Positions 1 to 64,000 of a stretch of 64,000 nt of DNA are shown piece by piece; the stretch's first letter is position 1; every line of letters begins with the position of its first letter. The DNA lies in IMG/VR virus record IMGVR_UViG_3300035180_002599, positions 29,310 to 93,309 of that record; one strand, written 5' to 3'. The position numbers and the translations under genes were made by a program. Origin of the DNA: a virus. The notes under the pieces are model-generated. The model worked only from the letters and a program-made list of their open reading frames with translations. It ran no database searches and was not told the DNA's origin.

Positions 1-1490
1 TCAATGACGGTTATATCCGAGGTTTGGGTGCTGATATTGATAACGGTCGTATGGAACATACTGGAATACTTCCAATATTAAAAGCTCAAGAATCTGCAAC
101 CAAAGCATTCACTCAGGAGAGTAGAGGAGGTTCATCTACTAATTATTATCCTTTCTTTCATTATGAAGCTGAATTGATTATGCAATTGGGTAATGCTAAA
201 GGAACTGCAGACACTCGTGTTAGACATGCAGACCATACTATTGTATTCAATAAATTGTTTTTTGAGCGAATTGCAAATGGGCAAGATATTACATTATTTC
301 ACATAAATTCAGCTCCAAAATTGTATGACAATATTGGTTATAATGAAACATTTAAAGAGCTTTATGAACATTATGAAAGAACGGTTCCAGCAAAACATAA
401 AAAAACAATAAAAGCTTCTGCTTATAAAGACTTGTTTCATAATGAAAGATTTTTACAAGGTAGATTGTATTATATGTTTGCTGATAATGCAAACCAACAT
501 GGTATGTGGAAGATTCATGTAAATCAATCTAATCTTTGTTTAGAAATTATTGTTCCAGCTACACCTTTAGATTCAGAAACTCCAGAGGTTGGTGTTTGTA
601 TTTTAGCTGGATTACAACATGGATATTTAACAGATGAACGAGTTCCTGTAGCTTCAGAATTTTTAGTAAGATTCTTAGAAGAAATGATTGATTATATGGA
701 TTATACACATCCAGAGATTGAATACGCTGCAAAAAAACGTAGAACTTTAGGGATAGGACATTCAGATATTTTTCATTATTTAGCAAAAAACAAAATGTTT
801 TATAATACATTAGAAGGTCGAAATCTAATGCACAAACGTTATGAATTAGCTACATATTGGATGACCCGAACTAGTGTGGAAATAGCTAAAGAAAAAGGTC
901 CTTGTGAGTTATATAAAGACACCAAATATTCTGATGGTATGGTTACATTAGATGTGTATAAACGAACCGTAGATGAATTAGTAACAGAGCCTTTACATTG
1001 TGATTGGGATGGATTACGGGCAGATTTGAAAAAGTTTGGTATTAGACATAGCACATTGACTTCAAACCCACCTTTCGGTAATTCAGCTAAAACCGGAAAT
1101 GCAACATCAGGTGCAGAACCTCCTAGATTTTTGGCTACAGTTAAAGATGATAAAAAAGTTAAATTGACTCAATTGGTTCCTGAATATAATAAGCTCAAAA
1201 ATTATTATACTACGGCATGGGGAGAAGATTTCAATAATATTGATTACTTTAAGTTCATTGCAGTTCTTCAAAAATTCATAGATCAAAGTGTTAGCACTAA
1301 TCAATATACAAACCTATTGAGATATGAAGGTGGAAAAGTTCCAATGAGTGTATTGGAAGAAGAGTTTATCACTGCATATTATTATGGATTAAAAACCATG
1401 TATTATCAAAATTTTAGAAGCGATGATGGAGTTGATGGTATAGATGATGAAAAAGCAACAGGCTGCGGAAGCGGAGGGTGTGTCGTATAA
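1..1490 (+). CDS. nrdA: Class I ribonucleotide reductase alpha subunit, 5' end truncated by window edge
   Basis: QSNLCLEI thiyl-radical motif, LGIG, PPFGNS, GLKTMYY, C-terminal CGSGGC; frame is open to the window start. Confidence 0.96.
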   Translation, partial: NDGYIRGLGADIDNGRMEHTGILPILKAQESATKAFTQESRGGSSTNYYPFFHYEAELIMQLGNAKGTADTRVRHADHTIVFNKLFFERIANGQDITLFHINSAPKLYDNIGYNETFKELYEHYERTVPAKHKKTIKASAYKDLFHNERFLQGRLYYMFADNANQHGMWKIHVNQSNLCLEIIVPATPLDSETPEVGVCILAGLQHGYLTDERVPVASEFLVRFLEEMIDYMDYTHPEIEYAAKKRRTLGIGHSDIFHYLAKNKMFYNTLEGRNLMHKRYELATYWMTRTSVEIAKEKGPCELYKDTKYSDGMVTLDVYKRTVDELVTEPLHCDWDGLRADLKKFGIRHSTLTSNPPFGNSAKTGNATSGAEPPRFLATVKDDKKVKLTQLVPEYNKLKNYYTTAWGEDFNNIDYFKFIAVLQKFIDQSVSTNQYTNLLRYEGGKVPMSVLEEEFITAYYYGLKTMYYQNFRSDDGVDGIDDEKATGCGSGGCVV

Positions 1491-1500
1491 GGAAACCATA

Positions 1501-2010
1501 TTGGAAATGAACAAGGAGAATTGGGATATCCTCCTTGAACGTATTCAATATTTAAAAAATGAAGTTAGAAAGTACAAATATGATTTTCTAACTGGTCTAA
1601 AAATGAGAAAAGATTTTGATGGATATTTGAGAATTTTGTTTGAAATGTGTGATTTTGAAAATAGAGATTTCACAATAATTCTTATAGATATTGATGGATT
1701 ACATGATTTGAATAGAAATTCAGGTTACTCTAAAGGTGATGAACTTATTAAAACTGTTGCTGATTCATTAATTGTTTTCAAAGAATGTAATGGAACTGAG
1801 ATTTTTAGGATAGGTGGTGATGAATTTGGAATTCTAGTAAAAGGTCATGATGAATCCAAATTAGAGCAAGCCTTAAATAAATTAGAAAAATGTACTTGGG
1901 CATATACTCATGTAACTCCTGATAAAGATTTTGGGTCTCCAGCTCATGTATTTAAAATTACAGACGATAAAATAATTGCTAAGAAACTTGACAAAAACAC
2001 ATCTAGGTGA
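1501..2010 (+). CDS. Stand-alone GGDEF diguanylate cyclase
   Basis: YDFLTGL, IDIDGLHDLN, GYSKGDELI, FRIGGDEF motifs; short N-terminal coiled coil; start TTG 1501 or ATG 1507 after AAGGA. Confidence 0.9.
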   Translation: MEMNKENWDILLERIQYLKNEVRKYKYDFLTGLKMRKDFDGYLRILFEMCDFENRDFTIILIDIDGLHDLNRNSGYSKGDELIKTVADSLIVFKECNGTEIFRIGGDEFGILVKGHDESKLEQALNKLEKCTWAYTHVTPDKDFGSPAHVFKITDDKIIAKKLDKNTSR

Positions 2011-2014
2011 TATA

Positions 2015-2236
2015 ATGATTAATAAACGAGAAGCGTTGCTTAATGAAATTATGAAAGATACACCGATAAGAAAAACCAAATTTAGGGATATATATCCTAA
2101 AGAAATAATTTTAGAAAAAGTCGTTGAACGAAGTTCATTTTGTTTAAATTGTCTATCAGCTAAAGAAATAGAGTTATTATGGAACGAAAATAGAAGGAGG
2201 ATAGATGAAAGATCTTTATCAGAAAATAAACAATAA
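2015..2236 (+). CDS. Hypothetical protein
   Basis: ORF in a tightly packed + strand run; AGGTGA upstream of ATG. Confidence 0.6.
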   Translation: MINKREALLNEIMKDTPIRKTKFRDIYPKEIILEKVVERSSFCLNCLSAKEIELLWNENRRRIDERSLSENKQ

Positions 2237-2585
2237 AAACTATTTAGTTATTCATCTTAGAAGCTCATGGGCTAAAGCTAGAGGTTATTCTTCTTTTTAT
2301 AAAATAAGAAGCTTGGAGTACGTATCTGGAAATTTCGATACTGGGTTTTCTTATGGCCCTCCAATCTTATTATCAATGGCTAAATTGAAAATAAAAACTA
2401 GAATGGGTTGTATGTTTTTTAAATTGGATAAAATAGATATTGAATATTCATTATTTGAAAATTTTGATGATGCTGTAGAGTGTTTAGCAACTGAGAAAAA
2501 TTCTAGAATAGTTAGGTCTCCATTTGAATCTATTACAAAAATGAATAATTACCTTTATAAGCGAAGACCTTGGGTATTCCTTTAA
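2205..2585 (+). CDS. Hypothetical protein (C-terminal RPWVFL)
   Basis: ORF preceded by AAGGAGG. Confidence 0.7.
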   Translation: MKDLYQKINNKNYLVIHLRSSWAKARGYSSFYKIRSLEYVSGNFDTGFSYGPPILLSMAKLKIKTRMGCMFFKLDKIDIEYSLFENFDDAVECLATEKNSRIVRSPFESITKMNNYLYKRRPWVFL

Positions 2586-2598
2586 TTTAATCAGTTTT

Positions 2599-2619
2599 TA
2601 AGATAACTTATGTTATAAT
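2599..2619 (+). promoter_or_regulatory. Early sigma70-type promoter TAAG-N8-TGtTATAAT
   Basis: taagataacttatgttataat upstream of the HU gene; the same motif recurs many times in the window. Confidence 0.7.
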
Positions 2620-2648
2620 AATTATTCAATAAAACAAAAAGGATTCAA

Positions 2649-2924
2649 ATGAATAAAGCGCAACTAATCGAGACGTTGGCATCTAAACTTGATGTAAATA
2701 AAACAGAAGCGGGTCGTGTTCTTGACACAGTTCTTTCTACAATTATCGAAGGTACAAAAACTGACGGAGAATGTGTAGTTCCAGGTCTAGGTAAATTGGT
2801 AGTGACTGAAACTGCAGCACGTTCTGGTGTTTCAAAAATGGGCGGCGTTGAAAAAGCTTGGACAAAACCAGCTGGTAAAAAAATCAGTCTCAAATTGTCA
2901 AAAGAAGGAAAAGAAGCTCTCTAA
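2649..2924 (+). CDS. hup: HU-family histone-like DNA-binding protein
   Basis: MNKAQLIETLA start, PGLGKL, arm region ending PAGKKISLKLSK; 91 aa. Confidence 0.9.
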   Translation: MNKAQLIETLASKLDVNKTEAGRVLDTVLSTIIEGTKTDGECVVPGLGKLVVTETAARSGVSKMGGVEKAWTKPAGKKISLKLSKEGKEAL

Positions 2925-2984
2925 GAGCTTCACGCTTATTTAAGGTTTATTAGTAAGTTTTAAATAATCGTAGAAGGAAAGAAT

Positions 2985-3794
2985 ATGACTGCAGAAAAGT
3001 TTTTTTGTATCAAATGCGAATATATAATGAAAGAACATAAATGTCCGCGTTGTAATCAGAATACATTTATTGTAGGTAAAAACACAAGATTTCCCTCTAA
3101 TCCTAGAACAGAGGATTATAGACATATTGCTTTGTGTTTAGATTCTTATATTGACTCATACAATTTAGATGATTTGCCTCGTGTTGAAGCTTATATTAAG
3201 AAATACAGAAAAGAAACTAAAACTGATTTTGAAAAATTACGTGAACAAAAAAAGAAAGAATTGAATGATAAGCTATTTACTATTAATGATTCATTTACTA
3301 CTAATTATTCATTAGACGGAATTAGAAGAGAAGCAATGTGGAGAGATGATGTTTATAAAATCCCTAAACATATTAGTGATTTTTTAAGAGATTCTATATT
3401 ACTACCTAACGTGAGAATACTTGATGAGAAAGAGGTATATTTTTCAAATATAGCATTCTTATATAATGAATATTCATATGAAGGTGATTTTTCTCCAAAA
3501 GATCTTTTCAAGATCTATAAATGTAAACCTTATTCTAAAAGTGGTGAGCTTATATTAACAAACGGGTTAAAAAACAGATCCCAGAATTATATAAATTTCT
3601 TCTTTAGAACAGAGTTAGAGGCTCAACTTGCAAATGAGTTAATTGCGGATGAATATAAAAATTTGTTAGCACATGTACCTGCAAAATTTAAGAAACATCC
3701 TGACTTATTGAAGTACATTCAACAATGTGATATTTTTACTAAAAAATATAATGGACCTAAATTACATGATTTAATGCCAGAATATTATCTATAA
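2985..3794 (+). CDS. Hypothetical protein with N-terminal Zn ribbon
   Basis: CIKC...CPRC; ends MPEYYL. Confidence 0.7.
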   Translation: MTAEKFFCIKCEYIMKEHKCPRCNQNTFIVGKNTRFPSNPRTEDYRHIALCLDSYIDSYNLDDLPRVEAYIKKYRKETKTDFEKLREQKKKELNDKLFTINDSFTTNYSLDGIRREAMWRDDVYKIPKHISDFLRDSILLPNVRILDEKEVYFSNIAFLYNEYSYEGDFSPKDLFKIYKCKPYSKSGELILTNGLKNRSQNYINFFFRTELEAQLANELIADEYKNLLAHVPAKFKKHPDLLKYIQQCDIFTKKYNGPKLHDLMPEYYL

Positions 3795-3839
3795 TTAATT
3801 ATTAAAATGATATAATACAAAAAGAAAGAAGGAGAGTTT

Positions 3840-4679
3840 ATGGAAGTAATAACTGTAGAAATGTATAAATGTAGCATTTGTAAAAAAACTCATACTACAA
3901 AAAAATCAGCATTATCTTGTCAGGTTAATTGTAGAAAGAAAGCTAAAGAAAATGAAAAAAGAAAAAAAGCTTTTGAAAAATCTGAATCCATTAGATTGAC
4001 TGCAACTTCTCTTAAAGACATTTTTGTAAAATTAAATGAATATCTAAGAGAATATCACCAAGTTCGGATAGATTTCGATTCTTATCCTTCTAGAATTGGT
4101 ATGCAATCAATAACACATAACGCTCCAATTGGGGTAAGAACCAGTTGGACTTCAAATGATTCAGAGGGAAAGCCAACGTCATATCTAGCATTTACAGGAA
4201 GATGGGAAGGAACTGTGTTTAATTTAGACGGAACATTAAGTTCCAAAACATTTGGAGAATTGATTGGAACCTTCAGCTCTAATTCATTTAGATTTTTACA
4301 TACCGGAACGGGTTCTTCTGGAACTAAATTTTCAATCGATGGGTGTATGTTTTTACAAGATTTCCCAATCATTCATAGTAAATATGAGTTGTTCATGCAA
4401 CTTAAAAGAGTTAAGGAAGATATTGAGTTAGCTAGAACTCAAGCAATAAAAACTCATGCATTTAATTTGAACAAAGCTATAACCGAAGACCCTGATGTTT
4501 TAGAATTAAAAAAAGTAGAGCAAGAATTACTTAGTAATTTGAGCTCTTTGCGGGGATATATTTCTGAGGTAATTGAAGAGAAGCGAGTTCAATATGAACC
4601 AGATTTTAAACATCTTTTGGAAATACAAGATAATTTTGATGAGGTGAAATTCAATGAACTTAAATACTCACTTATCTAA
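3840..4679 (+). CDS. Hypothetical protein with N-terminal Zn finger
   Basis: YKCSICKK...C; own promoter tgatataat at about 3808 and GGAG RBS. Confidence 0.7.
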   Translation: MEVITVEMYKCSICKKTHTTKKSALSCQVNCRKKAKENEKRKKAFEKSESIRLTATSLKDIFVKLNEYLREYHQVRIDFDSYPSRIGMQSITHNAPIGVRTSWTSNDSEGKPTSYLAFTGRWEGTVFNLDGTLSSKTFGELIGTFSSNSFRFLHTGTGSSGTKFSIDGCMFLQDFPIIHSKYELFMQLKRVKEDIELARTQAIKTHAFNLNKAITEDPDVLELKKVEQELLSNLSSLRGYISEVIEEKRVQYEPDFKHLLEIQDNFDEVKFNELKYSLI

Positions 4680-4899
4680 TTTATTAAAAAGCCCTTTATG
4701 GGATAAATTGATTGATGAGAAGCCTGAGATTCTTTTATATAAAGATCCTGTTGAGATAAAACTAATTAAAGTTCAATATTCTGGAACTAACATTAATAGT
4801 TCTGGAAATTCGTTATTAACTTCAGGAGATTTAGATATATCAGAATATTATAAATTTAAAAAGAATGAATCTAAAGGCCGTGTATTATACTTACAATAA
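4654..4899 (+). CDS. Hypothetical protein
   Basis: ORF with GAGGTG upstream. Confidence 0.55.
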   Translation: MNLNTHLSNLLKSPLWDKLIDEKPEILLYKDPVEIKLIKVQYSGTNINSSGNSLLTSGDLDISEYYKFKKNESKGRVLYLQ

Positions 4900-4911
4900 A
4901 AGGAAAATAAC

Positions 4912-5367
4912 ATGATTAATATCAAACAAGGTGATATAACTGAAGCTACAGAGGATTTGATAGCCCATCAAGTCAATTGTAAAAATGTTATGGGATCTGG
5001 AGTGGCTAAGGCTCTATTTACAAAATATCCAGATGTATTGGCTAAATATCGTTGGTTCAATGAAAGAACTGAAGAACATGAACTATTAGGGAAAGTTGAT
5101 ATTTTCACAGCATTCTCTAAAGATCATTCTACTTCCAAGAAAATAGCTAACTGTTATTCTCAATTTGATTATGGTTCAGATGGGAAATTATACACCGATT
5201 ATAATGCGGTTAACAAATGTTTCAAATATATTGCAGAGAACTTCAAAGGAACCGTTGCAGTCCCTTATCTTTATGGATGCGGATTAGGCGGAGGAGATTG
5301 GTCTATTGTGTATTCATTGATTGTAGCTAATCTTGGCAATCGAGTTACTTTTTATAAGTTGGATTAA
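4912..5367 (+). CDS. Macrodomain ADP-ribose hydrolase (T4 Tk.4/TARG1/DarG-like)
   Basis: GDI, IAHQVNC..MGSGVA, PYLYGCGLGGGDW. Confidence 0.92.
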   Translation: MINIKQGDITEATEDLIAHQVNCKNVMGSGVAKALFTKYPDVLAKYRWFNERTEEHELLGKVDIFTAFSKDHSTSKKIANCYSQFDYGSDGKLYTDYNAVNKCFKYIAENFKGTVAVPYLYGCGLGGGDWSIVYSLIVANLGNRVTFYKLD

Positions 5368-5774
5368 TGAAAGTTTTATATACAATCTATAGAGATCTTA
5401 GAAAAAGATTCAACAATTGCACATCAGTTAGCGTTGAAGTTTTTGTTGCTATTTTGTTGTTCGGTGTAGGTTCTTTATTTTTCTCTTTGGTTCAAATTAT
5501 AATACAATTGTTATACTTTATCATTGTTTTAGAAATTACCAGAATGGTGATTGAATACATAAAATCTAAAGAACATAGAGTAAAAATTAGGTATTTGATT
5601 GATGCAGCTATAATTGCTGGCATTAGAGAAATTATCATTATAGTTGTAGATTCTCACAAAATACAAGAACATGTCAATCAGTTGGTCATATATGGATTAA
5701 TCACTTTTGTTTTATTAATTATGCGAGTAATAGCTATATTTGGTTCTCCAGATGAAGTTAAATGTAACGTTTAA
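5367..5774 (+). CDS. PsiE-family membrane protein
   Basis: Four hydrophobic helices; LEITRMVIEY and RYLIDAAIIAGIREII. Confidence 0.75.
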   Translation: MKVLYTIYRDLRKRFNNCTSVSVEVFVAILLFGVGSLFFSLVQIIIQLLYFIIVLEITRMVIEYIKSKEHRVKIRYLIDAAIIAGIREIIIIVVDSHKIQEHVNQLVIYGLITFVLLIMRVIAIFGSPDEVKCNV

Positions 5775-5902
5775 AAATTAATTAATGATTGTTTTGATAT
5801 AATTATAAAAAGAAGGATAGATATGTTCAAATTTTGTTCTAAATGTTGTTCTATGGTATTAGTAAAAAACCATTCATGCACTGTATGTGGAAAGGTTTTG
5901 TA

Positions 5903-6328
5903 ATGGCGAAATATATTGGAAATGTAGTTGTTATTGAAGAAACTAATCTTCCTGCGTTGTTTTATTTTAAGTATTTGGCTGAATCATATGATAAAGAAAC
6001 TAAATGTCCACCCGTTCAATATTATGACGAAATTGATAAACAAGGTTTGGACAAAACCTTCACAATGATGTTAGAAGAAACGGATTCAATAGATAAAACA
6101 TCTGAATCCGAAATTAGATCATCTATTATAAGAAAAATGAATACTATAATCCAAGACGTAACAAAAACTGTTTGGCACGGATTCAAATACAATGTAATTC
6201 ATGAAAATGTAAAAGATGAAGGTCTTGCAAAGAAGCAATCGCAAGTTATTGCTAAAATGATTAAAAATCATGAAGCTCCTTATGATGATATTTTTACAAA
6301 ATACACCGTAACTATTATTCAAGGATAA
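5903..6328 (+). CDS. Hypothetical protein
   Basis: ORF; probable start MAKYIG. Confidence 0.65.
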   Translation: MAKYIGNVVVIEETNLPALFYFKYLAESYDKETKCPPVQYYDEIDKQGLDKTFTMMLEETDSIDKTSESEIRSSIIRKMNTIIQDVTKTVWHGFKYNVIHENVKDEGLAKKQSQVIAKMIKNHEAPYDDIFTKYTVTIIQG

Positions 6329-6333
6329 ACTGA

Positions 6334-6693
6334 ATGACTGAAATAACTAAAGAGATTGTAGTATATTTATCTGAAGATGGTAAAGAGTTTTTATCTAGAT
6401 ATGATTGTGTAAAACATGAGGAAAAAATGAAAGAGGTTGCAGAACGTTATGCATATCTTTCCGAATTCATAACAAAAGAAATGAATTATTTCTTTAAAAG
6501 AGATTCAACTAATTTATTTAAAGTTACGGCTTATGATGATGATCTTACAATAGAAACTTTATGGGACGGTCATTATAGTGAATTAGATGGGGATTTTGAT
6601 ATTGATTATAGTTTATGGGATCCATTTAAACGAATGATCCGGATAAAATATGGATATGATATAAAAACGCCTTCTTGGTATTGGGGAAAATAA
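6334..6693 (+). CDS. Hypothetical protein
   Basis: YLSEDGKEFLSRYDCVKHE, a common phage N-terminal motif. Confidence 0.7.
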   Translation: MTEITKEIVVYLSEDGKEFLSRYDCVKHEEKMKEVAERYAYLSEFITKEMNYFFKRDSTNLFKVTAYDDDLTIETLWDGHYSELDGDFDIDYSLWDPFKRMIRIKYGYDIKTPSWYWGK

Positions 6694-6807
6694 TGTCAAT
6701 ACAAAAAGAAGTATTTGAAATTTTAGAAAGAGATTCTACAATGAGATCTAAATTTACTTGGTATCGGTTCAATATTCAAGATGATTTTTTAATAATGGGT
6801 ATATACA

Positions 6808-7209
6808 ATGAAAAATAACATTTCTGACTTTAAGATAAACTCATTTGCCCAAGCAGTATATTTTTCAAATAATCAACGAACCCGATATGTTTTTAAAATA
6901 TCTTCTATAGGTGAAGAATATGATTACAAAACGTCAAAACCTTATATCGTTTTATATGATGGTGAATGGGATCATTATAATGATGAGCCGGTTTATTATG
7001 ATTTAAAGGATTGTGAGCCTTGGGTCCCAGAAAAAGGAGAATTTTGTTGGTTTTGGGATAATGATAAAAATATTTCACATCCTAGAAAATTTGATAAGAT
7101 GGATGAAACAAATCCTAAATTATATCAGCCTGAAGAATCCGTAATGGGGTTTAAATTCTGTGAGCCGTTTTTTGGAACTCTCCCTTCACCTTTAGATAAC
7201 ACTGATTAG
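6808..7209 (+). CDS. Hypothetical protein
   Basis: Trp/Cys-rich WVPEKGEFCWFW...CEPF motif; true start may lie upstream. Confidence 0.65.
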   Translation: MKNNISDFKINSFAQAVYFSNNQRTRYVFKISSIGEEYDYKTSKPYIVLYDGEWDHYNDEPVYYDLKDCEPWVPEKGEFCWFWDNDKNISHPRKFDKMDETNPKLYQPEESVMGFKFCEPFFGTLPSPLDNTD

Positions 7210-7230
7210 TTGAAATATTTTATTTTTCTT

Positions 7231-7280
7231 TAAGTCTATTTTGATATAATTATTGTATAAAAAGAAAAGAAGGATAGAAA
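7231..7280 (+). repeat. Early promoter plus leader/RBS cassette, copy 1 of 5
   Basis: taag-N7-tgatataattattgtat.aaaagaaaagaagga; near-identical at about 10771, 37146, 40979 and 57902. Confidence 0.85.
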
Positions 7281-7859
7281 ATGAGATTCAAATACACAAG
7301 AGAAATGTATGTTGGTGATGCGGTTAAATCAGTTGAAGATTTAGATACACAAGTAACAGCGTTTTATCGCCAATCAATTAACAATCAACCAGTAGCTATT
7401 GTATTTGTTGGAAAATCAACTAAACCCTTCGCAAGATATGCATTTAAAAATGAACAAGAACGTTCTAAATATGTTCAAGATATCATTGATGCAAGAGCAG
7501 CTCGTATTAAAGAAAATCAAGTATACAAAGCTGAACAAAAAGCTAAAAATGTTGTAAAAGCACAAGAAGTTCAAGTCGGTGACATTTTTCATTGTGGCTG
7601 GGGTTATTCAATGTCGTTGAATGATTTCTATCAAGTCATTGCTAAAAAAGGTAACAAAGTAACTGTTCGAGAAATTGGTTCTGAATATGTTAGCGGTGAC
7701 TGGATGGGCGGACAAGTTAAATGTATTCCAAATTCATTCGCTTCAGGAAGCGAAGAAATGACAAAATTGTTAAAAGGTGACTCATTTAAAGTTTCAGATT
7801 CGCGATATGCTTATAAATTCGACCCATCACAAACTTGTTATGAAAGTCATGCAGACTAA
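7281..7859 (+). CDS. Hypothetical early protein
   Basis: ORF directly behind the repeated promoter cassette; VGDIFHCGWGY...DFYQV motif. Confidence 0.8.
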   Translation: MRFKYTREMYVGDAVKSVEDLDTQVTAFYRQSINNQPVAIVFVGKSTKPFARYAFKNEQERSKYVQDIIDARAARIKENQVYKAEQKAKNVVKAQEVQVGDIFHCGWGYSMSLNDFYQVIAKKGNKVTVREIGSEYVSGDWMGGQVKCIPNSFASGSEEMTKLLKGDSFKVSDSRYAYKFDPSQTCYESHAD

Positions 7860-7868
7860 GGGATAAAA

Positions 7869-8246
7869 ATGAAATTGGCAGTAATAGGTAGTCGGGGTTT
7901 CAATGATTATGAATTATTGAAACTTCATTTAAATAACGTTATTCAAAATAACAGAGTAACTCATATTGTTTCTGGCGGAGCTTTAGGTGCGGATAGTTTA
8001 GCTGAAAGATTTGCCAAAGAAAATAATATTGAAACTCTTATATTTTTGCCCGATTGGAAAACACACGGAAAAGCTGCGGGATTTATCCGAAACAAAGATA
8101 TAGTTTCTAACGCAGATATGGTAGTTGCTTTTTGGGATGGAAAATCTAAAGGGACTAAACATTCAATTGATTTAGCTAATAAATCAAAAACACCGTTGCT
8201 TATTGTTGAAACTTCTAATAATTTAGGTTTGTTTGATATGTTCTGA
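7869..8246 (+). CDS. SLOG-superfamily protein (DUF2493/YspA-like)
   Basis: GSRGF, SGGALGAD, GKAAGFIRN, AFWDGKSKGT. Confidence 0.9.
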   Translation: MKLAVIGSRGFNDYELLKLHLNNVIQNNRVTHIVSGGALGADSLAERFAKENNIETLIFLPDWKTHGKAAGFIRNKDIVSNADMVVAFWDGKSKGTKHSIDLANKSKTPLLIVETSNNLGLFDMF

Positions 8247-8276
8247 TAAATACCATAAAATATCTGGATATAACAA

Positions 8277-9044
8277 ATGAAATTTAGCGAATTTGAATCT
8301 ACACTAAACCTTCTAGAAAAAATCAAGGTAGATAATGGTTCTTTGGTATTTGATTACAAAGATAAAGGTAAAGGTGTAAGCAAAACATCTATAGGTACTA
8401 GTTTTGGAAAATCCAAACTAAAACCTTATGCAAAATCAGACTCCATATTGAACGGCAAAACTGTGTTTAGTGTATATCAATCTTCAGGAGCTACTGAGAT
8501 AATGGCTGCACTGAAAGGTAAAAATGATATAAATGTAGATTCTGAAGATTATGTTCATTTTATAAATCGAACGGCAATTTATCTTTATAAAGTTCTACAA
8601 GATAAAAAAATTGACATAATTATGTCGCCTAAATCTAGTTCGCCTTTGGTTGATGATTTATTAGATGCAGTAAAAGAAAGATTGCCCCATATAATAACAT
8701 ATAAAGCTGTATTTGAAAAAATTCCTAAAGAAGCTATAAAAGATGTTTATATGGAAGATGATCCAAGGGTTACTGATAAAATTAGAAAATCTTTTGAAGC
8801 TATTAAGAAAGCCGCAATTAAAAAGGGATATTTTGCAATGGTTAAAATAGATCCGCCGTTTCGTAGATTTGTTAGAGGTTTTTTTCAAGAAATTGACCCA
8901 AAAATCGTAGCTAAGTGTGAAGATAAAAATGTAGCTTTATTAGATGATGTTATAGCTTCAGGTACAACTATTTCAGAAATGATGAGAATGATAGGGGCGG
9001 CAGGAGCTAAAGATGTCATGGGTATTACTATTTTTAAATCTTAA
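8277..9044 (+). CDS. Type I phosphoribosyltransferase-fold protein
   Basis: PRPP-binding loop VALLDDVIASGTT; PKSSS; late-promoter-like GATAAATA at 8245-8252. Confidence 0.8.
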   Translation: MKFSEFESTLNLLEKIKVDNGSLVFDYKDKGKGVSKTSIGTSFGKSKLKPYAKSDSILNGKTVFSVYQSSGATEIMAALKGKNDINVDSEDYVHFINRTAIYLYKVLQDKKIDIIMSPKSSSPLVDDLLDAVKERLPHIITYKAVFEKIPKEAIKDVYMEDDPRVTDKIRKSFEAIKKAAIKKGYFAMVKIDPPFRRFVRGFFQEIDPKIVAKCEDKNVALLDDVIASGTTISEMMRMIGAAGAKDVMGITIFKS

Positions 9045-9053
9045 AGGGTTTAA

Positions 9054-9305
9054 ATGCTTTTTAATATAAAATTATCACCATTAACGGACAAATATTATTT
9101 CTCTACAGAAAATTATGAAATAGAAGCTAAAAATAAAAAAGAAGCTTTTAAAATAATTAATAAAGATTCTAGAGTTAAACATTTATTGGATAATGAGTTT
9201 GCAGAAGTTTCTATCACCAAAAAAAGTTTATCTTTTGGTGATATTTTATTGAAGAAATATGGATCCGAAATAAAATTTAGAGATTTATTATTCAGTGTCA
9301 ATTGA
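9054..9305 (+). CDS. Hypothetical protein
   Basis: YEIEAKNKKEA motif typical of small phage proteins. Confidence 0.55.
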   Translation: MLFNIKLSPLTDKYYFSTENYEIEAKNKKEAFKIINKDSRVKHLLDNEFAEVSITKKSLSFGDILLKKYGSEIKFRDLLFSVN

Positions 9306-9731
9306 AAATTTTCTTTTCATATATCTAATAGCAGGCAATAATCCTTCTTCTCCCTCTGCTTCTAAATTCCTCATAGCTTCCAAAGTTTTTTGTTTTTGAA
9401 TATCATCCAGTTTATTAAATAATTCATCATATTCATCTTGTAGAGATCTAGAAGCTTTGCTAGATTGTTTCAAGTATTTGAGCCACAATTTTGAAAGCTC
9501 CACAGTTGCGGCTGTTTTGGAATGAAATGGTTCAGTTTCATATTCTCCAGTATAATATTTGTCTTTGAAAATTCTACCTACGTACATACCTTGATCGTCT
9601 TTAAATATTTCAGCGTTTATTTGTTTATTGTTGTTAAACACATCAAATACTTCTTGATTGGTGATAAATTTATTTTTCTTAATAGTTAAACTAACCTCGG
9701 GATTTACCTTTACAAAGTCACTAAAATTCAT
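9288..9731 (-). CDS. Putative internal virion protein; paralog of 9731-10165
   Basis: MNFSDFV leader; SLQDEYDELF helix similar to neighbour. Confidence 0.65.
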   Translation of the reverse strand: MNFSDFVKVNPEVSLTIKKNKFITNQEVFDVFNNNKQINAEIFKDDQGMYVGRIFKDKYYTGEYETEPFHSKTAATVELSKLWLKYLKQSSKASRSLQDEYDELFNKLDDIQKQKTLEAMRNLEAEGEEGLLPAIRYMKRKFSIDTE

Positions 9732-10165
9732 TATTCTTCCTTTTTTATTTTTATTAAATTTTGCTTAATATAATCTATTGCTTTTTGTAATGCAACATTA
9801 TCTTCAGTTTTCAGAGATTTTAAAAATTCATTAGCTTTAGTTTTATCATCAGAATCCAATAATTTTATCAAATCAGCATATTCATTTTTAAGCGTATCAG
9901 TTTTATCTACATAATCATTTAATGAATCTTTGTATTTTTTATACAAAGATTTTGTTTTTATTAATGCAGAAGAGATTGACATTTCTTCATCCGTAGATTT
10001 TTTTCCAGAATAGTGAGGATTAGCTATAATTGAACCTTTAAAATAAGTCCCTTTATCATCTGTTTTCTTTACAATCTTTCCTACTTCTTCATCTCCATCA
10101 AATAAAGTAATTCCAGAATCTGTTTCTATGACTGATAAACTTTCTAAAAATAATGAAAATTTCAC
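9731..10165 (-). CDS. Putative internal virion protein
   Basis: MKFSLFLE leader; TATAAATA late promoter at 10208-10215 on the - strand. Confidence 0.65.
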   Translation of the reverse strand: MKFSLFLESLSVIETDSGITLFDGDEEVGKIVKKTDDKGTYFKGSIIANPHYSGKKSTDEEMSISSALIKTKSLYKKYKDSLNDYVDKTDTLKNEYADLIKLLDSDDKTKANEFLKSLKTEDNVALQKAIDYIKQNLIKIKKEE

Positions 10166-10207
10166 GATTCTTCCTTAATGTTATTTTTATGCAAGTTGTG
10201 TTATAAT

Positions 10208-10215
10208 TATTTATA
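10208..10215 (-). promoter_or_regulatory. T4-type late promoter TATAAATA
   Basis: Exact T4 gp55 consensus; abuts a + strand TATAAT at 10202-10207. Confidence 0.7.
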
Positions 10216-10237
10216 AGAAATATAACTAAGGAAAAAT

Positions 10238-10447
10238 ATGAGCTTCAAAATCATAGATGAAGATATTGTAATTACTAAAACACTAATACATGAATTAATG
10301 AATGAAGTGGGAACTAAAACTGGATTTGATTATATGCCGTATAATGAAGATGAAAATTGTTTAGGAAACCTAAAAGGTTTCATTTATTCATTAGTAGATA
10401 GCGCTTATAATAAAGGATATCTACAAGGGGTGTCTGAATGCGATTAA
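10238..10447 (+). CDS. Hypothetical protein
   Basis: ORF with AAGGA RBS. Confidence 0.65.
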   Translation: MSFKIIDEDIVITKTLIHELMNEVGTKTGFDYMPYNEDENCLGNLKGFIYSLVDSAYNKGYLQGVSECD

Positions 10448-10632
10448 TTATATTACTAGTTTTAGTTACTAATATATATGCAACAGAAATTTGTATTGTT
10501 CCTGCTCCTGTAGGAACATTTACTACTCATGCTGATAATCATAGCAACGTTATTCAAACTATAAAATATGAAAACTGTCTGACTAGAAAAAAACTAGATG
10601 AAGTTTTAAAAGCATTAAATAAACACAAATAA
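10438..10632 (+). CDS. Small exported protein
   Basis: Signal-peptide-like N-terminus. Confidence 0.55.
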   Translation: MRLIILLVLVTNIYATEICIVPAPVGTFTTHADNHSNVIQTIKYENCLTRKKLDEVLKALNKHK

Positions 10633-10813
10633 TAAAGGATTTTTATGTTAGTATTACATGGTATGGTTTTTTCTGGGACTCAGATATCATTAATAATGAT
10701 AGCAATTTTTATAATTATGCTCATACCTTATTTAGATAATTAAAAACATTAATATTCTTTTAATTTTTTTCTGATATAATTATTGTATCAAAAGAAAGAA
10801 AGAAGGATTTATT

Positions 10814-11065
10814 ATGTCAACAGGATTAAAAGTTACATTAGTTGCGGTTATTGCATTGTTAGTAGCTGGATGGGCAGATGCCCCATTAACACAAACTAAA
10901 CCGGAATATAGGGTTGTTTGTGTTAATCCAGAAGTGGATGACCGTTGCGAAATTTTGAATTCTAATGATATTAAAGTTGATGAAGTAAATTTTGAAATTG
11001 CTTCTGAAAACAATATGATGTCCGATGAATCTCAAGTTAAATTGTGGGTAGAAGGTAAAAAATAA
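10814..11065 (+). CDS. Small exported or membrane-anchored early protein
   Basis: N-terminal hydrophobic helix; follows the repeated promoter cassette. Confidence 0.7.
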   Translation: MSTGLKVTLVAVIALLVAGWADAPLTQTKPEYRVVCVNPEVDDRCEILNSNDIKVDEVNFEIASENNMMSDESQVKLWVEGKK

Positions 11066-11493
11066 TGTATTGTCCGCCTATTGGTGGCACTATACCCAAA
11101 TGGGAACATGCTTCAGATGTTTCTATAACAATAACATTAAAAAGGAAAAAGTTCATCAGTAATGATTTACTCAGTTCAGATAAAGATTATAAACCAAATA
11201 ATGAATTTTATTTTTTAAAAGATGATTTAATATCAATTGGATATTTTGAAAAAACTAAAATGGGAAATTTTTATTTGACTTCGGAGAAATATGATTCATT
11301 AATGATTATGTATCCATCAATAGAGGAAGAATTCAGTTCAGTAACGTTTCAAAGTAATAAAACCGTTAATTATGTTTCTACTAGTTATGCTAAATTGGCT
11401 ACGTTTTTGTATGTGAATAAGATTTTGTGTAATAATATAAATGAAGAAATAGTAGATATGTATTTAAAGGAGCACCCTGAAGTGCTCCTTTAA
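11065..11493 (+). CDS. Hypothetical protein (C-terminal HPEVLL)
   Basis: TAATG coupling to upstream ORF. Confidence 0.7.
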   Translation: MYCPPIGGTIPKWEHASDVSITITLKRKKFISNDLLSSDKDYKPNNEFYFLKDDLISIGYFEKTKMGNFYLTSEKYDSLMIMYPSIEEEFSSVTFQSNKTVNYVSTSYAKLATFLYVNKILCNNINEEIVDMYLKEHPEVLL

Positions 11494-11594
11494 ATTATTT
11501 TTATGGCTTTTAGCAGATTGGTTATATTGATTACTTTTAATATTTAATGTGTATTCATTTTTAATGAAATAAAAATATCATTAAAAATAATTAC

Positions 11595-11617
11595 TTTAAA
11601 GGGCTGAGCCCTTTAAA
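11595..11617. terminator. Bidirectional intrinsic terminator
   Basis: tttaaagggc-tga-gccctttaaa hairpin between convergent genes. Confidence 0.8.
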
Positions 11618-11636
11618 ATTTATTTTAGATCAACGC

Positions 11637-11965
11637 TTATGCGAAGATCTCTTTAAAATCTACTCCTGTACCCACTGCTATAAAGTTTAGTACTAAAAAC
11701 TCTGCGGTTCTTGCTGGTTTAATAGCAATGTCTGCAATGAATTGATTAGAATCAATAACATAAGGAGTATTGTTTGTTTCATCACAACGAACGTAGAAGT
11801 CGAAAATACCTCTGTTTGCTTTGATGTTTCTCAAATATGGTTCGATTGTAGATTTGAATCTAGCACGGGTATAAACATCATTGTTTTTGAAAACATAATA
11901 TTTTGCCATACGAGAAATTGCTCTTTCCATTTGATTGAAAAGACCTCTAACGTTAATCCGGTCAA
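11637..11965 (-). CDS. gp18: Tail sheath protein gp18, exon 2
   Basis: DRINVRGLF...CDETNNTP.VID.NQF.ADIAIKPAR..EF..LNF, the conserved T4 gp18 C-terminus. Confidence 0.95.
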
Positions 11966-12588
11966 CATTTATTTTCACAAAATTCGTTACATTTTGTCGT
12001 TATTTGCGAGGACAAATAACTGCTTAATATTTCTATTAAGGGAAGACTATATCACCACTTTTTAATTCAAATTTGGTAGGGAATTAAAAAGGCTCACCAC
12101 TTCGGATTCACTTGAATCCTACTCTACTAAGGCATTACCCGTTCGATAGTCGTTGGACCTTCACCTATACGGTGCTTGGATGCTGATTGTCCAATACTAA
12201 TAATTTTTAAACATTCACGCTTACCTTTTCAAGTTACGTTGTAGTTTATTAGTCTCTAAGGATTTTCCAGCAGTTCAATGAGTTTTATGTGCGCCTGAAC
12301 CGTTTAACGTTTTTATTTATTAAAAAAAGATTCCAACAAATCCATTATTTCTTACCTTGGAATATATCTCAAATTGTTTATTATGTATGTGGGTATGTTG
12401 TCTTGGAACCCGTCATACACTATGGTTTTTGTTGCTTATGTTAAATATTCTTTACCGACTAATATTACTTTACGCTGCTTTAAAATGATCGTAGTTTGTG
12501 TCCCAACCATAAAATTCTTTATTACCGATAACATATTCACCTACCACAATGTTTATGTTATTTATTAATGCAAAACCAATATTTTTTG
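11966..12588 (-). mobile_element. Group I intron (623 nt, no intact ORF) in the tail sheath gene
   Basis: On the - strand: P AACUGCUGGAAA, Q AAUCAGCAUCCAAG, R GUCCAACGACUAUC, S GUGAUAUAGUCU; 5' exon ends in U, intron ends in G; splicing restores PSA-F-DRINVR. Confidence 0.93.
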
Positions 12589-13927
12589 ACGCACTTGGTT
12601 TGCTTTGCAATGTTTTTTGACCCCAAACTACTGTACCTTGACCGTTAAAAGAAACGATTGGGTTAATCATGTTTTTGTATAAGATATCTCTCATACCTTG
12701 ATTAGGATTGATTGCCAATTTGATACAATTTCTTAAAGAACCATTATCAATACCTGCAGATGCGTCCCATGTGTTCAATGCAGTGTTTGCTAAAGCTCTA
12801 AGACCCGCAACGTCACCAGCAATGTTAACCCACATATATTCATCTAACTCTGTTGAGTATTGATATTTGTAGTTTCCGAAATATGCATTATATTTACCAA
12901 TAGCATCACCGATATTGAGATCTACAGTTACGTACTGAACCATGTTTTCTACAGCAATTGAAGGTTTAATACCAACAACATCATCTCTCAATGCACCTAA
13001 AAACCCGATACAATCTTTTCTTTGTCCACATAATGTAGCAACTTCACGATGCGCTTTTTCATTAGCAATAACAATATCAATATCTAAGTCTTCAATGTTA
13101 GCGAAAACGTCATATGCTAATCCATATTTTCCAGTCAAATCTCCATTAGCACCTTGTGTAAGAACTAAGTCTTTGATTACTGCATTTACATCAGTTACTG
13201 GGTATGTCAATGATACGTTGTCTTTTACATAAATGTAAGAACTTGCACGATTGATTACTTTCTCAATATACAATGATTTCCCATTTTTTGAATCTAATGC
13301 TGTTGGATTTACAGATACTATGAATCGCTCTACAATAGTTGTTCCATCCATAACTACTACAACAATTTCGCCATTAGTTTGGTCAATATTTTGTTGGAAA
13401 AGATCACCTAAAACTATACCTGAATTTGGATATAATTCTTGTCCTTTTTTGCTCAATGCAGCTTCATTCGCTACTATAACACGAATGTTGTTTCCCCAAG
13501 TTCCTGGAGTTCTAGCAAAAAATTTAAATTTAGATGTAGCAACGTCTACAAATGGGTATGATGTTTCTGATAACTCATAATCTTCGTCATTCATTACTAA
13601 ATTTGGAACCGCAGTCAAAATTGTAGCACCATCAGAAGCTAATTCCCCAACTGCATTTTTCATAGCTTGTTCATCGCCTACACGAGAAACATAACATTTG
13701 TCTGCATATTGTAAAAAGTTATAAACCTGATACCAGTCATTATAATTGCTAGAATTTGGTTTACCAAAATAAAGTTTAAGATCGTCTACATTTGTGATTA
13801 ACACATATTGATTTAACGGACCTTTAACAAACTCACCGCTGAATGCCCCAATAGCAGTGCTAACTGTAGGTACTATGATGCTTAAGTCAATTTCATTAAC
13901 TTGTACACCAGCCGATAATTGTGCCAT
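12589..13927 (-). CDS. gp18: Tail sheath protein gp18, exon 1
   Basis: MAQLSAGVQVNEIDLS, G.F.KGP, GTVVWGQKT; spliced product is 555 aa. Confidence 0.95.
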
Positions 13928-14009
13928 ATAATCTCCTTTAATCTCCGAGTGAAATAATTGATTATTTAGTTTTTCGACTTTCCCGGTCGTAGTAATAATC
14001 TTTCTTTAT

Positions 14010-14585
14010 TTATGTTTCAGAAGAAGAAGTAGTAATAATATCTGTAGGTTTGTTGTTCAAATCAAATACGGCATCCGCTCTAACTATAGCTTGAGGATTT
14101 GAACTAATTAATTGACCATTGAACTCAATATCCATATAATCATATTTTAAAGCTAAGTCCAAAACTAATACATTATTATCATTTGAACTAGAATAATTCA
14201 AGTCACCAATATTTAATATTTTTGAGTTTCTATACCATACTTTTAGCAATGTATTACCTTGAGAATCTGTAATTAAAATAAACGAATCTCCTTCATTTTT
14301 AGAGAAATTAGCATCGGGAACAGTAACCATACTGAACGCTTTAGCCATTAATTTTAACCAAATTGAAAAGCTTTCATCTAATAATATAGTCAATTGTAAA
14401 TCATTGAATGTTATTTGATCTGAAGTATTGTTTAAATAAGCCCCAGTTCTAGATGGAATCTGAGGATGAGAAAAATCTATCCCAGGCAAATTTACGTTCT
14501 GTACATTATAAACAATTTCATCATCAAACAAAGTACTTCCAAAATATATAGAAGTATCTAGTGCAAAATTTTTAGATCCAAACAT
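14010..14585 (-). CDS. gp3: Tail tube terminator / tail completion protein (T4 gp3-like)
   Basis: VQNVNLPGI...ITFNDLQLTILLDE...W pattern; upstream of the sheath gene; ATAAATA at 14629-14635 (-). Confidence 0.75.
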   Translation of the reverse strand: MFGSKNFALDTSIYFGSTLFDDEIVYNVQNVNLPGIDFSHPQIPSRTGAYLNNTSDQITFNDLQLTILLDESFSIWLKLMAKAFSMVTVPDANFSKNEGDSFILITDSQGNTLLKVWYRNSKILNIGDLNYSSSNDNNVLVLDLALKYDYMDIEFNGQLISSNPQAIVRADAVFDLNNKPTDIITTSSSET

Positions 14586-14662
14586 AATTCATTCCTTTAA
14601 AGTGGTTTTAAGTATACTTGTGATATAATATTTATTGTTTAAAACAATAAGGAATAGTTATA

Positions 14663-15535
14663 ATGGCAACGAATTATGTCGATAAAGATGAAATTACTGC
14701 CGAAATAATTAATATTCAGCTAAGAGAGAAGATAAGACAGGTAAACAAGAGTATTGAAGAAGTCGGAGCGATTTTAAAAAAAACACCTGAACATGAACCC
14801 AATTGGGAACTTAGAGAGAAATATGAAAAATTATTGGCCGAACAAAAAGCACTAATAGAAAAGGGTGCGGACCCAGAATATAGTAGGCAAAAATTTGGAG
14901 AAATTGTATTACTGATTAATGAAAATTTATTGAAAAAACCTTGTTTTAGGAATTATTCAGAAAATTGGACAGAAGATTTTAAAAGTAATGCAATTTATAA
15001 GATATTCAAATATATAAACAATTTTGACCCCGAAAAAATAAGTAAAGTTACTGGACGCAAAATCAGTTCTTTCGCTTATTTGACTCAAATTACATATATG
15101 GCTTTTGTTGAAGTAATAAACAAAAGGAAAAAAGATAACTCTGATTTAATGGATAATATGATTCCATTACAAGATTTAAAACCTGAACATTTTGGATATA
15201 GTAAATTTGAGAGATCCAGCTCTTATTACCCAAATGAAGAAGATGAGCGAACATATTTTATAATTGACAATGTGAAAACTTCTTTATATGACCAATTAAA
15301 AATTATAAGAGAAACTAATGACGCTGTTCATGTTACATACCCAGCAAACTACTCATTAAGTATAGATGAATTTACCTTAATAGATTCATTGAAATTTGAT
15401 AAGCTGACTTTAATCAAACAAAAAGAAGCTGAAGAATGTTTTAACTCTTCAGATGATGAAGATACTTGTTTTGCATTCGCAGATGAGGAATTTGAGGACT
15501 GGGGAGAGTGGTCTGAAAAGGATGCTAATGATTGA
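14663..15535 (+). CDS. gp55: Late-transcription sigma factor
   Basis: NYVD, F.NYS..W..D, NFDPEK, FAYLTQI.Y.AF; precedes gp47 and gp46 as in T4. Confidence 0.9.
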   Translation: MATNYVDKDEITAEIINIQLREKIRQVNKSIEEVGAILKKTPEHEPNWELREKYEKLLAEQKALIEKGADPEYSRQKFGEIVLLINENLLKKPCFRNYSENWTEDFKSNAIYKIFKYINNFDPEKISKVTGRKISSFAYLTQITYMAFVEVINKRKKDNSDLMDNMIPLQDLKPEHFGYSKFERSSSYYPNEEDERTYFIIDNVKTSLYDQLKIIRETNDAVHVTYPANYSLSIDEFTLIDSLKFDKLTLIKQKEAEECFNSSDDEDTCFAFADEEFEDWGEWSEKDAND

Positions 15536-16652
15536 TTTAACTTTTTCTGGAAAACAAATTATCTTAGGGGATTGTCATTTCGGAAAAGGGAAATTTTCTC
15601 AAGCGTTATTTGAATCTCAAATGGATTTTTTTGAAAAACAATTATTTCCATATATGAAAGCTAATAATATTGATACCATAATCCAATTAGGTGACTTTTT
15701 TGATAACAGAAAAAATATGGATATCAATTTTTTCAATCAGTTAGTTGATAGATTTTTTAATAAAATGAAGTCGGAAAATTTTAAAATGATAGAGATCTTG
15801 GGCAATCATGATATTTATTTTAAAAATACCCGAGATGTCAATATGATTAAAATGTTGGAAATGATGTTTCCAAGTAATCTTAGAGTAATATCTGAGAGAG
15901 AATATGCTTATATTAATGAGAAAAAATGTTATTTTGTTCCTTGGATATTAGATCATGAGACTTTGAAAGCTTCTGAGCTAAAAGGAGTTGAATATCTGTT
16001 TGGTCATTTTGAGATTAAAAACTTTCAAATGACCAAAGGACATTTTGATGAACATTCTACATTAACTCAAGATTTTTTTAAGAAATCAAAAATTAAAAGA
16101 GTATTTAGCGGACATTATCATCTAGTAGATCATAAAGCAAACATTTCATATGTAGGTACACCATTTCCTTTAGATTGGGGAGATTTTGATGACTTTAAAT
16201 TCTTTTATGTCATAGATACCGAAAATGAAACTTTAGATCGTATTTACAATGAAGAATCTAAAAAATATGTAAAAATAAAATATAATTCAGATTGTAAAGA
16301 TGGATGTATTGAGATACATGGGTTAGAACCTGAAAGAGGTTTTTATTCAAAGGTTGATGATATTAATACTTCAGAATTGAAAAAACATTATCTAAAAGCA
16401 TATATTAATAAAAAAGATGAAACTAAATATCATGAAGAGGTTATGTTTTTGCTTAGAGAAAAAGGTTGTGAATTTACAGTAACGGATAATCAAGAAATAA
16501 GTAACCTTATAGGAACTGATTACATAGCTGAAGAACATCTTGAAGATCATTCAAGCACTAAAGAAATTATTTTGAAAACTATTAAATCAGAAGCACCTGA
16601 ATTGCTTGAATTAGTTAATGAATTATTGAATGAAATTGTAATAGAAGATTAA
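15528..16652 (+). CDS. gp47: Recombination nuclease subunit (Mre11/SbcD-like)
   Basis: GDCHFG, QLGDFFDNR, GNHD, GHFE, SGHYH. Confidence 0.95.
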   Translation: MIDLTFSGKQIILGDCHFGKGKFSQALFESQMDFFEKQLFPYMKANNIDTIIQLGDFFDNRKNMDINFFNQLVDRFFNKMKSENFKMIEILGNHDIYFKNTRDVNMIKMLEMMFPSNLRVISEREYAYINEKKCYFVPWILDHETLKASELKGVEYLFGHFEIKNFQMTKGHFDEHSTLTQDFFKKSKIKRVFSGHYHLVDHKANISYVGTPFPLDWGDFDDFKFFYVIDTENETLDRIYNEESKKYVKIKYNSDCKDGCIEIHGLEPERGFYSKVDDINTSELKKHYLKAYINKKDETKYHEEVMFLLREKGCEFTVTDNQEISNLIGTDYIAEEHLEDHSSTKEIILKTIKSEAPELLELVNELLNEIVIED

Positions 16653-16660
16653 GGAGTTTA

Positions 16661-18400
16661 ATGTTTATTAGGTTTAAACGATTAGCATTTAAAAATGTGT
16701 TATCTTATGGTAACATAATGTCCGAATTTAATTTTAAAACGGGAATAGATATAATAACGGCATCTAATGGAAATGGAAAATCTTCCATTATAGATGCATT
16801 GACTTATAATTTATTTGGAAAACCTTATAGAAAAATAAAATTGGGAAATCTAATCAATAACAAAAATGGAAAAGAGCTTTACACAGAGCTAGAATTTGAT
16901 GTAGATGATATTTCATACAAAATAGTAAGAGGTATGCGCCCTAACATTTTTGAAATAAGTACGTTTATAGACGGTGAATATAAATTAATAAATCAAGACA
17001 GTACATCTAAAGATTATCAAAATATATTAGAGAATGAGATTTTGATGATTAATGAAACTGTATTTAGACAACTTATTGTTTTGGGTGCTAATGTTAGTAA
17101 CTCTAGAAATTTTATGGATTTAAATCCTACAGAAAAAGAAGAAGTATTTCAAGTAGTAACTGATACATCATTATTTAAACATCTGAATGATATTATAAAA
17201 AGCAAAAGAAATGAATTAAAAACAATACTTACTGAGCACAATTATCAATTTGATATCTTATCTAGCACTATAGAATCTGAAAGACAAACTGTAGTATCCA
17301 TGCAAAAACAAAACGCTTTTTTACAACAAAACAAAGACAACCGTATAAACGAAATGAAAAAATTCATTGAAGAGGGTAAACTTAAGCTTTTGGATTATGA
17401 TAAAGCTATTGAAAAACTAAAAGAGTTAAAATCCAAGTATGATGATTACATGTCCGATTTAGAGTTAGTAAAAACCGATATTAAAAATCTTAAAGATGAA
17501 TCCGCGTTAGTAACTGGTAAAAAAATAGCTTTTGAACATATGAAAGAAGCTAGTATAATTTGTGACAGATGTGAGCATGAAATTCTTCCAGAAGGATATG
17601 ATGATGTAGAATATCAAGAGGCTTTAAAAAGATTAGATATAATTAATGAGTCGTTGAAGAAAAAACAAGAAGTTTATGTTTCATTGATTGAAAAAACAGA
17701 TTCTTTGAAAGAGAAATTATTAAACAGCAAACGAATTACTCAAAATAGATCTGAGTTAATATCTTCTTTAGAAAAAAAAGAAAATGAATTAAAAGATATA
17801 GAAACTTGGGAAATTGTAGAGATTGATACTTCTTCTATAGAGGCTAAAGAGAAAGAACTAACAAAAGTCAAATCCATTATATCTGATGCAGAAAATAAAC
17901 ACGCTGCCTTAAATCAATTGATGAAGTTAATTGGTGGAGACAATTTGAAAGGATATATTTTATCTAAGCAAATTCCATTATTGAACAAATACATTAATGG
18001 TTTCATTGAGAAATTTAGTGATTTTAATTTCAATTTTGTAATAGATAACAATTTTAAAGAACAATTTATTTCTCGTAATGAATCCCAAGAGTTTCATTCT
18101 TTCTCAAATGGACAAAAACAAAGATTTACTTTTGCTATTTTGTTTGCTTTTCTAAAACTTATTGAAGAACGATCTGGTGTTAGTACGAATTTATTAGCTA
18201 TGGATGAAATTTTGGATTCTAGTGCAGATAGCTCTGGAAGATCTGAATTGCTTGATATTTTGTATAATAATTTCTCAGATAAAAAGAATATCATTATAAT
18301 ATCACATCAACCAGAAATACGCGAAAGAACAGAAATCATAAATAGAACCTTTGAAGTTCACAATAATGGTTTTTCAAAGTTGGTTGAAGTAACTTCTTAA
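16661..18400 (+). CDS. gp46: Recombination ATPase subunit (Rad50/SbcC-like)
   Basis: NGNGKSS Walker A, CDRC hook, FSNGQKQR signature, MDEILD, IISH. Confidence 0.95.
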   Translation: MFIRFKRLAFKNVLSYGNIMSEFNFKTGIDIITASNGNGKSSIIDALTYNLFGKPYRKIKLGNLINNKNGKELYTELEFDVDDISYKIVRGMRPNIFEISTFIDGEYKLINQDSTSKDYQNILENEILMINETVFRQLIVLGANVSNSRNFMDLNPTEKEEVFQVVTDTSLFKHLNDIIKSKRNELKTILTEHNYQFDILSSTIESERQTVVSMQKQNAFLQQNKDNRINEMKKFIEEGKLKLLDYDKAIEKLKELKSKYDDYMSDLELVKTDIKNLKDESALVTGKKIAFEHMKEASIICDRCEHEILPEGYDDVEYQEALKRLDIINESLKKKQEVYVSLIEKTDSLKEKLLNSKRITQNRSELISSLEKKENELKDIETWEIVEIDTSSIEAKEKELTKVKSIISDAENKHAALNQLMKLIGGDNLKGYILSKQIPLLNKYINGFIEKFSDFNFNFVIDNNFKEQFISRNESQEFHSFSNGQKQRFTFAILFAFLKLIEERSGVSTNLLAMDEILDSSADSSGRSELLDILYNNFSDKKNIIIISHQPEIRERTEIINRTFEVHNNGFSKLVEVTS

Positions 18401-18449
18401 TAAGTTTATAAGATTAATTATGATATAATAAAACAATTAAAGGAACTGC

Positions 18450-18710
18450 ATGAAGAAGATTAACCCCTCTAATGATAGTACCTCATTGCTTAATGATATA
18501 TGGCGCCTGAAAGAAGAATTGAATGATCCTAATTTGTCAATGTTGGACATCATAACAGAATATATTGAAAGACACAATTTAGACCCAGATGATATTGGGG
18601 AAATTTTAGCACAAAATAAAAACTTTGTAAAAATATTAGAAAATGAATTGATAAAAGCTAAAGTTTTTAAATCAAAAAAAGAAATAAATTCTTTTGATTG
18701 TTGGGAGTAA
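18450..18710 (+). CDS. gp33: Late transcription coactivator (T4 gp33-like)
   Basis: MLDIITEYIERHNLDPDDI...ILENE pattern, size and context. Confidence 0.65.
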   Translation: MKKINPSNDSTSLLNDIWRLKEELNDPNLSMLDIITEYIERHNLDPDDIGEILAQNKNFVKILENELIKAKVFKSKKEINSFDCWE

Positions 18711-18713
18711 ATT

Positions 18714-19283
18714 ATGCTTCATTATAATAATCAATATGATATAGCTAATGGAATATTTTTGACATTTGATAAGAATTTAGCTAATAGAAAAATGACTTCT
18801 AATCACTCTATTCAAGTAAGAGAAAAAACAAAAAGCTCATTTCCTTATATGAAATATAGTGACTGGACCAAAGAGCGATTTGCTATTTCTATTATTTACT
18901 TGATGTATAAGAAAAAACCTCCATCTTTTAAAAACTTAATACAAATGCTTTATGATTTAGATGAAAAAGAAGTTAAAAAATTCAAAGCTGAAATTATAAA
19001 TTATGAAGTACTTGTTTCTAGAGATGTTGAATTTTTAGTACAAAAGTATGGATCCAAACCTTCAGAAGAAGATATGTTTTTTGAATATTCTTTAGGAAAC
19101 ATTAAATTTTACACATTATGGTTTTATTTGAAAAAAATAAATGCTGATATAGATAATATTATGAATTCTCGTATAAAAGGAGTCATCATAAGAAGAATCA
19201 AAACTTTATTGTTATTTGTTTCATTCAGCGAAGAGAAGCTTAAAAAAATTGATATTTTATTAAAAGAGAGGTTAGACATTTGA
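18714..19283 (+). CDS. Possible helicase loader (gp59-like)
   Basis: Size and position after gp33 as in T4; sequence resemblance is weak. Confidence 0.4.
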   Translation: MLHYNNQYDIANGIFLTFDKNLANRKMTSNHSIQVREKTKSSFPYMKYSDWTKERFAISIIYLMYKKKPPSFKNLIQMLYDLDEKEVKKFKAEIINYEVLVSRDVEFLVQKYGSKPSEEDMFFEYSLGNIKFYTLWFYLKKINADIDNIMNSRIKGVIIRRIKTLLLFVSFSEEKLKKIDILLKERLDI

Positions 19284-20266
19284 AAAAAATTGACACGAAA
19301 CATTATCTATGGGCGGAGAAATATAGACCTCAATTGGTTGAAGATATTATTATGCCAGATAGTGTTAAAAAACAAATGATGACTTGGGTTAAAACGGGTC
19401 AAATTCCAAATATAGGATTGTTTGGTTCTGTTCCTGGAACGGGAAAATCAACATTTGCTAATGTAATTCTTAAAGAATTAGATGCGGATTTTCTTTGGAT
19501 TAACGCTTCAGCGGATGGTGGTATTGATAAAATGCGAACGGAAATTCCTAAGTTTGCACAAAGCGTTTCCATAAATGGACGTCCTAAGATAGTTGTATTG
19601 GATGAAGCAGATAACCTTACAGCGGTTACAAACGGTGCTCAATTTGCTATCCGTGGTATTATAGAAAAGTATGCATCCAATTGTCGTTTCATGTTAACTG
19701 GAAACTATAAAGAACGTATCATTGAACCTATTTTAAATCGTTTGGTTAATTTTGATTTGGATGAACTTGCACAAGTTTACAAACAAGAAAATGCTAAAGA
19801 AATTTTCCGAAGATTAAAATTCATTTTAGATAATGAAGGTGTAAAATATGATTCAAAAGCTTTAGGTCCTATTATTACAGCATCATACCCGAGCATTCGT
19901 GAAATGACGGTAACTTTACAGAAATTGACTGTAGAAAATGATGATGGTGAACTTGAATTGCTTACAAATGATAAAGTATTTGAAAGCTCTCAATTAATGC
20001 GTAAATTTTGTGATACTTTAGTACAAAAAGATTTCTTTGAAGCTAGAAAAATAATCACAGAGCTTGCAGATCATGATGCCGTTTATTCATACCTTTGGAA
20101 ACATATAGAAACTTATGTAGAAGAATCCAGTATCCCACAATTTGTTTTGATTTTGGCTAATTTTCAAGATCAATCTTTGCGAGCTCGTGACAAGTCGGTC
20201 ACTTTAGCAGCGTTTGTAGCAACCGTTATCATGACAGCTAACATTAAATTAATAACCAAGGAATAA
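19280..20266 (+). CDS. gp44: Clamp loader large subunit
   Basis: WAEKYRP, GTGKST, INAS, LDEAD. Confidence 0.95.
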   Translation: MKKIDTKHYLWAEKYRPQLVEDIIMPDSVKKQMMTWVKTGQIPNIGLFGSVPGTGKSTFANVILKELDADFLWINASADGGIDKMRTEIPKFAQSVSINGRPKIVVLDEADNLTAVTNGAQFAIRGIIEKYASNCRFMLTGNYKERIIEPILNRLVNFDLDELAQVYKQENAKEIFRRLKFILDNEGVKYDSKALGPIITASYPSIREMTVTLQKLTVENDDGELELLTNDKVFESSQLMRKFCDTLVQKDFFEARKIITELADHDAVYSYLWKHIETYVEESSIPQFVLILANFQDQSLRARDKSVTLAAFVATVIMTANIKLITKE

Positions 20267-20267
20267 A

Positions 20268-20666
20268 GTGACACCATCAGAATATATTAAATTAGTTTTA
20301 AAAACAGAAAGTACAAAAGATCCAGTCAAATCAGAATATGGTGTTAATTCCCGTATTCTTCATGCATGTATGGGAACGGTTACAGAATCCGCAGAATTAA
20401 TAGATGCTTGTAAAAAGTCTATGTTTTATGGAAAGACTTTAGATAAAGTAAATTTAGCAGAAGAAGCTGGTGATATTTTATGGTATATAGCTGTATTATG
20501 TGATGAGCTTAATATTACGTTTGAAGAATTATTTGAGGTGAATATTAATAAATTGAAAAAACGTTACGGTGACAAATTCAGTGATGAAAAAGCAGAAAAC
20601 CGTGATATTGACTCCGAAAGAAAAATTCTAGAAGATGGACATTCATCTTTAATAAAAGGCTCATAA
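20268..20666 (+). CDS. MazG-like NTP pyrophosphohydrolase
   Basis: ESAELID..KK, EEAGDILWY, NINKLKKRY. Confidence 0.9.
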   Translation: MTPSEYIKLVLKTESTKDPVKSEYGVNSRILHACMGTVTESAELIDACKKSMFYGKTLDKVNLAEEAGDILWYIAVLCDELNITFEELFEVNINKLKKRYGDKFSDEKAENRDIDSERKILEDGHSSLIKGS

Positions 20667-21517
20667 TGAAAAAAGTTAAAAACGATTTCTTCCCAATTGT
20701 TTCACCAAAACCAGATGACAACATGAAAAATAATGAACATCATACATTGTTCATTAAACAAGAAGAAGGTGAATCTGTAAAGATTTCTCCTGATTATAAA
20801 AGATTCATTATGTATCTAACTGATTTTGCTGAAGATTCACGAGGACTACATGAAACTTATAATGTTCTAAGAGAAGCCGGAGATGATGATATATTAGAGA
20901 TTAGAATAAGCTCTCATGGCGGTTTTATCAAAGAAGGACAAATTTTACACAATATTATAACAGAAATATTTGATGGCAGATGTGTAACTGTATTGGATCC
21001 TATGGGGTATTCAATGGGTGCGCTTGCATTTTGTATGGGAGATTATCGTTTAGTATATGAATCTTCAGAAATTATGTTCCATAATTACAGCACCGGGTTG
21101 TGGGGTAAAGGTAATGAAATTTTAGCTCATATGAAACATACAGATAAAAGTATTAAAGACTTTTTTGATTCTGTAGTAATTGGTTTGACTGATGCAGAAA
21201 AAGAAACGTTGTATGCTGGCGGAGATTTTTGGTTTAATGCTAAAGAGATGTGTCAACGAGGTATAGCAACTTCAGTTTCTGTAGGGCCACATGTATTTGA
21301 TGCTGAAGATTATCTTGAATTGTTGAAGCGTATGGGAAAAGAAGCTAAAGCAAAAGGTATCAAAAAACGTATTAAAACTTTGCGAGAAGCTCAAAAGATT
21401 TATGAAATTGATGTGGTTACTCCATTCATTGAAGAAAAAATGAAAGAAGAAGCAGAAGCATCAAAAGAATCAGAAGAAGTTAATAAAAAAGAAACAAAAA
21501 AAGGAAAAACAAAATGA
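20666..21517 (+). CDS. ClpP-like serine protease
   Basis: ISSHGG, YSMG (Ser), MFH (His), DFWF (Asp). Confidence 0.88.
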   Translation: MKKVKNDFFPIVSPKPDDNMKNNEHHTLFIKQEEGESVKISPDYKRFIMYLTDFAEDSRGLHETYNVLREAGDDDILEIRISSHGGFIKEGQILHNIITEIFDGRCVTVLDPMGYSMGALAFCMGDYRLVYESSEIMFHNYSTGLWGKGNEILAHMKHTDKSIKDFFDSVVIGLTDAEKETLYAGGDFWFNAKEMCQRGIATSVSVGPHVFDAEDYLELLKRMGKEAKAKGIKKRIKTLREAQKIYEIDVVTPFIEEKMKEEAEASKESEEVNKKETKKGKTK

Positions 21518-22113
21518 GTATTATAGAACCAGAATCAATTACACCAGAACCAGTACAAATTATTTGTATTCTTGACCGTTCTGGGTCAATGTCATCTTTA
21601 GTGTCCGATGTTATCGGATCTTACAACACGTTTATTGAGAAACAAAAATCTGAACCGGGTGAAGCTGAAGTAACTCTTGTTTTGTTTGATACTCAGTATG
21701 AAGAAGTTTACAGCAAAGTTAATGTTAAAGAAGTTCCTTTGTTGGATAACAAAACTTATTTTGCTAGAGGAGGTACGGCACTATTAGATGCCGTTGGTAG
21801 AGCTATTTCTTCTTGTAATGCAGAAGATGCTATTGTGTTGATTCAAACAGATGGTGAAGAAAACTCTAGCAGAGAGTTCACTAAAGAAAAATTAAAAGAA
21901 CTGATTTCCAAAAAAGAAAAAGCCGGCTGGGATTTCATTTTCTTAGGCGCTAATATTGATGCCTTTTCTACAGGGGCTTCATTTGGATTGTCCCCTTCAA
22001 AATCTGTTCAATATACGGCAAATTCAGCTGGTATTGACCAAGCATTCATGGCTATGAGTACTGGTACCGCAAATTACAGAGCTAGTAAGCTTGGTAAATT
22101 TAACATATCTTAA
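21514..22113 (+). CDS. von Willebrand factor A domain protein
   Basis: DRSGSM MIDAS, GGTALLDA, QTDGEENSS, FLGANID. Confidence 0.92.
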   Translation: MSIIEPESITPEPVQIICILDRSGSMSSLVSDVIGSYNTFIEKQKSEPGEAEVTLVLFDTQYEEVYSKVNVKEVPLLDNKTYFARGGTALLDAVGRAISSCNAEDAIVLIQTDGEENSSREFTKEKLKELISKKEKAGWDFIFLGANIDAFSTGASFGLSPSKSVQYTANSAGIDQAFMAMSTGTANYRASKLGKFNIS

Positions 22114-22147
22114 TCAAAGATATGTTAAAATATTAAAAAGGTAATAT

Positions 22148-22747
22148 ATGATAATAAGAAAATTATTTAAATTTGAAGGTGCTCATATTGTTAGAAATTG
22201 TTCATCTGATAGATGTAAGAGATCTTTACATGGTCATAGCTATGTAGTAGAATGTTTTTTCTCTTCTAAAGGATTAGATCAAGGACAAATGGTCATGGAT
22301 TTTGGTTTAATGAAAGGTACTGTAAAAGATCTAATTGATTCATTTGACCACGCTTATAGTATGTGGAATAAAGAATCTGAGGATTTTAAAAATTTCATTT
22401 ATGAAAATTCAGCTAGATGGATTTCAATGCCAGTTTCTCCTAGTGCAGAAGCTTATTCTTTAATGTTATTTTATATCATTGATAAAATTGTAAAAGCTAC
22501 AGAATTCAATAACGGTGAAAAAGAAGTAGAGCTGGTTTCGGTTAGAGTACATGAGACAACCACTGGATATGCAGAATCGTTTAGAGCTGATTTAGAATAT
22601 TTCCCATTTAATTTGATGGATATAACATTTAGTGAGCAAATAAAATCAGAATGGCACGATCCGGAAATGTATGATAAATTGATTCAATATAATCAACGAC
22701 CTATGAAAAAACCGTTTGTCAACCCTATAGTTGTTCAGCAAGTTTAA
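22148..22747 (+). CDS. queD: 6-carboxy-5,6,7,8-tetrahydropterin synthase
   Basis: AH...C...LHGHSY, MDFG, FDH, PSAE, VHET; resembles the Campylobacterota long form. Confidence 0.93.
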   Translation: MIIRKLFKFEGAHIVRNCSSDRCKRSLHGHSYVVECFFSSKGLDQGQMVMDFGLMKGTVKDLIDSFDHAYSMWNKESEDFKNFIYENSARWISMPVSPSAEAYSLMLFYIIDKIVKATEFNNGEKEVELVSVRVHETTTGYAESFRADLEYFPFNLMDITFSEQIKSEWHDPEMYDKLIQYNQRPMKKPFVNPIVVQQV

Positions 22748-23040
22748 TGAAAGTATCCGAGTTTGAAACCATTTTTGCTAAGGAGTTATCCTTAGCAATG
22801 TCCCATATCTTGGGGTATGATGTTAAAATCACTGCGTTTCATGATACTAATCATTATGAAGATATGATAATTATTCAATTGTATTGTCCAAATCAATTTA
22901 AAGCAATTGACGGTACAGTAAAAGAGTTTAAAAATTTTGCTATTTCTCATAAAATTAAAGAGTTAAAATGGGAAGATTGTTATAATCATACCCAATGGTG
23001 TTTAAATTTTCTGGACATATATCCAGAAATTTTGTTATAA
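22747..23040 (+). CDS. Hypothetical protein (C-terminal YPEILL)
   Basis: Coupled ORF. Confidence 0.7.
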   Translation: MKVSEFETIFAKELSLAMSHILGYDVKITAFHDTNHYEDMIIIQLYCPNQFKAIDGTVKEFKNFAISHKIKELKWEDCYNHTQWCLNFLDIYPEILL

Positions 23041-23092
23041 ATATTTTACAGGTTATCCTGAAAATAAAAAAATCGTTGAAAAAGGTAAAAAA

Positions 23093-24142
23093 ATGTCGTT
23101 GATTGATAAATTAAGAAAAAACTCTACTATTAAAGAAGCGTCGGTTCTAAGCGAATCTAAATTCTTCACAGAAAAAGAACAAATCCCTACAGATATTCCT
23201 ATGTTAAATGTTGCATTGGGTGGAAGTATTCAAGGTGGTCTAGGTGCGGGTTTGACCATGATTGCCGGTCCGTCTAAACACTTTAAATCAAATTTTGCAT
23301 TGAAAATGGTCAGCACTTTTTTAGCAAAGAAAAAAGATGGCGTTGTAATGTTTTATGATTCAGAGTTCGGCTCTCCTGATAGTTACTTCAAAAGTTTTGG
23401 CATTAATACAGATAATGTTTTGCATCTCCCTATTAAAAATGTAGAGGAATTGAAATTTGACATTGTGAAACAACTTGAAGAATTGGATAAAAAAGATAAT
23501 GTAATGATTCTAATTGACTCGATTGGGAATCTTGCAAGCAAAAAAGAAATTGATGATGCATTGAAAGAAAATGCGGCTGCGGATATGTCAAGAGCTAAAC
23601 AATTGAAATCTTTGTTCCGTATGGTAACTCCATATCTTACATTCAAAGATATTCCTATGATTGTTATTAATCATACTTATCAAGAGATTGGATTGTTTCC
23701 GAAACAAATAGTTGGCGGAGGTACTGGGTCTACTTATTCTGCAAATGCTGTTTGGATTGTTGGTCGTTCACAAGAAAAAACAGGTACTGAGATTACTGGA
23801 TGGAACTTCACTATCAATATTGAAAAATCACGGTTTGTTAAAGAAAAATCTAAAATTGAAATTAATGTTACTTATGATGGTGGTATTGATAAATTTTCAG
23901 GACTTTTGGATAATGCATTGGAAGGTGGATATGTAATTAAACCATCGAATGGATGGTATTCACGCGCGCATATTCCAGATGATAAAAAATTCCGAGAAAA
24001 AGATACTCATACTGATGATTTTTGGAACACTATTCTTAATGATACGAACTTTCCTTCATATCTTGAGAAAAAATATAAACTAGTTACGGATATAAGTTTT
24101 GATAACGTTTTGGTTGAAGAACCAGATGAAGATGACGTTTGA
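23093..24142 (+). CDS. uvsX: RecA-like recombinase
   Basis: AGPSKHFKS, FYDSEFG, DSIGNLASKKE, INHTY, EKSRFVKEKS; TATAAATA at 23036-23043. Confidence 0.97.
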   Translation: MSLIDKLRKNSTIKEASVLSESKFFTEKEQIPTDIPMLNVALGGSIQGGLGAGLTMIAGPSKHFKSNFALKMVSTFLAKKKDGVVMFYDSEFGSPDSYFKSFGINTDNVLHLPIKNVEELKFDIVKQLEELDKKDNVMILIDSIGNLASKKEIDDALKENAAADMSRAKQLKSLFRMVTPYLTFKDIPMIVINHTYQEIGLFPKQIVGGGTGSTYSANAVWIVGRSQEKTGTEITGWNFTINIEKSRFVKEKSKIEINVTYDGGIDKFSGLLDNALEGGYVIKPSNGWYSRAHIPDDKKFREKDTHTDDFWNTILNDTNFPSYLEKKYKLVTDISFDNVLVEEPDEDDV

Positions 24143-24611
24143 TTCTTTCATAAATCCTCTTGAAAAAAGAGGTACATATTCTGCAATAAAATTTTCTAAA
24201 GAATCCGTAGAAACGCTCATTAACAAAATAAATGATTTACAAATACCGAACCCAATAGATAAAGAAGATATTCATTGCACTTTAATATACAGCAGAAAAT
24301 ATTTACCTTATTATGAAGCTACCACTCCTATGAAATTTGAATTCCCTATTTCATGCGGGGATTTAGATTTATTTGGAGAAAATAGAAATATATTAGTTCT
24401 TAAATTGAATTCTAAGATATTGACGTTCAGACATAATGAAATAATGTCAGATTATTCGGGTGTTTATGACTACGATGAGTATATTCCTCATATAACTTTA
24501 TCTTATGATGTTGGAAACTTTGATATTTCTTCAATCAAAGCAGCATTCAAAAATATAAAATTAAAATCACAAATCGAATATTCAGAACCGCTAGATTTAT
24601 CTGATAAATAA
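24126..24611 (+). CDS. acb1: 2H phosphodiesterase, anti-CBASS Acb1 (T4 57B)-like
   Basis: Two HxT motifs (HCTL, HITL) plus IPNPI, YSR, LVLKLNS..L..RH, Y.PHITLSYDVG and EY.EPL, collinear with T4 57B as recalled; start 24126 or 24132. Confidence 0.88.
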   Translation: MKMTFDSFINPLEKRGTYSAIKFSKESVETLINKINDLQIPNPIDKEDIHCTLIYSRKYLPYYEATTPMKFEFPISCGDLDLFGENRNILVLKLNSKILTFRHNEIMSDYSGVYDYDEYIPHITLSYDVGNFDISSIKAAFKNIKLKSQIEYSEPLDLSDK

Positions 24612-24636
24612 GATTAGATAAACAATCGAGGTAAAT

Positions 24637-25182
24637 ATGGAAAAATTTAGTAAATACAATGCTCAATTAGAACTTAATGAAGCTATGTTCAATTTGGTGG
24701 TTGCCATGAGTTTTAATGAAGATCTAAATGAAGGTAAAATTGATAATTTTGCTAATAAATTTGGAATGAAAATTCATAAAAGCAACGGGTTAATAGATTA
24801 TATAAAAAAATTCACTATGGCTACGGGAAAATTACTTTTAGCCGCTATAAAAGGTGACGCTGAAACTGTTAAAAAAATTGCTACGTCAGTTACAAAAGAA
24901 GAATTTATTGACTTTCTTTTAAAACTAGATATGGCTACATTGCATTTGATTACTGGACCTATTCACATGATTGATGCAATAACTGGATGGGATCTTTCAG
25001 CAAACCTTCAACACTATACTGGACATGTTAAAGATGTGGTTGTTAAATCTGTTAAAGATGCTTTAGATTATGTAAAAGATAAAATAGATAACTTCATGGC
25101 TCCTGGTGAAAAACGGGAAGAGATGGAAAAACACGTAATAACTTTACAAAAATTAGCAGATCCTGCTTTATTGGCAGCTTAG
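24637..25182 (+). CDS. Putative internal virion protein
   Basis: GATAAATA at 24603-24610; MEKFSKY..LELNE leader and LNE repeats. Confidence 0.6.
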   Translation: MEKFSKYNAQLELNEAMFNLVVAMSFNEDLNEGKIDNFANKFGMKIHKSNGLIDYIKKFTMATGKLLLAAIKGDAETVKKIATSVTKEEFIDFLLKLDMATLHLITGPIHMIDAITGWDLSANLQHYTGHVKDVVVKSVKDALDYVKDKIDNFMAPGEKREEMEKHVITLQKLADPALLAA

Positions 25183-25193
25183 GAGAAAAATAT

Positions 25194-26192
25194 ATGTGTG
25201 TTATAGTAGCAGCGAAATTACCAAGAAATAAAAAAACAGGCTTACCAGAAAAAGACGCTCAATGGCGTTTAGCAAAAATTAGAGATAGAACATATTCCCC
25301 TACTTATAAATTGAAACGTTATACAGTAAATGAAGTAGGTGCATCTCAAATATTTCTTGTAGACCTTGACACGGATTGGACTGAAGGATTATCTATTCAC
25401 CCAGATGGATCTTATATGGGAATGGTAAATTCAGCTCTTAATAATTCAAGCGATAAGAAAGACGATGGAAGTAAATCATCTTCAGAAGGTTCTATTTCTG
25501 TAAATGGTAAAGCTATTAGAAGAGCTTTAAAACTTCATAATATCGAAAAAGCAGTTGAACTATTAAAAGAATATAAATTTGATGGAAATACATTCCTTAC
25601 AGATGGTGATCGTTTGTTCATCATGGAGACATACCTTCCTGCTGAAGTTAAAGACAAATACCGTTCTAAAATAGAAGGAACAAACAAACGTTTTGAAGAT
25701 GTAGTTCCTCCCGAGGAATATGTAGTAAGCACTAAAGAAATTAAAAAAGATTATTTAGTTGTAAGAGCTAATTCTGGAGTATTAGATCCAGACGGTGGTT
25801 ATGTAGAAGTTGATGGTGATAGTTATGAGTCTTCTCAAAAAAGAAGAGAATACACTATGAAGTTCATTGAAGAATCTGTTTATGAACCAATTGAATTAAT
25901 AACTAAATTATCTAGACTAGGACGAGATGATATAGACAAAAATCCGTTTTTCAGACCAATTAGATTGAAAGGAAAAGCTAAATCAAAAGACAATCCAAAC
26001 GTTGAAATATTTAGCACATCTATTATCCAATTGGACCCAGCAGGAACTATGATCTTAAAACCAATAGAATGTAAAGTTGAGGATGTAAGTGTCAATAAAT
26101 TAGTTTCTGGTAAATATTTAGCAAATCTTGTAATTTTACCAGAAAGTTCACCAATGTTTGAAAATTTCAGAACATTTGTATTACAAAAATAA
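25194..26192 (+). CDS. Ntn-hydrolase with N-terminal Cys nucleophile
   Basis: MCVIVAAK start, KIRDR, W.EG, VVRANSG, SSQKRR pattern of the C45/NRDE-like Ntn fold. Confidence 0.7.
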   Translation: MCVIVAAKLPRNKKTGLPEKDAQWRLAKIRDRTYSPTYKLKRYTVNEVGASQIFLVDLDTDWTEGLSIHPDGSYMGMVNSALNNSSDKKDDGSKSSSEGSISVNGKAIRRALKLHNIEKAVELLKEYKFDGNTFLTDGDRLFIMETYLPAEVKDKYRSKIEGTNKRFEDVVPPEEYVVSTKEIKKDYLVVRANSGVLDPDGGYVEVDGDSYESSQKRREYTMKFIEESVYEPIELITKLSRLGRDDIDKNPFFRPIRLKGKAKSKDNPNVEIFSTSIIQLDPAGTMILKPIECKVEDVSVNKLVSGKYLANLVILPESSPMFENFRTFVLQK

Positions 26193-26221
26193 GGGCATAG
26201 CCCTTATTGAGAGAAAACCTA

Positions 26222-26974
26222 ATGAATAAATTTAGCCAATTTGTAAATGAAAATGATTATAACTTGTTTGTAAAAACTGCAGATCTTTATATAGAAAATC
26301 CGTTTTTATATCAACAACAATTAAATGAGGGTATTCTAGACTTTTTTAAAGATAAAATACAATTTATAAAAGACTTGGCTGAAAAATTTTCAATTGATGT
26401 AGTAAATCTGTTGAAAATCTTCAAAGAAAAATATGTATTTGGTTTTTTCTCAAAAATAGGTTGGTCTATGGCTAAACTAGTTGAACTAGTGCAAAAAGGT
26501 CATAAAATACAAAAGAATTTACATGATATTATTTTTAAATGGGCTAAAGAACACGGAGTAACGAAATGGACTGATGATAAAATCAAGTTACTAGATGAGT
26601 ATTTAAATCATCACCCTTATTTAAAAACTGTAACAGGACTTGCTGTTGCTGGTTTTTTGATTTATCAATGGACTAATTTAATTTCATTTACGGGTGAAGT
26701 AGATTTTGATTTTGACCAAACATCTTTATTTCAAGCATTAACAGGGTCATTTTCTTTAACTGATATATTTGGTGGAGAAAATGGATTAAAATTATTAACT
26801 TTTATAACCACAGGAACATTATTTAATATATCTCTTCCGTATCCAGGAGGAACTTGGGTCTTATTCGTGTTTAGCATTATTTACACAGTATCTAAATACA
26901 AATTCCCTCAAATCGCTAATTCAATGAAACCGATGCTGAAAAAAGTATCAGTTCTTAAAAAAGAGAAAATATGA
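26222..26974 (+). CDS. Putative internal virion protein with hydrophobic C-terminal half
   Basis: MNKFSQFVNE leader, LNEG site, 2-3 hydrophobic segments. Confidence 0.65.
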   Translation: MNKFSQFVNENDYNLFVKTADLYIENPFLYQQQLNEGILDFFKDKIQFIKDLAEKFSIDVVNLLKIFKEKYVFGFFSKIGWSMAKLVELVQKGHKIQKNLHDIIFKWAKEHGVTKWTDDKIKLLDEYLNHHPYLKTVTGLAVAGFLIYQWTNLISFTGEVDFDFDQTSLFQALTGSFSLTDIFGGENGLKLLTFITTGTLFNISLPYPGGTWVLFVFSIIYTVSKYKFPQIANSMKPMLKKVSVLKKEKI

Positions 26975-27086
26975 CATTCAATATATGCCCAATATGTGGT
27001 TCAGTTTATTCTGATATTATTTGTTTTAAATGTGCCAAAAATAATTTTATTTTAAGATAGCTATGATTATATAAAGGAAAAAGAAT

Positions 27087-28097
27087 ATGAATTATGATTT
27101 ACAAACTTTCAAAAATATGTTACCAGATGGATATACGCTTTTGTATGTAACAAAATCTGGATCTCAGTTGTACGGGACAAATACACCAAGATCCGATACC
27201 GATTATAAAGGTGTTTATGCACCATCTGTTTATAGTTTAGTAACCAAAACAGATTTAGAAGAAGTTAAAAACGACACCGGAAATGACAAAACAAAAAACA
27301 GTGCAGATGATGTGGATTGTACTTTAGATTCATTAGGTAAATTTTTTCTATTGCTCTCTAAAGGTGAAACTGGAGCATTGGACGTATTATTCTCTATGTT
27401 TCGTGAGGATACTATAGTTTATGCAGAGCCAACATTTTTAGAACACATGAAAACTGTGTATAAAGGTTTTTTAAGCTCAAACACTAAAGCGTTCATGGGA
27501 TATTGTTTTCAACAAGCTACGAAATACGGCCTTAAAGGTAAACGATATGATTCATTGATGAAATTATTCAATGAAGCGTCTCCTTTAAATTCATCTAAAG
27601 ATCTTACCGTTGCTGATTGGTTGGGAAATTTAGACTTTTCTACATTTGATGAAGCTCACGTAAAAGTAACTAGCAAAGATAATGGTGAATATTTGTATGT
27701 TCTGGGGCGGGAATTTCATATGAAAATGCCCATGAAAGATGCGGGTCCCGTTTTGGAGAAAATGAAAGGAATGTATGGTGAAAGAACCAAACAAGCATCA
27801 GAATCAGCTAATGGATCCACTGATTGGAAAGCCTTATCTCATGCAGTTCGTGTTGTTGAAGAAGCAAAAGAATTATTGACAGATGAGTTCATAACGTTTC
27901 CATTAAAAAATGCAGAATATGTTAAACTTGTCAAACAAGGAAAATGTTCTGTAGAAAATGTAATGGAAACATTAGAACAAGAAATGAACACAGTAGAAAA
28001 TTTGCTACTAAGTACTAAATTACCTTCAGAAGTTGATAAGAATTTTGTGGATACAACTTTGTATTCAATAATAGATTTTTACAAAGCTCAAGCCTGA
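27087..28097 (+). CDS. Pol-beta superfamily nucleotidyltransferase (T4 NrdC.11/RlaP-like)
   Basis: GSQLYGT.TP.SDTDYKGV; DWKALSHAVR. Confidence 0.88.
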   Translation: MNYDLQTFKNMLPDGYTLLYVTKSGSQLYGTNTPRSDTDYKGVYAPSVYSLVTKTDLEEVKNDTGNDKTKNSADDVDCTLDSLGKFFLLLSKGETGALDVLFSMFREDTIVYAEPTFLEHMKTVYKGFLSSNTKAFMGYCFQQATKYGLKGKRYDSLMKLFNEASPLNSSKDLTVADWLGNLDFSTFDEAHVKVTSKDNGEYLYVLGREFHMKMPMKDAGPVLEKMKGMYGERTKQASESANGSTDWKALSHAVRVVEEAKELLTDEFITFPLKNAEYVKLVKQGKCSVENVMETLEQEMNTVENLLLSTKLPSEVDKNFVDTTLYSIIDFYKAQA

Positions 28098-28196
28098 TTA
28101 ACTCATGTAGCCCATCCCGCCAATTTTTTGGTTGGGTTTTTTGAACTATGTTATTTAAAAAATTTAATCTAGCTTTTTTGTAAGCCAGAACAAATG

Positions 28197-28934
28197 TCAT
28201 TGTTGCCCCATTCCTTCTAATATTTTTAATAAGTCTTTATATGTTCTTATAACCGAAAAAGATGTAATAATATGATTCTGCTGTAATCATTATTTCATTA
28301 TTTTTATATGTACTATAATCAGGCATTGAACCGGATTTTGTATATGTATCCACCACAGTTGTTAACCATTTAGTTGAAGGTTCTTCATTAAATTTAGATG
28401 CAGTATTATTTTTTTAATCTGTGTACAGTTGGCCAAAACTATTATTTCCAAGAAAATCAGGTACTGTTAAACCAAACGAATCTGCAAGATCCTTTACAAC
28501 ATCATCCTTATAAGTATAACCAAGTGTTGTAATCATTTCTACTGATTTTGGGAGATAAAGTAATCTTGTCATATCTTTTACTACTTTTGAAAAATAGAAA
28601 GTTGAACCTGGTTTAGGTATAATAATTGCAGTCTCCCCAAGTTGTTTAAATGAGTTAGCAAGACTAATTGAATATGTACAAAATAATGATGATCGAAGTT
28701 TTACACCGAACTTTTTATTAAACAAAGAATCCATTTTCTCTGATAGTTCTTTTGATGTGTTTAACGGGGCCCTATCTGTCCTAATTTTAAACTCACCAAA
28801 TGTATCAAGTTTTTTTTGCAAATCCTCGAAACAAACAATGATTTTTTTCTAATTTTTGTGAGAATAATTTGTTGACGGATAGTATCAAAATTGTCTGTAA
28901 AATCATTTTCCAATACAAATCGTCTAAAATTCAT
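28197..28934 (-). pseudogene. Frameshifted paralog of 28959-29741
   Basis: Starts MNFRRFVLE; KLEKNHCLFRGF, RAPLNT, PKPGSTFY, DMT and NEIMI..SYYY fall in different frames. Confidence 0.75.
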
Positions 28935-28958
28935 TGCTTTATCGGCTTTACTTTTAAT

Positions 28959-29741
28959 TTAATCATTGGATACATCATTAAAGGCTTTTTTCATATCTTC
29001 TAGAAATACTAGTAGATTTGCATATGTATCAATACCTGAATAATTTGGCACTTTTACATAATAATATGAGTCATTTTCAATCATAATTTCATTAGACTTG
29101 TATTGGTTATATGGAGGAAAGCTGGAAAATTTTTTATATGTCTCAGCAGTTCTTTTAAATACTTCGTTGATTAAACTAAAATCTATATTCTTATTTTTTG
29201 AAGCTATTATCTTCATATATAAGTTAGAAAATCTACTACTACCTAAATCCATAGGTTTCATACCAACACTCTTAGCAAGCTCATCTTGCTCATCTTTTGA
29301 AAATCCTATTTTATCTAACATAACATCCATATTAAGATCATAAAAAAATTGTGTCATATCAGGGATTATTGAAGATGCATAAAATGTACTTCCAGCTTTT
29401 GGTACAACTATACCAATATTTCCCATATTAAAACTAAGACCAGTATAAGACATTGCAATTTTAGGTGAAAATGTGGCGAATGTTGTTGATGAACGAATGG
29501 GTTTATTGAATAATTTAACAAATTCTTCATCCATTTTTGTAGATAAAACTTTACCGGTATCTAATGGTTTTCTAAATTGTCTAATCGTTTTTTCTCCAAC
29601 TGGGTCGATAGGTTTTAAGAAACCACGATAAAGACAATGAGTTTTTTCTAATTTTTGAGACTTAATAGATTCTATAATTTGTAACAGAATACCTTCAAAT
29701 TTATTATTTTTAGTCTCCAGTACAAATCGTTTAAAATGCAT
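28959..29741 (-). CDS. Putative virion-packaged protein, possible ADP-ribosyltransferase fold
   Basis: MHFKRFVLE leader; LYRG...STTFATFS...NEIM resembles the R-S-E triad. Confidence 0.5.
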   Translation of the reverse strand: MHFKRFVLETKNNKFEGILLQIIESIKSQKLEKTHCLYRGFLKPIDPVGEKTIRQFRKPLDTGKVLSTKMDEEFVKLFNKPIRSSTTFATFSPKIAMSYTGLSFNMGNIGIVVPKAGSTFYASSIIPDMTQFFYDLNMDVMLDKIGFSKDEQDELAKSVGMKPMDLGSSRFSNLYMKIIASKNKNIDFSLINEVFKRTAETYKKFSSFPPYNQYKSNEIMIENDSYYYVKVPNYSGIDTYANLLVFLEDMKKAFNDVSND

Positions 29742-29941
29742 TATTTCTTTCCTTTACCTTTAATCCAACCATCAGAAACATCATTAAAGAATTTCTTCAT
29801 CTCTTCTTCATCAAGTTCGGCAGGAGAACTAACATTATATTTTTTCAGCATATCTTGAAAGTATTCTTGATACTCATCTTGAAGTGATTTTTCCTCTACA
29901 ACGATTTCATCGCTAATATAATCTGAAAACTTAAAACTCAT
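29741..29941 (-). CDS. Small acidic late protein
   Basis: MSFKFSDY leader; YQEYFQDMLKKYNVSSPAEL...KKFF motif. Confidence 0.7.
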   Translation of the reverse strand: MSFKFSDYISDEIVVEEKSLQDEYQEYFQDMLKKYNVSSPAELDEEEMKKFFNDVSDGWIKGKGKK

Positions 29942-29962
29942 ATTAATTCCTTTTTCTTTTAT

Positions 29963-30499
29963 TTATGCGTTTTGTGCTCTTGATGTCCAACCAGCAAGAA
30001 ACATCTTTTGTGAGGGGTTATCTTGTACGATTTTATATAGGAAATCCATACGTGCTTTCTTATATTCACGAACAAATGACTCAGCACCAAATGTATTAAT
30101 TGCATCAACTGTATGAGGACCCATCTGACCATCAACTGTTGATTTTACAATCGTCTGTGCATATTTCACTGCACGGCTAACACCACTATTAACGGCAAAA
30201 TCATACATATTATTTGCGACGTTTTGATCGGTAATTAGATCACCCATTATCATATCCCAGAAATTTTTCTTATAGAAGTTCATAACACTATTAGTTAATT
30301 CAACATCGCTCATAAGCAATTTATCGAAATTAGTAGGGTTAGATTTTTTCATTTTATCAATTATTGTCCATCCGTCCCATTTAGGAAAGAAATTTCGTGC
30401 AATACCACGAAAAGTCTCACCACCTTTATCATTAGGGTTATTAACATACCCACCTTCAAATACAGAAGTTTTTTCAAATGCTATTTTAAAATCAGCCAT
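29963..30499 (-). CDS. Endolysin, glycoside hydrolase family 108 with peptidoglycan-binding domain
   Basis: EGGYVNNPNDKGGET..GI, DFAVNSG, VDGQMGP.T, FLAGW..R; ATAAATA at 30525-30531 (-). Confidence 0.95.
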   Translation of the reverse strand: MADFKIAFEKTSVFEGGYVNNPNDKGGETFRGIARNFFPKWDGWTIIDKMKKSNPTNFDKLLMSDVELTNSVMNFYKKNFWDMIMGDLITDQNVANNMYDFAVNSGVSRAVKYAQTIVKSTVDGQMGPHTVDAINTFGAESFVREYKKARMDFLYKIVQDNPSQKMFLAGWTSRAQNA

Positions 30500-30542
30500 A
30501 TGTGCTCCTTTGTTTATATTTAAATATTTATTAATAAGAGTT

Positions 30543-30571
30543 TAAGGTTATTTTTGTTATAATCATAAATA
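30543..30571 (+). promoter_or_regulatory. Tandem early (TAAG-N8-TGtTATAAT) and late (ATAAATA) promoters for tmRNA
   Basis: TATAAT 30558-30563 followed by ATAAATA 30565-30571, 10 nt upstream of the mature 5' end. Confidence 0.65.
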
Positions 30572-30581
30572 CAAAATATAT

Positions 30582-30948
30582 GGGGTCGAAATAGGATTCG
30601 ACATTTTTTCTGTGTAATATAACAATCAAGCAATCTGGGAAGATTTTAAATATCCAACAAATAATAACAGCAAACTCAACTAGCTATAATACATCTTACG
30701 CACTAGCTGCGTAATGTACGGGGTTGTCAAGACTCGCCCTGTTACCTAAATCTTGACTCCTTGTTTACATAGGATAAAATGTAAGTTGTTCGATATGCAA
30801 TTCATAATCGCGAGTATTAGAAAGTAATACAATCATTATACAATGAATAAATGTTTTGATTTTCGGTTTTTAAGAAAGCCGTCTAAGCTTGTATTAAATT
30901 GTTATGTGAAGGATGAAATGGAACTCGGGGCAGTACCGAGCGACTCCA
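30582..30948 (+). ncRNA. ssrA: tmRNA (one-piece), tag ANSTSYNTSYALAA
   Basis: Acceptor GGGGUCG/CGACUCC-A with G3.U; GGAUUCGAC 5' motif; helix 2 (AUAUAACAAU/AUUGUUAUGU, CAAGC/GCUUG); AUAACA-GCA resume signal; tag ORF 30670-30714 ending YALAA-stop; T arm CUCGG-GGCAGUA-CCGAG. Confidence 0.96.
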
Positions 30949-30951
30949 ATC

Positions 30952-31177
30952 TTTCTAAGAATTAACCTTCACGCGGTGAAAGATGTAAGTACTCGATAGA
31001 GGAAACTAATAATTCTAAAATAAAGTATGAAATGAATATCTTTGAAAAAGAAATAATTTTCCTAGAGGTTTCTTCAGGTATAATGGATAGAATTTATGTT
31101 GGTTGATATACCTGAGTGTTGATTATCAATAAAGGATTTTAGAGGATACAACATCCTCTAAAGTGTAGTTTATAGAA
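30952..31177 (+). ncRNA. Candidate structured RNA downstream of tmRNA
   Basis: No ORF of 60 aa or more; nested stems GAGGAAACU/GGUUUCUUC, CAGGUAUA/UAUACCUG, UACUC/GAGUG, UUUAGAGGAU/AUCCUCUAAA. Confidence 0.45.
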
Positions 31178-31215
31178 ATTAATGGATTTTTATAAAATAC
31201 ATTTGAAAGGTTCTT

Positions 31216-32028
31216 ATGACAAAAAACTTAATGGAAATTCTGGACTCTTGTGAATTTGTAACCAAACACGTAACAATAAATGAAGAATTATTATATTCAT
31301 TTTCTAATAAAATGATTAAACCTATCCCGGTTACACCTAAACATTCCAAAAACTTGAAAATAGATATATACAATAGCATAATGGATTCTGCATTACAATT
31401 CTGTTTTTGGTATGGAAATTCCTCTATTAGAATCAATAATCATTCTAGTTCAGAAATTACTAGATTGGTAAAAGAATATAGTTATGATATTGAGCTATTA
31501 AAGAAGCATATTAGATTAGCTCGATTCCCTAATATCGAGTCCAGAACAAAAATTATAGATGAAATTGGGCCTATTAACACTAACAGAATGAGAAGAATAA
31601 TTTCTATTATATCAAACACTAGAGATGTTGATTCTATATTGAGTACATTAACTGCAGAATTTGATTCATTCGCAAATGATATACTTCTCAAAAAAGCTTT
31701 ATTAACCGTTATGTCTATCCATTTTAAAACTGGAATAATAAAAGATCCAGAAAAGATATTAATTCCTGCTGACTATCAAATTCCTAAAATGCTTAGACAT
31801 TTTGGTATTCTTAAATATTCAAATGAATTAGCATATAAAGTTGACAATAACATACTTCTCCTAGAAAATTCAGAAGAAGAATTAGCTATTCGTATTCAAG
31901 CTATAAAAGCGGTTAAACGGATACAAGATTTATCTCAAGTTCCTTCATATATGATAGATCAAATACTTTTTCATTCTAGAAAAAATATAACATCAAATCA
32001 TCATCTAACAATTACCACGAGTTATTAA
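31216..32028 (+). CDS. Queuosine salvage nucleotide N-glycosylase/hydrolase (DUF2419/Qng1 family)
   Basis: DSALQFCFW, LKKALL, PADYQIPKMLRHFGILKYS, EEELAIR, HHLTITTSY terminus. Confidence 0.87.
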   Translation: MTKNLMEILDSCEFVTKHVTINEELLYSFSNKMIKPIPVTPKHSKNLKIDIYNSIMDSALQFCFWYGNSSIRINNHSSSEITRLVKEYSYDIELLKKHIRLARFPNIESRTKIIDEIGPINTNRMRRIISIISNTRDVDSILSTLTAEFDSFANDILLKKALLTVMSIHFKTGIIKDPEKILIPADYQIPKMLRHFGILKYSNELAYKVDNNILLLENSEEELAIRIQAIKAVKRIQDLSQVPSYMIDQILFHSRKNITSNHHLTITTSY

Positions 32029-32081
32029 TATTATTTTAAGAATAGTTTGATATAATTAGATATTCAACACGAAGGAAAAAA

Positions 32082-32333
32082 ATGTTTGTAAATCTAATTT
32101 CAACAACAAACGCTAAATTTCAAAAATATGTTTGTGACGAGTCTTTAGAACCGAAAGGTCACTTGATATGTCAAACGGGTATATCGTTTTTATACACCCC
32201 TTATTTTCAAAACAATCGGGCTGGTATTTACAAAGGGCTTTTGTCTTCTGTGGTTGACACTATAACAGTTTCTGGAGATATATGTACGGTAAAAACCTTG
32301 AATTCCGTATATGTATTTAAAATGTATGCTTAA
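32082..32333 (+). CDS. Hypothetical protein
   Basis: Own promoter and RBS; C-terminal VKTLNSVYVF motif. Confidence 0.7.
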   Translation: MFVNLISTTNAKFQKYVCDESLEPKGHLICQTGISFLYTPYFQNNRAGIYKGLLSSVVDTITVSGDICTVKTLNSVYVFKMYA

Positions 32334-32395
32334 AGAAAATTTAAGCATTTTATTCTGTGTAATTAAACTACAAAAACAAAATATAAAGGAAAGAG

Positions 32396-32992
32396 ATGAT
32401 TAATTTACAAAAAGGTCAGTCAATCAATTTGTCAAAAGAAGTGAATGCTCAAGGATTACAAAATCTTCGTGCAAGTATCGGATGGGATCCAAATAAGTTT
32501 AACACTGGTGGAAAATTTGATTTGGATATCAGTTGTTTCGCTTTGGCAGATTTGGGCGGAGGTTCTTATAAACTTCAAAAAGGTTCTGATTTCTGTTTTT
32601 ATAATGCACCAATTTCAGCAAACGGAGCTTTGAAATATAGTGGAGATAACACTACAGGTGGGGGAGAAGGTGATGATGAGTACATCGATATTGATTTGAG
32701 CAAAGCTGAAGCTGGCATTACAAACTTTTCAATTGTCGTTAGTATTCCAGAGCCACTTAACAGAACATTAAACTTTGGTATGGTTAGTAACTCATATGTA
32801 AGAATTACAAACACATTGACTGGTGAAGAAATTGCCCGATATGATCTCGGAGAAGATTTCAGCACAGAAACGGCAGTCCAATTCGGTTCAATTTACCTTT
32901 ATAACAATGAATGGAAATTCAAAGCAATCGGGCAAGGGTTTCAAGCAGGTCTTAGTGAATTTTTGGAAGAATACAAATACGATAACAACTAA
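32396..32992 (+). CDS. terD: TerD-family protein
   Basis: INLQKGQSINL, GWD, FDLD, SGDNTTGGGEGDDE, NFGMV, EWKFKAIGQG. Confidence 0.95.
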   Translation: MINLQKGQSINLSKEVNAQGLQNLRASIGWDPNKFNTGGKFDLDISCFALADLGGGSYKLQKGSDFCFYNAPISANGALKYSGDNTTGGGEGDDEYIDIDLSKAEAGITNFSIVVSIPEPLNRTLNFGMVSNSYVRITNTLTGEEIARYDLGEDFSTETAVQFGSIYLYNNEWKFKAIGQGFQAGLSEFLEEYKYDNN

Positions 32993-33036
32993 GTTGTTCT
33001 AAACTATTCAATAAAACATAATTAAAAAGGAATAAC

Positions 33037-33666
33037 GTGGCAGGTATTAATTTAACTAAAGGCCAAATAATCAATTTAAGCAAAGCTCCTGCAGCTTTGA
33101 ATGAGTCAACCGGACTTCGTAAGGTGTCATTTGGTTTGGATTGGGGAATGATTTCTCGTGGTGGTATACTAGGATTTGGTAAAACTAAAGAAAAGGTCGA
33201 TTTGGATGCAAGTGCAGTTCTGATGGATGCCAACAAAAACATTGTCGAAATTGTGTATTTTGGAAACCAAACAAGTTCAAAAGGAACTGTAAGACATTCA
33301 GGTGATGACCGTGGCGGTGATGATGCGGATGATGGAAAAGATAATGAAGTAATTAAAGTTAATTTGGAGTGTATGACTGAAGCAACTCACGTAGCTTTTG
33401 TACTTAACAGTTATTCTGGTCAAGATTTTGGTCAATTGCCATATGTTCGTATTCGTGCATATACAGGAGACCGTGAAGTTCCTTTAGAATCACAAATTCT
33501 TGGTAAAATGGAACTGTCTAAAGATCCTTCTTACAACGGCAAAACCTCAATGGTTATGGGTATCGTTTCAAAAGTAGGTAATGAATGGACATTTAAAGCA
33601 GTTGGTCAAGCAACATCAGATCGCGATGTTCGTGACTTAGCAAGATCATCTCGTAATTTCGTTTAA
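33037..33666 (+). CDS. TerD/TerZ-family protein
   Basis: GLDWG, VDLDASA, HSGDDRGG...DNEVI, LNSYSGQDF, WTFKAVG. Confidence 0.93.
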   Translation: MAGINLTKGQIINLSKAPAALNESTGLRKVSFGLDWGMISRGGILGFGKTKEKVDLDASAVLMDANKNIVEIVYFGNQTSSKGTVRHSGDDRGGDDADDGKDNEVIKVNLECMTEATHVAFVLNSYSGQDFGQLPYVRIRAYTGDREVPLESQILGKMELSKDPSYNGKTSMVMGIVSKVGNEWTFKAVGQATSDRDVRDLARSSRNFV

Positions 33667-33686
33667 TTTTAAAAAAGGATAGAAAG

Positions 33687-34820
33687 ATGGCATTAACACC
33701 AACAAGAGTTGCAGCACCTGCAACTCAATCAACAACTTCGTTTCCACAAACAACAGAAGTTTTAGAAACTGAAATTTCTTCATATATGAATAATATTCCC
33801 CCAGAATATCGAGATGAAGTTTTAGCTAAAAAAGATCAAATTGTTTTTGGTGATATTTCAACCATTCAAAAATTCGGTTCAGAGATTGCTACAGCTAGTG
33901 CAAAATTTACAGCCGAGAGTACAAACGCTATCAAACTGGGTAATGCTGGAGATATTGGTGATAAAATTAATGAGATGATGAGAATTTCTAAGAAATTAGA
34001 TCCATCTAAACTGCTTGACAACAAAGATCCAGGATTTTTTGGTAAACTTTTCGGAAAAACAAAAGACAAAATAATTGAATTTAAAAATGACCAAATGAGC
34101 ATTAATGAATCATTAAAACAACTTGGTAATTCACTTCTTGCTGATGCAAAGTCTTTAGAAAATGAAAATAAAAAACTTGAGGGCATGTACCAACAAAACT
34201 CAGAAAATATCAAACTGTATGACGTTATTTTAGCTGCGGGTATGATTAAGAAACATGAGATTGAATCTCAAATTATTCCACGATTAGTAGAAAAAGCTCA
34301 AGAATCTGGAAAACCTGAAGATGCTAATGAAGTCCGTGCTGGACAAAATTTCCTACGACAATTGGATGTTCGTATAGCAAACATAAATTCAGCACGTTCA
34401 GTTGCAATTCTTCAAGCTCCTGCTCTAAAAGATATGCAAGATAGCAATGCTATGCAAATTGAAAACATTCAAACTATGATTACAATTGGTTTACCAGCAT
34501 GGCACCAACAAATTGCGATGTATATCAGTCAAATGGAAACTCGTCGATCTGTAGAAATTACAAATCAATTGTCTCAAGGTATTAATGAAACAATGAGAGC
34601 TACCGCAGCTTTACAAGGTCAAAATGCAGTTATGATTGCAGAAGCGGCGAACAAAGCTATTATTGATGTTGAAACTATTCAAACTATTCAAACAGAATTG
34701 TTTTCTAGTATGGACAAAGTTAAACAAATCAATGACGCTGGAAAAACAAAACGTGCTGAAACTGCACAGAAACTTCTTTCAATGGAAAGTGAATTGAAGC
34801 AAAAATTGCTTGCTTCATAA
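33687..34820 (+). CDS. telA: TelA toxic anion resistance protein
   Basis: IQKFGSE, GFFGKLFG, helical coiled coil, LQAP, LPAW, IIDVET. Confidence 0.9.
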   Translation: MALTPTRVAAPATQSTTSFPQTTEVLETEISSYMNNIPPEYRDEVLAKKDQIVFGDISTIQKFGSEIATASAKFTAESTNAIKLGNAGDIGDKINEMMRISKKLDPSKLLDNKDPGFFGKLFGKTKDKIIEFKNDQMSINESLKQLGNSLLADAKSLENENKKLEGMYQQNSENIKLYDVILAAGMIKKHEIESQIIPRLVEKAQESGKPEDANEVRAGQNFLRQLDVRIANINSARSVAILQAPALKDMQDSNAMQIENIQTMITIGLPAWHQQIAMYISQMETRRSVEITNQLSQGINETMRATAALQGQNAVMIAEAANKAIIDVETIQTIQTELFSSMDKVKQINDAGKTKRAETAQKLLSMESELKQKLLAS

Positions 34821-34843
34821 TTGAGGGGTTACCCTCAATTTTT
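34819..34843 (+). terminator. Intrinsic terminator
   Basis: aattgaggg-gtta-ccctcaatt followed by a T run. Confidence 0.85.
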
Positions 34844-34954
34844 AAATATAAAAATGTAATTATGGGTGAGAGCATAATGATTGGATCTAACTAATTCAGT
34901 TAAACGAACGGTGTCTTGGGCGGAGGCGCTTAGTAAACATTTTTATATTTAAAA
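34840..34954. other. 115-nt element closed by a perfect 18-bp inverted repeat (candidate ncRNA or miniature mobile element)
   Basis: ttttaaatataaaaatgt (34840-34857) / acatttttatatttaaaa (34937-34954) enclosing internal hairpins. Confidence 0.65.
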
Positions 34955-35075
34955 GTTGTGTAACTTACAAAAAGCTTGAAATAAAACTAGTCTCTCCATT
35001 TAGGAAAGAAAGATTTTTAATTTTTAATTAAGATTAGTCTGATATAATTATACATATGAAAATGAAGGATTTAAT

Positions 35076-35363
35076 ATGAAGAAATTGATGATAATAATTA
35101 GTTTGTGTTCTTTGTTATCGGCAAACATCAATCATAAGAAACCCGAAATTCCTGTGAACAAAATACAGCTATGTTCCATGTATGAGGGTTCATTTATCAC
35201 TTCTGCAGACGTGTATGAAGATACTAAAAGTTGTTATGATTTGAAATATAGTATTTTGAGTTTCAAGCAAATGATTTTAGCTGAATGTGATATAGATCCA
35301 GAATACATTAAAGTGATTTGGTATTTACAAAAAACATATGAGAAAAACTGCGGTGCTGAATAA
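35076..35363 (+). CDS. Small exported Cys-containing protein
   Basis: Signal peptide MKKLMIIISLCSLLSA; own promoter. Confidence 0.7.
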   Translation: MKKLMIIISLCSLLSANINHKKPEIPVNKIQLCSMYEGSFITSADVYEDTKSCYDLKYSILSFKQMILAECDIDPEYIKVIWYLQKTYEKNCGAE

Positions 35364-35508
35364 TGTACTACATGCGAATTCAAAAATCAAAAGGACCTGA
35401 TTCAGAATTCTCTGAAAAAACTTTAGGGCTTTTAATTAAAAGACTAATTGATTGCTGTTATAAAAAATACAGATTATGTCGGTCATTTTATATTAAAGAA
35501 GGAATGAT

Positions 35509-36390
35509 ATGGAACCTCAAGCGTTGTCGATAAAATCAAAACCTAAATTAGAACCCACAGCTTTATCAATTAAAGCTAAGCCAAAAATTGAGGACCAGCC
35601 AAAAGCTCTTAATATTAAATCATCTAGAACTATAATGCCAATTGTACAAGACAAATTTGATTTCAGTTTTGAATATCTTAAATCAAAAATACCAGAAATA
35701 ACTACGTTCATGTTTTCTGAAATAAATAAAACTTTATCAAACGTAGAACAACAAAACCCGCTTGATAATGATATTCTTCTTTTGGGAAAAAAGCTTCAAG
35801 AACGTATAGCAGAAAAATCGGTCCAGGCTTCATCTATTCAGGGCGGTGCGTTGATTGAGCGTGTTTCTAATTCACACAAAATTATTGCTATGAATATAGA
35901 AACTGCAGATAAAGGTTTTTCTGGTTTTTTCAAGAAACTTTTGGGAACTGAAAAAAATAAAGAAGAAATTATTCAAGCTATAAAACATGAACTAAATGTT
36001 AACAAAACATTCAAAAATGATATTTCACAATTTACCGAAAATTATCCTAGATTGTTGAACCAATTTGAGTCTTTGCGAACGGAACTACATGTTAATATTG
36101 AAGTCCTAAAATTAATGCTAGAAGAGTTTTCTATTAAAGATCAAACTAACAATATTGATTTAGTCAACAGACGAATTTCTTCTTTAAATCAGTCTAGAAT
36201 AATTATAGAAACTGCGTCCAATATGATTAAAGCTCAAGAATCAAAAATGGCCTTGTTACAAGATACTATTGATAACGTAGTTAATATATTAGTTCCAATA
36301 TTGCTTAACAAAATGACATTTGAGGATATGAGAGATTCATCCTTTCATGATTTGAGTCAAGATATTATTAAAAAATTACAAACTATGTAA
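35509..36390 (+). CDS. Divergent TelA-like protein with N-terminal repeats
   Basis: Three P.AL.IK repeats; GFSGFFKKLLG and coiled coil parallel to TelA. Confidence 0.6.
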   Translation: MEPQALSIKSKPKLEPTALSIKAKPKIEDQPKALNIKSSRTIMPIVQDKFDFSFEYLKSKIPEITTFMFSEINKTLSNVEQQNPLDNDILLLGKKLQERIAEKSVQASSIQGGALIERVSNSHKIIAMNIETADKGFSGFFKKLLGTEKNKEEIIQAIKHELNVNKTFKNDISQFTENYPRLLNQFESLRTELHVNIEVLKLMLEEFSIKDQTNNIDLVNRRISSLNQSRIIIETASNMIKAQESKMALLQDTIDNVVNILVPILLNKMTFEDMRDSSFHDLSQDIIKKLQTM

Positions 36391-36391
36391 C

Positions 36392-36613
36392 ATGAGATTA
36401 TTATTAGTTTTACTTATTTTTATTATAAGTTACTCTTAAGATGTAGAAATAAACACAATAAATCGAGTACATGATGGAGATATTTTTTTTTCGATTAAAT
36501 CAAAACCGTAGATTGGAGCAAATTCTGAATTCATTGAAAGATTTTACATTAATAGATACTTCTTATAAAGATATAAGGCTCAAACTTTAGATTTCTTGGA
36601 ATCAGAAATCTGA
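36392..36613 (+). pseudogene. Decayed exported thermonuclease (SNase)-like gene
   Basis: Signal peptide MRLLLVLLIFIIS, stop, then INRVHDGD; further in-frame stops. Confidence 0.4.
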
Positions 36614-36744
36614 TACTATAGGTGTAAAGTAGCGAATGATTTTAAATGAGAACATTTTCAGTATATGCTCATTTAAAATCAAGAGAAATATGAGAAATTT
36701 ATTTCTAATTACAAACAAATTATTACCACGATAAAGGACAGAAA

Positions 36745-37137
36745 ATGAAGACACCTTGGGATGAAATGATAGATATCTCTTCTTTTGAAAAAAATGAGGC
36801 ATCTAAACTTTTTATGAAGAAAAGAGATGACCAAATTTTTGAATATAAAATTTCCTATTGTTGGCCTGAAAAATGTAGAACTGAATCAGAGGCGTCAAAC
36901 TTCGTTTTCACATCCATAGGGTTCTATAGAAGCATAGGTGAATTTTTGATGTGGAATGAAGGATTTTCTGATAAATGGTCAGATTTTCTTTTGATAGAAG
37001 AAACAAAAAAAGAACGTAATTCTCTTAGAAATGAATTCTTAAAAAACAAATATTACAATTTAAAAGAAAATAATCATCAGGTGAACATAGAAGAAGATTT
37101 GCAATCTCATTTAATATCTATTCAAATGAATTCTTAA
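36745..37137 (+). CDS. Hypothetical protein
   Basis: ORF with AAGGA RBS. Confidence 0.7.
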   Translation: MKTPWDEMIDISSFEKNEASKLFMKKRDDQIFEYKISYCWPEKCRTESEASNFVFTSIGFYRSIGEFLMWNEGFSDKWSDFLLIEETKKERNSLRNEFLKNKYYNLKENNHQVNIEEDLQSHLISIQMNS

Positions 37138-37196
37138 TATTACTCTAAGGTTATTCTGATATAATTATTGTATCAAAAGAAAAGAAGGAAAAAAAG

Positions 37197-37367
37197 ATGG
37201 AAGCTTTAGCAAATATTGGTATTAGTTGGTCATTGTGGGTGACATGTGTATTTTGGTTTTTGATTGTAATTGTTAATTGGGGAGTACCAAAGTTAGATAT
37301 AGGAAAATTGTTTTTCTTTATCTTTGCACCGGTTCCACTAATTTTATTGGATTTTCTATTGGGTTAA
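37197..37367 (+). CDS. Small two-helix membrane protein (56 aa, absent from the ORF track)
   Basis: MEALANIGISWSLWVTCVFWFLIVIV...; directly behind the repeated promoter cassette. Confidence 0.7.
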   Translation: MEALANIGISWSLWVTCVFWFLIVIVNWGVPKLDIGKLFFFIFAPVPLILLDFLLG

Positions 37368-37496
37368 TTAAATAAAATCTAGTGTAATTGAAGCTTTAGG
37401 TGAATCTAAATTACTCACTCTTGCGAAAGAATGATAATTTTGGATTTGGTGATGTATCATTAATGATGAATACATTAAAACGAAAAAAGGAACAGA

Positions 37497-38156
37497 ATGA
37501 AATTAACAAAAGGCGCTAGCATTTCATTATCTAAAGATGATGATGTTTTAAAAGAAATTACCGTAGGATGTTCTTGGGGAACTTTAAATAAAAATATTGA
37601 TATTGATGTTATGTTATTTTTGGTAAATTCTACAACTAAACAATTAGTAGAAAAAATTTATTACGGTCATCAAATAGCCCGGAATGATTCTGTTATTCAT
37701 TATGGTGATGATACTACTGGATTTAACAAACAACATGAGTCCGACAATGAAGTTATTTTCATTGACTTGAATAAAATGGATAATGGTGTCGATCGAATTT
37801 TGATTTATGTTGATTCTTATTCAGGTTATAAATTGAGCAAAGTCCCTAATTTGAAAGTTAGAGTTTACTCCGGAAAACCAGGTAGAATCAATGAAGTTTT
37901 GTGTTCTTATGAAGTAACTTCAGATTCATCATCTTCTTATTCAATGCACATTGGTGAAATTTACAAAACCATTGCAGGAGAATGGGAATTTAAAGCGGTG
38001 GGTGAATACCGAAAAGAAAACCGTTTAGATCAGATTTTACAATATGTATTATCTACTCTAGATAAACCAGTTGATTCAAAGAACGAACTAGCTGAGATGT
38101 GGAATCGTATATTTTATGGATGGATTAACCCATTTTTCAAACGGATGGCTTCATGA
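37497..38156 (+). CDS. TerD-family protein
   Basis: KLTKGASISL, DID, HYGDDTTG, DNEVI, WEFKAVG. Confidence 0.9.
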   Translation: MKLTKGASISLSKDDDVLKEITVGCSWGTLNKNIDIDVMLFLVNSTTKQLVEKIYYGHQIARNDSVIHYGDDTTGFNKQHESDNEVIFIDLNKMDNGVDRILIYVDSYSGYKLSKVPNLKVRVYSGKPGRINEVLCSYEVTSDSSSSYSMHIGEIYKTIAGEWEFKAVGEYRKENRLDQILQYVLSTLDKPVDSKNELAEMWNRIFYGWINPFFKRMAS

Positions 38157-38623
38157 ATATCTATAAACCTCCATATGAATTACCTAAAGACGAAAGATTA
38201 TCAATCTTTCTAGCAGGTAGCATTGACATGGGAAATGCTACAAATTGGCAAGAAATGATTCAAAATAAATTGCAAATGTTCGATATTAATGTATTCAATC
38301 CTCGAAGAGATGATTGGGATAATTTACAAGAACAATCCGCTAATAATGAATATTTCAAAAAGCAAGTGAACTGGGAATTAGATGCTCTAGATAAAAGTAC
38401 GTGGATTTTAATGTATTTAGAACCGGGGTCTTTAGCTCCAATTAGTTTACTTGAGCTAGGATTATATTCAGACACTTCAAAATTACATGTAGTTTGTCCA
38501 GATGGTTTTTATAGAAAAGGTAATGTTCAGATAGTATGTGAACGTTATGGCATAAAGTTATATAATGATTTGGATAGTTTTATGAATCTATTAATTACAG
38601 CTTTAACAATGTTTGAAAAATAA
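38153..38623 (+). CDS. Nucleoside 2-deoxyribosyltransferase-like N-glycosidase
   Basis: IFLAGSI...WQ, FNPRR, QVNWE, PISLLELG, RKGNV. Confidence 0.88.
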   Translation: MNIYKPPYELPKDERLSIFLAGSIDMGNATNWQEMIQNKLQMFDINVFNPRRDDWDNLQEQSANNEYFKKQVNWELDALDKSTWILMYLEPGSLAPISLLELGLYSDTSKLHVVCPDGFYRKGNVQIVCERYGIKLYNDLDSFMNLLITALTMFEK

Positions 38624-38632
38624 AGGAAAGAC

Positions 38633-39214
38633 ATGAAAAAATTAACAAAAAGCTCTATCATCGATCTTAAAAAAGATGGTGATGATTTAAAGAATATCAG
38701 AGTACAATTGGATTGGGAAACTCCAGAGAATTCCCCATATGGTAGTTTTGATCTGGACGGAAGCGTTTTTGGATTGGTAAAAAGCGAAATTGAAAGTGGT
38801 TATGAATTGTTTGATGAAGATTATTTCATTTATTACAAACATACTGAAACTGAAAATAAAAGTATCGTTCACTCTGGAGACGACAAAACTGGAGAAACCG
38901 GAGAATCTATTGTAATTAAATTAGATTTGATTCCAATTCCAATTTCCCATATTTCATTTTTTGTAACCATCCATCGTGCCATTAAAAAAATGCAAAATTT
39001 TGGAATGGTAAAAAATTCAGTTATTCGTCTTTGGAATGAAGACAATGGTGAATTGATTGCAGAATACAAACTAAATGAATCTTTTTCAGATGAAACTGCG
39101 GTTCATTTTGGAACCATCTATCGAGGAGCCGAAGGTTGGGAATTCAAAGCAATCGGCCAAGGTTATAAACGAGATCTTGCTGATATTTTGTATTCATATG
39201 GTGTCGAAGTTTAA
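38633..39214 (+). CDS. TerD-family protein
   Basis: FDLD, HSGDDKTG, QNFGMVKN, WEFKAIGQG. Confidence 0.93.
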   Translation: MKKLTKSSIIDLKKDGDDLKNIRVQLDWETPENSPYGSFDLDGSVFGLVKSEIESGYELFDEDYFIYYKHTETENKSIVHSGDDKTGETGESIVIKLDLIPIPISHISFFVTIHRAIKKMQNFGMVKNSVIRLWNEDNGELIAEYKLNESFSDETAVHFGTIYRGAEGWEFKAIGQGYKRDLADILYSYGVEV

Positions 39215-39352
39215 GTCATGAATTACTAAATTACAACGGATTTTATATGTCCGTTTGAATGTAGTTTTTGCATAACTAAGTCTAAAAAAGTAAAAAATCA
39301 TATGTTTTATGATTCTAAAATATTTGACTAATCAAAAAATGAAAGGTAATTT

Positions 39353-39784
39353 ATGAAAAAAGTATTATGGATATGTGCTTTATTTGGCACATTGATTTCG
39401 GCAGATGAGCACACTTTGGGTCTATACTGTTCTGATGAACAAGTAGGAATTTCAATAAGTGAAGATTCATATGTTCAAAGTTCAGTTAATTGGGCGGCGT
39501 GTTTAAACAAATCCACAATCAAATTTAACAAGAAAACAAAAACGTATTCGGTTTGGACTACATTTTTAGCAACCAATAAGAATGTTAATATGATTAATTC
39601 TAACGCTGGTTATATGAGAGTTCTTAAAGAGTTTAATCCAAAAACTAAACAAGTTCGTGCAATTGAAGCTAACATTTATAGTTGCAATGGTACATATATG
39701 ACCAGTTTTGATATAGAGCCTTGGTATAATATTGTTCCAAACTCACTTGATGAAGAAATCTTAACAGCAATGTTATCTAAATAA
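39353..39784 (+). CDS. Exported protein
   Basis: Signal peptide; C-terminal W..IVPNS motif like adhesin-E-type folds. Confidence 0.65.
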   Translation: MKKVLWICALFGTLISADEHTLGLYCSDEQVGISISEDSYVQSSVNWAACLNKSTIKFNKKTKTYSVWTTFLATNKNVNMINSNAGYMRVLKEFNPKTKQVRAIEANIYSCNGTYMTSFDIEPWYNIVPNSLDEEILTAMLSK

Positions 39785-39794
39785 AAGGAAGAAA

Positions 39795-40823
39795 ATGAAA
39801 GCTAATATGAAATACTTCACAGGAAGTTTTTGGTTTACTGTAATTGCAATGGTGTTGGGTTATGTATATGGTATGTATACTACAGGTTCTGTAGCGGCAT
39901 CTATGAGTATGGTTGCCGTTATTGGTATTTTGAGCGTTCTTGAGGTGTCATTATCATTCGATAATGCAATTGTCAATGCTAAAATTTTAAAAGATATGGA
40001 CGAGGTATGGCGCAAACGTTTTGTTACCTGGGGAATGGTGATTGCGGTTTTAGGAATGCGTTTAATATTTCCAGTAGTTATTGTATCACTTGCCGGTTCT
40101 ATGGGAATGTGGGAAGCGTTTAGTTTAGGATTTTCAAATCCAACTGAATATTCTCGAATTTTAAATGAAAGTCATACAAGCGTAGCTGGATTTGGTGGGG
40201 CCTTTTTGTTATTGGTTTCATTAGGTTTCTTTTTTGATTATGAAAAAGATGTCCATTGGGTTAAACATGTTGAATATTATCTATCTAAAATTGGTGCGGT
40301 AAAATCATCAGAAGTTTTAGTAACATTATCCGCATTGGTTGGCATTACATATATGTTACCAGAAACAGAACAAATGGCGTTTTTGATTGCAGGTATAGCG
40401 GGTGTTATTACGCATGAAGTGGTTAAAGGTCTTGGTGATCTTATGGAAGCAGGTGAAGAAGCGACCATTAGTGTTGCCAAAGCAGGATTAATGAGTTTAC
40501 TTTACCTTGAAGTTTTAGATGCATCATTTAGTTTTGATGGTGTAGTAGCCTCATTCGTTATCACTAAAGATATTATTATTATCGCATTGGGTCTTGGGGT
40601 TGGTGCAATGTTTGTTCGTTCATTGACATTGTTCTTCGTAGCAAAAGATACATTAGGTGAGTTCAAATATTTGGAACATGGCGCATTTTGGGCAATTTTG
40701 TCATTGGCTGTTATTATGTTTATGAGCACAATGTGTCATATTCCAGAATTGGTATCTGGGTCTATTGCAGTGGTTCTTATTGGTGCAAGTTTAATTTCAT
40801 CAGTTCTTCACAAAGAAGAATAA
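39795..40823 (+). CDS. TerC-like membrane protein (DUF475)
   Basis: LEVSLSFDNA.VNA, GMRL.FP, YLEVLDASFSFDGV, GAMFVRSLT, YLEHGA. Confidence 0.93.
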   Translation: MKANMKYFTGSFWFTVIAMVLGYVYGMYTTGSVAASMSMVAVIGILSVLEVSLSFDNAIVNAKILKDMDEVWRKRFVTWGMVIAVLGMRLIFPVVIVSLAGSMGMWEAFSLGFSNPTEYSRILNESHTSVAGFGGAFLLLVSLGFFFDYEKDVHWVKHVEYYLSKIGAVKSSEVLVTLSALVGITYMLPETEQMAFLIAGIAGVITHEVVKGLGDLMEAGEEATISVAKAGLMSLLYLEVLDASFSFDGVVASFVITKDIIIIALGLGVGAMFVRSLTLFFVAKDTLGEFKYLEHGAFWAILSLAVIMFMSTMCHIPELVSGSIAVVLIGASLISSVLHKEE

Positions 40824-41028
40824 ATTGAATCTTATCCTTTAGGGGATAAGAGTTGAGTTTATAAAAAGGAAAGCCAAAATGTTTCAATGATTCAAAAAAA
40901 AATTATTTTTACCTACAGAAAAATATCTAACGTCAAAAATACTGTAAAAGAAGATTGTTTTAATAATTAATCTTATTCTAAGGTTATTCTGATATAATTA
41001 TTGTATCAAAAGAAAAGAAGGATAGAAA

Positions 41029-41256
41029 ATGATTCAAGTTACAAATGCAGGAAAAGCAGAATTAGGTTCATTGAAATTAGACTTTAGTCATGTGACTAAA
41101 GGAAAAGTTTATTTCTATGTAATTGACACGTCTAAGTTTTGTTATGATTCAAATTATGAGGTTTTAGAATCTCGTAAAGTAGCAAAAAATAAAACTATTC
41201 GTTACGGCGGTGCTACATTTGATCTTTCATCTGTAGCCGGCATTCAAAATATTTAA
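41029..41256 (+). CDS. Hypothetical early protein
   Basis: Follows the repeated promoter cassette at about 40979. Confidence 0.75.
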   Translation: MIQVTNAGKAELGSLKLDFSHVTKGKVYFYVIDTSKFCYDSNYEVLESRKVAKNKTIRYGGATFDLSSVAGIQNI

Positions 41257-41266
41257 AGGTATAAAA

Positions 41267-41437
41267 ATGAACATTGGATTTTTGGGCTTATTGGCTGTTG
41301 TGTTTATCACATTAAAATTGATTGGGTATATTGCGTGGTCATGGATTTGGGTTTTGAGCCCTATTTGGATTCCATGGTTGTTTATTATTGTTGTTGGCGT
41401 ATTGTTCAGCTGGACTTCATTTAAAACTAAACATTAA
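41267..41437 (+). CDS. Small membrane protein (56 aa, absent from the ORF track)
   Basis: FITLKLIGYIAWSWIWVLSPIW, a widespread phage membrane-peptide motif. Confidence 0.8.
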   Translation: MNIGFLGLLAVVFITLKLIGYIAWSWIWVLSPIWIPWLFIIVVGVLFSWTSFKTKH

Positions 41438-41448
41438 AAGGAAACGAA

Positions 41449-42021
41449 ATGTCTACAGGAATGAAAATTGGTTTAGGATTTATGTTCGCATTTATTATGG
41501 GAACATTCGGTTTGGTAGTTATGGTTATTAGTTCAAAATTCACAGCAAATGAATTTGAGACGGCAATTCATTACTCATATAAAGATCAGCAAAACATTTA
41601 CAGCAACATGAACAAAAACATGGAAGCTGCAGGATTAACTGTTGAAAATTATGGTGAGACCGCAATCAATGCTATTAAAGAAAAAGCGAAACAATATGCA
41701 GACAAGCCAGAATTAGTAGCACAGTTTGTTTCCGAAAAACCTCAGAATATTGATTCTGCAATTTGGATGAAATTCATGGACTCTTATAAACAAGACTCTA
41801 TTGCAATTCAAAATGCCCAAACCGCACGATTGAGCAAAGCGGAAGCGTATCAAACATGGTTAGGTTCTAGCGCAAAAGGTTTCATTGCTGGAACGGTATT
41901 CAATTATCCAACCCCATCAATAAAAGAAGAAATGGAAAAAGTTGTTATTACCTCAAAAACAACCAAAGCATTTGAAACAGGTGTAGATGAAGATGCAAAA
42001 GTATTTGGAGGTTCTAAATGA
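41449..42021 (+). CDS. Membrane-anchored helical protein (LemA-like architecture)
   Basis: N-terminal TM followed by coiled coil. Confidence 0.6.
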   Translation: MSTGMKIGLGFMFAFIMGTFGLVVMVISSKFTANEFETAIHYSYKDQQNIYSNMNKNMEAAGLTVENYGETAINAIKEKAKQYADKPELVAQFVSEKPQNIDSAIWMKFMDSYKQDSIAIQNAQTARLSKAEAYQTWLGSSAKGFIAGTVFNYPTPSIKEEMEKVVITSKTTKAFETGVDEDAKVFGGSK

Positions 42022-42302
42022 TTCTCCCAGCTTCTAAGTTAGAAGGTTTTCTTTATTTCACTTATGATGATTACATAAAATCAACTCCCGTTACAAAAGT
42101 CAAAGTTTTTAGAGAAGTTAAAGCTAAATGGTTCAGTTTTTGGAAAAAAGAAATTTGTGATGTTTATTCTTTTAACATGATTCAAGTTGATAATGACAAA
42201 ATTACAACTTATTATAAATCAGAACCTTGTAATGAATTGATTGAACAATTGAATAAACTCCAATTATCTAAAAATTCATCAATAAATTTAAAAAAATCTT
42301 AA
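42018..42302 (+). CDS. Hypothetical protein
   Basis: Coupled ORF. Confidence 0.6.
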   Translation: MILPASKLEGFLYFTYDDYIKSTPVTKVKVFREVKAKWFSFWKKEICDVYSFNMIQVDNDKITTYYKSEPCNELIEQLNKLQLSKNSSINLKKS

Positions 42303-42344
42303 GACTATTATGATATAATATGTTATTAAAAAGAAGGATGGAAA

Positions 42345-43556
42345 ATGTTCGACGTTCTTGTTATGGTAATAGCAAATCCATTGTTATGGGTTAATATAAC
42401 AATCCCGTTTATGATTGGAGTGTTTTTAGTTTTTTCTAAAATTGATTATACCCCCAAAGAATTCGCAATTCAATTTTCAGTTACATTTGTGTTTTTGTTT
42501 ATTGTTTATTTGATTGCTTTTGGAACCACCGCTAATTTGTTTCATAAAGTGTATTACAACACTTCAGTAAATTCTATTACTTATTATGAAGCATGGGATG
42601 AAGAAGTTCATTACACAGAAGAAGAATGTTCAGGAACTGGAAATAAAAAATCATGCACAACTGTTTACAGAACTCGAATAGATCATCACCCAAAATATTG
42701 GGAATTAGTTGATAATTTAAATGGATCTATGAATGTTGATGAATCTGATTATATAAAAGCACGTAACAAATACGGTGCAAAGAAAGAATATCTTCATCAT
42801 TCAGGTCAAGTGTCTTACGGAGATGGGAACGCTTTTAAAGTCACGGTTACAGATATTGTTCCTCATGTTCAAACACATGAAGAAGTTAATTATGTAAAAG
42901 CAGTCAAATACAATATTGTTAAATCCGAAACATTCCCTAAAAAGATTGAAGCCTATAAAAAGTCAGGTCAATTATTGGAATACCCATCAATCATGTTGGG
43001 TGATATTGGAAATTATTATATAGAACGAGTACTAAAAGCCAAAAATGTACTAATAAATGATTCAAATATGACTAAACAATTGGAAGAATATGCATCAATT
43101 GCTGGATCTTCCAAACAAGTAAATCCTTTGGTTTATATTGTAAAAAATCAAAGTCCGGAATTTACAGAGGTATTAAAAGCTTATTGGGTTAATGGTTCTA
43201 AAAATGATGCTATATTGATTTTAAATATCAATGATGATAATATTATCACTTGGAGTGATACTATTTCATGGACTAAAAATCCTAAATTTTTAGTGCAAAA
43301 TCAAACCATTTACACTGGATTGAATATCAATGACCCAAAAGTAACCGAGTTGTTTATATCACAAATTCAATCAAATTTCAAACGGGTTTCTATGAAAGAA
43401 TATGAATATTTGAAAAACAATATAGATTTATCAATTACAGCTGAATTAGTGATAATTGTTATAAACTTGATATTGTCTGGAATTGTATTCTTTTATTTTT
43501 CAACACAAAATCCATTTAATTCAACTAAAAATTATGGAGAAAATAGATGGAGATAA
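42345..43556 (+). CDS. Membrane protein with large periplasmic domain
   Basis: Two N-terminal TMs and one C-terminal TM; W.NG.KND motif. Confidence 0.75.
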   Translation: MFDVLVMVIANPLLWVNITIPFMIGVFLVFSKIDYTPKEFAIQFSVTFVFLFIVYLIAFGTTANLFHKVYYNTSVNSITYYEAWDEEVHYTEEECSGTGNKKSCTTVYRTRIDHHPKYWELVDNLNGSMNVDESDYIKARNKYGAKKEYLHHSGQVSYGDGNAFKVTVTDIVPHVQTHEEVNYVKAVKYNIVKSETFPKKIEAYKKSGQLLEYPSIMLGDIGNYYIERVLKAKNVLINDSNMTKQLEEYASIAGSSKQVNPLVYIVKNQSPEFTEVLKAYWVNGSKNDAILILNINDDNIITWSDTISWTKNPKFLVQNQTIYTGLNINDPKVTELFISQIQSNFKRVSMKEYEYLKNNIDLSITAELVIIVINLILSGIVFFYFSTQNPFNSTKNYGENRWR

Positions 43557-43996
43557 AAGAAATTCAGAACAATCCGTCTGTAAATTTTGAGTACATTATT
43601 ATTGATACATTAGAGGTAGGTATAGAACTTAAATCATTTGAGATCAAACAAATAGCTCTTAAAAAATGCAATATTAAAGGGTCTTTTTGTAAAATAATAA
43701 AAGGCGAAGTAATTTTGTTTGATATGAATATTGAACAATACAAAGATGCCGTATTTTATGATAAGATAGAACCGAAACGTCAAAGAAAGATCCTTATGCA
43801 TAAAAAGCAAATCAAACGTTGGAAACAAGAGATGGATTTAAATCAACATTACTCCATTGTTCCTCAGAAGATTTATATCAACTCAGAAGGTCGTTGTAAA
43901 ATATTGATGTGTTTGTGTAAAGGTAAAAAATTACACGATAAAAGAAATTCAATCAAAGATAGAGATATCTCAAGAAAGGTAAAAAATGATTTCTAA
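43547..43996 (+). CDS. smpB: SsrA-binding protein
   Basis: EVGIELKSFEIK, EPKRQRKILMHKKQI, IVPQKIY, KGKKLHDKR tail; 149 aa. Confidence 0.93.
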   Translation: MEIKEIQNNPSVNFEYIIIDTLEVGIELKSFEIKQIALKKCNIKGSFCKIIKGEVILFDMNIEQYKDAVFYDKIEPKRQRKILMHKKQIKRWKQEMDLNQHYSIVPQKIYINSEGRCKILMCLCKGKKLHDKRNSIKDRDISRKVKNDF

Positions 43997-44435
43997 TAAT
44001 AAAATGGCTCTGCTTTTAACAGTATTGTTCTTCGTTGGTGTATATTATCAATTTACAGCAATTTTCTTCGTGGTTGTAATTATTGCCCTTGGTTTAGTGA
44101 TATTTAGAGAGACCACTATTCATCCAGCTGTATCCATATTTTTGGCTTCAGTAATAGCATTTATTGGACTTCTAATGTTTATTGTAATAACCAAGGTGTT
44201 TGCTCATGATGTAGTAACTGAAACTGTTATTAATGTAAAATCATTTAGTGATGATACGTTATCAATACATTATACAATCGGTAATGATGAAAATGTAAGA
44301 TCAGAAATATTAACTAATAACAATTATTATCATGAAAAGGCAGAGTTTTTGGAAAATGGGACTTGTTATCTTCAGAAAATTACAAATACATTGGGAAATC
44401 TTGAACTAAAATCCACAAAGGTTGATTGTCATTAA
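43986..44435 (+). CDS. Membrane protein
   Basis: Three hydrophobic helices. Confidence 0.65.
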   Translation: MISNNKMALLLTVLFFVGVYYQFTAIFFVVVIIALGLVIFRETTIHPAVSIFLASVIAFIGLLMFIVITKVFAHDVVTETVINVKSFSDDTLSIHYTIGNDENVRSEILTNNNYYHEKAEFLENGTCYLQKITNTLGNLELKSTKVDCH

Positions 44436-44436
44436 A

Positions 44437-44697
44437 ATGAAATCTAAAGCATCTGATTTATTACCTTTGTATAAAACAATACAAAATCTGTTAAATGATA
44501 ATGATTTTTTGAAAGTAACTGAAATTGTAGATGAATATATTCAGAAGGATGATATGGTATTATGGGTTGGTTTACCTAGATTGACGTTCGTATGGAGAAA
44601 ATCTTTACCTAAATGGGATTCATGGGTTGCAGACAGCATCAAGAAATTTGATGAGTCTGGAGAAAACGGTCGCAAAATAATGCGCGGTTTATATTAA
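44437..44697 (+). CDS. Hypothetical protein
   Basis: ORF ending IMRGLY. Confidence 0.65.
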   Translation: MKSKASDLLPLYKTIQNLLNDNDFLKVTEIVDEYIQKDDMVLWVGLPRLTFVWRKSLPKWDSWVADSIKKFDESGENGRKIMRGLY

Positions 44698-44709
44698 AAA
44701 AGGATTTAT

Positions 44710-45198
44710 ATGGAATTTATGTTAGGTTTTTTTGCAGGTTTGTCCTTGCAGTATTGGATTTTGTTGGCAGTAATATGTGGATCTTTGATCTTAACCGTTT
44801 ATAATGAACAATTTCAAGCTGAATTTTTGTTTGCTGTAGGTGCTTTTGGTTATTTTGCATATCATTTGATTAAACCAGAATATATTGATTGGGTTTCTTT
44901 AGCATATTTTGTTGTAGTTTATTTACTTATTGGATTAGTGTGGTCATTTAAAAAATGGTTTTCCTTTGCTAGAGTCAAATACAAAGAACATATTGACCGT
45001 GAGAAAAGAATGGAACAAGAATATCCATTTAAGCTTAATGTTAAAGATCATAAAGAGAGATTGATTATTTGGATTTTATACTGGCCTTTATCTATGATTG
45101 GTTACATAATTGGAGATTTGTTTAGAGATTTAATTGATTGGATAATTTCCCGATTTAGTGGGTTTTACAACTACTTAACTGAAAAAGCTAAGTTTTAA
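44710..45198 (+). CDS. Membrane protein
   Basis: Multiple TMs; YLLIGLVWSFKKW and WILYWP. Confidence 0.75.
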   Translation: MEFMLGFFAGLSLQYWILLAVICGSLILTVYNEQFQAEFLFAVGAFGYFAYHLIKPEYIDWVSLAYFVVVYLLIGLVWSFKKWFSFARVKYKEHIDREKRMEQEYPFKLNVKDHKERLIIWILYWPLSMIGYIIGDLFRDLIDWIISRFSGFYNYLTEKAKF

Positions 45199-45351
45199 TT
45201 AAGAATCTTTTTATCATTAGCTCTTTCAAAATCAATAAAGTTATTGTTTTAGGTAAAATTTTGTTTATGTACCTTATGATATTATTAATTCCTAAATTTT
45301 ATAAAAACAAAAGAATAAAATGTTATAATATACAAAATAGAAGGAGAGCTT

Positions 45352-45618
45352 ATGTTAAAAGTTATTTTAGATGCTATTCATGAATTAGCGTTTGTAAACA
45401 TTGGTAATAAAAATGCAGAAATATCAATTAAGGTTTCTGATTTGGAATTATTGCGTTTGAGAATCTTGGAGCTTGAAAAAGAAAACAAACGTTTGAAAAA
45501 TGATAATGAAACAAAAACTACAAAGTTAGATGTCATTAGAGAGCAGTTAAATATCTTAGACGCTAAACTTACTATGCGTACAACATTTGATGATTATAAA
45601 AAAAGATATAATAGATAG
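45352..45618 (+). CDS. Coiled-coil hypothetical protein
   Basis: Own promoter and GGAG RBS. Confidence 0.7.
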   Translation: MLKVILDAIHELAFVNIGNKNAEISIKVSDLELLRLRILELEKENKRLKNDNETKTTKLDVIREQLNILDAKLTMRTTFDDYKKRYNR

Positions 45619-45625
45619 GAATAAT

Positions 45626-45895
45626 ATGAAATTACAAGCCGTTTTCAAAACTATTAAAAACAATAAAGATTTAATAGCTTTTCCTATTGTATTAGCATTG
45701 ATGTTGCTTATTCCAAGTCATAAATTTTTATATTCAGATACTCCGGATTTCGTTATTCAAATGATGGACAACCTTGCTATTAATACTATTGTGTTGATGG
45801 TAATTATAATTTCTCCTATGATTTGGGTAATATTGAAAGAAAATGTAAACAAGATATTAGATGATTATAAATATTTTTCTGAGGAGATCAAATGA
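45626..45895 (+). CDS. Small membrane protein
   Basis: Two TMs. Confidence 0.65.
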   Translation: MKLQAVFKTIKNNKDLIAFPIVLALMLLIPSHKFLYSDTPDFVIQMMDNLAINTIVLMVIIISPMIWVILKENVNKILDDYKYFSEEIK

Positions 45896-46266
45896 AAGAG
45901 CTTATTGAATTTAACATGAGTTATTTTAACATATTGAGCTGTTGTGATTATCATCATAAGATATTACGTATTGAAGAACTAAAACTTTCTTTCAAAAATT
46001 CAAAGAACAAAATAATTGAGTTAAGATTCAGCGAATCTGATATTAAACAATTTAGGCATAAATCACATTATATAGACATGACCAAATTGAAAGATATTCC
46101 ACGAGATTACAAGTTATTTTGTGTAAGACGTAATGTTGTTACTCCTGGTGTTTTCCGAAATGAGACGGAATCTGTTGATAACGTACTCATTCATATTACA
46201 AAACCAGTACCAATAAGTATACTAAATAGACAGTATGATGAATTCATAAAGAGTTATACTTGGTAA
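45892..46266 (+). CDS. Hypothetical protein
   Basis: GAGGAG RBS. Confidence 0.65.
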   Translation: MKELIEFNMSYFNILSCCDYHHKILRIEELKLSFKNSKNKIIELRFSESDIKQFRHKSHYIDMTKLKDIPRDYKLFCVRRNVVTPGVFRNETESVDNVLIHITKPVPISILNRQYDEFIKSYTW

Positions 46267-46325
46267 TTTTAATGTTACTATAAGTTTATTATGTTATAAT
46301 ATAAAAATTAAAACAAGGAAAGAAA

Positions 46326-46862
46326 ATGTCAGCTATGATTTTAAAAGCTATTAATTTTGCTACATCAAAGCATGAAGGGAAAAAACGAAAAGGTTCAGGT
46401 GAGCCATATATTGTTCATTCCATCATGGTAAGTTATATTCTTGCTGAATACAAACAATCAAAAAACATTGAAGAACTGGTTTGTGCTGCTTTACTTCATG
46501 ACACACTAGAGGAAACAGAAACAACTTTCAATGAAATAGTGAATGAATTCACTCCTTTGGTAGCTTCACTTGTAATGGAATTAACTTCAGATAGTGCTCT
46601 TATTAAACAAATAGGCAAAAATGAGTACCTTAAAATCAAACTTTGTGGAATTTCTAATTATGGTTTGATTTTGAAGTTTGCTGACTTACTTGGACATATC
46701 TCTTATAACCCATCTATAAAAATGGTAGATGATGCTATTGATTTGATTAATCATGTTCGTAAAAATAGAAAACTCACATCAGCTCAAGAGTCTATTGCTA
46801 TGGACATTTTAGCCAAATGTAAGGTTATAACAAATCAACGCAAAGTGGAGTCAGAAAAATGA
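46326..46862 (+). CDS. Small alarmone hydrolase (Mesh1/SpoT-type HD domain)
   Basis: A..FA...HEG..RKGSGEPYIVH, AALLHDTLE, V.ELT, LKFAD. Confidence 0.9.
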   Translation: MSAMILKAINFATSKHEGKKRKGSGEPYIVHSIMVSYILAEYKQSKNIEELVCAALLHDTLEETETTFNEIVNEFTPLVASLVMELTSDSALIKQIGKNEYLKIKLCGISNYGLILKFADLLGHISYNPSIKMVDDAIDLINHVRKNRKLTSAQESIAMDILAKCKVITNQRKVESEK

Positions 46863-47152
46863 ATAAAGTAAAATTTATAATCAAATCATTGATAGATGAA
46901 AATACCGAGCTTCCCTTTTTATTTTTAATTGTGTGGTGTTTATTAGGAGTTGCATTTTTTCCTTGGGTTCCATTTCCCCATAATGTAGACTGGTTTCTTG
47001 GATATGTTATTAAATTTTGGATGATGTTTATTGGAACGGTTTTTTTCCTTAGTGGCATTTGGGTTATTTACTTTTCAATGAAGTATATATTATATATATG
47101 GAATAAAGTGAAAATCTTATCATCACAATATGATAAAAATCAAAGATCTTGA
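46859..47152 (+). CDS. Membrane protein
   Basis: Two TMs. Confidence 0.65.
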   Translation: MNKVKFIIKSLIDENTELPFLFLIVWCLLGVAFFPWVPFPHNVDWFLGYVIKFWMMFIGTVFFLSGIWVIYFSMKYILYIWNKVKILSSQYDKNQRS

Positions 47153-47170
47153 AAATGTAAAGGATAAAAA

Positions 47171-47347
47171 ATGTATTATGAATTTAAATGTGAAAATAAT
47201 AATTGTGAGCTTTTTGAACAAACTGTAGAGAAAAATATCTCATATAAAGACTTGGATAGTCAAGTTTGTGAAAAATGCGGAGATCCATTAAAACGGATCT
47301 GGAATACCAATGTTGGTATTAAAACCTCAGATGGATATAAATCATGA
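47171..47347 (+). CDS. FmdB-family zinc-ribbon protein (58 aa, absent from the ORF track)
   Basis: MYYEFKC....C...CEKCG..LKRI; AAGGA RBS. Confidence 0.8.
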   Translation: MYYEFKCENNNCELFEQTVEKNISYKDLDSQVCEKCGDPLKRIWNTNVGIKTSDGYKS

Positions 47348-47589
47348 AAAAAACTAATTTATTAATAGCGTCGTTGATAACAGCGTATTATGAAAAAAAT
47401 AAAATTCTTCCTTTCACTGCTTTAGAATCAGATGAAGATACAGATGTAATATCTTTTGATGTCCAATCAGATTTTATAGATGAATTTAAAAAACATTCCA
47501 CAAAAAATTTCAATAAATCATTTGAGGATTTTGTAAATGAAACTTTAGAAAAAACATTAAAGGATATAAAAGATGGAATCGAACTTTGA
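47344..47589 (+). CDS. Hypothetical protein
   Basis: Coupled ORF. Confidence 0.6.
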   Translation: MKKTNLLIASLITAYYEKNKILPFTALESDEDTDVISFDVQSDFIDEFKKHSTKNFNKSFEDFVNETLEKTLKDIKDGIEL

Positions 47590-47866
47590 TCCTCAAGCTG
47601 TACTAAAATCATTAGAAACATGGAGAGAGTTTTATGATGATGAACCTCCATTTATGGTAGTTAAAGATCCTATAGGAAATAAGAGTATATCCTCTGCTGA
47701 TTTGCAAGATATTGAAAATGCTGTAATTTCATTTAGAAATGAATTCCTTAGTCTTGTGGAATCTAATCTACAAAGAAAAATGAACAAAGCTGAATTAGAC
47801 GAACTTAGCTATGGCGTGTATTTCGTTTATAAGTTAATTCAGGGTTCTCACAATGAGCATTTTTGA
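47573..47866 (+). CDS. Hypothetical protein
   Basis: AAGGA RBS. Confidence 0.65.
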   Translation: MESNFDPQAVLKSLETWREFYDDEPPFMVVKDPIGNKSISSADLQDIENAVISFRNEFLSLVESNLQRKMNKAELDELSYGVYFVYKLIQGSHNEHF

Positions 47867-48059
47867 TTATAAATTTTCTGTAAGTTACAATCCAAAGGCA
47901 GATTGTTTTATTATAAAAATGAATGGAACTAATAATATCTTGGTTACAATAGCTACGGAATTTGAAAATATTAAATCTGAAATAACATATCTAAATGAGA
48001 AAGATTTCATCGATTATTCATCGAAATATATCATTGGATCTTATACTCTTGATAAATAA
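47853..48059 (+). CDS. Hypothetical protein
   Basis: Overlapping ORF in operon. Confidence 0.55.
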   Translation: MSIFDYKFSVSYNPKADCFIIKMNGTNNILVTIATEFENIKSEITYLNEKDFIDYSSKYIIGSYTLDK

Positions 48060-48083
48060 TAATAAAGCACACTGGAGAATATT

Positions 48084-48341
48084 ATGAAATTCAGCACTAT
48101 GGTTAACATTAACGAAACGGCTAAAGATGTTATTAAAGGTGTAAATTCACCTGAAGCTTACGATTTATTAAAAGGATTTGATAGATACGCTGCTTATATA
48201 GATGACGGCGATACGCATCGTAGAGTACAAGCTCAAAATCATGAGATTTTGCAAAAACTAAAAGAAATGGGTGCAACTGAAGTTGACTTGCAAATTATGA
48301 AATATGATGGATCTAATGATATCTGGAAAATAAAACTATAA
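48084..48341 (+). CDS. Putative internal virion protein
   Basis: GATAAATA at 48051-48058; MKFSTMVNINE leader. Confidence 0.65.
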   Translation: MKFSTMVNINETAKDVIKGVNSPEAYDLLKGFDRYAAYIDDGDTHRRVQAQNHEILQKLKEMGATEVDLQIMKYDGSNDIWKIKL

Positions 48342-48351
48342 GGAATAACAT

Positions 48352-48753
48352 ATGTCTAAATATGTGGAAATTCCTCTAAAAGATGAGTGGTTTATACATA
48401 TAACCACTAAAGAAAATGCCGAATTGATATTAAAATCAAAGAAGCTATTCGCATCAAAATCAAAATTAGGAATCGGAGAAACATTTGCTTTAAGTACATC
48501 ATTTGGGATATGGTCAAACTCCTTGCCTTTGGATATTTTAAAAGCAACAGACAGCACTCATTCAGCTATAATGTTTCAAGTGACTACTAAACCAAACATT
48601 GCGGAAATTAATCAAATTGTTTGGAAAAAAGATATTTCTATAAAAAAAGCTAAAATGATAAAATTATCAAAAGCTAAAAATGAATTGTCATCTAAAAGGG
48701 TTAGGAAATATTCAATTCCTACATCGAATACACCCCCGATAAAATATATCTAA
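48352..48753 (+). CDS. Basic hypothetical protein, possible ART-like N-terminus
   Basis: FIHITTKENAELILKSKKL resembles the HxT...I...L strand-helix of ADP-ribosyltransferases. Confidence 0.45.
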   Translation: MSKYVEIPLKDEWFIHITTKENAELILKSKKLFASKSKLGIGETFALSTSFGIWSNSLPLDILKATDSTHSAIMFQVTTKPNIAEINQIVWKKDISIKKAKMIKLSKAKNELSSKRVRKYSIPTSNTPPIKYI

Positions 48754-48762
48754 AGGAAAGAG

Positions 48763-49176
48763 ATGATTTCTAAACAAGTCATTGTTGTTAGAAAAGATTT
48801 AAATATGCCCGAAGGAAAGTTAGCTGCTCAAGTTTCTCATGCTTCCATGGCCCCTCTCATTGAAAAATTGAGAGGATTCTCTCACGATTTAGTAACCCCC
48901 ACAGATACAGAACAAAGACTTTTTATAGATTTAATACCAGGAGATGCTTGGAAAGATTGGATTGATGGAAGATTTCGCAAAATTGTAGTTTATGTAAAAT
49001 CAGAACAAAAACTCTTAGATATTTTTAACAAAGCTAAAGAGGCTAAATTACCTTGCTCTTTAATTAAAGATGCAGGATTTACGGTTTTTAATGAACCTAC
49101 TTATACTTGTGTTGGTATAGGACCTTGCTGGGCTGAGGATGTTGATAAAATAACAGGAAAACTAAGATTACTTTAA
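48763..49176 (+). CDS. pth2: Peptidyl-tRNA hydrolase type 2
   Basis: KQVIVVRKDLNM..GK.AAQ..HA, KIVV, DAG.T, T.VGIGP, ITG.L.LL. Confidence 0.95.
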   Translation: MISKQVIVVRKDLNMPEGKLAAQVSHASMAPLIEKLRGFSHDLVTPTDTEQRLFIDLIPGDAWKDWIDGRFRKIVVYVKSEQKLLDIFNKAKEAKLPCSLIKDAGFTVFNEPTYTCVGIGPCWAEDVDKITGKLRLL

Positions 49177-49185
49177 AGGAAGAGA

Positions 49186-50178
49186 ATGATTGATGAAAAA
49201 ACATTAAAGATGAAAATTGATGATAGAGTTGCTCCTGAAAAAATGGTAGTTGGTATATCTGGAGAATTATGTTATGTTACTTATTACCAGATGAAGGGTA
49301 ATAAAAAAGTTCTAAATTCAGAAACTTCTTGGACTAATTGGTCTAAAAATGCAAGCGATCCATTGATTGTTGAAAATCAATTCTCATATGGATTTAAGTT
49401 AGCTGGTGTAAATGGGCGATGGTCTAGAAACGCAGCTAACGCAGACAACTTACTCATTGAGCATCCATTGATAGGTAAATCTTTTGAATTAAGCTTAAGT
49501 AGATTTTTAGAAATAGCTGGTGAAATTACCATTGAAAAAGGTGAGCTTCTAGAACAGTTCATAATGACCAATGATAGAAATATTGTAACTAGAGAAGAAT
49601 ACGATAACATTATTCTGGAATTAAATCAAAAAGAGTTAGAACTAAAGAAAACTCAGGAAAAGCTGAAATCTGTTAAAGTTTCTTCTAAAGATCAACTACC
49701 AGGTCATGTTTATGCTGAAAGCAAAACTGGAAAGAAACTTCTTTATATTGGAACCGTAAGTGTTGATGAGGGTGCAGACACTGTAATTAAATATTGTTAC
49801 ATATCTATGGAAGGTTCGCCTGTACAACGATTAACTGTAGCAGAATGTACTGAATGGACAGGTAGCGGAATTAAATTTATTGAATCCAAAACTTTTCCAG
49901 GATTAGTAAAAGCATATGGATCTATAGACAGATTCTCAAAAAAAATTTCATATTCAACTTATACACATTCTTGTTATGTGACAAAAAGTCCAAAGAGCTT
50001 AAGCTCTTTGGATATTTCAAACGAAGATTTGTTTAGTGAATACACAGATGATGATTGGAAAGTAATTGAAGAAACATATAATTTCAGAGCTAGCAAAAAT
50101 CTTTGGAATAGAAACTTTTTTAATACTTACGATTCCGTAACTTGTAATTTTAAAGCTGATTATTTAAACAAACATTAA
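49186..50178 (+). CDS. Hypothetical protein; paralog of 50197-51135
   Basis: Shared ELS..RF / NDR / KD..PG..Y...LYIG segments. Confidence 0.75.
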   Translation: MIDEKTLKMKIDDRVAPEKMVVGISGELCYVTYYQMKGNKKVLNSETSWTNWSKNASDPLIVENQFSYGFKLAGVNGRWSRNAANADNLLIEHPLIGKSFELSLSRFLEIAGEITIEKGELLEQFIMTNDRNIVTREEYDNIILELNQKELELKKTQEKLKSVKVSSKDQLPGHVYAESKTGKKLLYIGTVSVDEGADTVIKYCYISMEGSPVQRLTVAECTEWTGSGIKFIESKTFPGLVKAYGSIDRFSKKISYSTYTHSCYVTKSPKSLSSLDISNEDLFSEYTDDDWKVIEETYNFRASKNLWNRNFFNTYDSVTCNFKADYLNKH

Positions 50179-50196
50179 TATTAAAAAGGAAAGACT

Positions 50197-51135
50197 ATGA
50201 GTTATTGTGATTACAATCCTCGACTATTCAAAGAGTTCACTTCTATGAAAACCAAGATTAAACCTACATTTTCAGAAACTTGGTCTATAACTGCACAAAG
50301 TTATAATAAAAATGAAACATGTATTTTAAGCAATGAAGAAGGTGTAAGCATTGCTGATATTAGTATAAAGAGATTTTTTCAGTTTATGAAAGAACAAAAC
50401 CTAACTATGATTGGGAACAAACTAGTTGGTAAATTCATTATTGGAAATGATCGAAGCCTATATACTGAAGAAATGTTTAATATCTGGAAAGAGAAATTTG
50501 ATAAACGTGTAGAATCAGAGATTGATAAAAAAGACCTTAAAGAGGGGTATATCTATCAAACTGTTTGTGGGAGTCATTTGCTTTTCTTAGGAAAACGTTA
50601 TTATATGACCGGAACTATTAAAGGTGATATTGTAAAAATAAACAAACCAGGTTATGATTATTTTTGCATTTCTAACTATCAACAAGATGGTTTATTTAGA
50701 TCTAATTTATATACATCACGATTGAATCAGAGACTGGTAAAGGAGATTGGCCCCGGAACATTGAATATTGAAAATTGGGAAACCAAAGTATTGACTAAGT
50801 CTCAAATATGGGGTAGATATACGCCAAATTCTCCTGTTTATTTCCATCTAGGAACATCTCCTATTAAAGCTGATAATTATGTTATAGTTCCAGAAGCCAC
50901 CACAAGCGTAACCAATACTTGTATTGTAAACGAAACTCCCCGGCAGATAATGTGTATCGAAGATAGATATTCTAGAAATTCAAATCTAGGTTATGTATAT
51001 GGAGCAGAGCTTAAAGTAGAAGATAATATAATTACCAATTTCCCTAAAGGTCCTAGCGTTTTGAGCAAAGTAGGTACAAAAATTTTGTCAAGTGAAATTA
51101 AATATTGTGTATTAAAAGCTATTCCTAATATATAA
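50197..51135 (+). CDS. Hypothetical protein; paralog of 49186-50178
   Basis: Shared DIS..RF / NDR / KDLKEGYIY...LFLG segments. Confidence 0.75.
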   Translation: MSYCDYNPRLFKEFTSMKTKIKPTFSETWSITAQSYNKNETCILSNEEGVSIADISIKRFFQFMKEQNLTMIGNKLVGKFIIGNDRSLYTEEMFNIWKEKFDKRVESEIDKKDLKEGYIYQTVCGSHLLFLGKRYYMTGTIKGDIVKINKPGYDYFCISNYQQDGLFRSNLYTSRLNQRLVKEIGPGTLNIENWETKVLTKSQIWGRYTPNSPVYFHLGTSPIKADNYVIVPEATTSVTNTCIVNETPRQIMCIEDRYSRNSNLGYVYGAELKVEDNIITNFPKGPSVLSKVGTKILSSEIKYCVLKAIPNI

Positions 51136-51176
51136 TTAATATTTCTTTTGATATAATTATACATAAGGAGTTCATC

Positions 51177-51479
51177 ATGAAGTTATTTACATTACTATTG
51201 ATTGGAACAATTTCATTTGCTGATGGTTTTTATTATCACGGAGCTCAAAGTTACCGAGGAGCAATGAATCATCACACAGTTAACCATGGAACTTGGGTTG
51301 TTCCATTGGCTATAGGTGGAATTATCGGTTATGTAGTCGGACGGGAACAAGATGACATTTACAAACCTATTCCGGTTTATAATGTTTATTTAGATAAGAA
51401 CAGAAACACTTCATATGTAGAAGAAGTAGTTTACATAGAAAGCTGTGATTGTTATAAAAAAGTATTAATCAAAGAATAA
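51177..51479 (+). CDS. Exported or membrane protein with glycine-zipper segment
   Basis: Signal peptide; WVVPLAIGGIIGY. Confidence 0.7.
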   Translation: MKLFTLLLIGTISFADGFYYHGAQSYRGAMNHHTVNHGTWVVPLAIGGIIGYVVGREQDDIYKPIPVYNVYLDKNRNTSYVEEVVYIESCDCYKKVLIKE

Positions 51480-51487
51480 GGAAAGAT

Positions 51488-52453
51488 ATGCAAGTAAGTT
51501 ATATAATGAAGCCAAATGGCACAATAAGTCTAATGATTGATGGAAAAATGAAATCCGTGGAAAACACTCATGTGAATTATAAAGCCATTGTTGACAAATT
51601 GAATAAAGAAGATTATGAAAATTTGTTAGAGTTAGTAGATATGATTACAGCTGTAAAAGAAAAACTACAAGCTCAAAGCGAAGAGTTGTTTAAACTTGAT
51701 TCTAATGTAATCATTTACAAAGATTATACCTTGAATGACTTTATGAGCCAAAGAATCATATCTATGATGAATGAATCAATGAATCTAAAACCTTTGGCTA
51801 ATTTCATTGATAAGTTATTTGAAAACCCATCATATCGTGCAGTAAATTCGTTGTATGAATTCTTAGAGTTTGGCGGAATTCCATTATCACCAAACGGAAA
51901 CTTTTTAGTTTACAAAAAAGTAAGACAAGATTATAAAGATATCCATTCTGGAAAATTTGATAATTCTCCAGGAGCAGTTGTTAAAATGCCTAGATATGCT
52001 GTAGATGAAAATCCCGATAATACTTGTTCTCATGGACTACACGTTTGTAGTTTTGATTATTTAAAACATTTCGGAAGCGGTTCTTTTGATAGAATTGTAA
52101 TATGTGAAGTTAACCCAAAAGATGTAGTTGCAATCCCTAAAGATTATAATAACACTAAAATGCGAGTATGTGAATACAAAGTTGTAGGTGAATTGGAATC
52201 GGATATTGTTGACTCATTGCGAGATACTTATTGTGTTGATAGTTATTGTGATTATGAAGATGAGTTTGATGATGATTTTGATTTAGACAAAGATGATGAA
52301 ATTATAGATGAATTGAATGTGTCTAAAGAAGACATAAAAGAAGTTATAACTTCTGAAGTTACTAAACTAGGAGAAAATATTTCAAAATCATCGACAGTTG
52401 AATCAAAATCTAGTTATATGAACACATTCTTAGAACTATTTAAAAAAGATTAG
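51488..52453 (+). CDS. rIIB: RIIB protein
   Basis: NPS.RAV..LY.FL, G.FL.YK.V..DY.D.HS, MPR..VD.N...TCS.GLH, V.IP.DYN..KMR.C.Y. Confidence 0.93.
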   Translation: MQVSYIMKPNGTISLMIDGKMKSVENTHVNYKAIVDKLNKEDYENLLELVDMITAVKEKLQAQSEELFKLDSNVIIYKDYTLNDFMSQRIISMMNESMNLKPLANFIDKLFENPSYRAVNSLYEFLEFGGIPLSPNGNFLVYKKVRQDYKDIHSGKFDNSPGAVVKMPRYAVDENPDNTCSHGLHVCSFDYLKHFGSGSFDRIVICEVNPKDVVAIPKDYNNTKMRVCEYKVVGELESDIVDSLRDTYCVDSYCDYEDEFDDDFDLDKDDEIIDELNVSKEDIKEVITSEVTKLGENISKSSTVESKSSYMNTFLELFKKD

Positions 52454-52535
52454 TAGGCTCAATGAGCCTACGTTTGTTTCTTAATTTTATACTAAGAATA
52501 AAATGATATAATATTACAAAAAAGAAGGATAGCTT

Positions 52536-54515
52536 ATGATTATGCAAGAAAAAGAAAATGATGTTATTGTAAAAGGATTAGGTGAAACGTCCGAGTTTAC
52601 TATCAAAACATCAGCAAAAGCTTTTAAGATTTTGAGTCAAAATCTTTATTCAAATCCAGTTGGGGCGGTAATTAGAGAATTAAGTACTAATGCTTATGAT
52701 TCTCATGTGATGGCTGGTTGTCCTGAACGCCCTTTTAAAATAAAAATTCCATCTATTTTAGATCCAGAATTTAGCATTCGTGATTATGGAACCGGATTGG
52801 CTCACGATGATGTTATTGGATTATATAGCACATTTTTTGAAAGCACAAAAACTCAATCTAATGATATGGTCGGCTGTTTGGGTTTAGGTTCAAAATCTCC
52901 CTTCGCAATAACAGATAGTTTCTTCGTAATAAGTTACTTTAATGGAGTAAAATCAGTATATTCAGTTTTTACCGATAAAAATTTTATTCCAAGTATTTCA
53001 TTATTTGGATCCGAAGATACAGAAGAAGAAAATGGTTTGGAATTACAGATTGCAATAAAAAACAATCTTATCAGCTCATTTCCTTATGAACTAAAAAAAC
53101 AGCTTCATTTTTTCAAAACTAAACCTATTGTAGAAGGTTATAACAACTTTTCCTTTAACAATTTTGAAATAAAATTGTCCGGGGACGGTTGGTATTATAG
53201 CCCTGGATTCAATTCATCTTATGTTGTTCAAGGACAGATTGCATATCCTTTAGATTCCAATTTAGTACGTTCTATCAATATTTTGCCATCAAAATTCATC
53301 AACTGTAGCAAGTTAGCAAGTCGTGGGTATGCATTTGAAATGCCAATTGGTTCAGTTGACATTGCTCCTTCTAGAGAAGCGTTGAGTTATGATGAAAATA
53401 CAATTAACGCTATAGTTAAAAAAGCTCAAAGCGTTATCAATGATATTGAGACAAACATCATCAAAGACATCAACGAATCAGAAACTAGATGGGAAGCTAT
53501 TAATAAAAAGTATGATTTAGATGACGGCGGGTTTCTGAAATCTAATGCAGACTTTTCATCATGTAAATGGGATGTTAGTAATCAATATGTCAGAACTGAT
53601 ATAGAAATTAAGAAGTTCTGGAATAAAACTTCCGTAAGTGTAAAGAATATGGAAAGTAAAGATTATATCGGATATTATGTAAGAGTAAGAGAAAATGCTA
53701 GATTTATTCGAGTAAAATCAACAGAACACAAAGGACATGATTATAAAGTTAGACAATTTGTGTTAGATAAACATTGTTCAGCATATGTTTTATATACAGA
53801 TTTGAGCATCGAAGATATTCAGAAAAAATTAGATAATAAGAATCTGAAAGTAATTGAAATTAGTTCATTATCTTACAAACAAAATAAATCTACCACTTCT
53901 ATCAAAAAAGAAGTAAATGAATGTAAAGTGTTATCAACTTATACTTATAAGAAATCTGCTTGTTGGAATGATTCTCAAACAGATAGAGCTACAGAAGAAG
54001 ATTTTTATGTTCCTATTGTTAGATATGATGTTGTTTTTAATGAAAAACAAGTAGGTGTTGAATATTTAATTAAAGCTATGGAATATTTAAAAGACAAAAA
54101 TATTATTCCTAAAGGTTCTAAAATATACGGATTGAATAAAGCTCAGGAAAAAACAACAACTCTTAGAAATTTATTTGATTACATCTCAGAATATTTTAAA
54201 AATCAAAAACGTTATAAATTGCCAAATCATCCGGTAGCTGATTTGAGCCCCGAATATGTCGAAGGTCTCAGTATTTCTAAAAAATTGAAGCTAATTAAAG
54301 AAATGAGAGATAATAATCATAAATTCAATGATTATAGATTTTCTGAATATGTTTCCAAATTTTTGAAGAAAGAAATTGTTTTAGAAGACGTTTCAGAAGT
54401 AGATCCAGAGTTTGATAAGTATTTACTATTGACTAAAATTAATTCTAGTGTTATTCCAGAAGTTTTGAACATGATGAAATTTTGTGAAGAAAATGGATAT
54501 AATCCTAAAATCTAA
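52536..54515 (+). CDS. rIIA: RIIA protein (GHKL ATPase N-terminus)
   Basis: AFKILS..LYS....VIRELSTNA.DSH, IRDYGTG, GLGSKSPF, PSREALS. Confidence 0.95.
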   Translation: MIMQEKENDVIVKGLGETSEFTIKTSAKAFKILSQNLYSNPVGAVIRELSTNAYDSHVMAGCPERPFKIKIPSILDPEFSIRDYGTGLAHDDVIGLYSTFFESTKTQSNDMVGCLGLGSKSPFAITDSFFVISYFNGVKSVYSVFTDKNFIPSISLFGSEDTEEENGLELQIAIKNNLISSFPYELKKQLHFFKTKPIVEGYNNFSFNNFEIKLSGDGWYYSPGFNSSYVVQGQIAYPLDSNLVRSINILPSKFINCSKLASRGYAFEMPIGSVDIAPSREALSYDENTINAIVKKAQSVINDIETNIIKDINESETRWEAINKKYDLDDGGFLKSNADFSSCKWDVSNQYVRTDIEIKKFWNKTSVSVKNMESKDYIGYYVRVRENARFIRVKSTEHKGHDYKVRQFVLDKHCSAYVLYTDLSIEDIQKKLDNKNLKVIEISSLSYKQNKSTTSIKKEVNECKVLSTYTYKKSACWNDSQTDRATEEDFYVPIVRYDVVFNEKQVGVEYLIKAMEYLKDKNIIPKGSKIYGLNKAQEKTTTLRNLFDYISEYFKNQKRYKLPNHPVADLSPEYVEGLSISKKLKLIKEMRDNNHKFNDYRFSEYVSKFLKKEIVLEDVSEVDPEFDKYLLLTKINSSVIPEVLNMMKFCEENGYNPKI

Positions 54516-54562
54516 AAAATTTTAAGGTTATTCTGTATAAATTGTATAAAAAGGAAAGAAAA

Positions 54563-55765
54563 ATGTTACCAACGCTAGAACAATGTTTAACAATTTGTGA
54601 AAATAATATATCTTTTAAATTTAAAGTAGAAAATATTGAGGGCAAAAAAGTATATCAGTTCAATTATTTTTTAGCCAAACATAATGATTTTATTAATCCA
54701 TTGAATCAACCTGAAGATAACATAACAGTAACCGCCGAAGAGCTTCGTGGTTTAACTTTTGTGGAACAAGATGATGGTTCTTTTAAACGGTATCTAATGC
54801 TTCACAAATTCTTCAACTTAAATCAGGTTCCTGGCTATCAATATACAGATGTAAAAGATAAAAAAATATCTAGCGTTGCAGACAAACGTGATGGATCTAT
54901 GATAACATTCGTTAAAATTAATGGGAAAGTTTTCGCTAAAACAAAATTTTCATTTCAGTCTGAACAAGCATTGATAGCTCAAGAATTTTATGAAAAAGAT
55001 TCTGGTATAAAAGCATTAGTTGATGAGTTCTTAGCTTATGATGTTCAGCCATTTTTTGAACTTACTGGACCTATGAATCAAATAGTTTTGCGATATAGCA
55101 AAACAGAGCTAAAAATAATTCAAGTCAGAGATAATCGAGATGGTTCTTATATAACATTAAATGAACGTTACAGAGAGTATTTGTTTACTAAATTTAAAGT
55201 GTTGACTGCCGATAGTTATAATAACAATGATTACACATTTGAAAAAATGATAGAACTTCGTGAAACTATTAAAGGTATTGAAGGATGGGTCGTTACTACA
55301 GAATGTGGTATGATGATAAAAATCAAAACTGAAGAATATATGAAATTACATCATTTAATGACAGATGCAGTCACTAGAGAAGATGAAGTTATTCGTATGA
55401 CTTTAGATGAAGAAATTGATGATGTTTTAGCAGAAATTCCTATGGATGCACTTGAGTTGCGTTTCTTCGTTGAAACAATTTCAGACGGAATAGTTGACCA
55501 TGTTAACGAACTTTCTGAAAAAATCAAGGAAATGTATATTGATATGAAAACCTTATATCCTGAAAGAAAAGATTTTGCAATTGCATGTAAACCATCAGAA
55601 TATTTTGGTTTATTGATGAGAGCTTATCAAGATCCCTCAGATGAAGCAATTGAAAAAGAAGTAATCAATTATGTTAAATCAAAAACAAATAAATTAGGTA
55701 TTGCTAAAGAATACCTAAAATCATTGGGAATCAATGCACAATTTGAATCTAAGGATGAAGATTAA
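54563..55765 (+). CDS. rnlA: RNA ligase 1 (T4 RnlA-like)
   Basis: ELRGL, KFFNLN, KRDGS adenylation motif, FELTGPMNQIV, EGWVV, KIKT. Confidence 0.93.
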   Translation: MLPTLEQCLTICENNISFKFKVENIEGKKVYQFNYFLAKHNDFINPLNQPEDNITVTAEELRGLTFVEQDDGSFKRYLMLHKFFNLNQVPGYQYTDVKDKKISSVADKRDGSMITFVKINGKVFAKTKFSFQSEQALIAQEFYEKDSGIKALVDEFLAYDVQPFFELTGPMNQIVLRYSKTELKIIQVRDNRDGSYITLNERYREYLFTKFKVLTADSYNNNDYTFEKMIELRETIKGIEGWVVTTECGMMIKIKTEEYMKLHHLMTDAVTREDEVIRMTLDEEIDDVLAEIPMDALELRFFVETISDGIVDHVNELSEKIKEMYIDMKTLYPERKDFAIACKPSEYFGLLMRAYQDPSDEAIEKEVINYVKSKTNKLGIAKEYLKSLGINAQFESKDED

Positions 55766-55766
55766 A

Positions 55767-56000
55767 ATGATTTACCATATCATAAAAGAAGACGCAATAA
55801 ACAACACTCATGCTTCTATCATCTTGAATGAAATTCATGTTTTTGCTAATAAACATTCTCATTGTGTGTTTGAACCGGGAGAGATAACTAAGAAAGTGTT
55901 AGAAAACATAACTTCTTGTATTATGGATACTCATGAGCTTCCAGAAAATGTGACTTGTTTTGAAATCAAACAATTGGCTAAAAAATATTTAGAGGTATAA
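55767..56000 (+). CDS. Hypothetical protein
   Basis: ORF in operon. Confidence 0.6.
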   Translation: MIYHIIKEDAINNTHASIILNEIHVFANKHSHCVFEPGEITKKVLENITSCIMDTHELPENVTCFEIKQLAKKYLEV

Positions 56001-56002
56001 AA

Positions 56003-56206
56003 ATGTTAAAAAGAAAAATTGCAGATTATGTAAAAGCTAAAGCTGAATCTAAAGCTGAGGAAATAACTCAAAGCGTGACAAATGAAGTCAAATCTCAATA
56101 CAAATTCGTTTTGTTTATGGGAAAATTGTACTTATATTTAGGGGTTGCTTTTGCAGTTTCTTTAATTGCTTTGGTCGGTTTTGGAATTTATTCTTTAGTT
56201 TCTTAA
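56003..56206 (+). CDS. Small membrane protein
   Basis: C-terminal TM; GAGG RBS. Confidence 0.7.
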   Translation: MLKRKIADYVKAKAESKAEEITQSVTNEVKSQYKFVLFMGKLYLYLGVAFAVSLIALVGFGIYSLVS

Positions 56207-56259
56207 TCTTATATAAAGGTTTTTATGATATAATTATCATATAATAAGAAGGAAAATTT

Positions 56260-57345
56260 ATGAATCTAAAAGACTCAAATGAATTAATTACATGGTTTCA
56301 ATTAAACTATCCCCATCATGTAAAAGCTATGAAAGAGAGCAACCATCATTATAATGAAACTGAGCTTAATCCATTTCACGGAGAAGGGGATATCTGGACT
56401 CACACATGTATGGTATTAAATACTGCTAAGCTTATGAAATATTCTGATGTTATTCTTATGAGTGCATTACTTCATGATCTTGGAAAGCCTTACGTTTCAG
56501 AAATCAATGACGAAAAACAAAAAGTATATTTTAAAAACCATGAAGGTGTATCATTTTGGTACGCTATCGAAGTTGTTAAAAAATTGACTAAAGATCCTAA
56601 AAAAATTGAAACAGTTCTAAAATTAATATCATTACATTCTGTTATTTTTGATAATTACAAAGATGGTAAATTTTCTTCGGATTTTCAGAAAAAATTCAAG
56701 AAAGATCAACACTTTTTGGAGCTAATCAAACAACAAGTTATATCTGATTCTATGGGCCGATTTTGTTTAGATTTAGCAGATGTTCGCGATACCTTTGAAG
56801 AAATTTTTGATGAAAATTTCTATAACTCATTTAATGAGTTAGTTAACACGGATGTTGCCCCTAAGAAAACTAACAAAATTACGGTTTTAGTTGGATTGCC
56901 TCGATCTGGCAAGTCAACATGGATTGCCAAAAACAAAACTTCAGAGGTGTTAATTTGTCGAGATGATGAAGTTATGAAATTAGCTAAATCAAAATACGGG
57001 AAAGAAACATATTCAGAATGTTTTCGTGCATTAACGGATGAAGATCAAAAAGAAGTAGATAAAATTTTGGATACAAAATACTTGAATGCGATTAGAGAAA
57101 ATTCAGACATTATTGTAGATATGACTAATATGTCAAAAAAATCTAGAAAACGTTGGTTGTCTCCTTTTCAAGGACATAAAACTATTTTAGTATTTGCTAC
57201 GGAATATAATGAATGTTTAAGACGAAATTCAGTATGTAAAGAAACTGAAGGAAAATTTATTCCAGAATATGTGTTCTTTAATATGGCTAAAAGTTTCACT
57301 TATCCTCAATATGATGAAGCGGATGTAATTAAAATTGTATTATAA
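56260..57345 (+). CDS. HD phosphoesterase plus P-loop polynucleotide kinase fusion (RNA end healing)
   Basis: HGEGDIWTHT, LLHDLGKP, HE; GLPRSGKST, RD, DMTN. Confidence 0.88.
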   Translation: MNLKDSNELITWFQLNYPHHVKAMKESNHHYNETELNPFHGEGDIWTHTCMVLNTAKLMKYSDVILMSALLHDLGKPYVSEINDEKQKVYFKNHEGVSFWYAIEVVKKLTKDPKKIETVLKLISLHSVIFDNYKDGKFSSDFQKKFKKDQHFLELIKQQVISDSMGRFCLDLADVRDTFEEIFDENFYNSFNELVNTDVAPKKTNKITVLVGLPRSGKSTWIAKNKTSEVLICRDDEVMKLAKSKYGKETYSECFRALTDEDQKEVDKILDTKYLNAIRENSDIIVDMTNMSKKSRKRWLSPFQGHKTILVFATEYNECLRRNSVCKETEGKFIPEYVFFNMAKSFTYPQYDEADVIKIVL

Positions 57346-57479
57346 CCATAAACCATTAATATCTTCAGAGAGTATGGATAGATTATTCATGCTCCAAGGA
57401 CATAATTTATGAGGAACTCCTGATAAAGGATATATTGTTTTAGCTAATGAATTTTTAATAAAAGAATTCACATAGCGGA

Positions 57480-57671
57480 ATGATAGTGGACATATTAGGA
57501 AATTGTTACCACCCATCAAACTGGGGAATACCAAAATTTTTCAAAGAGTATTTTTCATGTGTTTCTTATGCAAGAACTCAAGAGAACAAATCTAAAGATA
57601 TTAAATTTAATGATATTCTTAAAAATCAATTACATTATAATTACAAAAAGGATCCAGAATGTCTTTTATAA
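57480..57671 (+). CDS. Hypothetical protein or 3' remnant of a decayed gene (C-terminal DPECLL)
   Basis: Short ORF; upstream 57346-57480 looks like broken coding sequence. Confidence 0.45.
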   Translation: MIVDILGNCYHPSNWGIPKFFKEYFSCVSYARTQENKSKDIKFNDILKNQLHYNYKKDPECLL

Positions 57672-57904
57672 CAGATAGATGCAGATCTATGGCTATGACA
57701 CATACTAAGAATATAACGGAAAGCTTAATAATTGCTAGATATATATACTTGGCTCTGAAATTAGCTGAGAAAGAAAAGAAAGATCAGGATTATGTTCATA
57801 TTCAAGAATCTATGAATATATTTACCACTAGAAATTCTTTTTATTTCATGGAAATGCCCCTTATAGATGAAGCATATAGACCTATTAATTTAAATTTATT
57901 CTAA
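57659..57904 (+). CDS. Hypothetical protein
   Basis: AAGGA RBS. Confidence 0.6.
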   Translation: MSFITDRCRSMAMTHTKNITESLIIARYIYLALKLAEKEKKDQDYVHIQESMNIFTTRNSFYFMEMPLIDEAYRPINLNLF

Positions 57905-57950
57905 GGTTGTTCTGATATAATAATTGTATCAAAAGAATGAAGGATAATAA

Positions 57951-58814
57951 ATGAAACAAGGTATTTTAGTAGAAAACGATGGTCGTTTTGAAGTTATTGT
58001 TGACGGTGAAGTTGTTTTTTCACGTAGCACTCGTTCAAATGCAGTAACATCAGCAAAAAATTTAGACATTTCATTATTATCAACAACACCAGAATCATCA
58101 TATGTGCCTATGATTGATAAACCCCATTTTAGTATCAATGCCCGATTTGGATTTTATGAAAACTTTCTAGGAATGGTTATGGATGGAGTTAATAACTCAA
58201 TTGTAGTATCCGGAAAAGGCGGATTGGGTAAATCATTTACGTTGCAAAAAATGCTAGATAAAAAAGGTTTAGAAGAAGATATTGATTACACTATAATCAA
58301 AGGTTATTCTACAGCGAAAGCAATGTACCGTACATTATTTGAAAATAACGGAAAAATTGTTATTTTTGATGATTGTGATAGCGTTCTTCAAGATAAAGTT
58401 TCATTGAATATTTTAAAAGGTGCTTTAGATAGTTACGAGAAGCGTATAATTCATTGGAATTCCGAAGGTTTTGGAGGAGATGATGATTTGCCATCATGTT
58501 TTGAATTTAAAGGACAAGTTATTTTCATTAGCAACATGGAACGTTCTAAAATCAACCAAGCAATTTTGAGCCGTTCATTGAATGTAGATTTATCTATGAC
58601 AAAAAGCGAAGCTATAGAACGTATGTGGACAATTTTACCAGATATTTTAACAGAGTACAGCATCAGCATCAAAGAAGATGCATTGAATTTTCTTGAAGAA
58701 AATCAACAAATCGTTAAAGATTTGAATATGCGAACATTATTAGATGTCACAAAAGTTAGAGCTAATATTCCTGAAAATTGGGAAGATGCCGCAAAATATT
58801 TAGTTATGCAATAA
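57951..58814 (+). CDS. AAA+ ATPase
   Basis: GKGGLGKS, IFDDCD, LKGALDS, FISN, SRS; follows the repeated promoter cassette. Confidence 0.9.
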   Translation: MKQGILVENDGRFEVIVDGEVVFSRSTRSNAVTSAKNLDISLLSTTPESSYVPMIDKPHFSINARFGFYENFLGMVMDGVNNSIVVSGKGGLGKSFTLQKMLDKKGLEEDIDYTIIKGYSTAKAMYRTLFENNGKIVIFDDCDSVLQDKVSLNILKGALDSYEKRIIHWNSEGFGGDDDLPSCFEFKGQVIFISNMERSKINQAILSRSLNVDLSMTKSEAIERMWTILPDILTEYSISIKEDALNFLEENQQIVKDLNMRTLLDVTKVRANIPENWEDAAKYLVMQ

Positions 58815-58823
58815 AGGACCACT

Positions 58824-60047
58824 TTGTTAGTTTTAAATACAAATTCTTTTTCTTCTCAATTATCTCAGATAGCATCTGAGAGTATTTTATATCAAATCAA
58901 ATCACTAAATCTTAATTCTAAAAATACCGCATCTTTAGTTAATTCAGTTTCATTTAGTGTACGGAAAACCTTTTTAGATAAATTACTTCTCAATTCTAGA
59001 AAAATAGATTTTTCAGCTGATGTTGTAAAACATGCAGACTTTGAGCTTAGAAATAATATATTTTTATTCTATAAGAGAGTTCATTTAATAGACTCAAACA
59101 ATATCCTTCCAGGAACTAACAAAAAATTTACTAAATCCAAATCTGGAACATATATTGAGTTTAGGTTCGCTGGGGAATCAAATGATTCTGGGAATTGGTA
59201 TATTCATGAACTAGATGTAGAAAATTTCATCTCGCTTAATTATACCAAACAACAATTAACGGATTCAATAAAAGATGGATCTTTTAAACATTTAAAAATA
59301 GACATTCTGTTTGACTATACAAATAATACTGGACCTTTAAGAAATGTGAATGATTCTTATGTAAAATATAAGAAAAAAACTGGAACTTATAACATAGCTA
59401 GGTCACCTAATTGGTATGATAAAAAACTAGTTTATCAAAATGTAATGAGTGATGAGCTAAAAGAGTTACTAGAAAATGTTTCTTCATTTTGGACTAAGTA
59501 TAGATTACATTCTGTTAAAACCGAAAATATGAGAGATTTTAAATTCTTAATGTACGGTAACGAATTTACCCCTATCATAGATATGGTAACAAAAATGCCT
59601 ATAAATGTAGTTCCTGAGTTATTTTTTAACTCAGTAGTAGAAACGTTAATTAATTCTGAGGAATCTTCTTTTTACATCCATCATATTAAAGTTTTTGACA
59701 ATGCTAGCGTTCATAAAGAAGATGTTGAACCTAGTTCTTATTTAAGAAGTCAGTTGATAAAGAATAGTAAATCCATTCTTTTGGAATTGTTGAAATGTGT
59801 AGTTCTTTCAGATGATACTCATAAAAAAATACATAGGCTAAATTATTCTGATGGTATGTTGTATATGGATAAAAACAATAAACCATATGCTTTACCTTGG
59901 GGAATAAGCAATAAGAAAAATTTCAATGCTTTAAAGAAAAGATTTAAAGTTTTGAAAGACGTGGATTATGAAAGTCTTTATAATGAGTTATTTTTTACTA
60001 TTGATGAGATGATTGAAATAAAAGAAAAACTTAAACTTGATATTTAG
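58824..60047 (+). CDS. Hypothetical protein
   Basis: 407-aa ORF, TTG start after AAGGA. Confidence 0.75.
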   Translation: MLVLNTNSFSSQLSQIASESILYQIKSLNLNSKNTASLVNSVSFSVRKTFLDKLLLNSRKIDFSADVVKHADFELRNNIFLFYKRVHLIDSNNILPGTNKKFTKSKSGTYIEFRFAGESNDSGNWYIHELDVENFISLNYTKQQLTDSIKDGSFKHLKIDILFDYTNNTGPLRNVNDSYVKYKKKTGTYNIARSPNWYDKKLVYQNVMSDELKELLENVSSFWTKYRLHSVKTENMRDFKFLMYGNEFTPIIDMVTKMPINVVPELFFNSVVETLINSEESSFYIHHIKVFDNASVHKEDVEPSSYLRSQLIKNSKSILLELLKCVVLSDDTHKKIHRLNYSDGMLYMDKNNKPYALPWGISNKKNFNALKKRFKVLKDVDYESLYNELFFTIDEMIEIKEKLKLDI

Positions 60048-60127
60048 AAAAGATAAATAAATTTACAAATTAAACAAGATTTAATGATAATTTTGTTATA
60101 ATATACAATAAGAATAAAAGGAAGACA

Positions 60128-60766
60128 ATGGCTAAAACAGTAAGACGTAAATTTTGGGGCATTGATTGTATTATCAGACATGACTACGAGGATTTAGAAA
60201 TTTCTAAAAAATTGCAAGATTATCAAACTAAAAGTGTCAATACTTTTAAACATTTTTTAACAAACGTACCTGATTTTCCTAATTTTAGATCATTATTAGA
60301 TATTGGTTGTGGTGATGATTTTTGTATTAATCAATTTCGAGATACTTTTGAAGAAGTTAAAGGTATTGATTTGTATGTAAACCCAGGAGAATATCAAGAT
60401 GTAGTTGTGTCCGATTGGTACACAATGGCTGAAGATGTATTCAAAGATAAGAAATTTGATGCAGTGTTTATGAATCACTCTATGGAACATGCAGAAAACA
60501 TTTATGCATTGATGCAACAAACATCCGCATTACAAAATAAAGGCGGAGCTATTTTCGTAGCAGTTCCAGACGGTGTAGACCCATTCGGTTTCGCAATCAC
60601 AAGCTCAACTACACATTTTTCTGTAGTAACAGAAGGGTTTTTACGAACTACACTACAACGTTTTGGATATAATGTAGAAGTTGTTAAAAAAGAATTGCGC
60701 CCAGGAGCACCTGAATTGTGGGCTTACGGAATCAAGCAGTATGATTCTTTTAGTTTGGAGAAATAA
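60128..60766 (+). CDS. Class I SAM-dependent methyltransferase
   Basis: LLDIGCG motif I, GIDL, FDAVFMNHSMEH, GG.I.V.VP. Confidence 0.9.
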   Translation: MAKTVRRKFWGIDCIIRHDYEDLEISKKLQDYQTKSVNTFKHFLTNVPDFPNFRSLLDIGCGDDFCINQFRDTFEEVKGIDLYVNPGEYQDVVVSDWYTMAEDVFKDKKFDAVFMNHSMEHAENIYALMQQTSALQNKGGAIFVAVPDGVDPFGFAITSSTTHFSVVTEGFLRTTLQRFGYNVEVVKKELRPGAPELWAYGIKQYDSFSLEK

Positions 60767-61515
60767 TGACTGATTTAACCATTATGTATTCAGGTGGTTT
60801 GGATTCGTTTATTGCTTGGCATTACGCTAAAAAAATTGGGTTTAATCCCCAAGCAATTTATGTTAATTTAGGTCACCCATATGCTCACAAAGAATTAGAT
60901 TCCATGAACCGTTTATCTGAAAAATTTGGAATTTCTATTGATTATTTGGATATGACTACATTATACAATCTCATTCAAAACAAATTAAACAATCAAATTA
61001 TTCCTAGCCGCAATGTAATGTTAGCTACGATTGGAGCTATGTTTAACCCAATCGTTTGGATTAATGCTTTAGATGGTGAACAAAATGGTAAAGAACATGA
61101 TAAAAGTTATAGATTCTTTGCAGATACTACTGAATTGTTGAGTTTTACTAATGAGTTCTTTCAAGAAAGAACTACAATAACTTCACCGTTTGCTCATATG
61201 TCAAAGGCAGAGACAATTAAATGGGCTTTAGCCAATGGATTATCTAAAGAAGATTTATTTGAAACGACATCTTGTTATGATGGTGAAGAAACTAAATGTG
61301 GAAAATGCTTGACTTGTTATAAACGAAAAGTTGCATTTTTGCTAAATGGCGTAGATGAACCTGGATATAAACAAGATCCGTTGAATTCTTCATATGCTAA
61401 AGAAGTAGATGCCGAAATAACTAAAGCTATTGAAAATAATGATTATACAAGATTCACAAGAAAACGTATAAAAGAACATCAGGAATTGAAAGATATTCTT
61501 AATAAAAGGGGTTAA
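60766..61515 (+). CDS. queC: 7-cyano-7-deazaguanine synthase-like protein
   Basis: SGGLDS PP-loop, IPSRN, SCY...CGKCLTC. Confidence 0.9.
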   Translation: MTDLTIMYSGGLDSFIAWHYAKKIGFNPQAIYVNLGHPYAHKELDSMNRLSEKFGISIDYLDMTTLYNLIQNKLNNQIIPSRNVMLATIGAMFNPIVWINALDGEQNGKEHDKSYRFFADTTELLSFTNEFFQERTTITSPFAHMSKAETIKWALANGLSKEDLFETTSCYDGEETKCGKCLTCYKRKVAFLLNGVDEPGYKQDPLNSSYAKEVDAEITKAIENNDYTRFTRKRIKEHQELKDILNKRG

Positions 61516-62280
61516 ATGTTACCATTAGTAGAAACGTTCTACAGTATTCAAGGAGAAGGTCGAAGAGCCGGTTACAATTCATTATTCATAAGATTTGGTG
61601 GATGTAATTTTAGATGCCCTGGATTTGGTGTTAAATACACTACTCCAGATGGAGTAGAAAAATTTGGTTGTGACACTTGGATGGGAGTAGACCCTGCATT
61701 CAAAAAACAATGGGATAATAAAGATTCATATAAAGAGATTATATCTCAAGCAAATGATAGTATTCCTTCATCATCTAAATATCACAAATATGATGTCGTA
61801 ATTACTGGTGGTGAACCTACAATGTTTTGGAAGAATCAAGAATTTCAAAATTTATTAATCCATTACATTTCTAGAGGACATAAAGTAACCATTGAAACTA
61901 ATGCCTCATTAGATATTGAATTCACTAAAGATTATCAATCTGAAATTATGTTTAGTATGAGCGTAAAATTATCAAATTCTGGAGAGCCAGAAAGTAAAAG
62001 AATCAATATTGACAATATTTCCAATATTGCAGAAAACACAAAAGATAGCTATTTCAAATTTGTTATCAATGCTGAAACTAAAAACCAAGACATGAAAGAA
62101 ATCATGAATATTTTGGAAAGTGTTCCTAATTATTTAGATGTATTTTTGATGCCATTGGGTGATACAATGATTGAAGTTCATAAAAACAGAGGGGTTACCG
62201 CCGAATTGTGTGTAGCCAATGGATTTATGTATTCAGATCGTATGCATATAGCCATCTGGGATAATAAAAAAGGTGTTTAA
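61516..62280 (+). CDS. queE: 7-carboxy-7-deazaguanine synthase (radical SAM)
   Basis: E.FYSIQGEG, F.RF.GCN.RC...CDT, ITGGEP, IETN, R.H..IW. Confidence 0.94.
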   Translation: MLPLVETFYSIQGEGRRAGYNSLFIRFGGCNFRCPGFGVKYTTPDGVEKFGCDTWMGVDPAFKKQWDNKDSYKEIISQANDSIPSSSKYHKYDVVITGGEPTMFWKNQEFQNLLIHYISRGHKVTIETNASLDIEFTKDYQSEIMFSMSVKLSNSGEPESKRINIDNISNIAENTKDSYFKFVINAETKNQDMKEIMNILESVPNYLDVFLMPLGDTMIEVHKNRGVTAELCVANGFMYSDRMHIAIWDNKKGV

Positions 62281-63713
62281 TGGCTAAGAAGAAAAAAGAA
62301 AATCAAATTAAGATAGATTACTGTGCCAGCGGATTCTTAGGATATTCTGGTGCTGAAGCTATCATCCGTTACGCTTTAGAGAACGGAAAAGATGAGTACA
62401 TTGATTATATTGTAGCAGTAATGCATTATTTAAGAGACCAATTCAACAAAGTTGGCATTCATATGTCAGTCATGTTTAACGCACAATACGAACAAAAGAA
62501 CGCTTATATGATTGATATTCTAAGACAACATGGGTTTGATATGGAAGTTCATGCAGACTCTGGTGGATTACAAGTTATGACTCGTGGTTTGGATTTAGAA
62601 AAAGAAAAACCTGGTATTTTTGAATGTCAAGGAAAATATGCAGACTTAGCAATGTCATTTGATGAAATGCCAAATATAAAAGTAAATGAAGAAAAAAACA
62701 AATCTTTCCATTTTGGTCCTAAAAAAATTGAGAATATGTACTTTGTAAAAGAATTGGCGTTTATTAAAGGTGAGAAATCATCTAAAAATATTGTAGATCA
62801 AATTGAAGAGTTTATCAAACAAGGAACCAAAGCTCGTATCATTGTAATTTTACAAGGTCACACCATTGAAGATTATAATAATTATGCTCGTGGAGTGTAT
62901 TCATTAATACCTGAGAAATATTATAAGTATATCCATGGAATTTCATTAGGGGGAACTGGGTTTCAATCATTCGATGATTTGGTCGATGTATATCTTAGAA
63001 TACAAAGAGATTTAACTGCAGTTCCTAAAGATCATTTGAAACAAATTCATATTTTGGGTACAGGTACATTGGAAAGAATTTTTCCATTCTTGATTCTAGC
63101 AAATAAAGATTATTACGATTTTCCATTTACTTTTAGTTTTGATGCTACAACGCATGCTTCAGCAAGTACATGGGGAAAATGGTCAGAGTTAAAAGATAAC
63201 GGTGGGATAACTGTACACACTGTGGGTGGATACAAAATGAATAAACTTATTTTGAAACACACCACTCATATGTATGAAGAGTTAGCAGAATATTTGAAAA
63301 TTGTAGGAATTAATTCTTATGATGAAATGTTAGAACAAATGACTCCATATAATTCAACAGGAAAACGATTATCTGCAGATTTTGGAGCAGATAAAGAAGG
63401 TTACTTGAAAGTAGCTAATTTTTATTCATTTAACACATTTATTTTAGAATCTAGCACTTATTTGAAATTAATGGATAAAATAGTTAACGGTAATTTATAT
63501 GATGCTTCAACAAAAAACAAATATAGAAAAATTGCAGGCTCATTGATTAGTGAATTGAAATCTTATGAAGATTACATCTCTAAAGAAAAAGAAATTAGAA
63601 AAGTTTTAAAACATTTGAGACCTAGAAAAATCAATTATGTTAATACTTTAAAAGAAATTGAACATTTGATGACCGGAGAAATTCCGAAACATGAATGGGA
63701 TGAATGGGAGTAA
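62280..63713 (+). CDS. dpdA: TGT-fold transglycosylase, DpdA-like DNA deazaguanine insertase
   Basis: ADSGG.Q, MSFDE, VILQG, IHILG, SFDATT; embedded in a que operon. Confidence 0.8.
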   Translation: MAKKKKENQIKIDYCASGFLGYSGAEAIIRYALENGKDEYIDYIVAVMHYLRDQFNKVGIHMSVMFNAQYEQKNAYMIDILRQHGFDMEVHADSGGLQVMTRGLDLEKEKPGIFECQGKYADLAMSFDEMPNIKVNEEKNKSFHFGPKKIENMYFVKELAFIKGEKSSKNIVDQIEEFIKQGTKARIIVILQGHTIEDYNNYARGVYSLIPEKYYKYIHGISLGGTGFQSFDDLVDVYLRIQRDLTAVPKDHLKQIHILGTGTLERIFPFLILANKDYYDFPFTFSFDATTHASASTWGKWSELKDNGGITVHTVGGYKMNKLILKHTTHMYEELAEYLKIVGINSYDEMLEQMTPYNSTGKRLSADFGADKEGYLKVANFYSFNTFILESSTYLKLMDKIVNGNLYDASTKNKYRKIAGSLISELKSYEDYISKEKEIRKVLKHLRPRKINYVNTLKEIEHLMTGEIPKHEWDEWE

Positions 63714-63714
63714 A

Positions 63715-64000
63715 ATGAATAAAAAAGTAATAGAATTTATCAAACCTAGATATGTTATGAAATATAACGAAGAATCTTTTGCGGAAGCTTTAGCAGAATA
63801 CATGGATTTGCGTCCATTCAAAGCAAATGAAAATGTATGGGAAACAAATCAAAATGTTCCAGATGATGTTCATTTAATTGCTAGATTGGTAACTCAATAT
63901 CATCTAACCGAAGCATTTAAAGCTATGAAAATTGACATGTCTGATGATAATGTAATGGAAGATTTATCATCTGGAAATATTGGCACTCCTGGACGTATAG
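63715..64000 (+). CDS. folE: Probable GTP cyclohydrolase I, 3' end truncated by window edge
   Basis: Open frame to the window end reading ...FKAMKIDMSDDN...GTPGRI, matching the FolE TPxR N-terminal motif; que operon context. Confidence 0.7.
   Translation, partial: MNKKVIEFIKPRYVMKYNEESFAEALAEYMDLRPFKANENVWETNQNVPDDVHLIARLVTQYHLTEAFKAMKIDMSDDNVMEDLSSGNIGTPGRI

Follow-up and report, generated by a model that had tools for sequence, protein, structure and literature searches.

A lytic, T4-like jumbo phage probably possesses a complete trans-translation pair of its own, composed of a tmRNA and SmpB. Judged from their sequences, the two genes are intact, keep the features that define their families and share a promoter motif, in line with the rescue pair proposed in an earlier note on this DNA. 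The window, a 64,000-nucleotide stretch of IMG/VR record IMGVR_UViG_3300035180_002599 (positions 29,310 to 93,309), is a fragment of the genome of a large T4-like phage. The completeness of the 93-kb record was estimated at ~38% using CheckV, which corresponds to a whole genome of about 245 kb if the estimate is right. The nearest cultured kin are the Campylobacter phages CP81 and CP220 and the Vibrio phage phiKT1024; these genomes were checked, and both tmRNA and SmpB were absent from them. Campylobacter as the host is unproven, and the earlier comparison of the tag with the YAKAA ends of Campylobacter and Helicobacter tags takes a host for granted. The phage also has a tRNA array, the tRNA genes of which encode CCA. 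The features considered here are listed in Table 1.

Table 1. Features of the tmRNA-SmpB region and of the protease gene discussed with it (window positions).
Feature	Position	Strand	Basis or remark
ClpP-related serine protease	20666..21517	+	PF00574, 37-38 bits; outside 30582-49176
Phage promoter before tmRNA	30531..30563	+	TTAATA-N-TTTAAGG-N-TGTTATAAT
One-piece tmRNA (ssrA), G1 to discriminator A	30582..30948	+	Rfam RF00023, sequence reading, MFE fold
Tag reading frame	30670..30714	+	Sequence reading
Candidate H-type pseudoknot, PK2-like, 3' of tag	30719..30760	+	Folds and inspection
tRNA-like domain, 3' half	30920..30947	+	Sequence reading
Terminator-like hairpin, 12 bp, downstream of tmRNA	31136..31164	+	Terminator-like sites: 6 per 1 kb vs 0.3 expected
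smpB-operon promoter TGATATAAT	42311..42319	+	Upstream blocks same as in tmRNA promoter
403-aa membrane protein phrog_2087, unknown function	42345..43556	+	First gene of smpB operon; 10-nt overlap with smpB
smpB, 149 aa, complete with C-terminal tail	43547..43996	+	PF01668, TIGR00086, NF003843, structure model
HD_4 protein, RelA/SpoT hydrolase domain only, candidate small alarmone hydrolase	46326..46862	+	PF13328, 49.4 bits
Pth2-type peptidyl-tRNA hydrolase, 137 aa	48763..49176	+	PF01981, 112.7 bits; TIGR00283, 99.1 (cut-off 82)

The tmRNA gene was recognized by Rfam RF00023 with 60.7 bits (gathering score 47; E 2.9e-21). The match (30582-30949) spans the full model (1-374) and is the only one in the 93-kb record. 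The earlier description of a full tmRNA must be qualified in two respects: the 3' CCA is not encoded (the end reads CGACUCC-A-AUC), and the T-loop is the variant GGCAGUA. Because of this T-loop, the ARAGORN check missed the gene, and no tmRNA was called here. The acceptor stem (GGGGUCG/CGACUCC) contains a G3:U pair, and the discriminator is A. The MFE fold gives the acceptor stem, T arm, long P2 helix, and tag hairpin (z = -2.08); between the tag and P2, little confidence can be placed in the Rfam alignment. The tag, ANSTSYNTSYALAA, comprises 14 codons, with the resume codon GCA at 30670, U and A at -5 and -4 relative to it, and the stop codon TAA at 30712-30714, which in the folds lies inside a 7-bp hairpin (30696-30714). 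Its C-terminal end is the canonical degron ALAA. In the candidate pseudoknot, CGGGG/CCCUG is interleaved with GUCAAGA/UCUUGAC. The 3' half of the tRNA-like domain consists of the junction GGAA, the T stem CUCGG/CCGAG, the T-loop (30929-30935), which is without U54/U55, and the acceptor 3' strand CGACUCC. The usual junction is GGAC; among 139 viral tmRNAs sharing this T-loop class, 135 have xxGAC and 132 encode the CCA that the window gene lacks. No homologous or closely related tmRNA was detected in any collection searched.

The promoter before the tmRNA is of the sigma-70 extended -10 type. Its extended -10 element, TGTTATAAT (30555-30563), is one of the 24 plus-strand copies of TGnTATAAT, the main phage promoter motif, which has 4 copies on the minus strand; 17 copies sit 28-48 nt upstream of an ORF start. 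The blocks TTAAT and TAAGG upstream are common to about 20 gene promoters, and both the tmRNA and the smpB operon lie behind this main promoter type. The promoter that had been called early was recovered, and its timing may be early; transcription would start near 30570, so that RNase P would have about 12 nt of leader to remove. A late promoter had also been claimed; the candidate, CATAAATA at 30564-30571, is one mismatch away from TATAAATA. The count of NATAAATA is 7 on the plus strand versus 8 on the minus strand; therefore there is no enrichment, and this candidate was rejected as not above chance.

SmpB is encoded 12.6 kb from the tmRNA (13 kb in the earlier note). It matched Pfam PF01668 above the family cut-off (135.1 bits) and also two equivalog models of NCBIfam, TIGR00086 (142.2; cut-off 119.1) and NF003843 (132.1; cut-off 130). 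A phmmer comparison with PDB SmpBs gave an E of 6e-26, and the AlphaFold model (pLDDT 80) aligned well with SmpB structures (TM 0.85-0.91, rmsd 1.6-2.2 A). The GKK.HDKR tail was confirmed as GKKLHDKR (residues 126-133). The protein had been considered divergent and short-tailed. Its N-terminal motif NPSVNFEY (residues 9-16) is as described, but each residue is singly within natural variation (P10 occurs in 6 of 149 other SmpBs), and the 16 residues after DKR, against a median of 20, are within what is normal, near the lower limit, 9 of 93 other SmpBs being as short or shorter. In comparison with 149 library representatives, N9, Y16, E23, G25, L28, E32, K34, R80, K81, H85, K118, GKK, H130, and DKR are kept. 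Residues of tmRNA binding and the decoding centre are all present (window numbering: E23, L83, H85, K118, Y16, H130, D131-K132-R133, and G126-K127-K128). For E. coli SmpB, work of Dulebohn et al. in 2006 reportedly tied E31, L91, N93/H, and K124 experimentally to tmRNA binding. The protein belongs to a small, isolated clade of five (P0001-P0004 and P0147), to which a single library representative is 58% identical and the next 43%. All five members have S30, Q35, and A/V37, where the 149 other SmpBs have G (145), S (127), and R/K (127); three near-invariant helix residues are altered in the window protein, and the clade has two small insertions. Both ORFs adjoining smpB overlap with it in a tight operon, and in L363, a related metagenome contig, smpB likewise has a homologue of phrog_2087 upstream. 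Since a 62%-identical relative retains the homologue of this upstream gene, smpB is regarded as a resident gene of the phage lineage.

Among the neighbouring genes, the claimed Pth2 was verified by both domain models (Table 1). Its homologues in jumbo phages, annotated as peptidyl-tRNA hydrolase, are 42-47% identical; Pth2 is a common jumbo-phage accessory and not a component of trans-translation. The HD_4 protein, to which the TIGR00691 match is limited to the N-terminal hydrolase part, is a neighbour of translation-stress relevance outside trans-translation. Together with the tRNA array, Pth2 and this ppGpp-hydrolase-like HD protein are best explained as separate pieces of a toolkit that keeps translation running, not as one machine with tmRNA-SmpB. 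The earlier note had also included a ClpP-like protease. A ClpP-related gene does exist in the record, as its only CLP_protease match, but it lies outside the interval, 10 kb from the tmRNA on the opposite side from smpB, and sits between MazG and a vWA protein in a replication/nucleotide module. The ClpP equivalog model gave it 19.7 bits, with a cut-off of 308.6, compared with 44-50 bits for models of ClpP-related prohead proteases and 125 bits for phrog_26628 'head maturation protease'. Its identity as ClpP was rejected because it falls far under the equivalog cut-off and is nearest to head-maturation protease families; it is probably not part of the rescue system.

From the timing of expression through CCA addition, charging, binding, and tagging to the gain for the phage, we infer the following course. 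A one-piece precursor would be transcribed from the standard phage promoter and matured by host RNase P and 3' trimming enzymes. The CCA would have to come from the host CCA-adding enzyme (none was found within the 93-kb record), and host AlaRS would charge the RNA with alanine via the G3:U pair and discriminator A. Phage SmpB, made from an operon behind a promoter of this type, would bind the tRNA-like domain and, with host EF-Tu, bring the tmRNA to ribosomes that have stalled on mRNA that is broken or lacks a stop codon. Translation would restart at GCA and add ANSTSYNTSYALAA, the ALAA end of which would pass the product to the ordinary ssrA-tag proteases of the host. The most likely benefit would be extra or continuing rescue after the shut-down of host gene expression, when the phage itself or the defences of the host are cutting mRNA or tRNA. 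The phage may supply SmpB together with the RNA because tmRNA needs SmpB in stoichiometric amounts. The lack of an encoded CCA, the GGAA junction, and the three altered near-invariant SmpB residues count against a functional pair of this kind.

The phage SmpB and tmRNA might have co-evolved to prefer each other, as a partly orthogonal pair with which rescue would persist if host tmRNA or SmpB were destroyed or inhibited, or which would avoid the sharing of host SmpB. The isolation of the SmpB clade, its three shared substitutions and insertions, the GGAA junction, the T-loop without U54/U55, and the lack of a close tmRNA relative in the collections searched are consistent with this proposal of the earlier note. 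It is nevertheless unlikely, since the counterparts of the E. coli tmRNA-binding residues and of those in the decoding centre (Y24, H136, and DKR) are all kept. Moreover, ordinary G/S/R SmpBs serve the GGCAGUA T-loop in Pelagibacter, Sphingomonas, and Saccharibacteria; therefore, this T-loop type does not demand SmpB changes.

It is still less probable that the tmRNA stays uncharged and acts as a decoy or regulator that titrates host SmpB, blocks host trans-translation, or senses stalled ribosomes. Such a role would resemble that of the TLD-only RNA of mycobacteriophage DS6A, a phage TLD-only molecule being known to inhibit endogenous tmRNA (PMC4131195, PMC11915505), and would suit a tmRNA gene without CCA in a phage whose tRNA genes encode it. 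However, this is a full-length RNA: its tag frame is intact and well placed and closes with a canonical degron and a stop codon, the AlaRS identity elements are present, and a phage titrating SmpB would have no reason to carry its own intact one. In T4, tRNAs encoded without CCA are matured by host enzymes. CCA is also not always encoded in tmRNA genes (PMC11915505, Fig. 1 legend). Offensive tagging, in which an early-expressed tmRNA marks nascent host proteins for proteolysis and amino-acid recycling or reroutes tagged proteins to the phage ClpP-related protease, appears highly improbable. The promoter type is compatible with early expression, the genome has a ClpP-fold protease, and recycling was raised for phage Melnitz (PMC9004378), but the standard ALAA end needs no new protease, the phage enzyme is distant and head-maturation-like, no ClpX/ClpA-like unfoldase was seen among the ORFs scanned, and tmRNA acts on stalled ribosomes only and alone cannot select host proteins. 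Orthogonality and protease rerouting are unsupported by any feature tested here, and rescue of the known type remains the best reading.

As for known systems, the bacterial one (E. coli, T. thermophilus; PDB 4V8Q, 7AC7, 2CZJ) has the same family-defining elements in both partners and the same ALAA tag end, and the SmpB model can be superposed on solved SmpB structures, among them complexes with the tRNA-like domain. The window pair differs in the GGAA junction, the absence of an encoded CCA, the SmpB changes G30S, S35Q, and R37A, and the location of its genes in a phage, 12.6 kb apart. Its T-loop is not of the T-Psi-C type; therefore, the m5U54/Psi55 modifications described in PMC3968760 cannot occur. 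Otherwise, the GGCAGUA T-loop is seen in two-piece tmRNAs of alphaproteobacteria and marine phages and in one-piece tmRNAs of Saccharibacteria. Marine T4-like myophages (Melnitz, pelagimyophages; PMC9004378) share the tRNA-like-domain class with this T-loop, the T4-like background, and an early-type promoter, and the class is represented in >119 IMG/VR contigs. The 21-nt 5' end of the window tmRNA is identical to that of L386, and the T arm and acceptor 25-mer to the permuted tmRNA of contig L002. [quoted passage not shown] SmpB was absent from the L002 record and is not reported for Melnitz/pelagimyophage-type phages. The one-piece Saccharibacteria tmRNAs have the same order and T-loop and are likewise missed by ARAGORN, while Rfam finds them at 67-102 bits; they differ in the D-loop region (AGCUUCGAC versus AGGAUUCGAC in the window), encode CCA, and have a GC of 42-53%, and their SmpBs are only 29-33% identical to that of the phage. 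The Pth2 is ordinary, with no notable difference from the stand-alone archaeal/eukaryotic-type enzymes, 42-47% identical, of Xanthomonas phages XacN1 and Xoo-sp13, Ralstonia phage RsoM2USA, Agrobacterium phage Atu_ph07, and mycobacteriophages.

The view that a cognate SmpB is uncommon in phages is fair for cultured ones, but huge phages with both tmRNA and SmpB have been reported (Al-Shayeb 2020, PMC7162821). The RF00023 scores were 48 bits in Lak-B5, 54 bits in Lak-A1, and 65 bits in LR756504, all of them above the Rfam cut-off, and SmpB was matched in all three. As in the window phage, a full one-piece tmRNA and SmpB occur unlinked in one genome among other translation genes. Those phages are not T4-like and have genomes of 540-640 kb, in contrast to about 245 kb (from the 38% estimate) and a T4-like background here, and the window SmpB, with 36-39% identity to theirs, falls in its own clade. 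The present tmRNA-SmpB pair is thus a fresh and somewhat unusual example of a kind of system already known from huge phages.

The core observation of the earlier note, that this phage carries a tmRNA together with its own SmpB, is right, and both genes look functional from their sequences. The tmRNA gene is real: it matched the Rfam model RF00023 with 60.7 bits (gathering score 47, E-value 2.9e-21), the match spans the whole model (positions 1-374), and it is the only one in the 93-kb record. The acceptor stem GGGGUCG/CGACUCC with the G3:U70 alanine identity pair and the discriminator A at 30948 were read from the sequence, and the D-loop region is AAAUAGGAUUCGAC. The tag is exactly the one first proposed, ANSTSYNTSYALAA; its GCA resume codon is preceded by U-5/A-4, and its hydrophobic xLAA end is followed by a stop codon lying within a 7-bp hairpin. 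The minimum-energy fold (z = -2.08) contains the acceptor stem, the T arm, the long P2 helix, and the tag hairpin. A candidate PK1 pseudoknot 5' of the tag consists, on this single sequence, of a 5-bp hairpin (AAUCU/AGAUU) and a possible 3-bp second stem, and a candidate H-type pseudoknot can be drawn directly 3' of the tag. The gene order is standard, not permuted, with the 5' acceptor strand at 30582 and the T arm 340 nt downstream; the RF04321 score was only 22.3 bits. A prophage attachment remnant was ruled out by the full length, the gene's own promoter, and the T4-like lytic genome.

The description "full tmRNA" holds for the full-length model match and the tag frame, but not for an encoded 3' CCA or a T-Psi-C loop. 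The 5-bp T stem is present; its loop is GGCAGUA, and the junction ahead of it is GGAA instead of GGAC. ARAGORN, named earlier as a check, reported no tmRNA in the window with default or relaxed settings, a miss attributable to the GGCAGUA T-loop and not to the absence of the gene. The discriminator is followed by AUC; CCA is encoded by 132 of 139 viral tmRNAs of the GGCAGUA T-loop class and by all checked tRNA genes of the same phage (genome C1:13064-14172, upstream of the window), and no CCA-adding enzyme was found in the 93 kb of the record. Since tmRNA genes do "not always" encode CCA and CCA-less ones exist (PMC11915505), the missing triplet does not disqualify the gene but makes its product reliant on a host enzyme.

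Among 185,579 bacterial species (one genome each), none had the exact T arm, even when the acceptor was left free. The looser GGCAGUA loop motif gave matches in more than 120 bacterial genomes, nearly all of them Alphaproteobacteria with permuted two-piece tmRNAs (Pelagibacter, Sphingomonadales, and Rhodospirillales included), and about a dozen of them Saccharibacteria and unclassified MAGs with one-piece tmRNAs. ARAGORN misses every one-piece GGCAGUA tmRNA: besides that of the phage, these are 12 genes of Saccharibacteria or unclassified MAGs with Rfam scores of 67-102 bits (comparison loci L238, L253, L256, L267, L268, L271, L299, L316, L320, L341, L344, and L351). In IMG/VR, the T-loop motif and the 5' motif GGGGUCGAAAUAGGAU(U)CGAC each occurred in more than 119 contigs; all contigs of either motif that could be typed were permuted, and no second one-piece tmRNA of this class was found among the viral contigs. 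Two-piece tmRNAs have been described in marine T4-like myophages (PMC9004378); the permuted IMG/VR genes match this description of Melnitz-type phages, whereas the window gene has the standard order. Its 21-nt 5' end is identical in one permuted viral contig (L386), and its 25-nt T arm and acceptor in another (L002). Outside the tRNA-like domain, the window tmRNA did not align to the fetched loci (blastn against all 355 gave short matches within this domain only), and a DNA search against INPHARED phages found no relatives of the region. The window gene can be classed as a one-piece tmRNA bearing an "alpha/phage"-class tRNA-like domain. As to the two-piece genes themselves, more than 119 viral contigs in IMG/VR (L003-L120) share an identical 20-mer, GGGGTCGAAATAGGATCGAC, at the permuted tmRNA 5' end, and the GGGGTCG acceptor occurred in only 2 of the 77 alphaproteobacterial tmRNAs fetched. 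The shared 20-mer and the scarcity of this acceptor among the alphaproteobacterial genes suggest a phage-specific two-piece sublineage, the tags of which are very diverse, some of them at least 20 residues long.

The SmpB assignment was borne out by PF01668 (135.1 bits, cut-off 27) and by both NCBIfam equivalog models, TIGR00086 (142.2 against 119.1) and NF003843 (132.1 against 130), and the protein matched solved SmpBs at an E-value of 6e-26. Its AlphaFold model (pLDDT 80.1) has an OB-like beta-barrel with flanking helices, for which Foldseek gave TM values of 0.85-0.91 (normalised by target) and an rmsd of 1.6-2.2 A to 7LJP, 1P6V, and 2CZJ; the superposed structures include SmpB in complex with the tRNA-like domain. 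The tail motif reported earlier is present as GKKLHDKR, and the 16 residues after it are predicted to form a helix. This tail is shorter than the median of 20 residues after DKR, yet inside the normal range. Similarly, the NPSVNFEY motif exists, but each of its substitutions also occurs elsewhere; only P10 is peculiar to the window phage within its clade, which comprises the window SmpB and four relatives. A comparison with 149 other representatives showed that every residue of known or presumed importance is retained (N9, Y16, E23, G25, L28, E32, K34, R80, K81, H85, K118, GKK, H130, and DKR); the residues for tmRNA binding and the decoding centre (Y16, E23, L83, H85, K118, and H130) are likewise conserved. 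Helix 1 differs: each of the five clade members replaces three near-invariant residues there, G30 by S, S35 by Q, and R37 by A or V. A link between these replacements and the T-loop type was rejected, since Alphaproteobacteria and Saccharibacteria pair the GGCAGUA loop with ordinary SmpBs.

In a full HMMER search over 1.84 billion cluster representatives, a single protein, with 58% identity, passed the 1e-30 level, and the next SmpB representative was 43% identical; three metagenome SmpBs had 58-79% identity. Among possible donors, identity was 36-39% to Pelagibacterales, 33% to Sphingomonas, 29-33% to Saccharibacteria, and about 41% to Bacteroidota-like proteins. Sequence comparison places the window SmpB and its relatives in a small isolated clade without an evident bacterial donor. 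Neither SmpB alone nor the clade alignment retrieved related loci from IMG/VR, and the search of JGI metagenomes gave one 1.3-kb contig. The smpB ORF overlaps the ORFs on both sides, and in a 62%-identical relative a homologue of the membrane protein encoded upstream is preserved; smpB is therefore a stable resident of the phage lineage.

The earlier note had assigned both an early and a late promoter to the tmRNA gene. The main phage promoter is present; the late one is not above chance. The TGnTATAAT motif occurs in 24 copies on the plus strand against 4 on the minus strand, an ORF begins 28-48 nt downstream of 17 copies, and the copies share the upstream blocks TTAAT-N8-TAAGG-N7. Because the tmRNA gene and the smpB-containing operon each follow such a copy, both partners belong to the main promoter class of the phage, which is probably read by the host sigma-70 and would give early expression. 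The late promoter put forward earlier, CATAAATA, differs from the T4 consensus at a single position; it was not accepted because the degenerate late motif (7 plus-strand against 8 minus-strand copies) shows no strand or position bias. The complete form TTAAT-N8-TAAGG-N7-TG(A/T)TATAAT is regular at 24 window sites (e.g., 37157, 40990, and 57913), an AAGGA(G/T) ribosome-binding site usually lies about 20 nt 3' of it, and almost the same 5' untranslated region (tattgtatcaaaagaa...) recurs at 7242, 10772, 37157, 40990, and 57913.

Location of the tmRNA, smpB, and other named features in the window
Feature	Position	Remarks
Tail sheath	12470-13927	T4-type core gene
gp55-like late sigma factor	14663-15535	T4-type core gene
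Clamp loader	19280-20266	T4-type core gene
ClpP-fold protease	20666-21517	Between MazG and vWA protein
vWA (CoxE/TerF-like) gene	21514-22113	Further upstream than the Ter cluster
UvsX-like recombinase	23093-24142	T4-type core gene
RlaP-family ("RNA repair pathway") nucleotidyltransferase	27087-28097	Pfam 41.8 bits; phrog_388 228 bits
TGnTATAAT promoter copy	30555-30563	19 nt upstream of the mature tmRNA 5' end
tmRNA	30582-30949	Plus strand
Tag frame	30670 (GCA) to 30712-30714 (TAA)	
Ter cluster	32396-40823	Four TerD paralogues, TelA, DUF475/TerC, nucleoside 2-deoxyribosyltransferase-like gene
TGnTATAAT promoter copy	42311-42319	Head of the smpB-containing operon
SmpB	43547-43996	
Candidate small alarmone (ppGpp) hydrolase, 178 aa	46326-46862	RelA/SpoT hydrolase part (HD_4) only; between smpB and Pth2
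Pth2	48763-49176	

The gap of 12.6 kb between the tmRNA and smpB is mostly occupied by the Ter stress cluster. Pth2, also named earlier, is a solid assignment (PF01981, 112.7 against 23 bits; TIGR00283, 99.1 against 82), with a score below the NF003314 cut-off (113.3 against 126); its homologues, 42-47% identical and annotated as peptidyl-tRNA hydrolase, occur in many jumbo phages. The ClpP-like protease did not hold up as a member of the set: the sole CLP_protease match lies outside the interval, in the replication module, and nothing ties it to the tag. This protein belongs to the Pfam CLP_protease fold family only (37-38 bits), scoring 19.7 bits with the ClpP equivalog TIGR00493 (cut-off 308.6) and 44-50 bits with ClpP-related head-maturation protease models, also under their cut-offs. 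This ClpP-fold protease of head-maturation type has replication and nucleotide genes as neighbours (clamp loader, MazG, vWA) and does not sit in a head module; a T4-like phage would be expected to use a gp21-type prohead protease. Other genes with a bearing on translation stress are the HD_4 hydrolase, the RlaP-type nucleotidyltransferase, and a tRNA array upstream of the window; the 93-kb record gave no match to RtcB or to an RF-1/ArfB domain.

The window spans bases 29310-93309 of an IMG/VR record of 93,309 bp. CheckV gives this record a completeness of 38%, from which the whole genome would be about 245 kb if this estimate holds; the GC content is 28-33% along the whole stretch. The T4-type core genes of the window also include SbcCD-like nucleases. 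The clamp loader shares about 43% identity with its Campylobacter Fletchervirus counterpart, and for the tail sheath the figures are 47% with Vibrio phages of 190 kb and 42% with those of Campylobacter; judged by such values, the nearest cultured phages are distant kin. Campylobacterota are suggested as candidate hosts by the core genes, whose identity to Eucampyvirinae phages is about 43%, and by promoters that combine an extended -10 with upstream blocks rich in A and T; this promoter style is, however, common to unrelated AT-rich bacteria (PMC3325076). Alphaproteobacteria are suggested by the class of the tRNA-like domain and T-loop, by Pelagibacter tags resembling the window tag (e.g., ANESYALAA), and by DUF475, which has about 51% identity to Sphingomonadales proteins and whose named bacterial homologues are alphaproteobacterial. 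The contrast drawn earlier with YAKAA tags therefore presupposes a Campylobacter-type host, which is only one of these candidates. A Bacteroidota host is unlikely given the strong Shine-Dalgarno sites; the SmpB tail is nonetheless Bacteroidota-like.

A working rescue pair supplied by the phage is the best-supported reading and a likely one. Transcription, charging, binding, and tagging are predicted from the integrity of the genes, the defining features of both partners, and their shared promoter class. The tmRNA would be matured via host RNase P, 3' processing, and CCA addition, the pair would use host AlaRS, EF-Tu, and ribosomes, and tagged products would pass to the host's ssrA-tag proteases; ribosomes would be kept free once the host supply stops and mRNAs or tRNAs are being cut. 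The earlier note went further and proposed a partly orthogonal pair, the phage tmRNA and SmpB preferring each other. The helix-1 substitutions, the odd GGAA junction, and the isolation of both partners favor such a preference, which nevertheless appears unlikely because the binding and decoding residues of SmpB are conserved and the T-loop is one served by ordinary SmpBs. The missing CCA is the sole hint of a non-chargeable decoy tmRNA; this is hard to square with the intact tag frame and the co-resident SmpB, and a decoy is highly improbable. Offensive tagging, or the earlier idea of rerouting with the phage protease as the destination, is very improbable: it lacks any specific support, and the phage protease has a head-maturation affinity and a score far under the ClpP cut-off.

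Regarding origin, the tmRNA might have been re-permuted, for example by tandem duplication, from the alphaproteobacterial-type two-piece lineage of marine T4-like phages and then co-evolved with its private SmpB clade. The shared 21-nt and 25-nt halves and the GGCAGUA T-loop would point to the former, and G30S/S35Q/R37A with the GGAA junction to the latter; this scenario is improbable, and convergence or transfer are possible explanations of the tRNA-like-domain match. The only printed precedent found is the mitochondrial gene of Jakoba libera, as cited in PMC11915505. If re-permutation and co-evolution were true, they would have yielded a natural, partly insulated rescue pair. Apart from this scenario, the noteworthy features are a one-piece tmRNA with an alpha-type T-loop missed by standard software, the missing CCA, and the private SmpB clade. 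Because ARAGORN was the only tmRNA finder of the two main phage surveys (PMC7162821, PMC9004378), phage tmRNAs of the one-piece GGCAGUA class are probably undercounted. The isolated SmpB clade, which keeps the known functional residues and replaces three near-invariant ones of helix 1, offers a natural variant for probing the latter.

About 2% of sequenced phages have a tmRNA (PMC9004378), and huge phages have been reported with both tmRNA and SmpB (PMC7162821). In GenBank MT835488.1 ("Bacteriophage sp.", 19594-20490; loci L368 and L369), smpB is immediately followed by a 142-bit tmRNA; this order is the usual bacterial one, and the locus might represent host DNA or the flank of a prophage instead of a pair encoded by a phage. 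The present pair extends phage trans-translation beyond megaphages of at least 500 kb, into a T4-like lineage with distant kinship to the phages of Campylobacter. It lends support to the idea that, in infected cells, the host's ribosome rescue is limiting. Unlike the window phage, its nearest cultured relatives have neither tmRNA nor SmpB, while the huge-phage genomes Lak-B5, Lak-A1, and LR756504 each combine, as it does, an SmpB match with a tmRNA over the Rfam cut-off.
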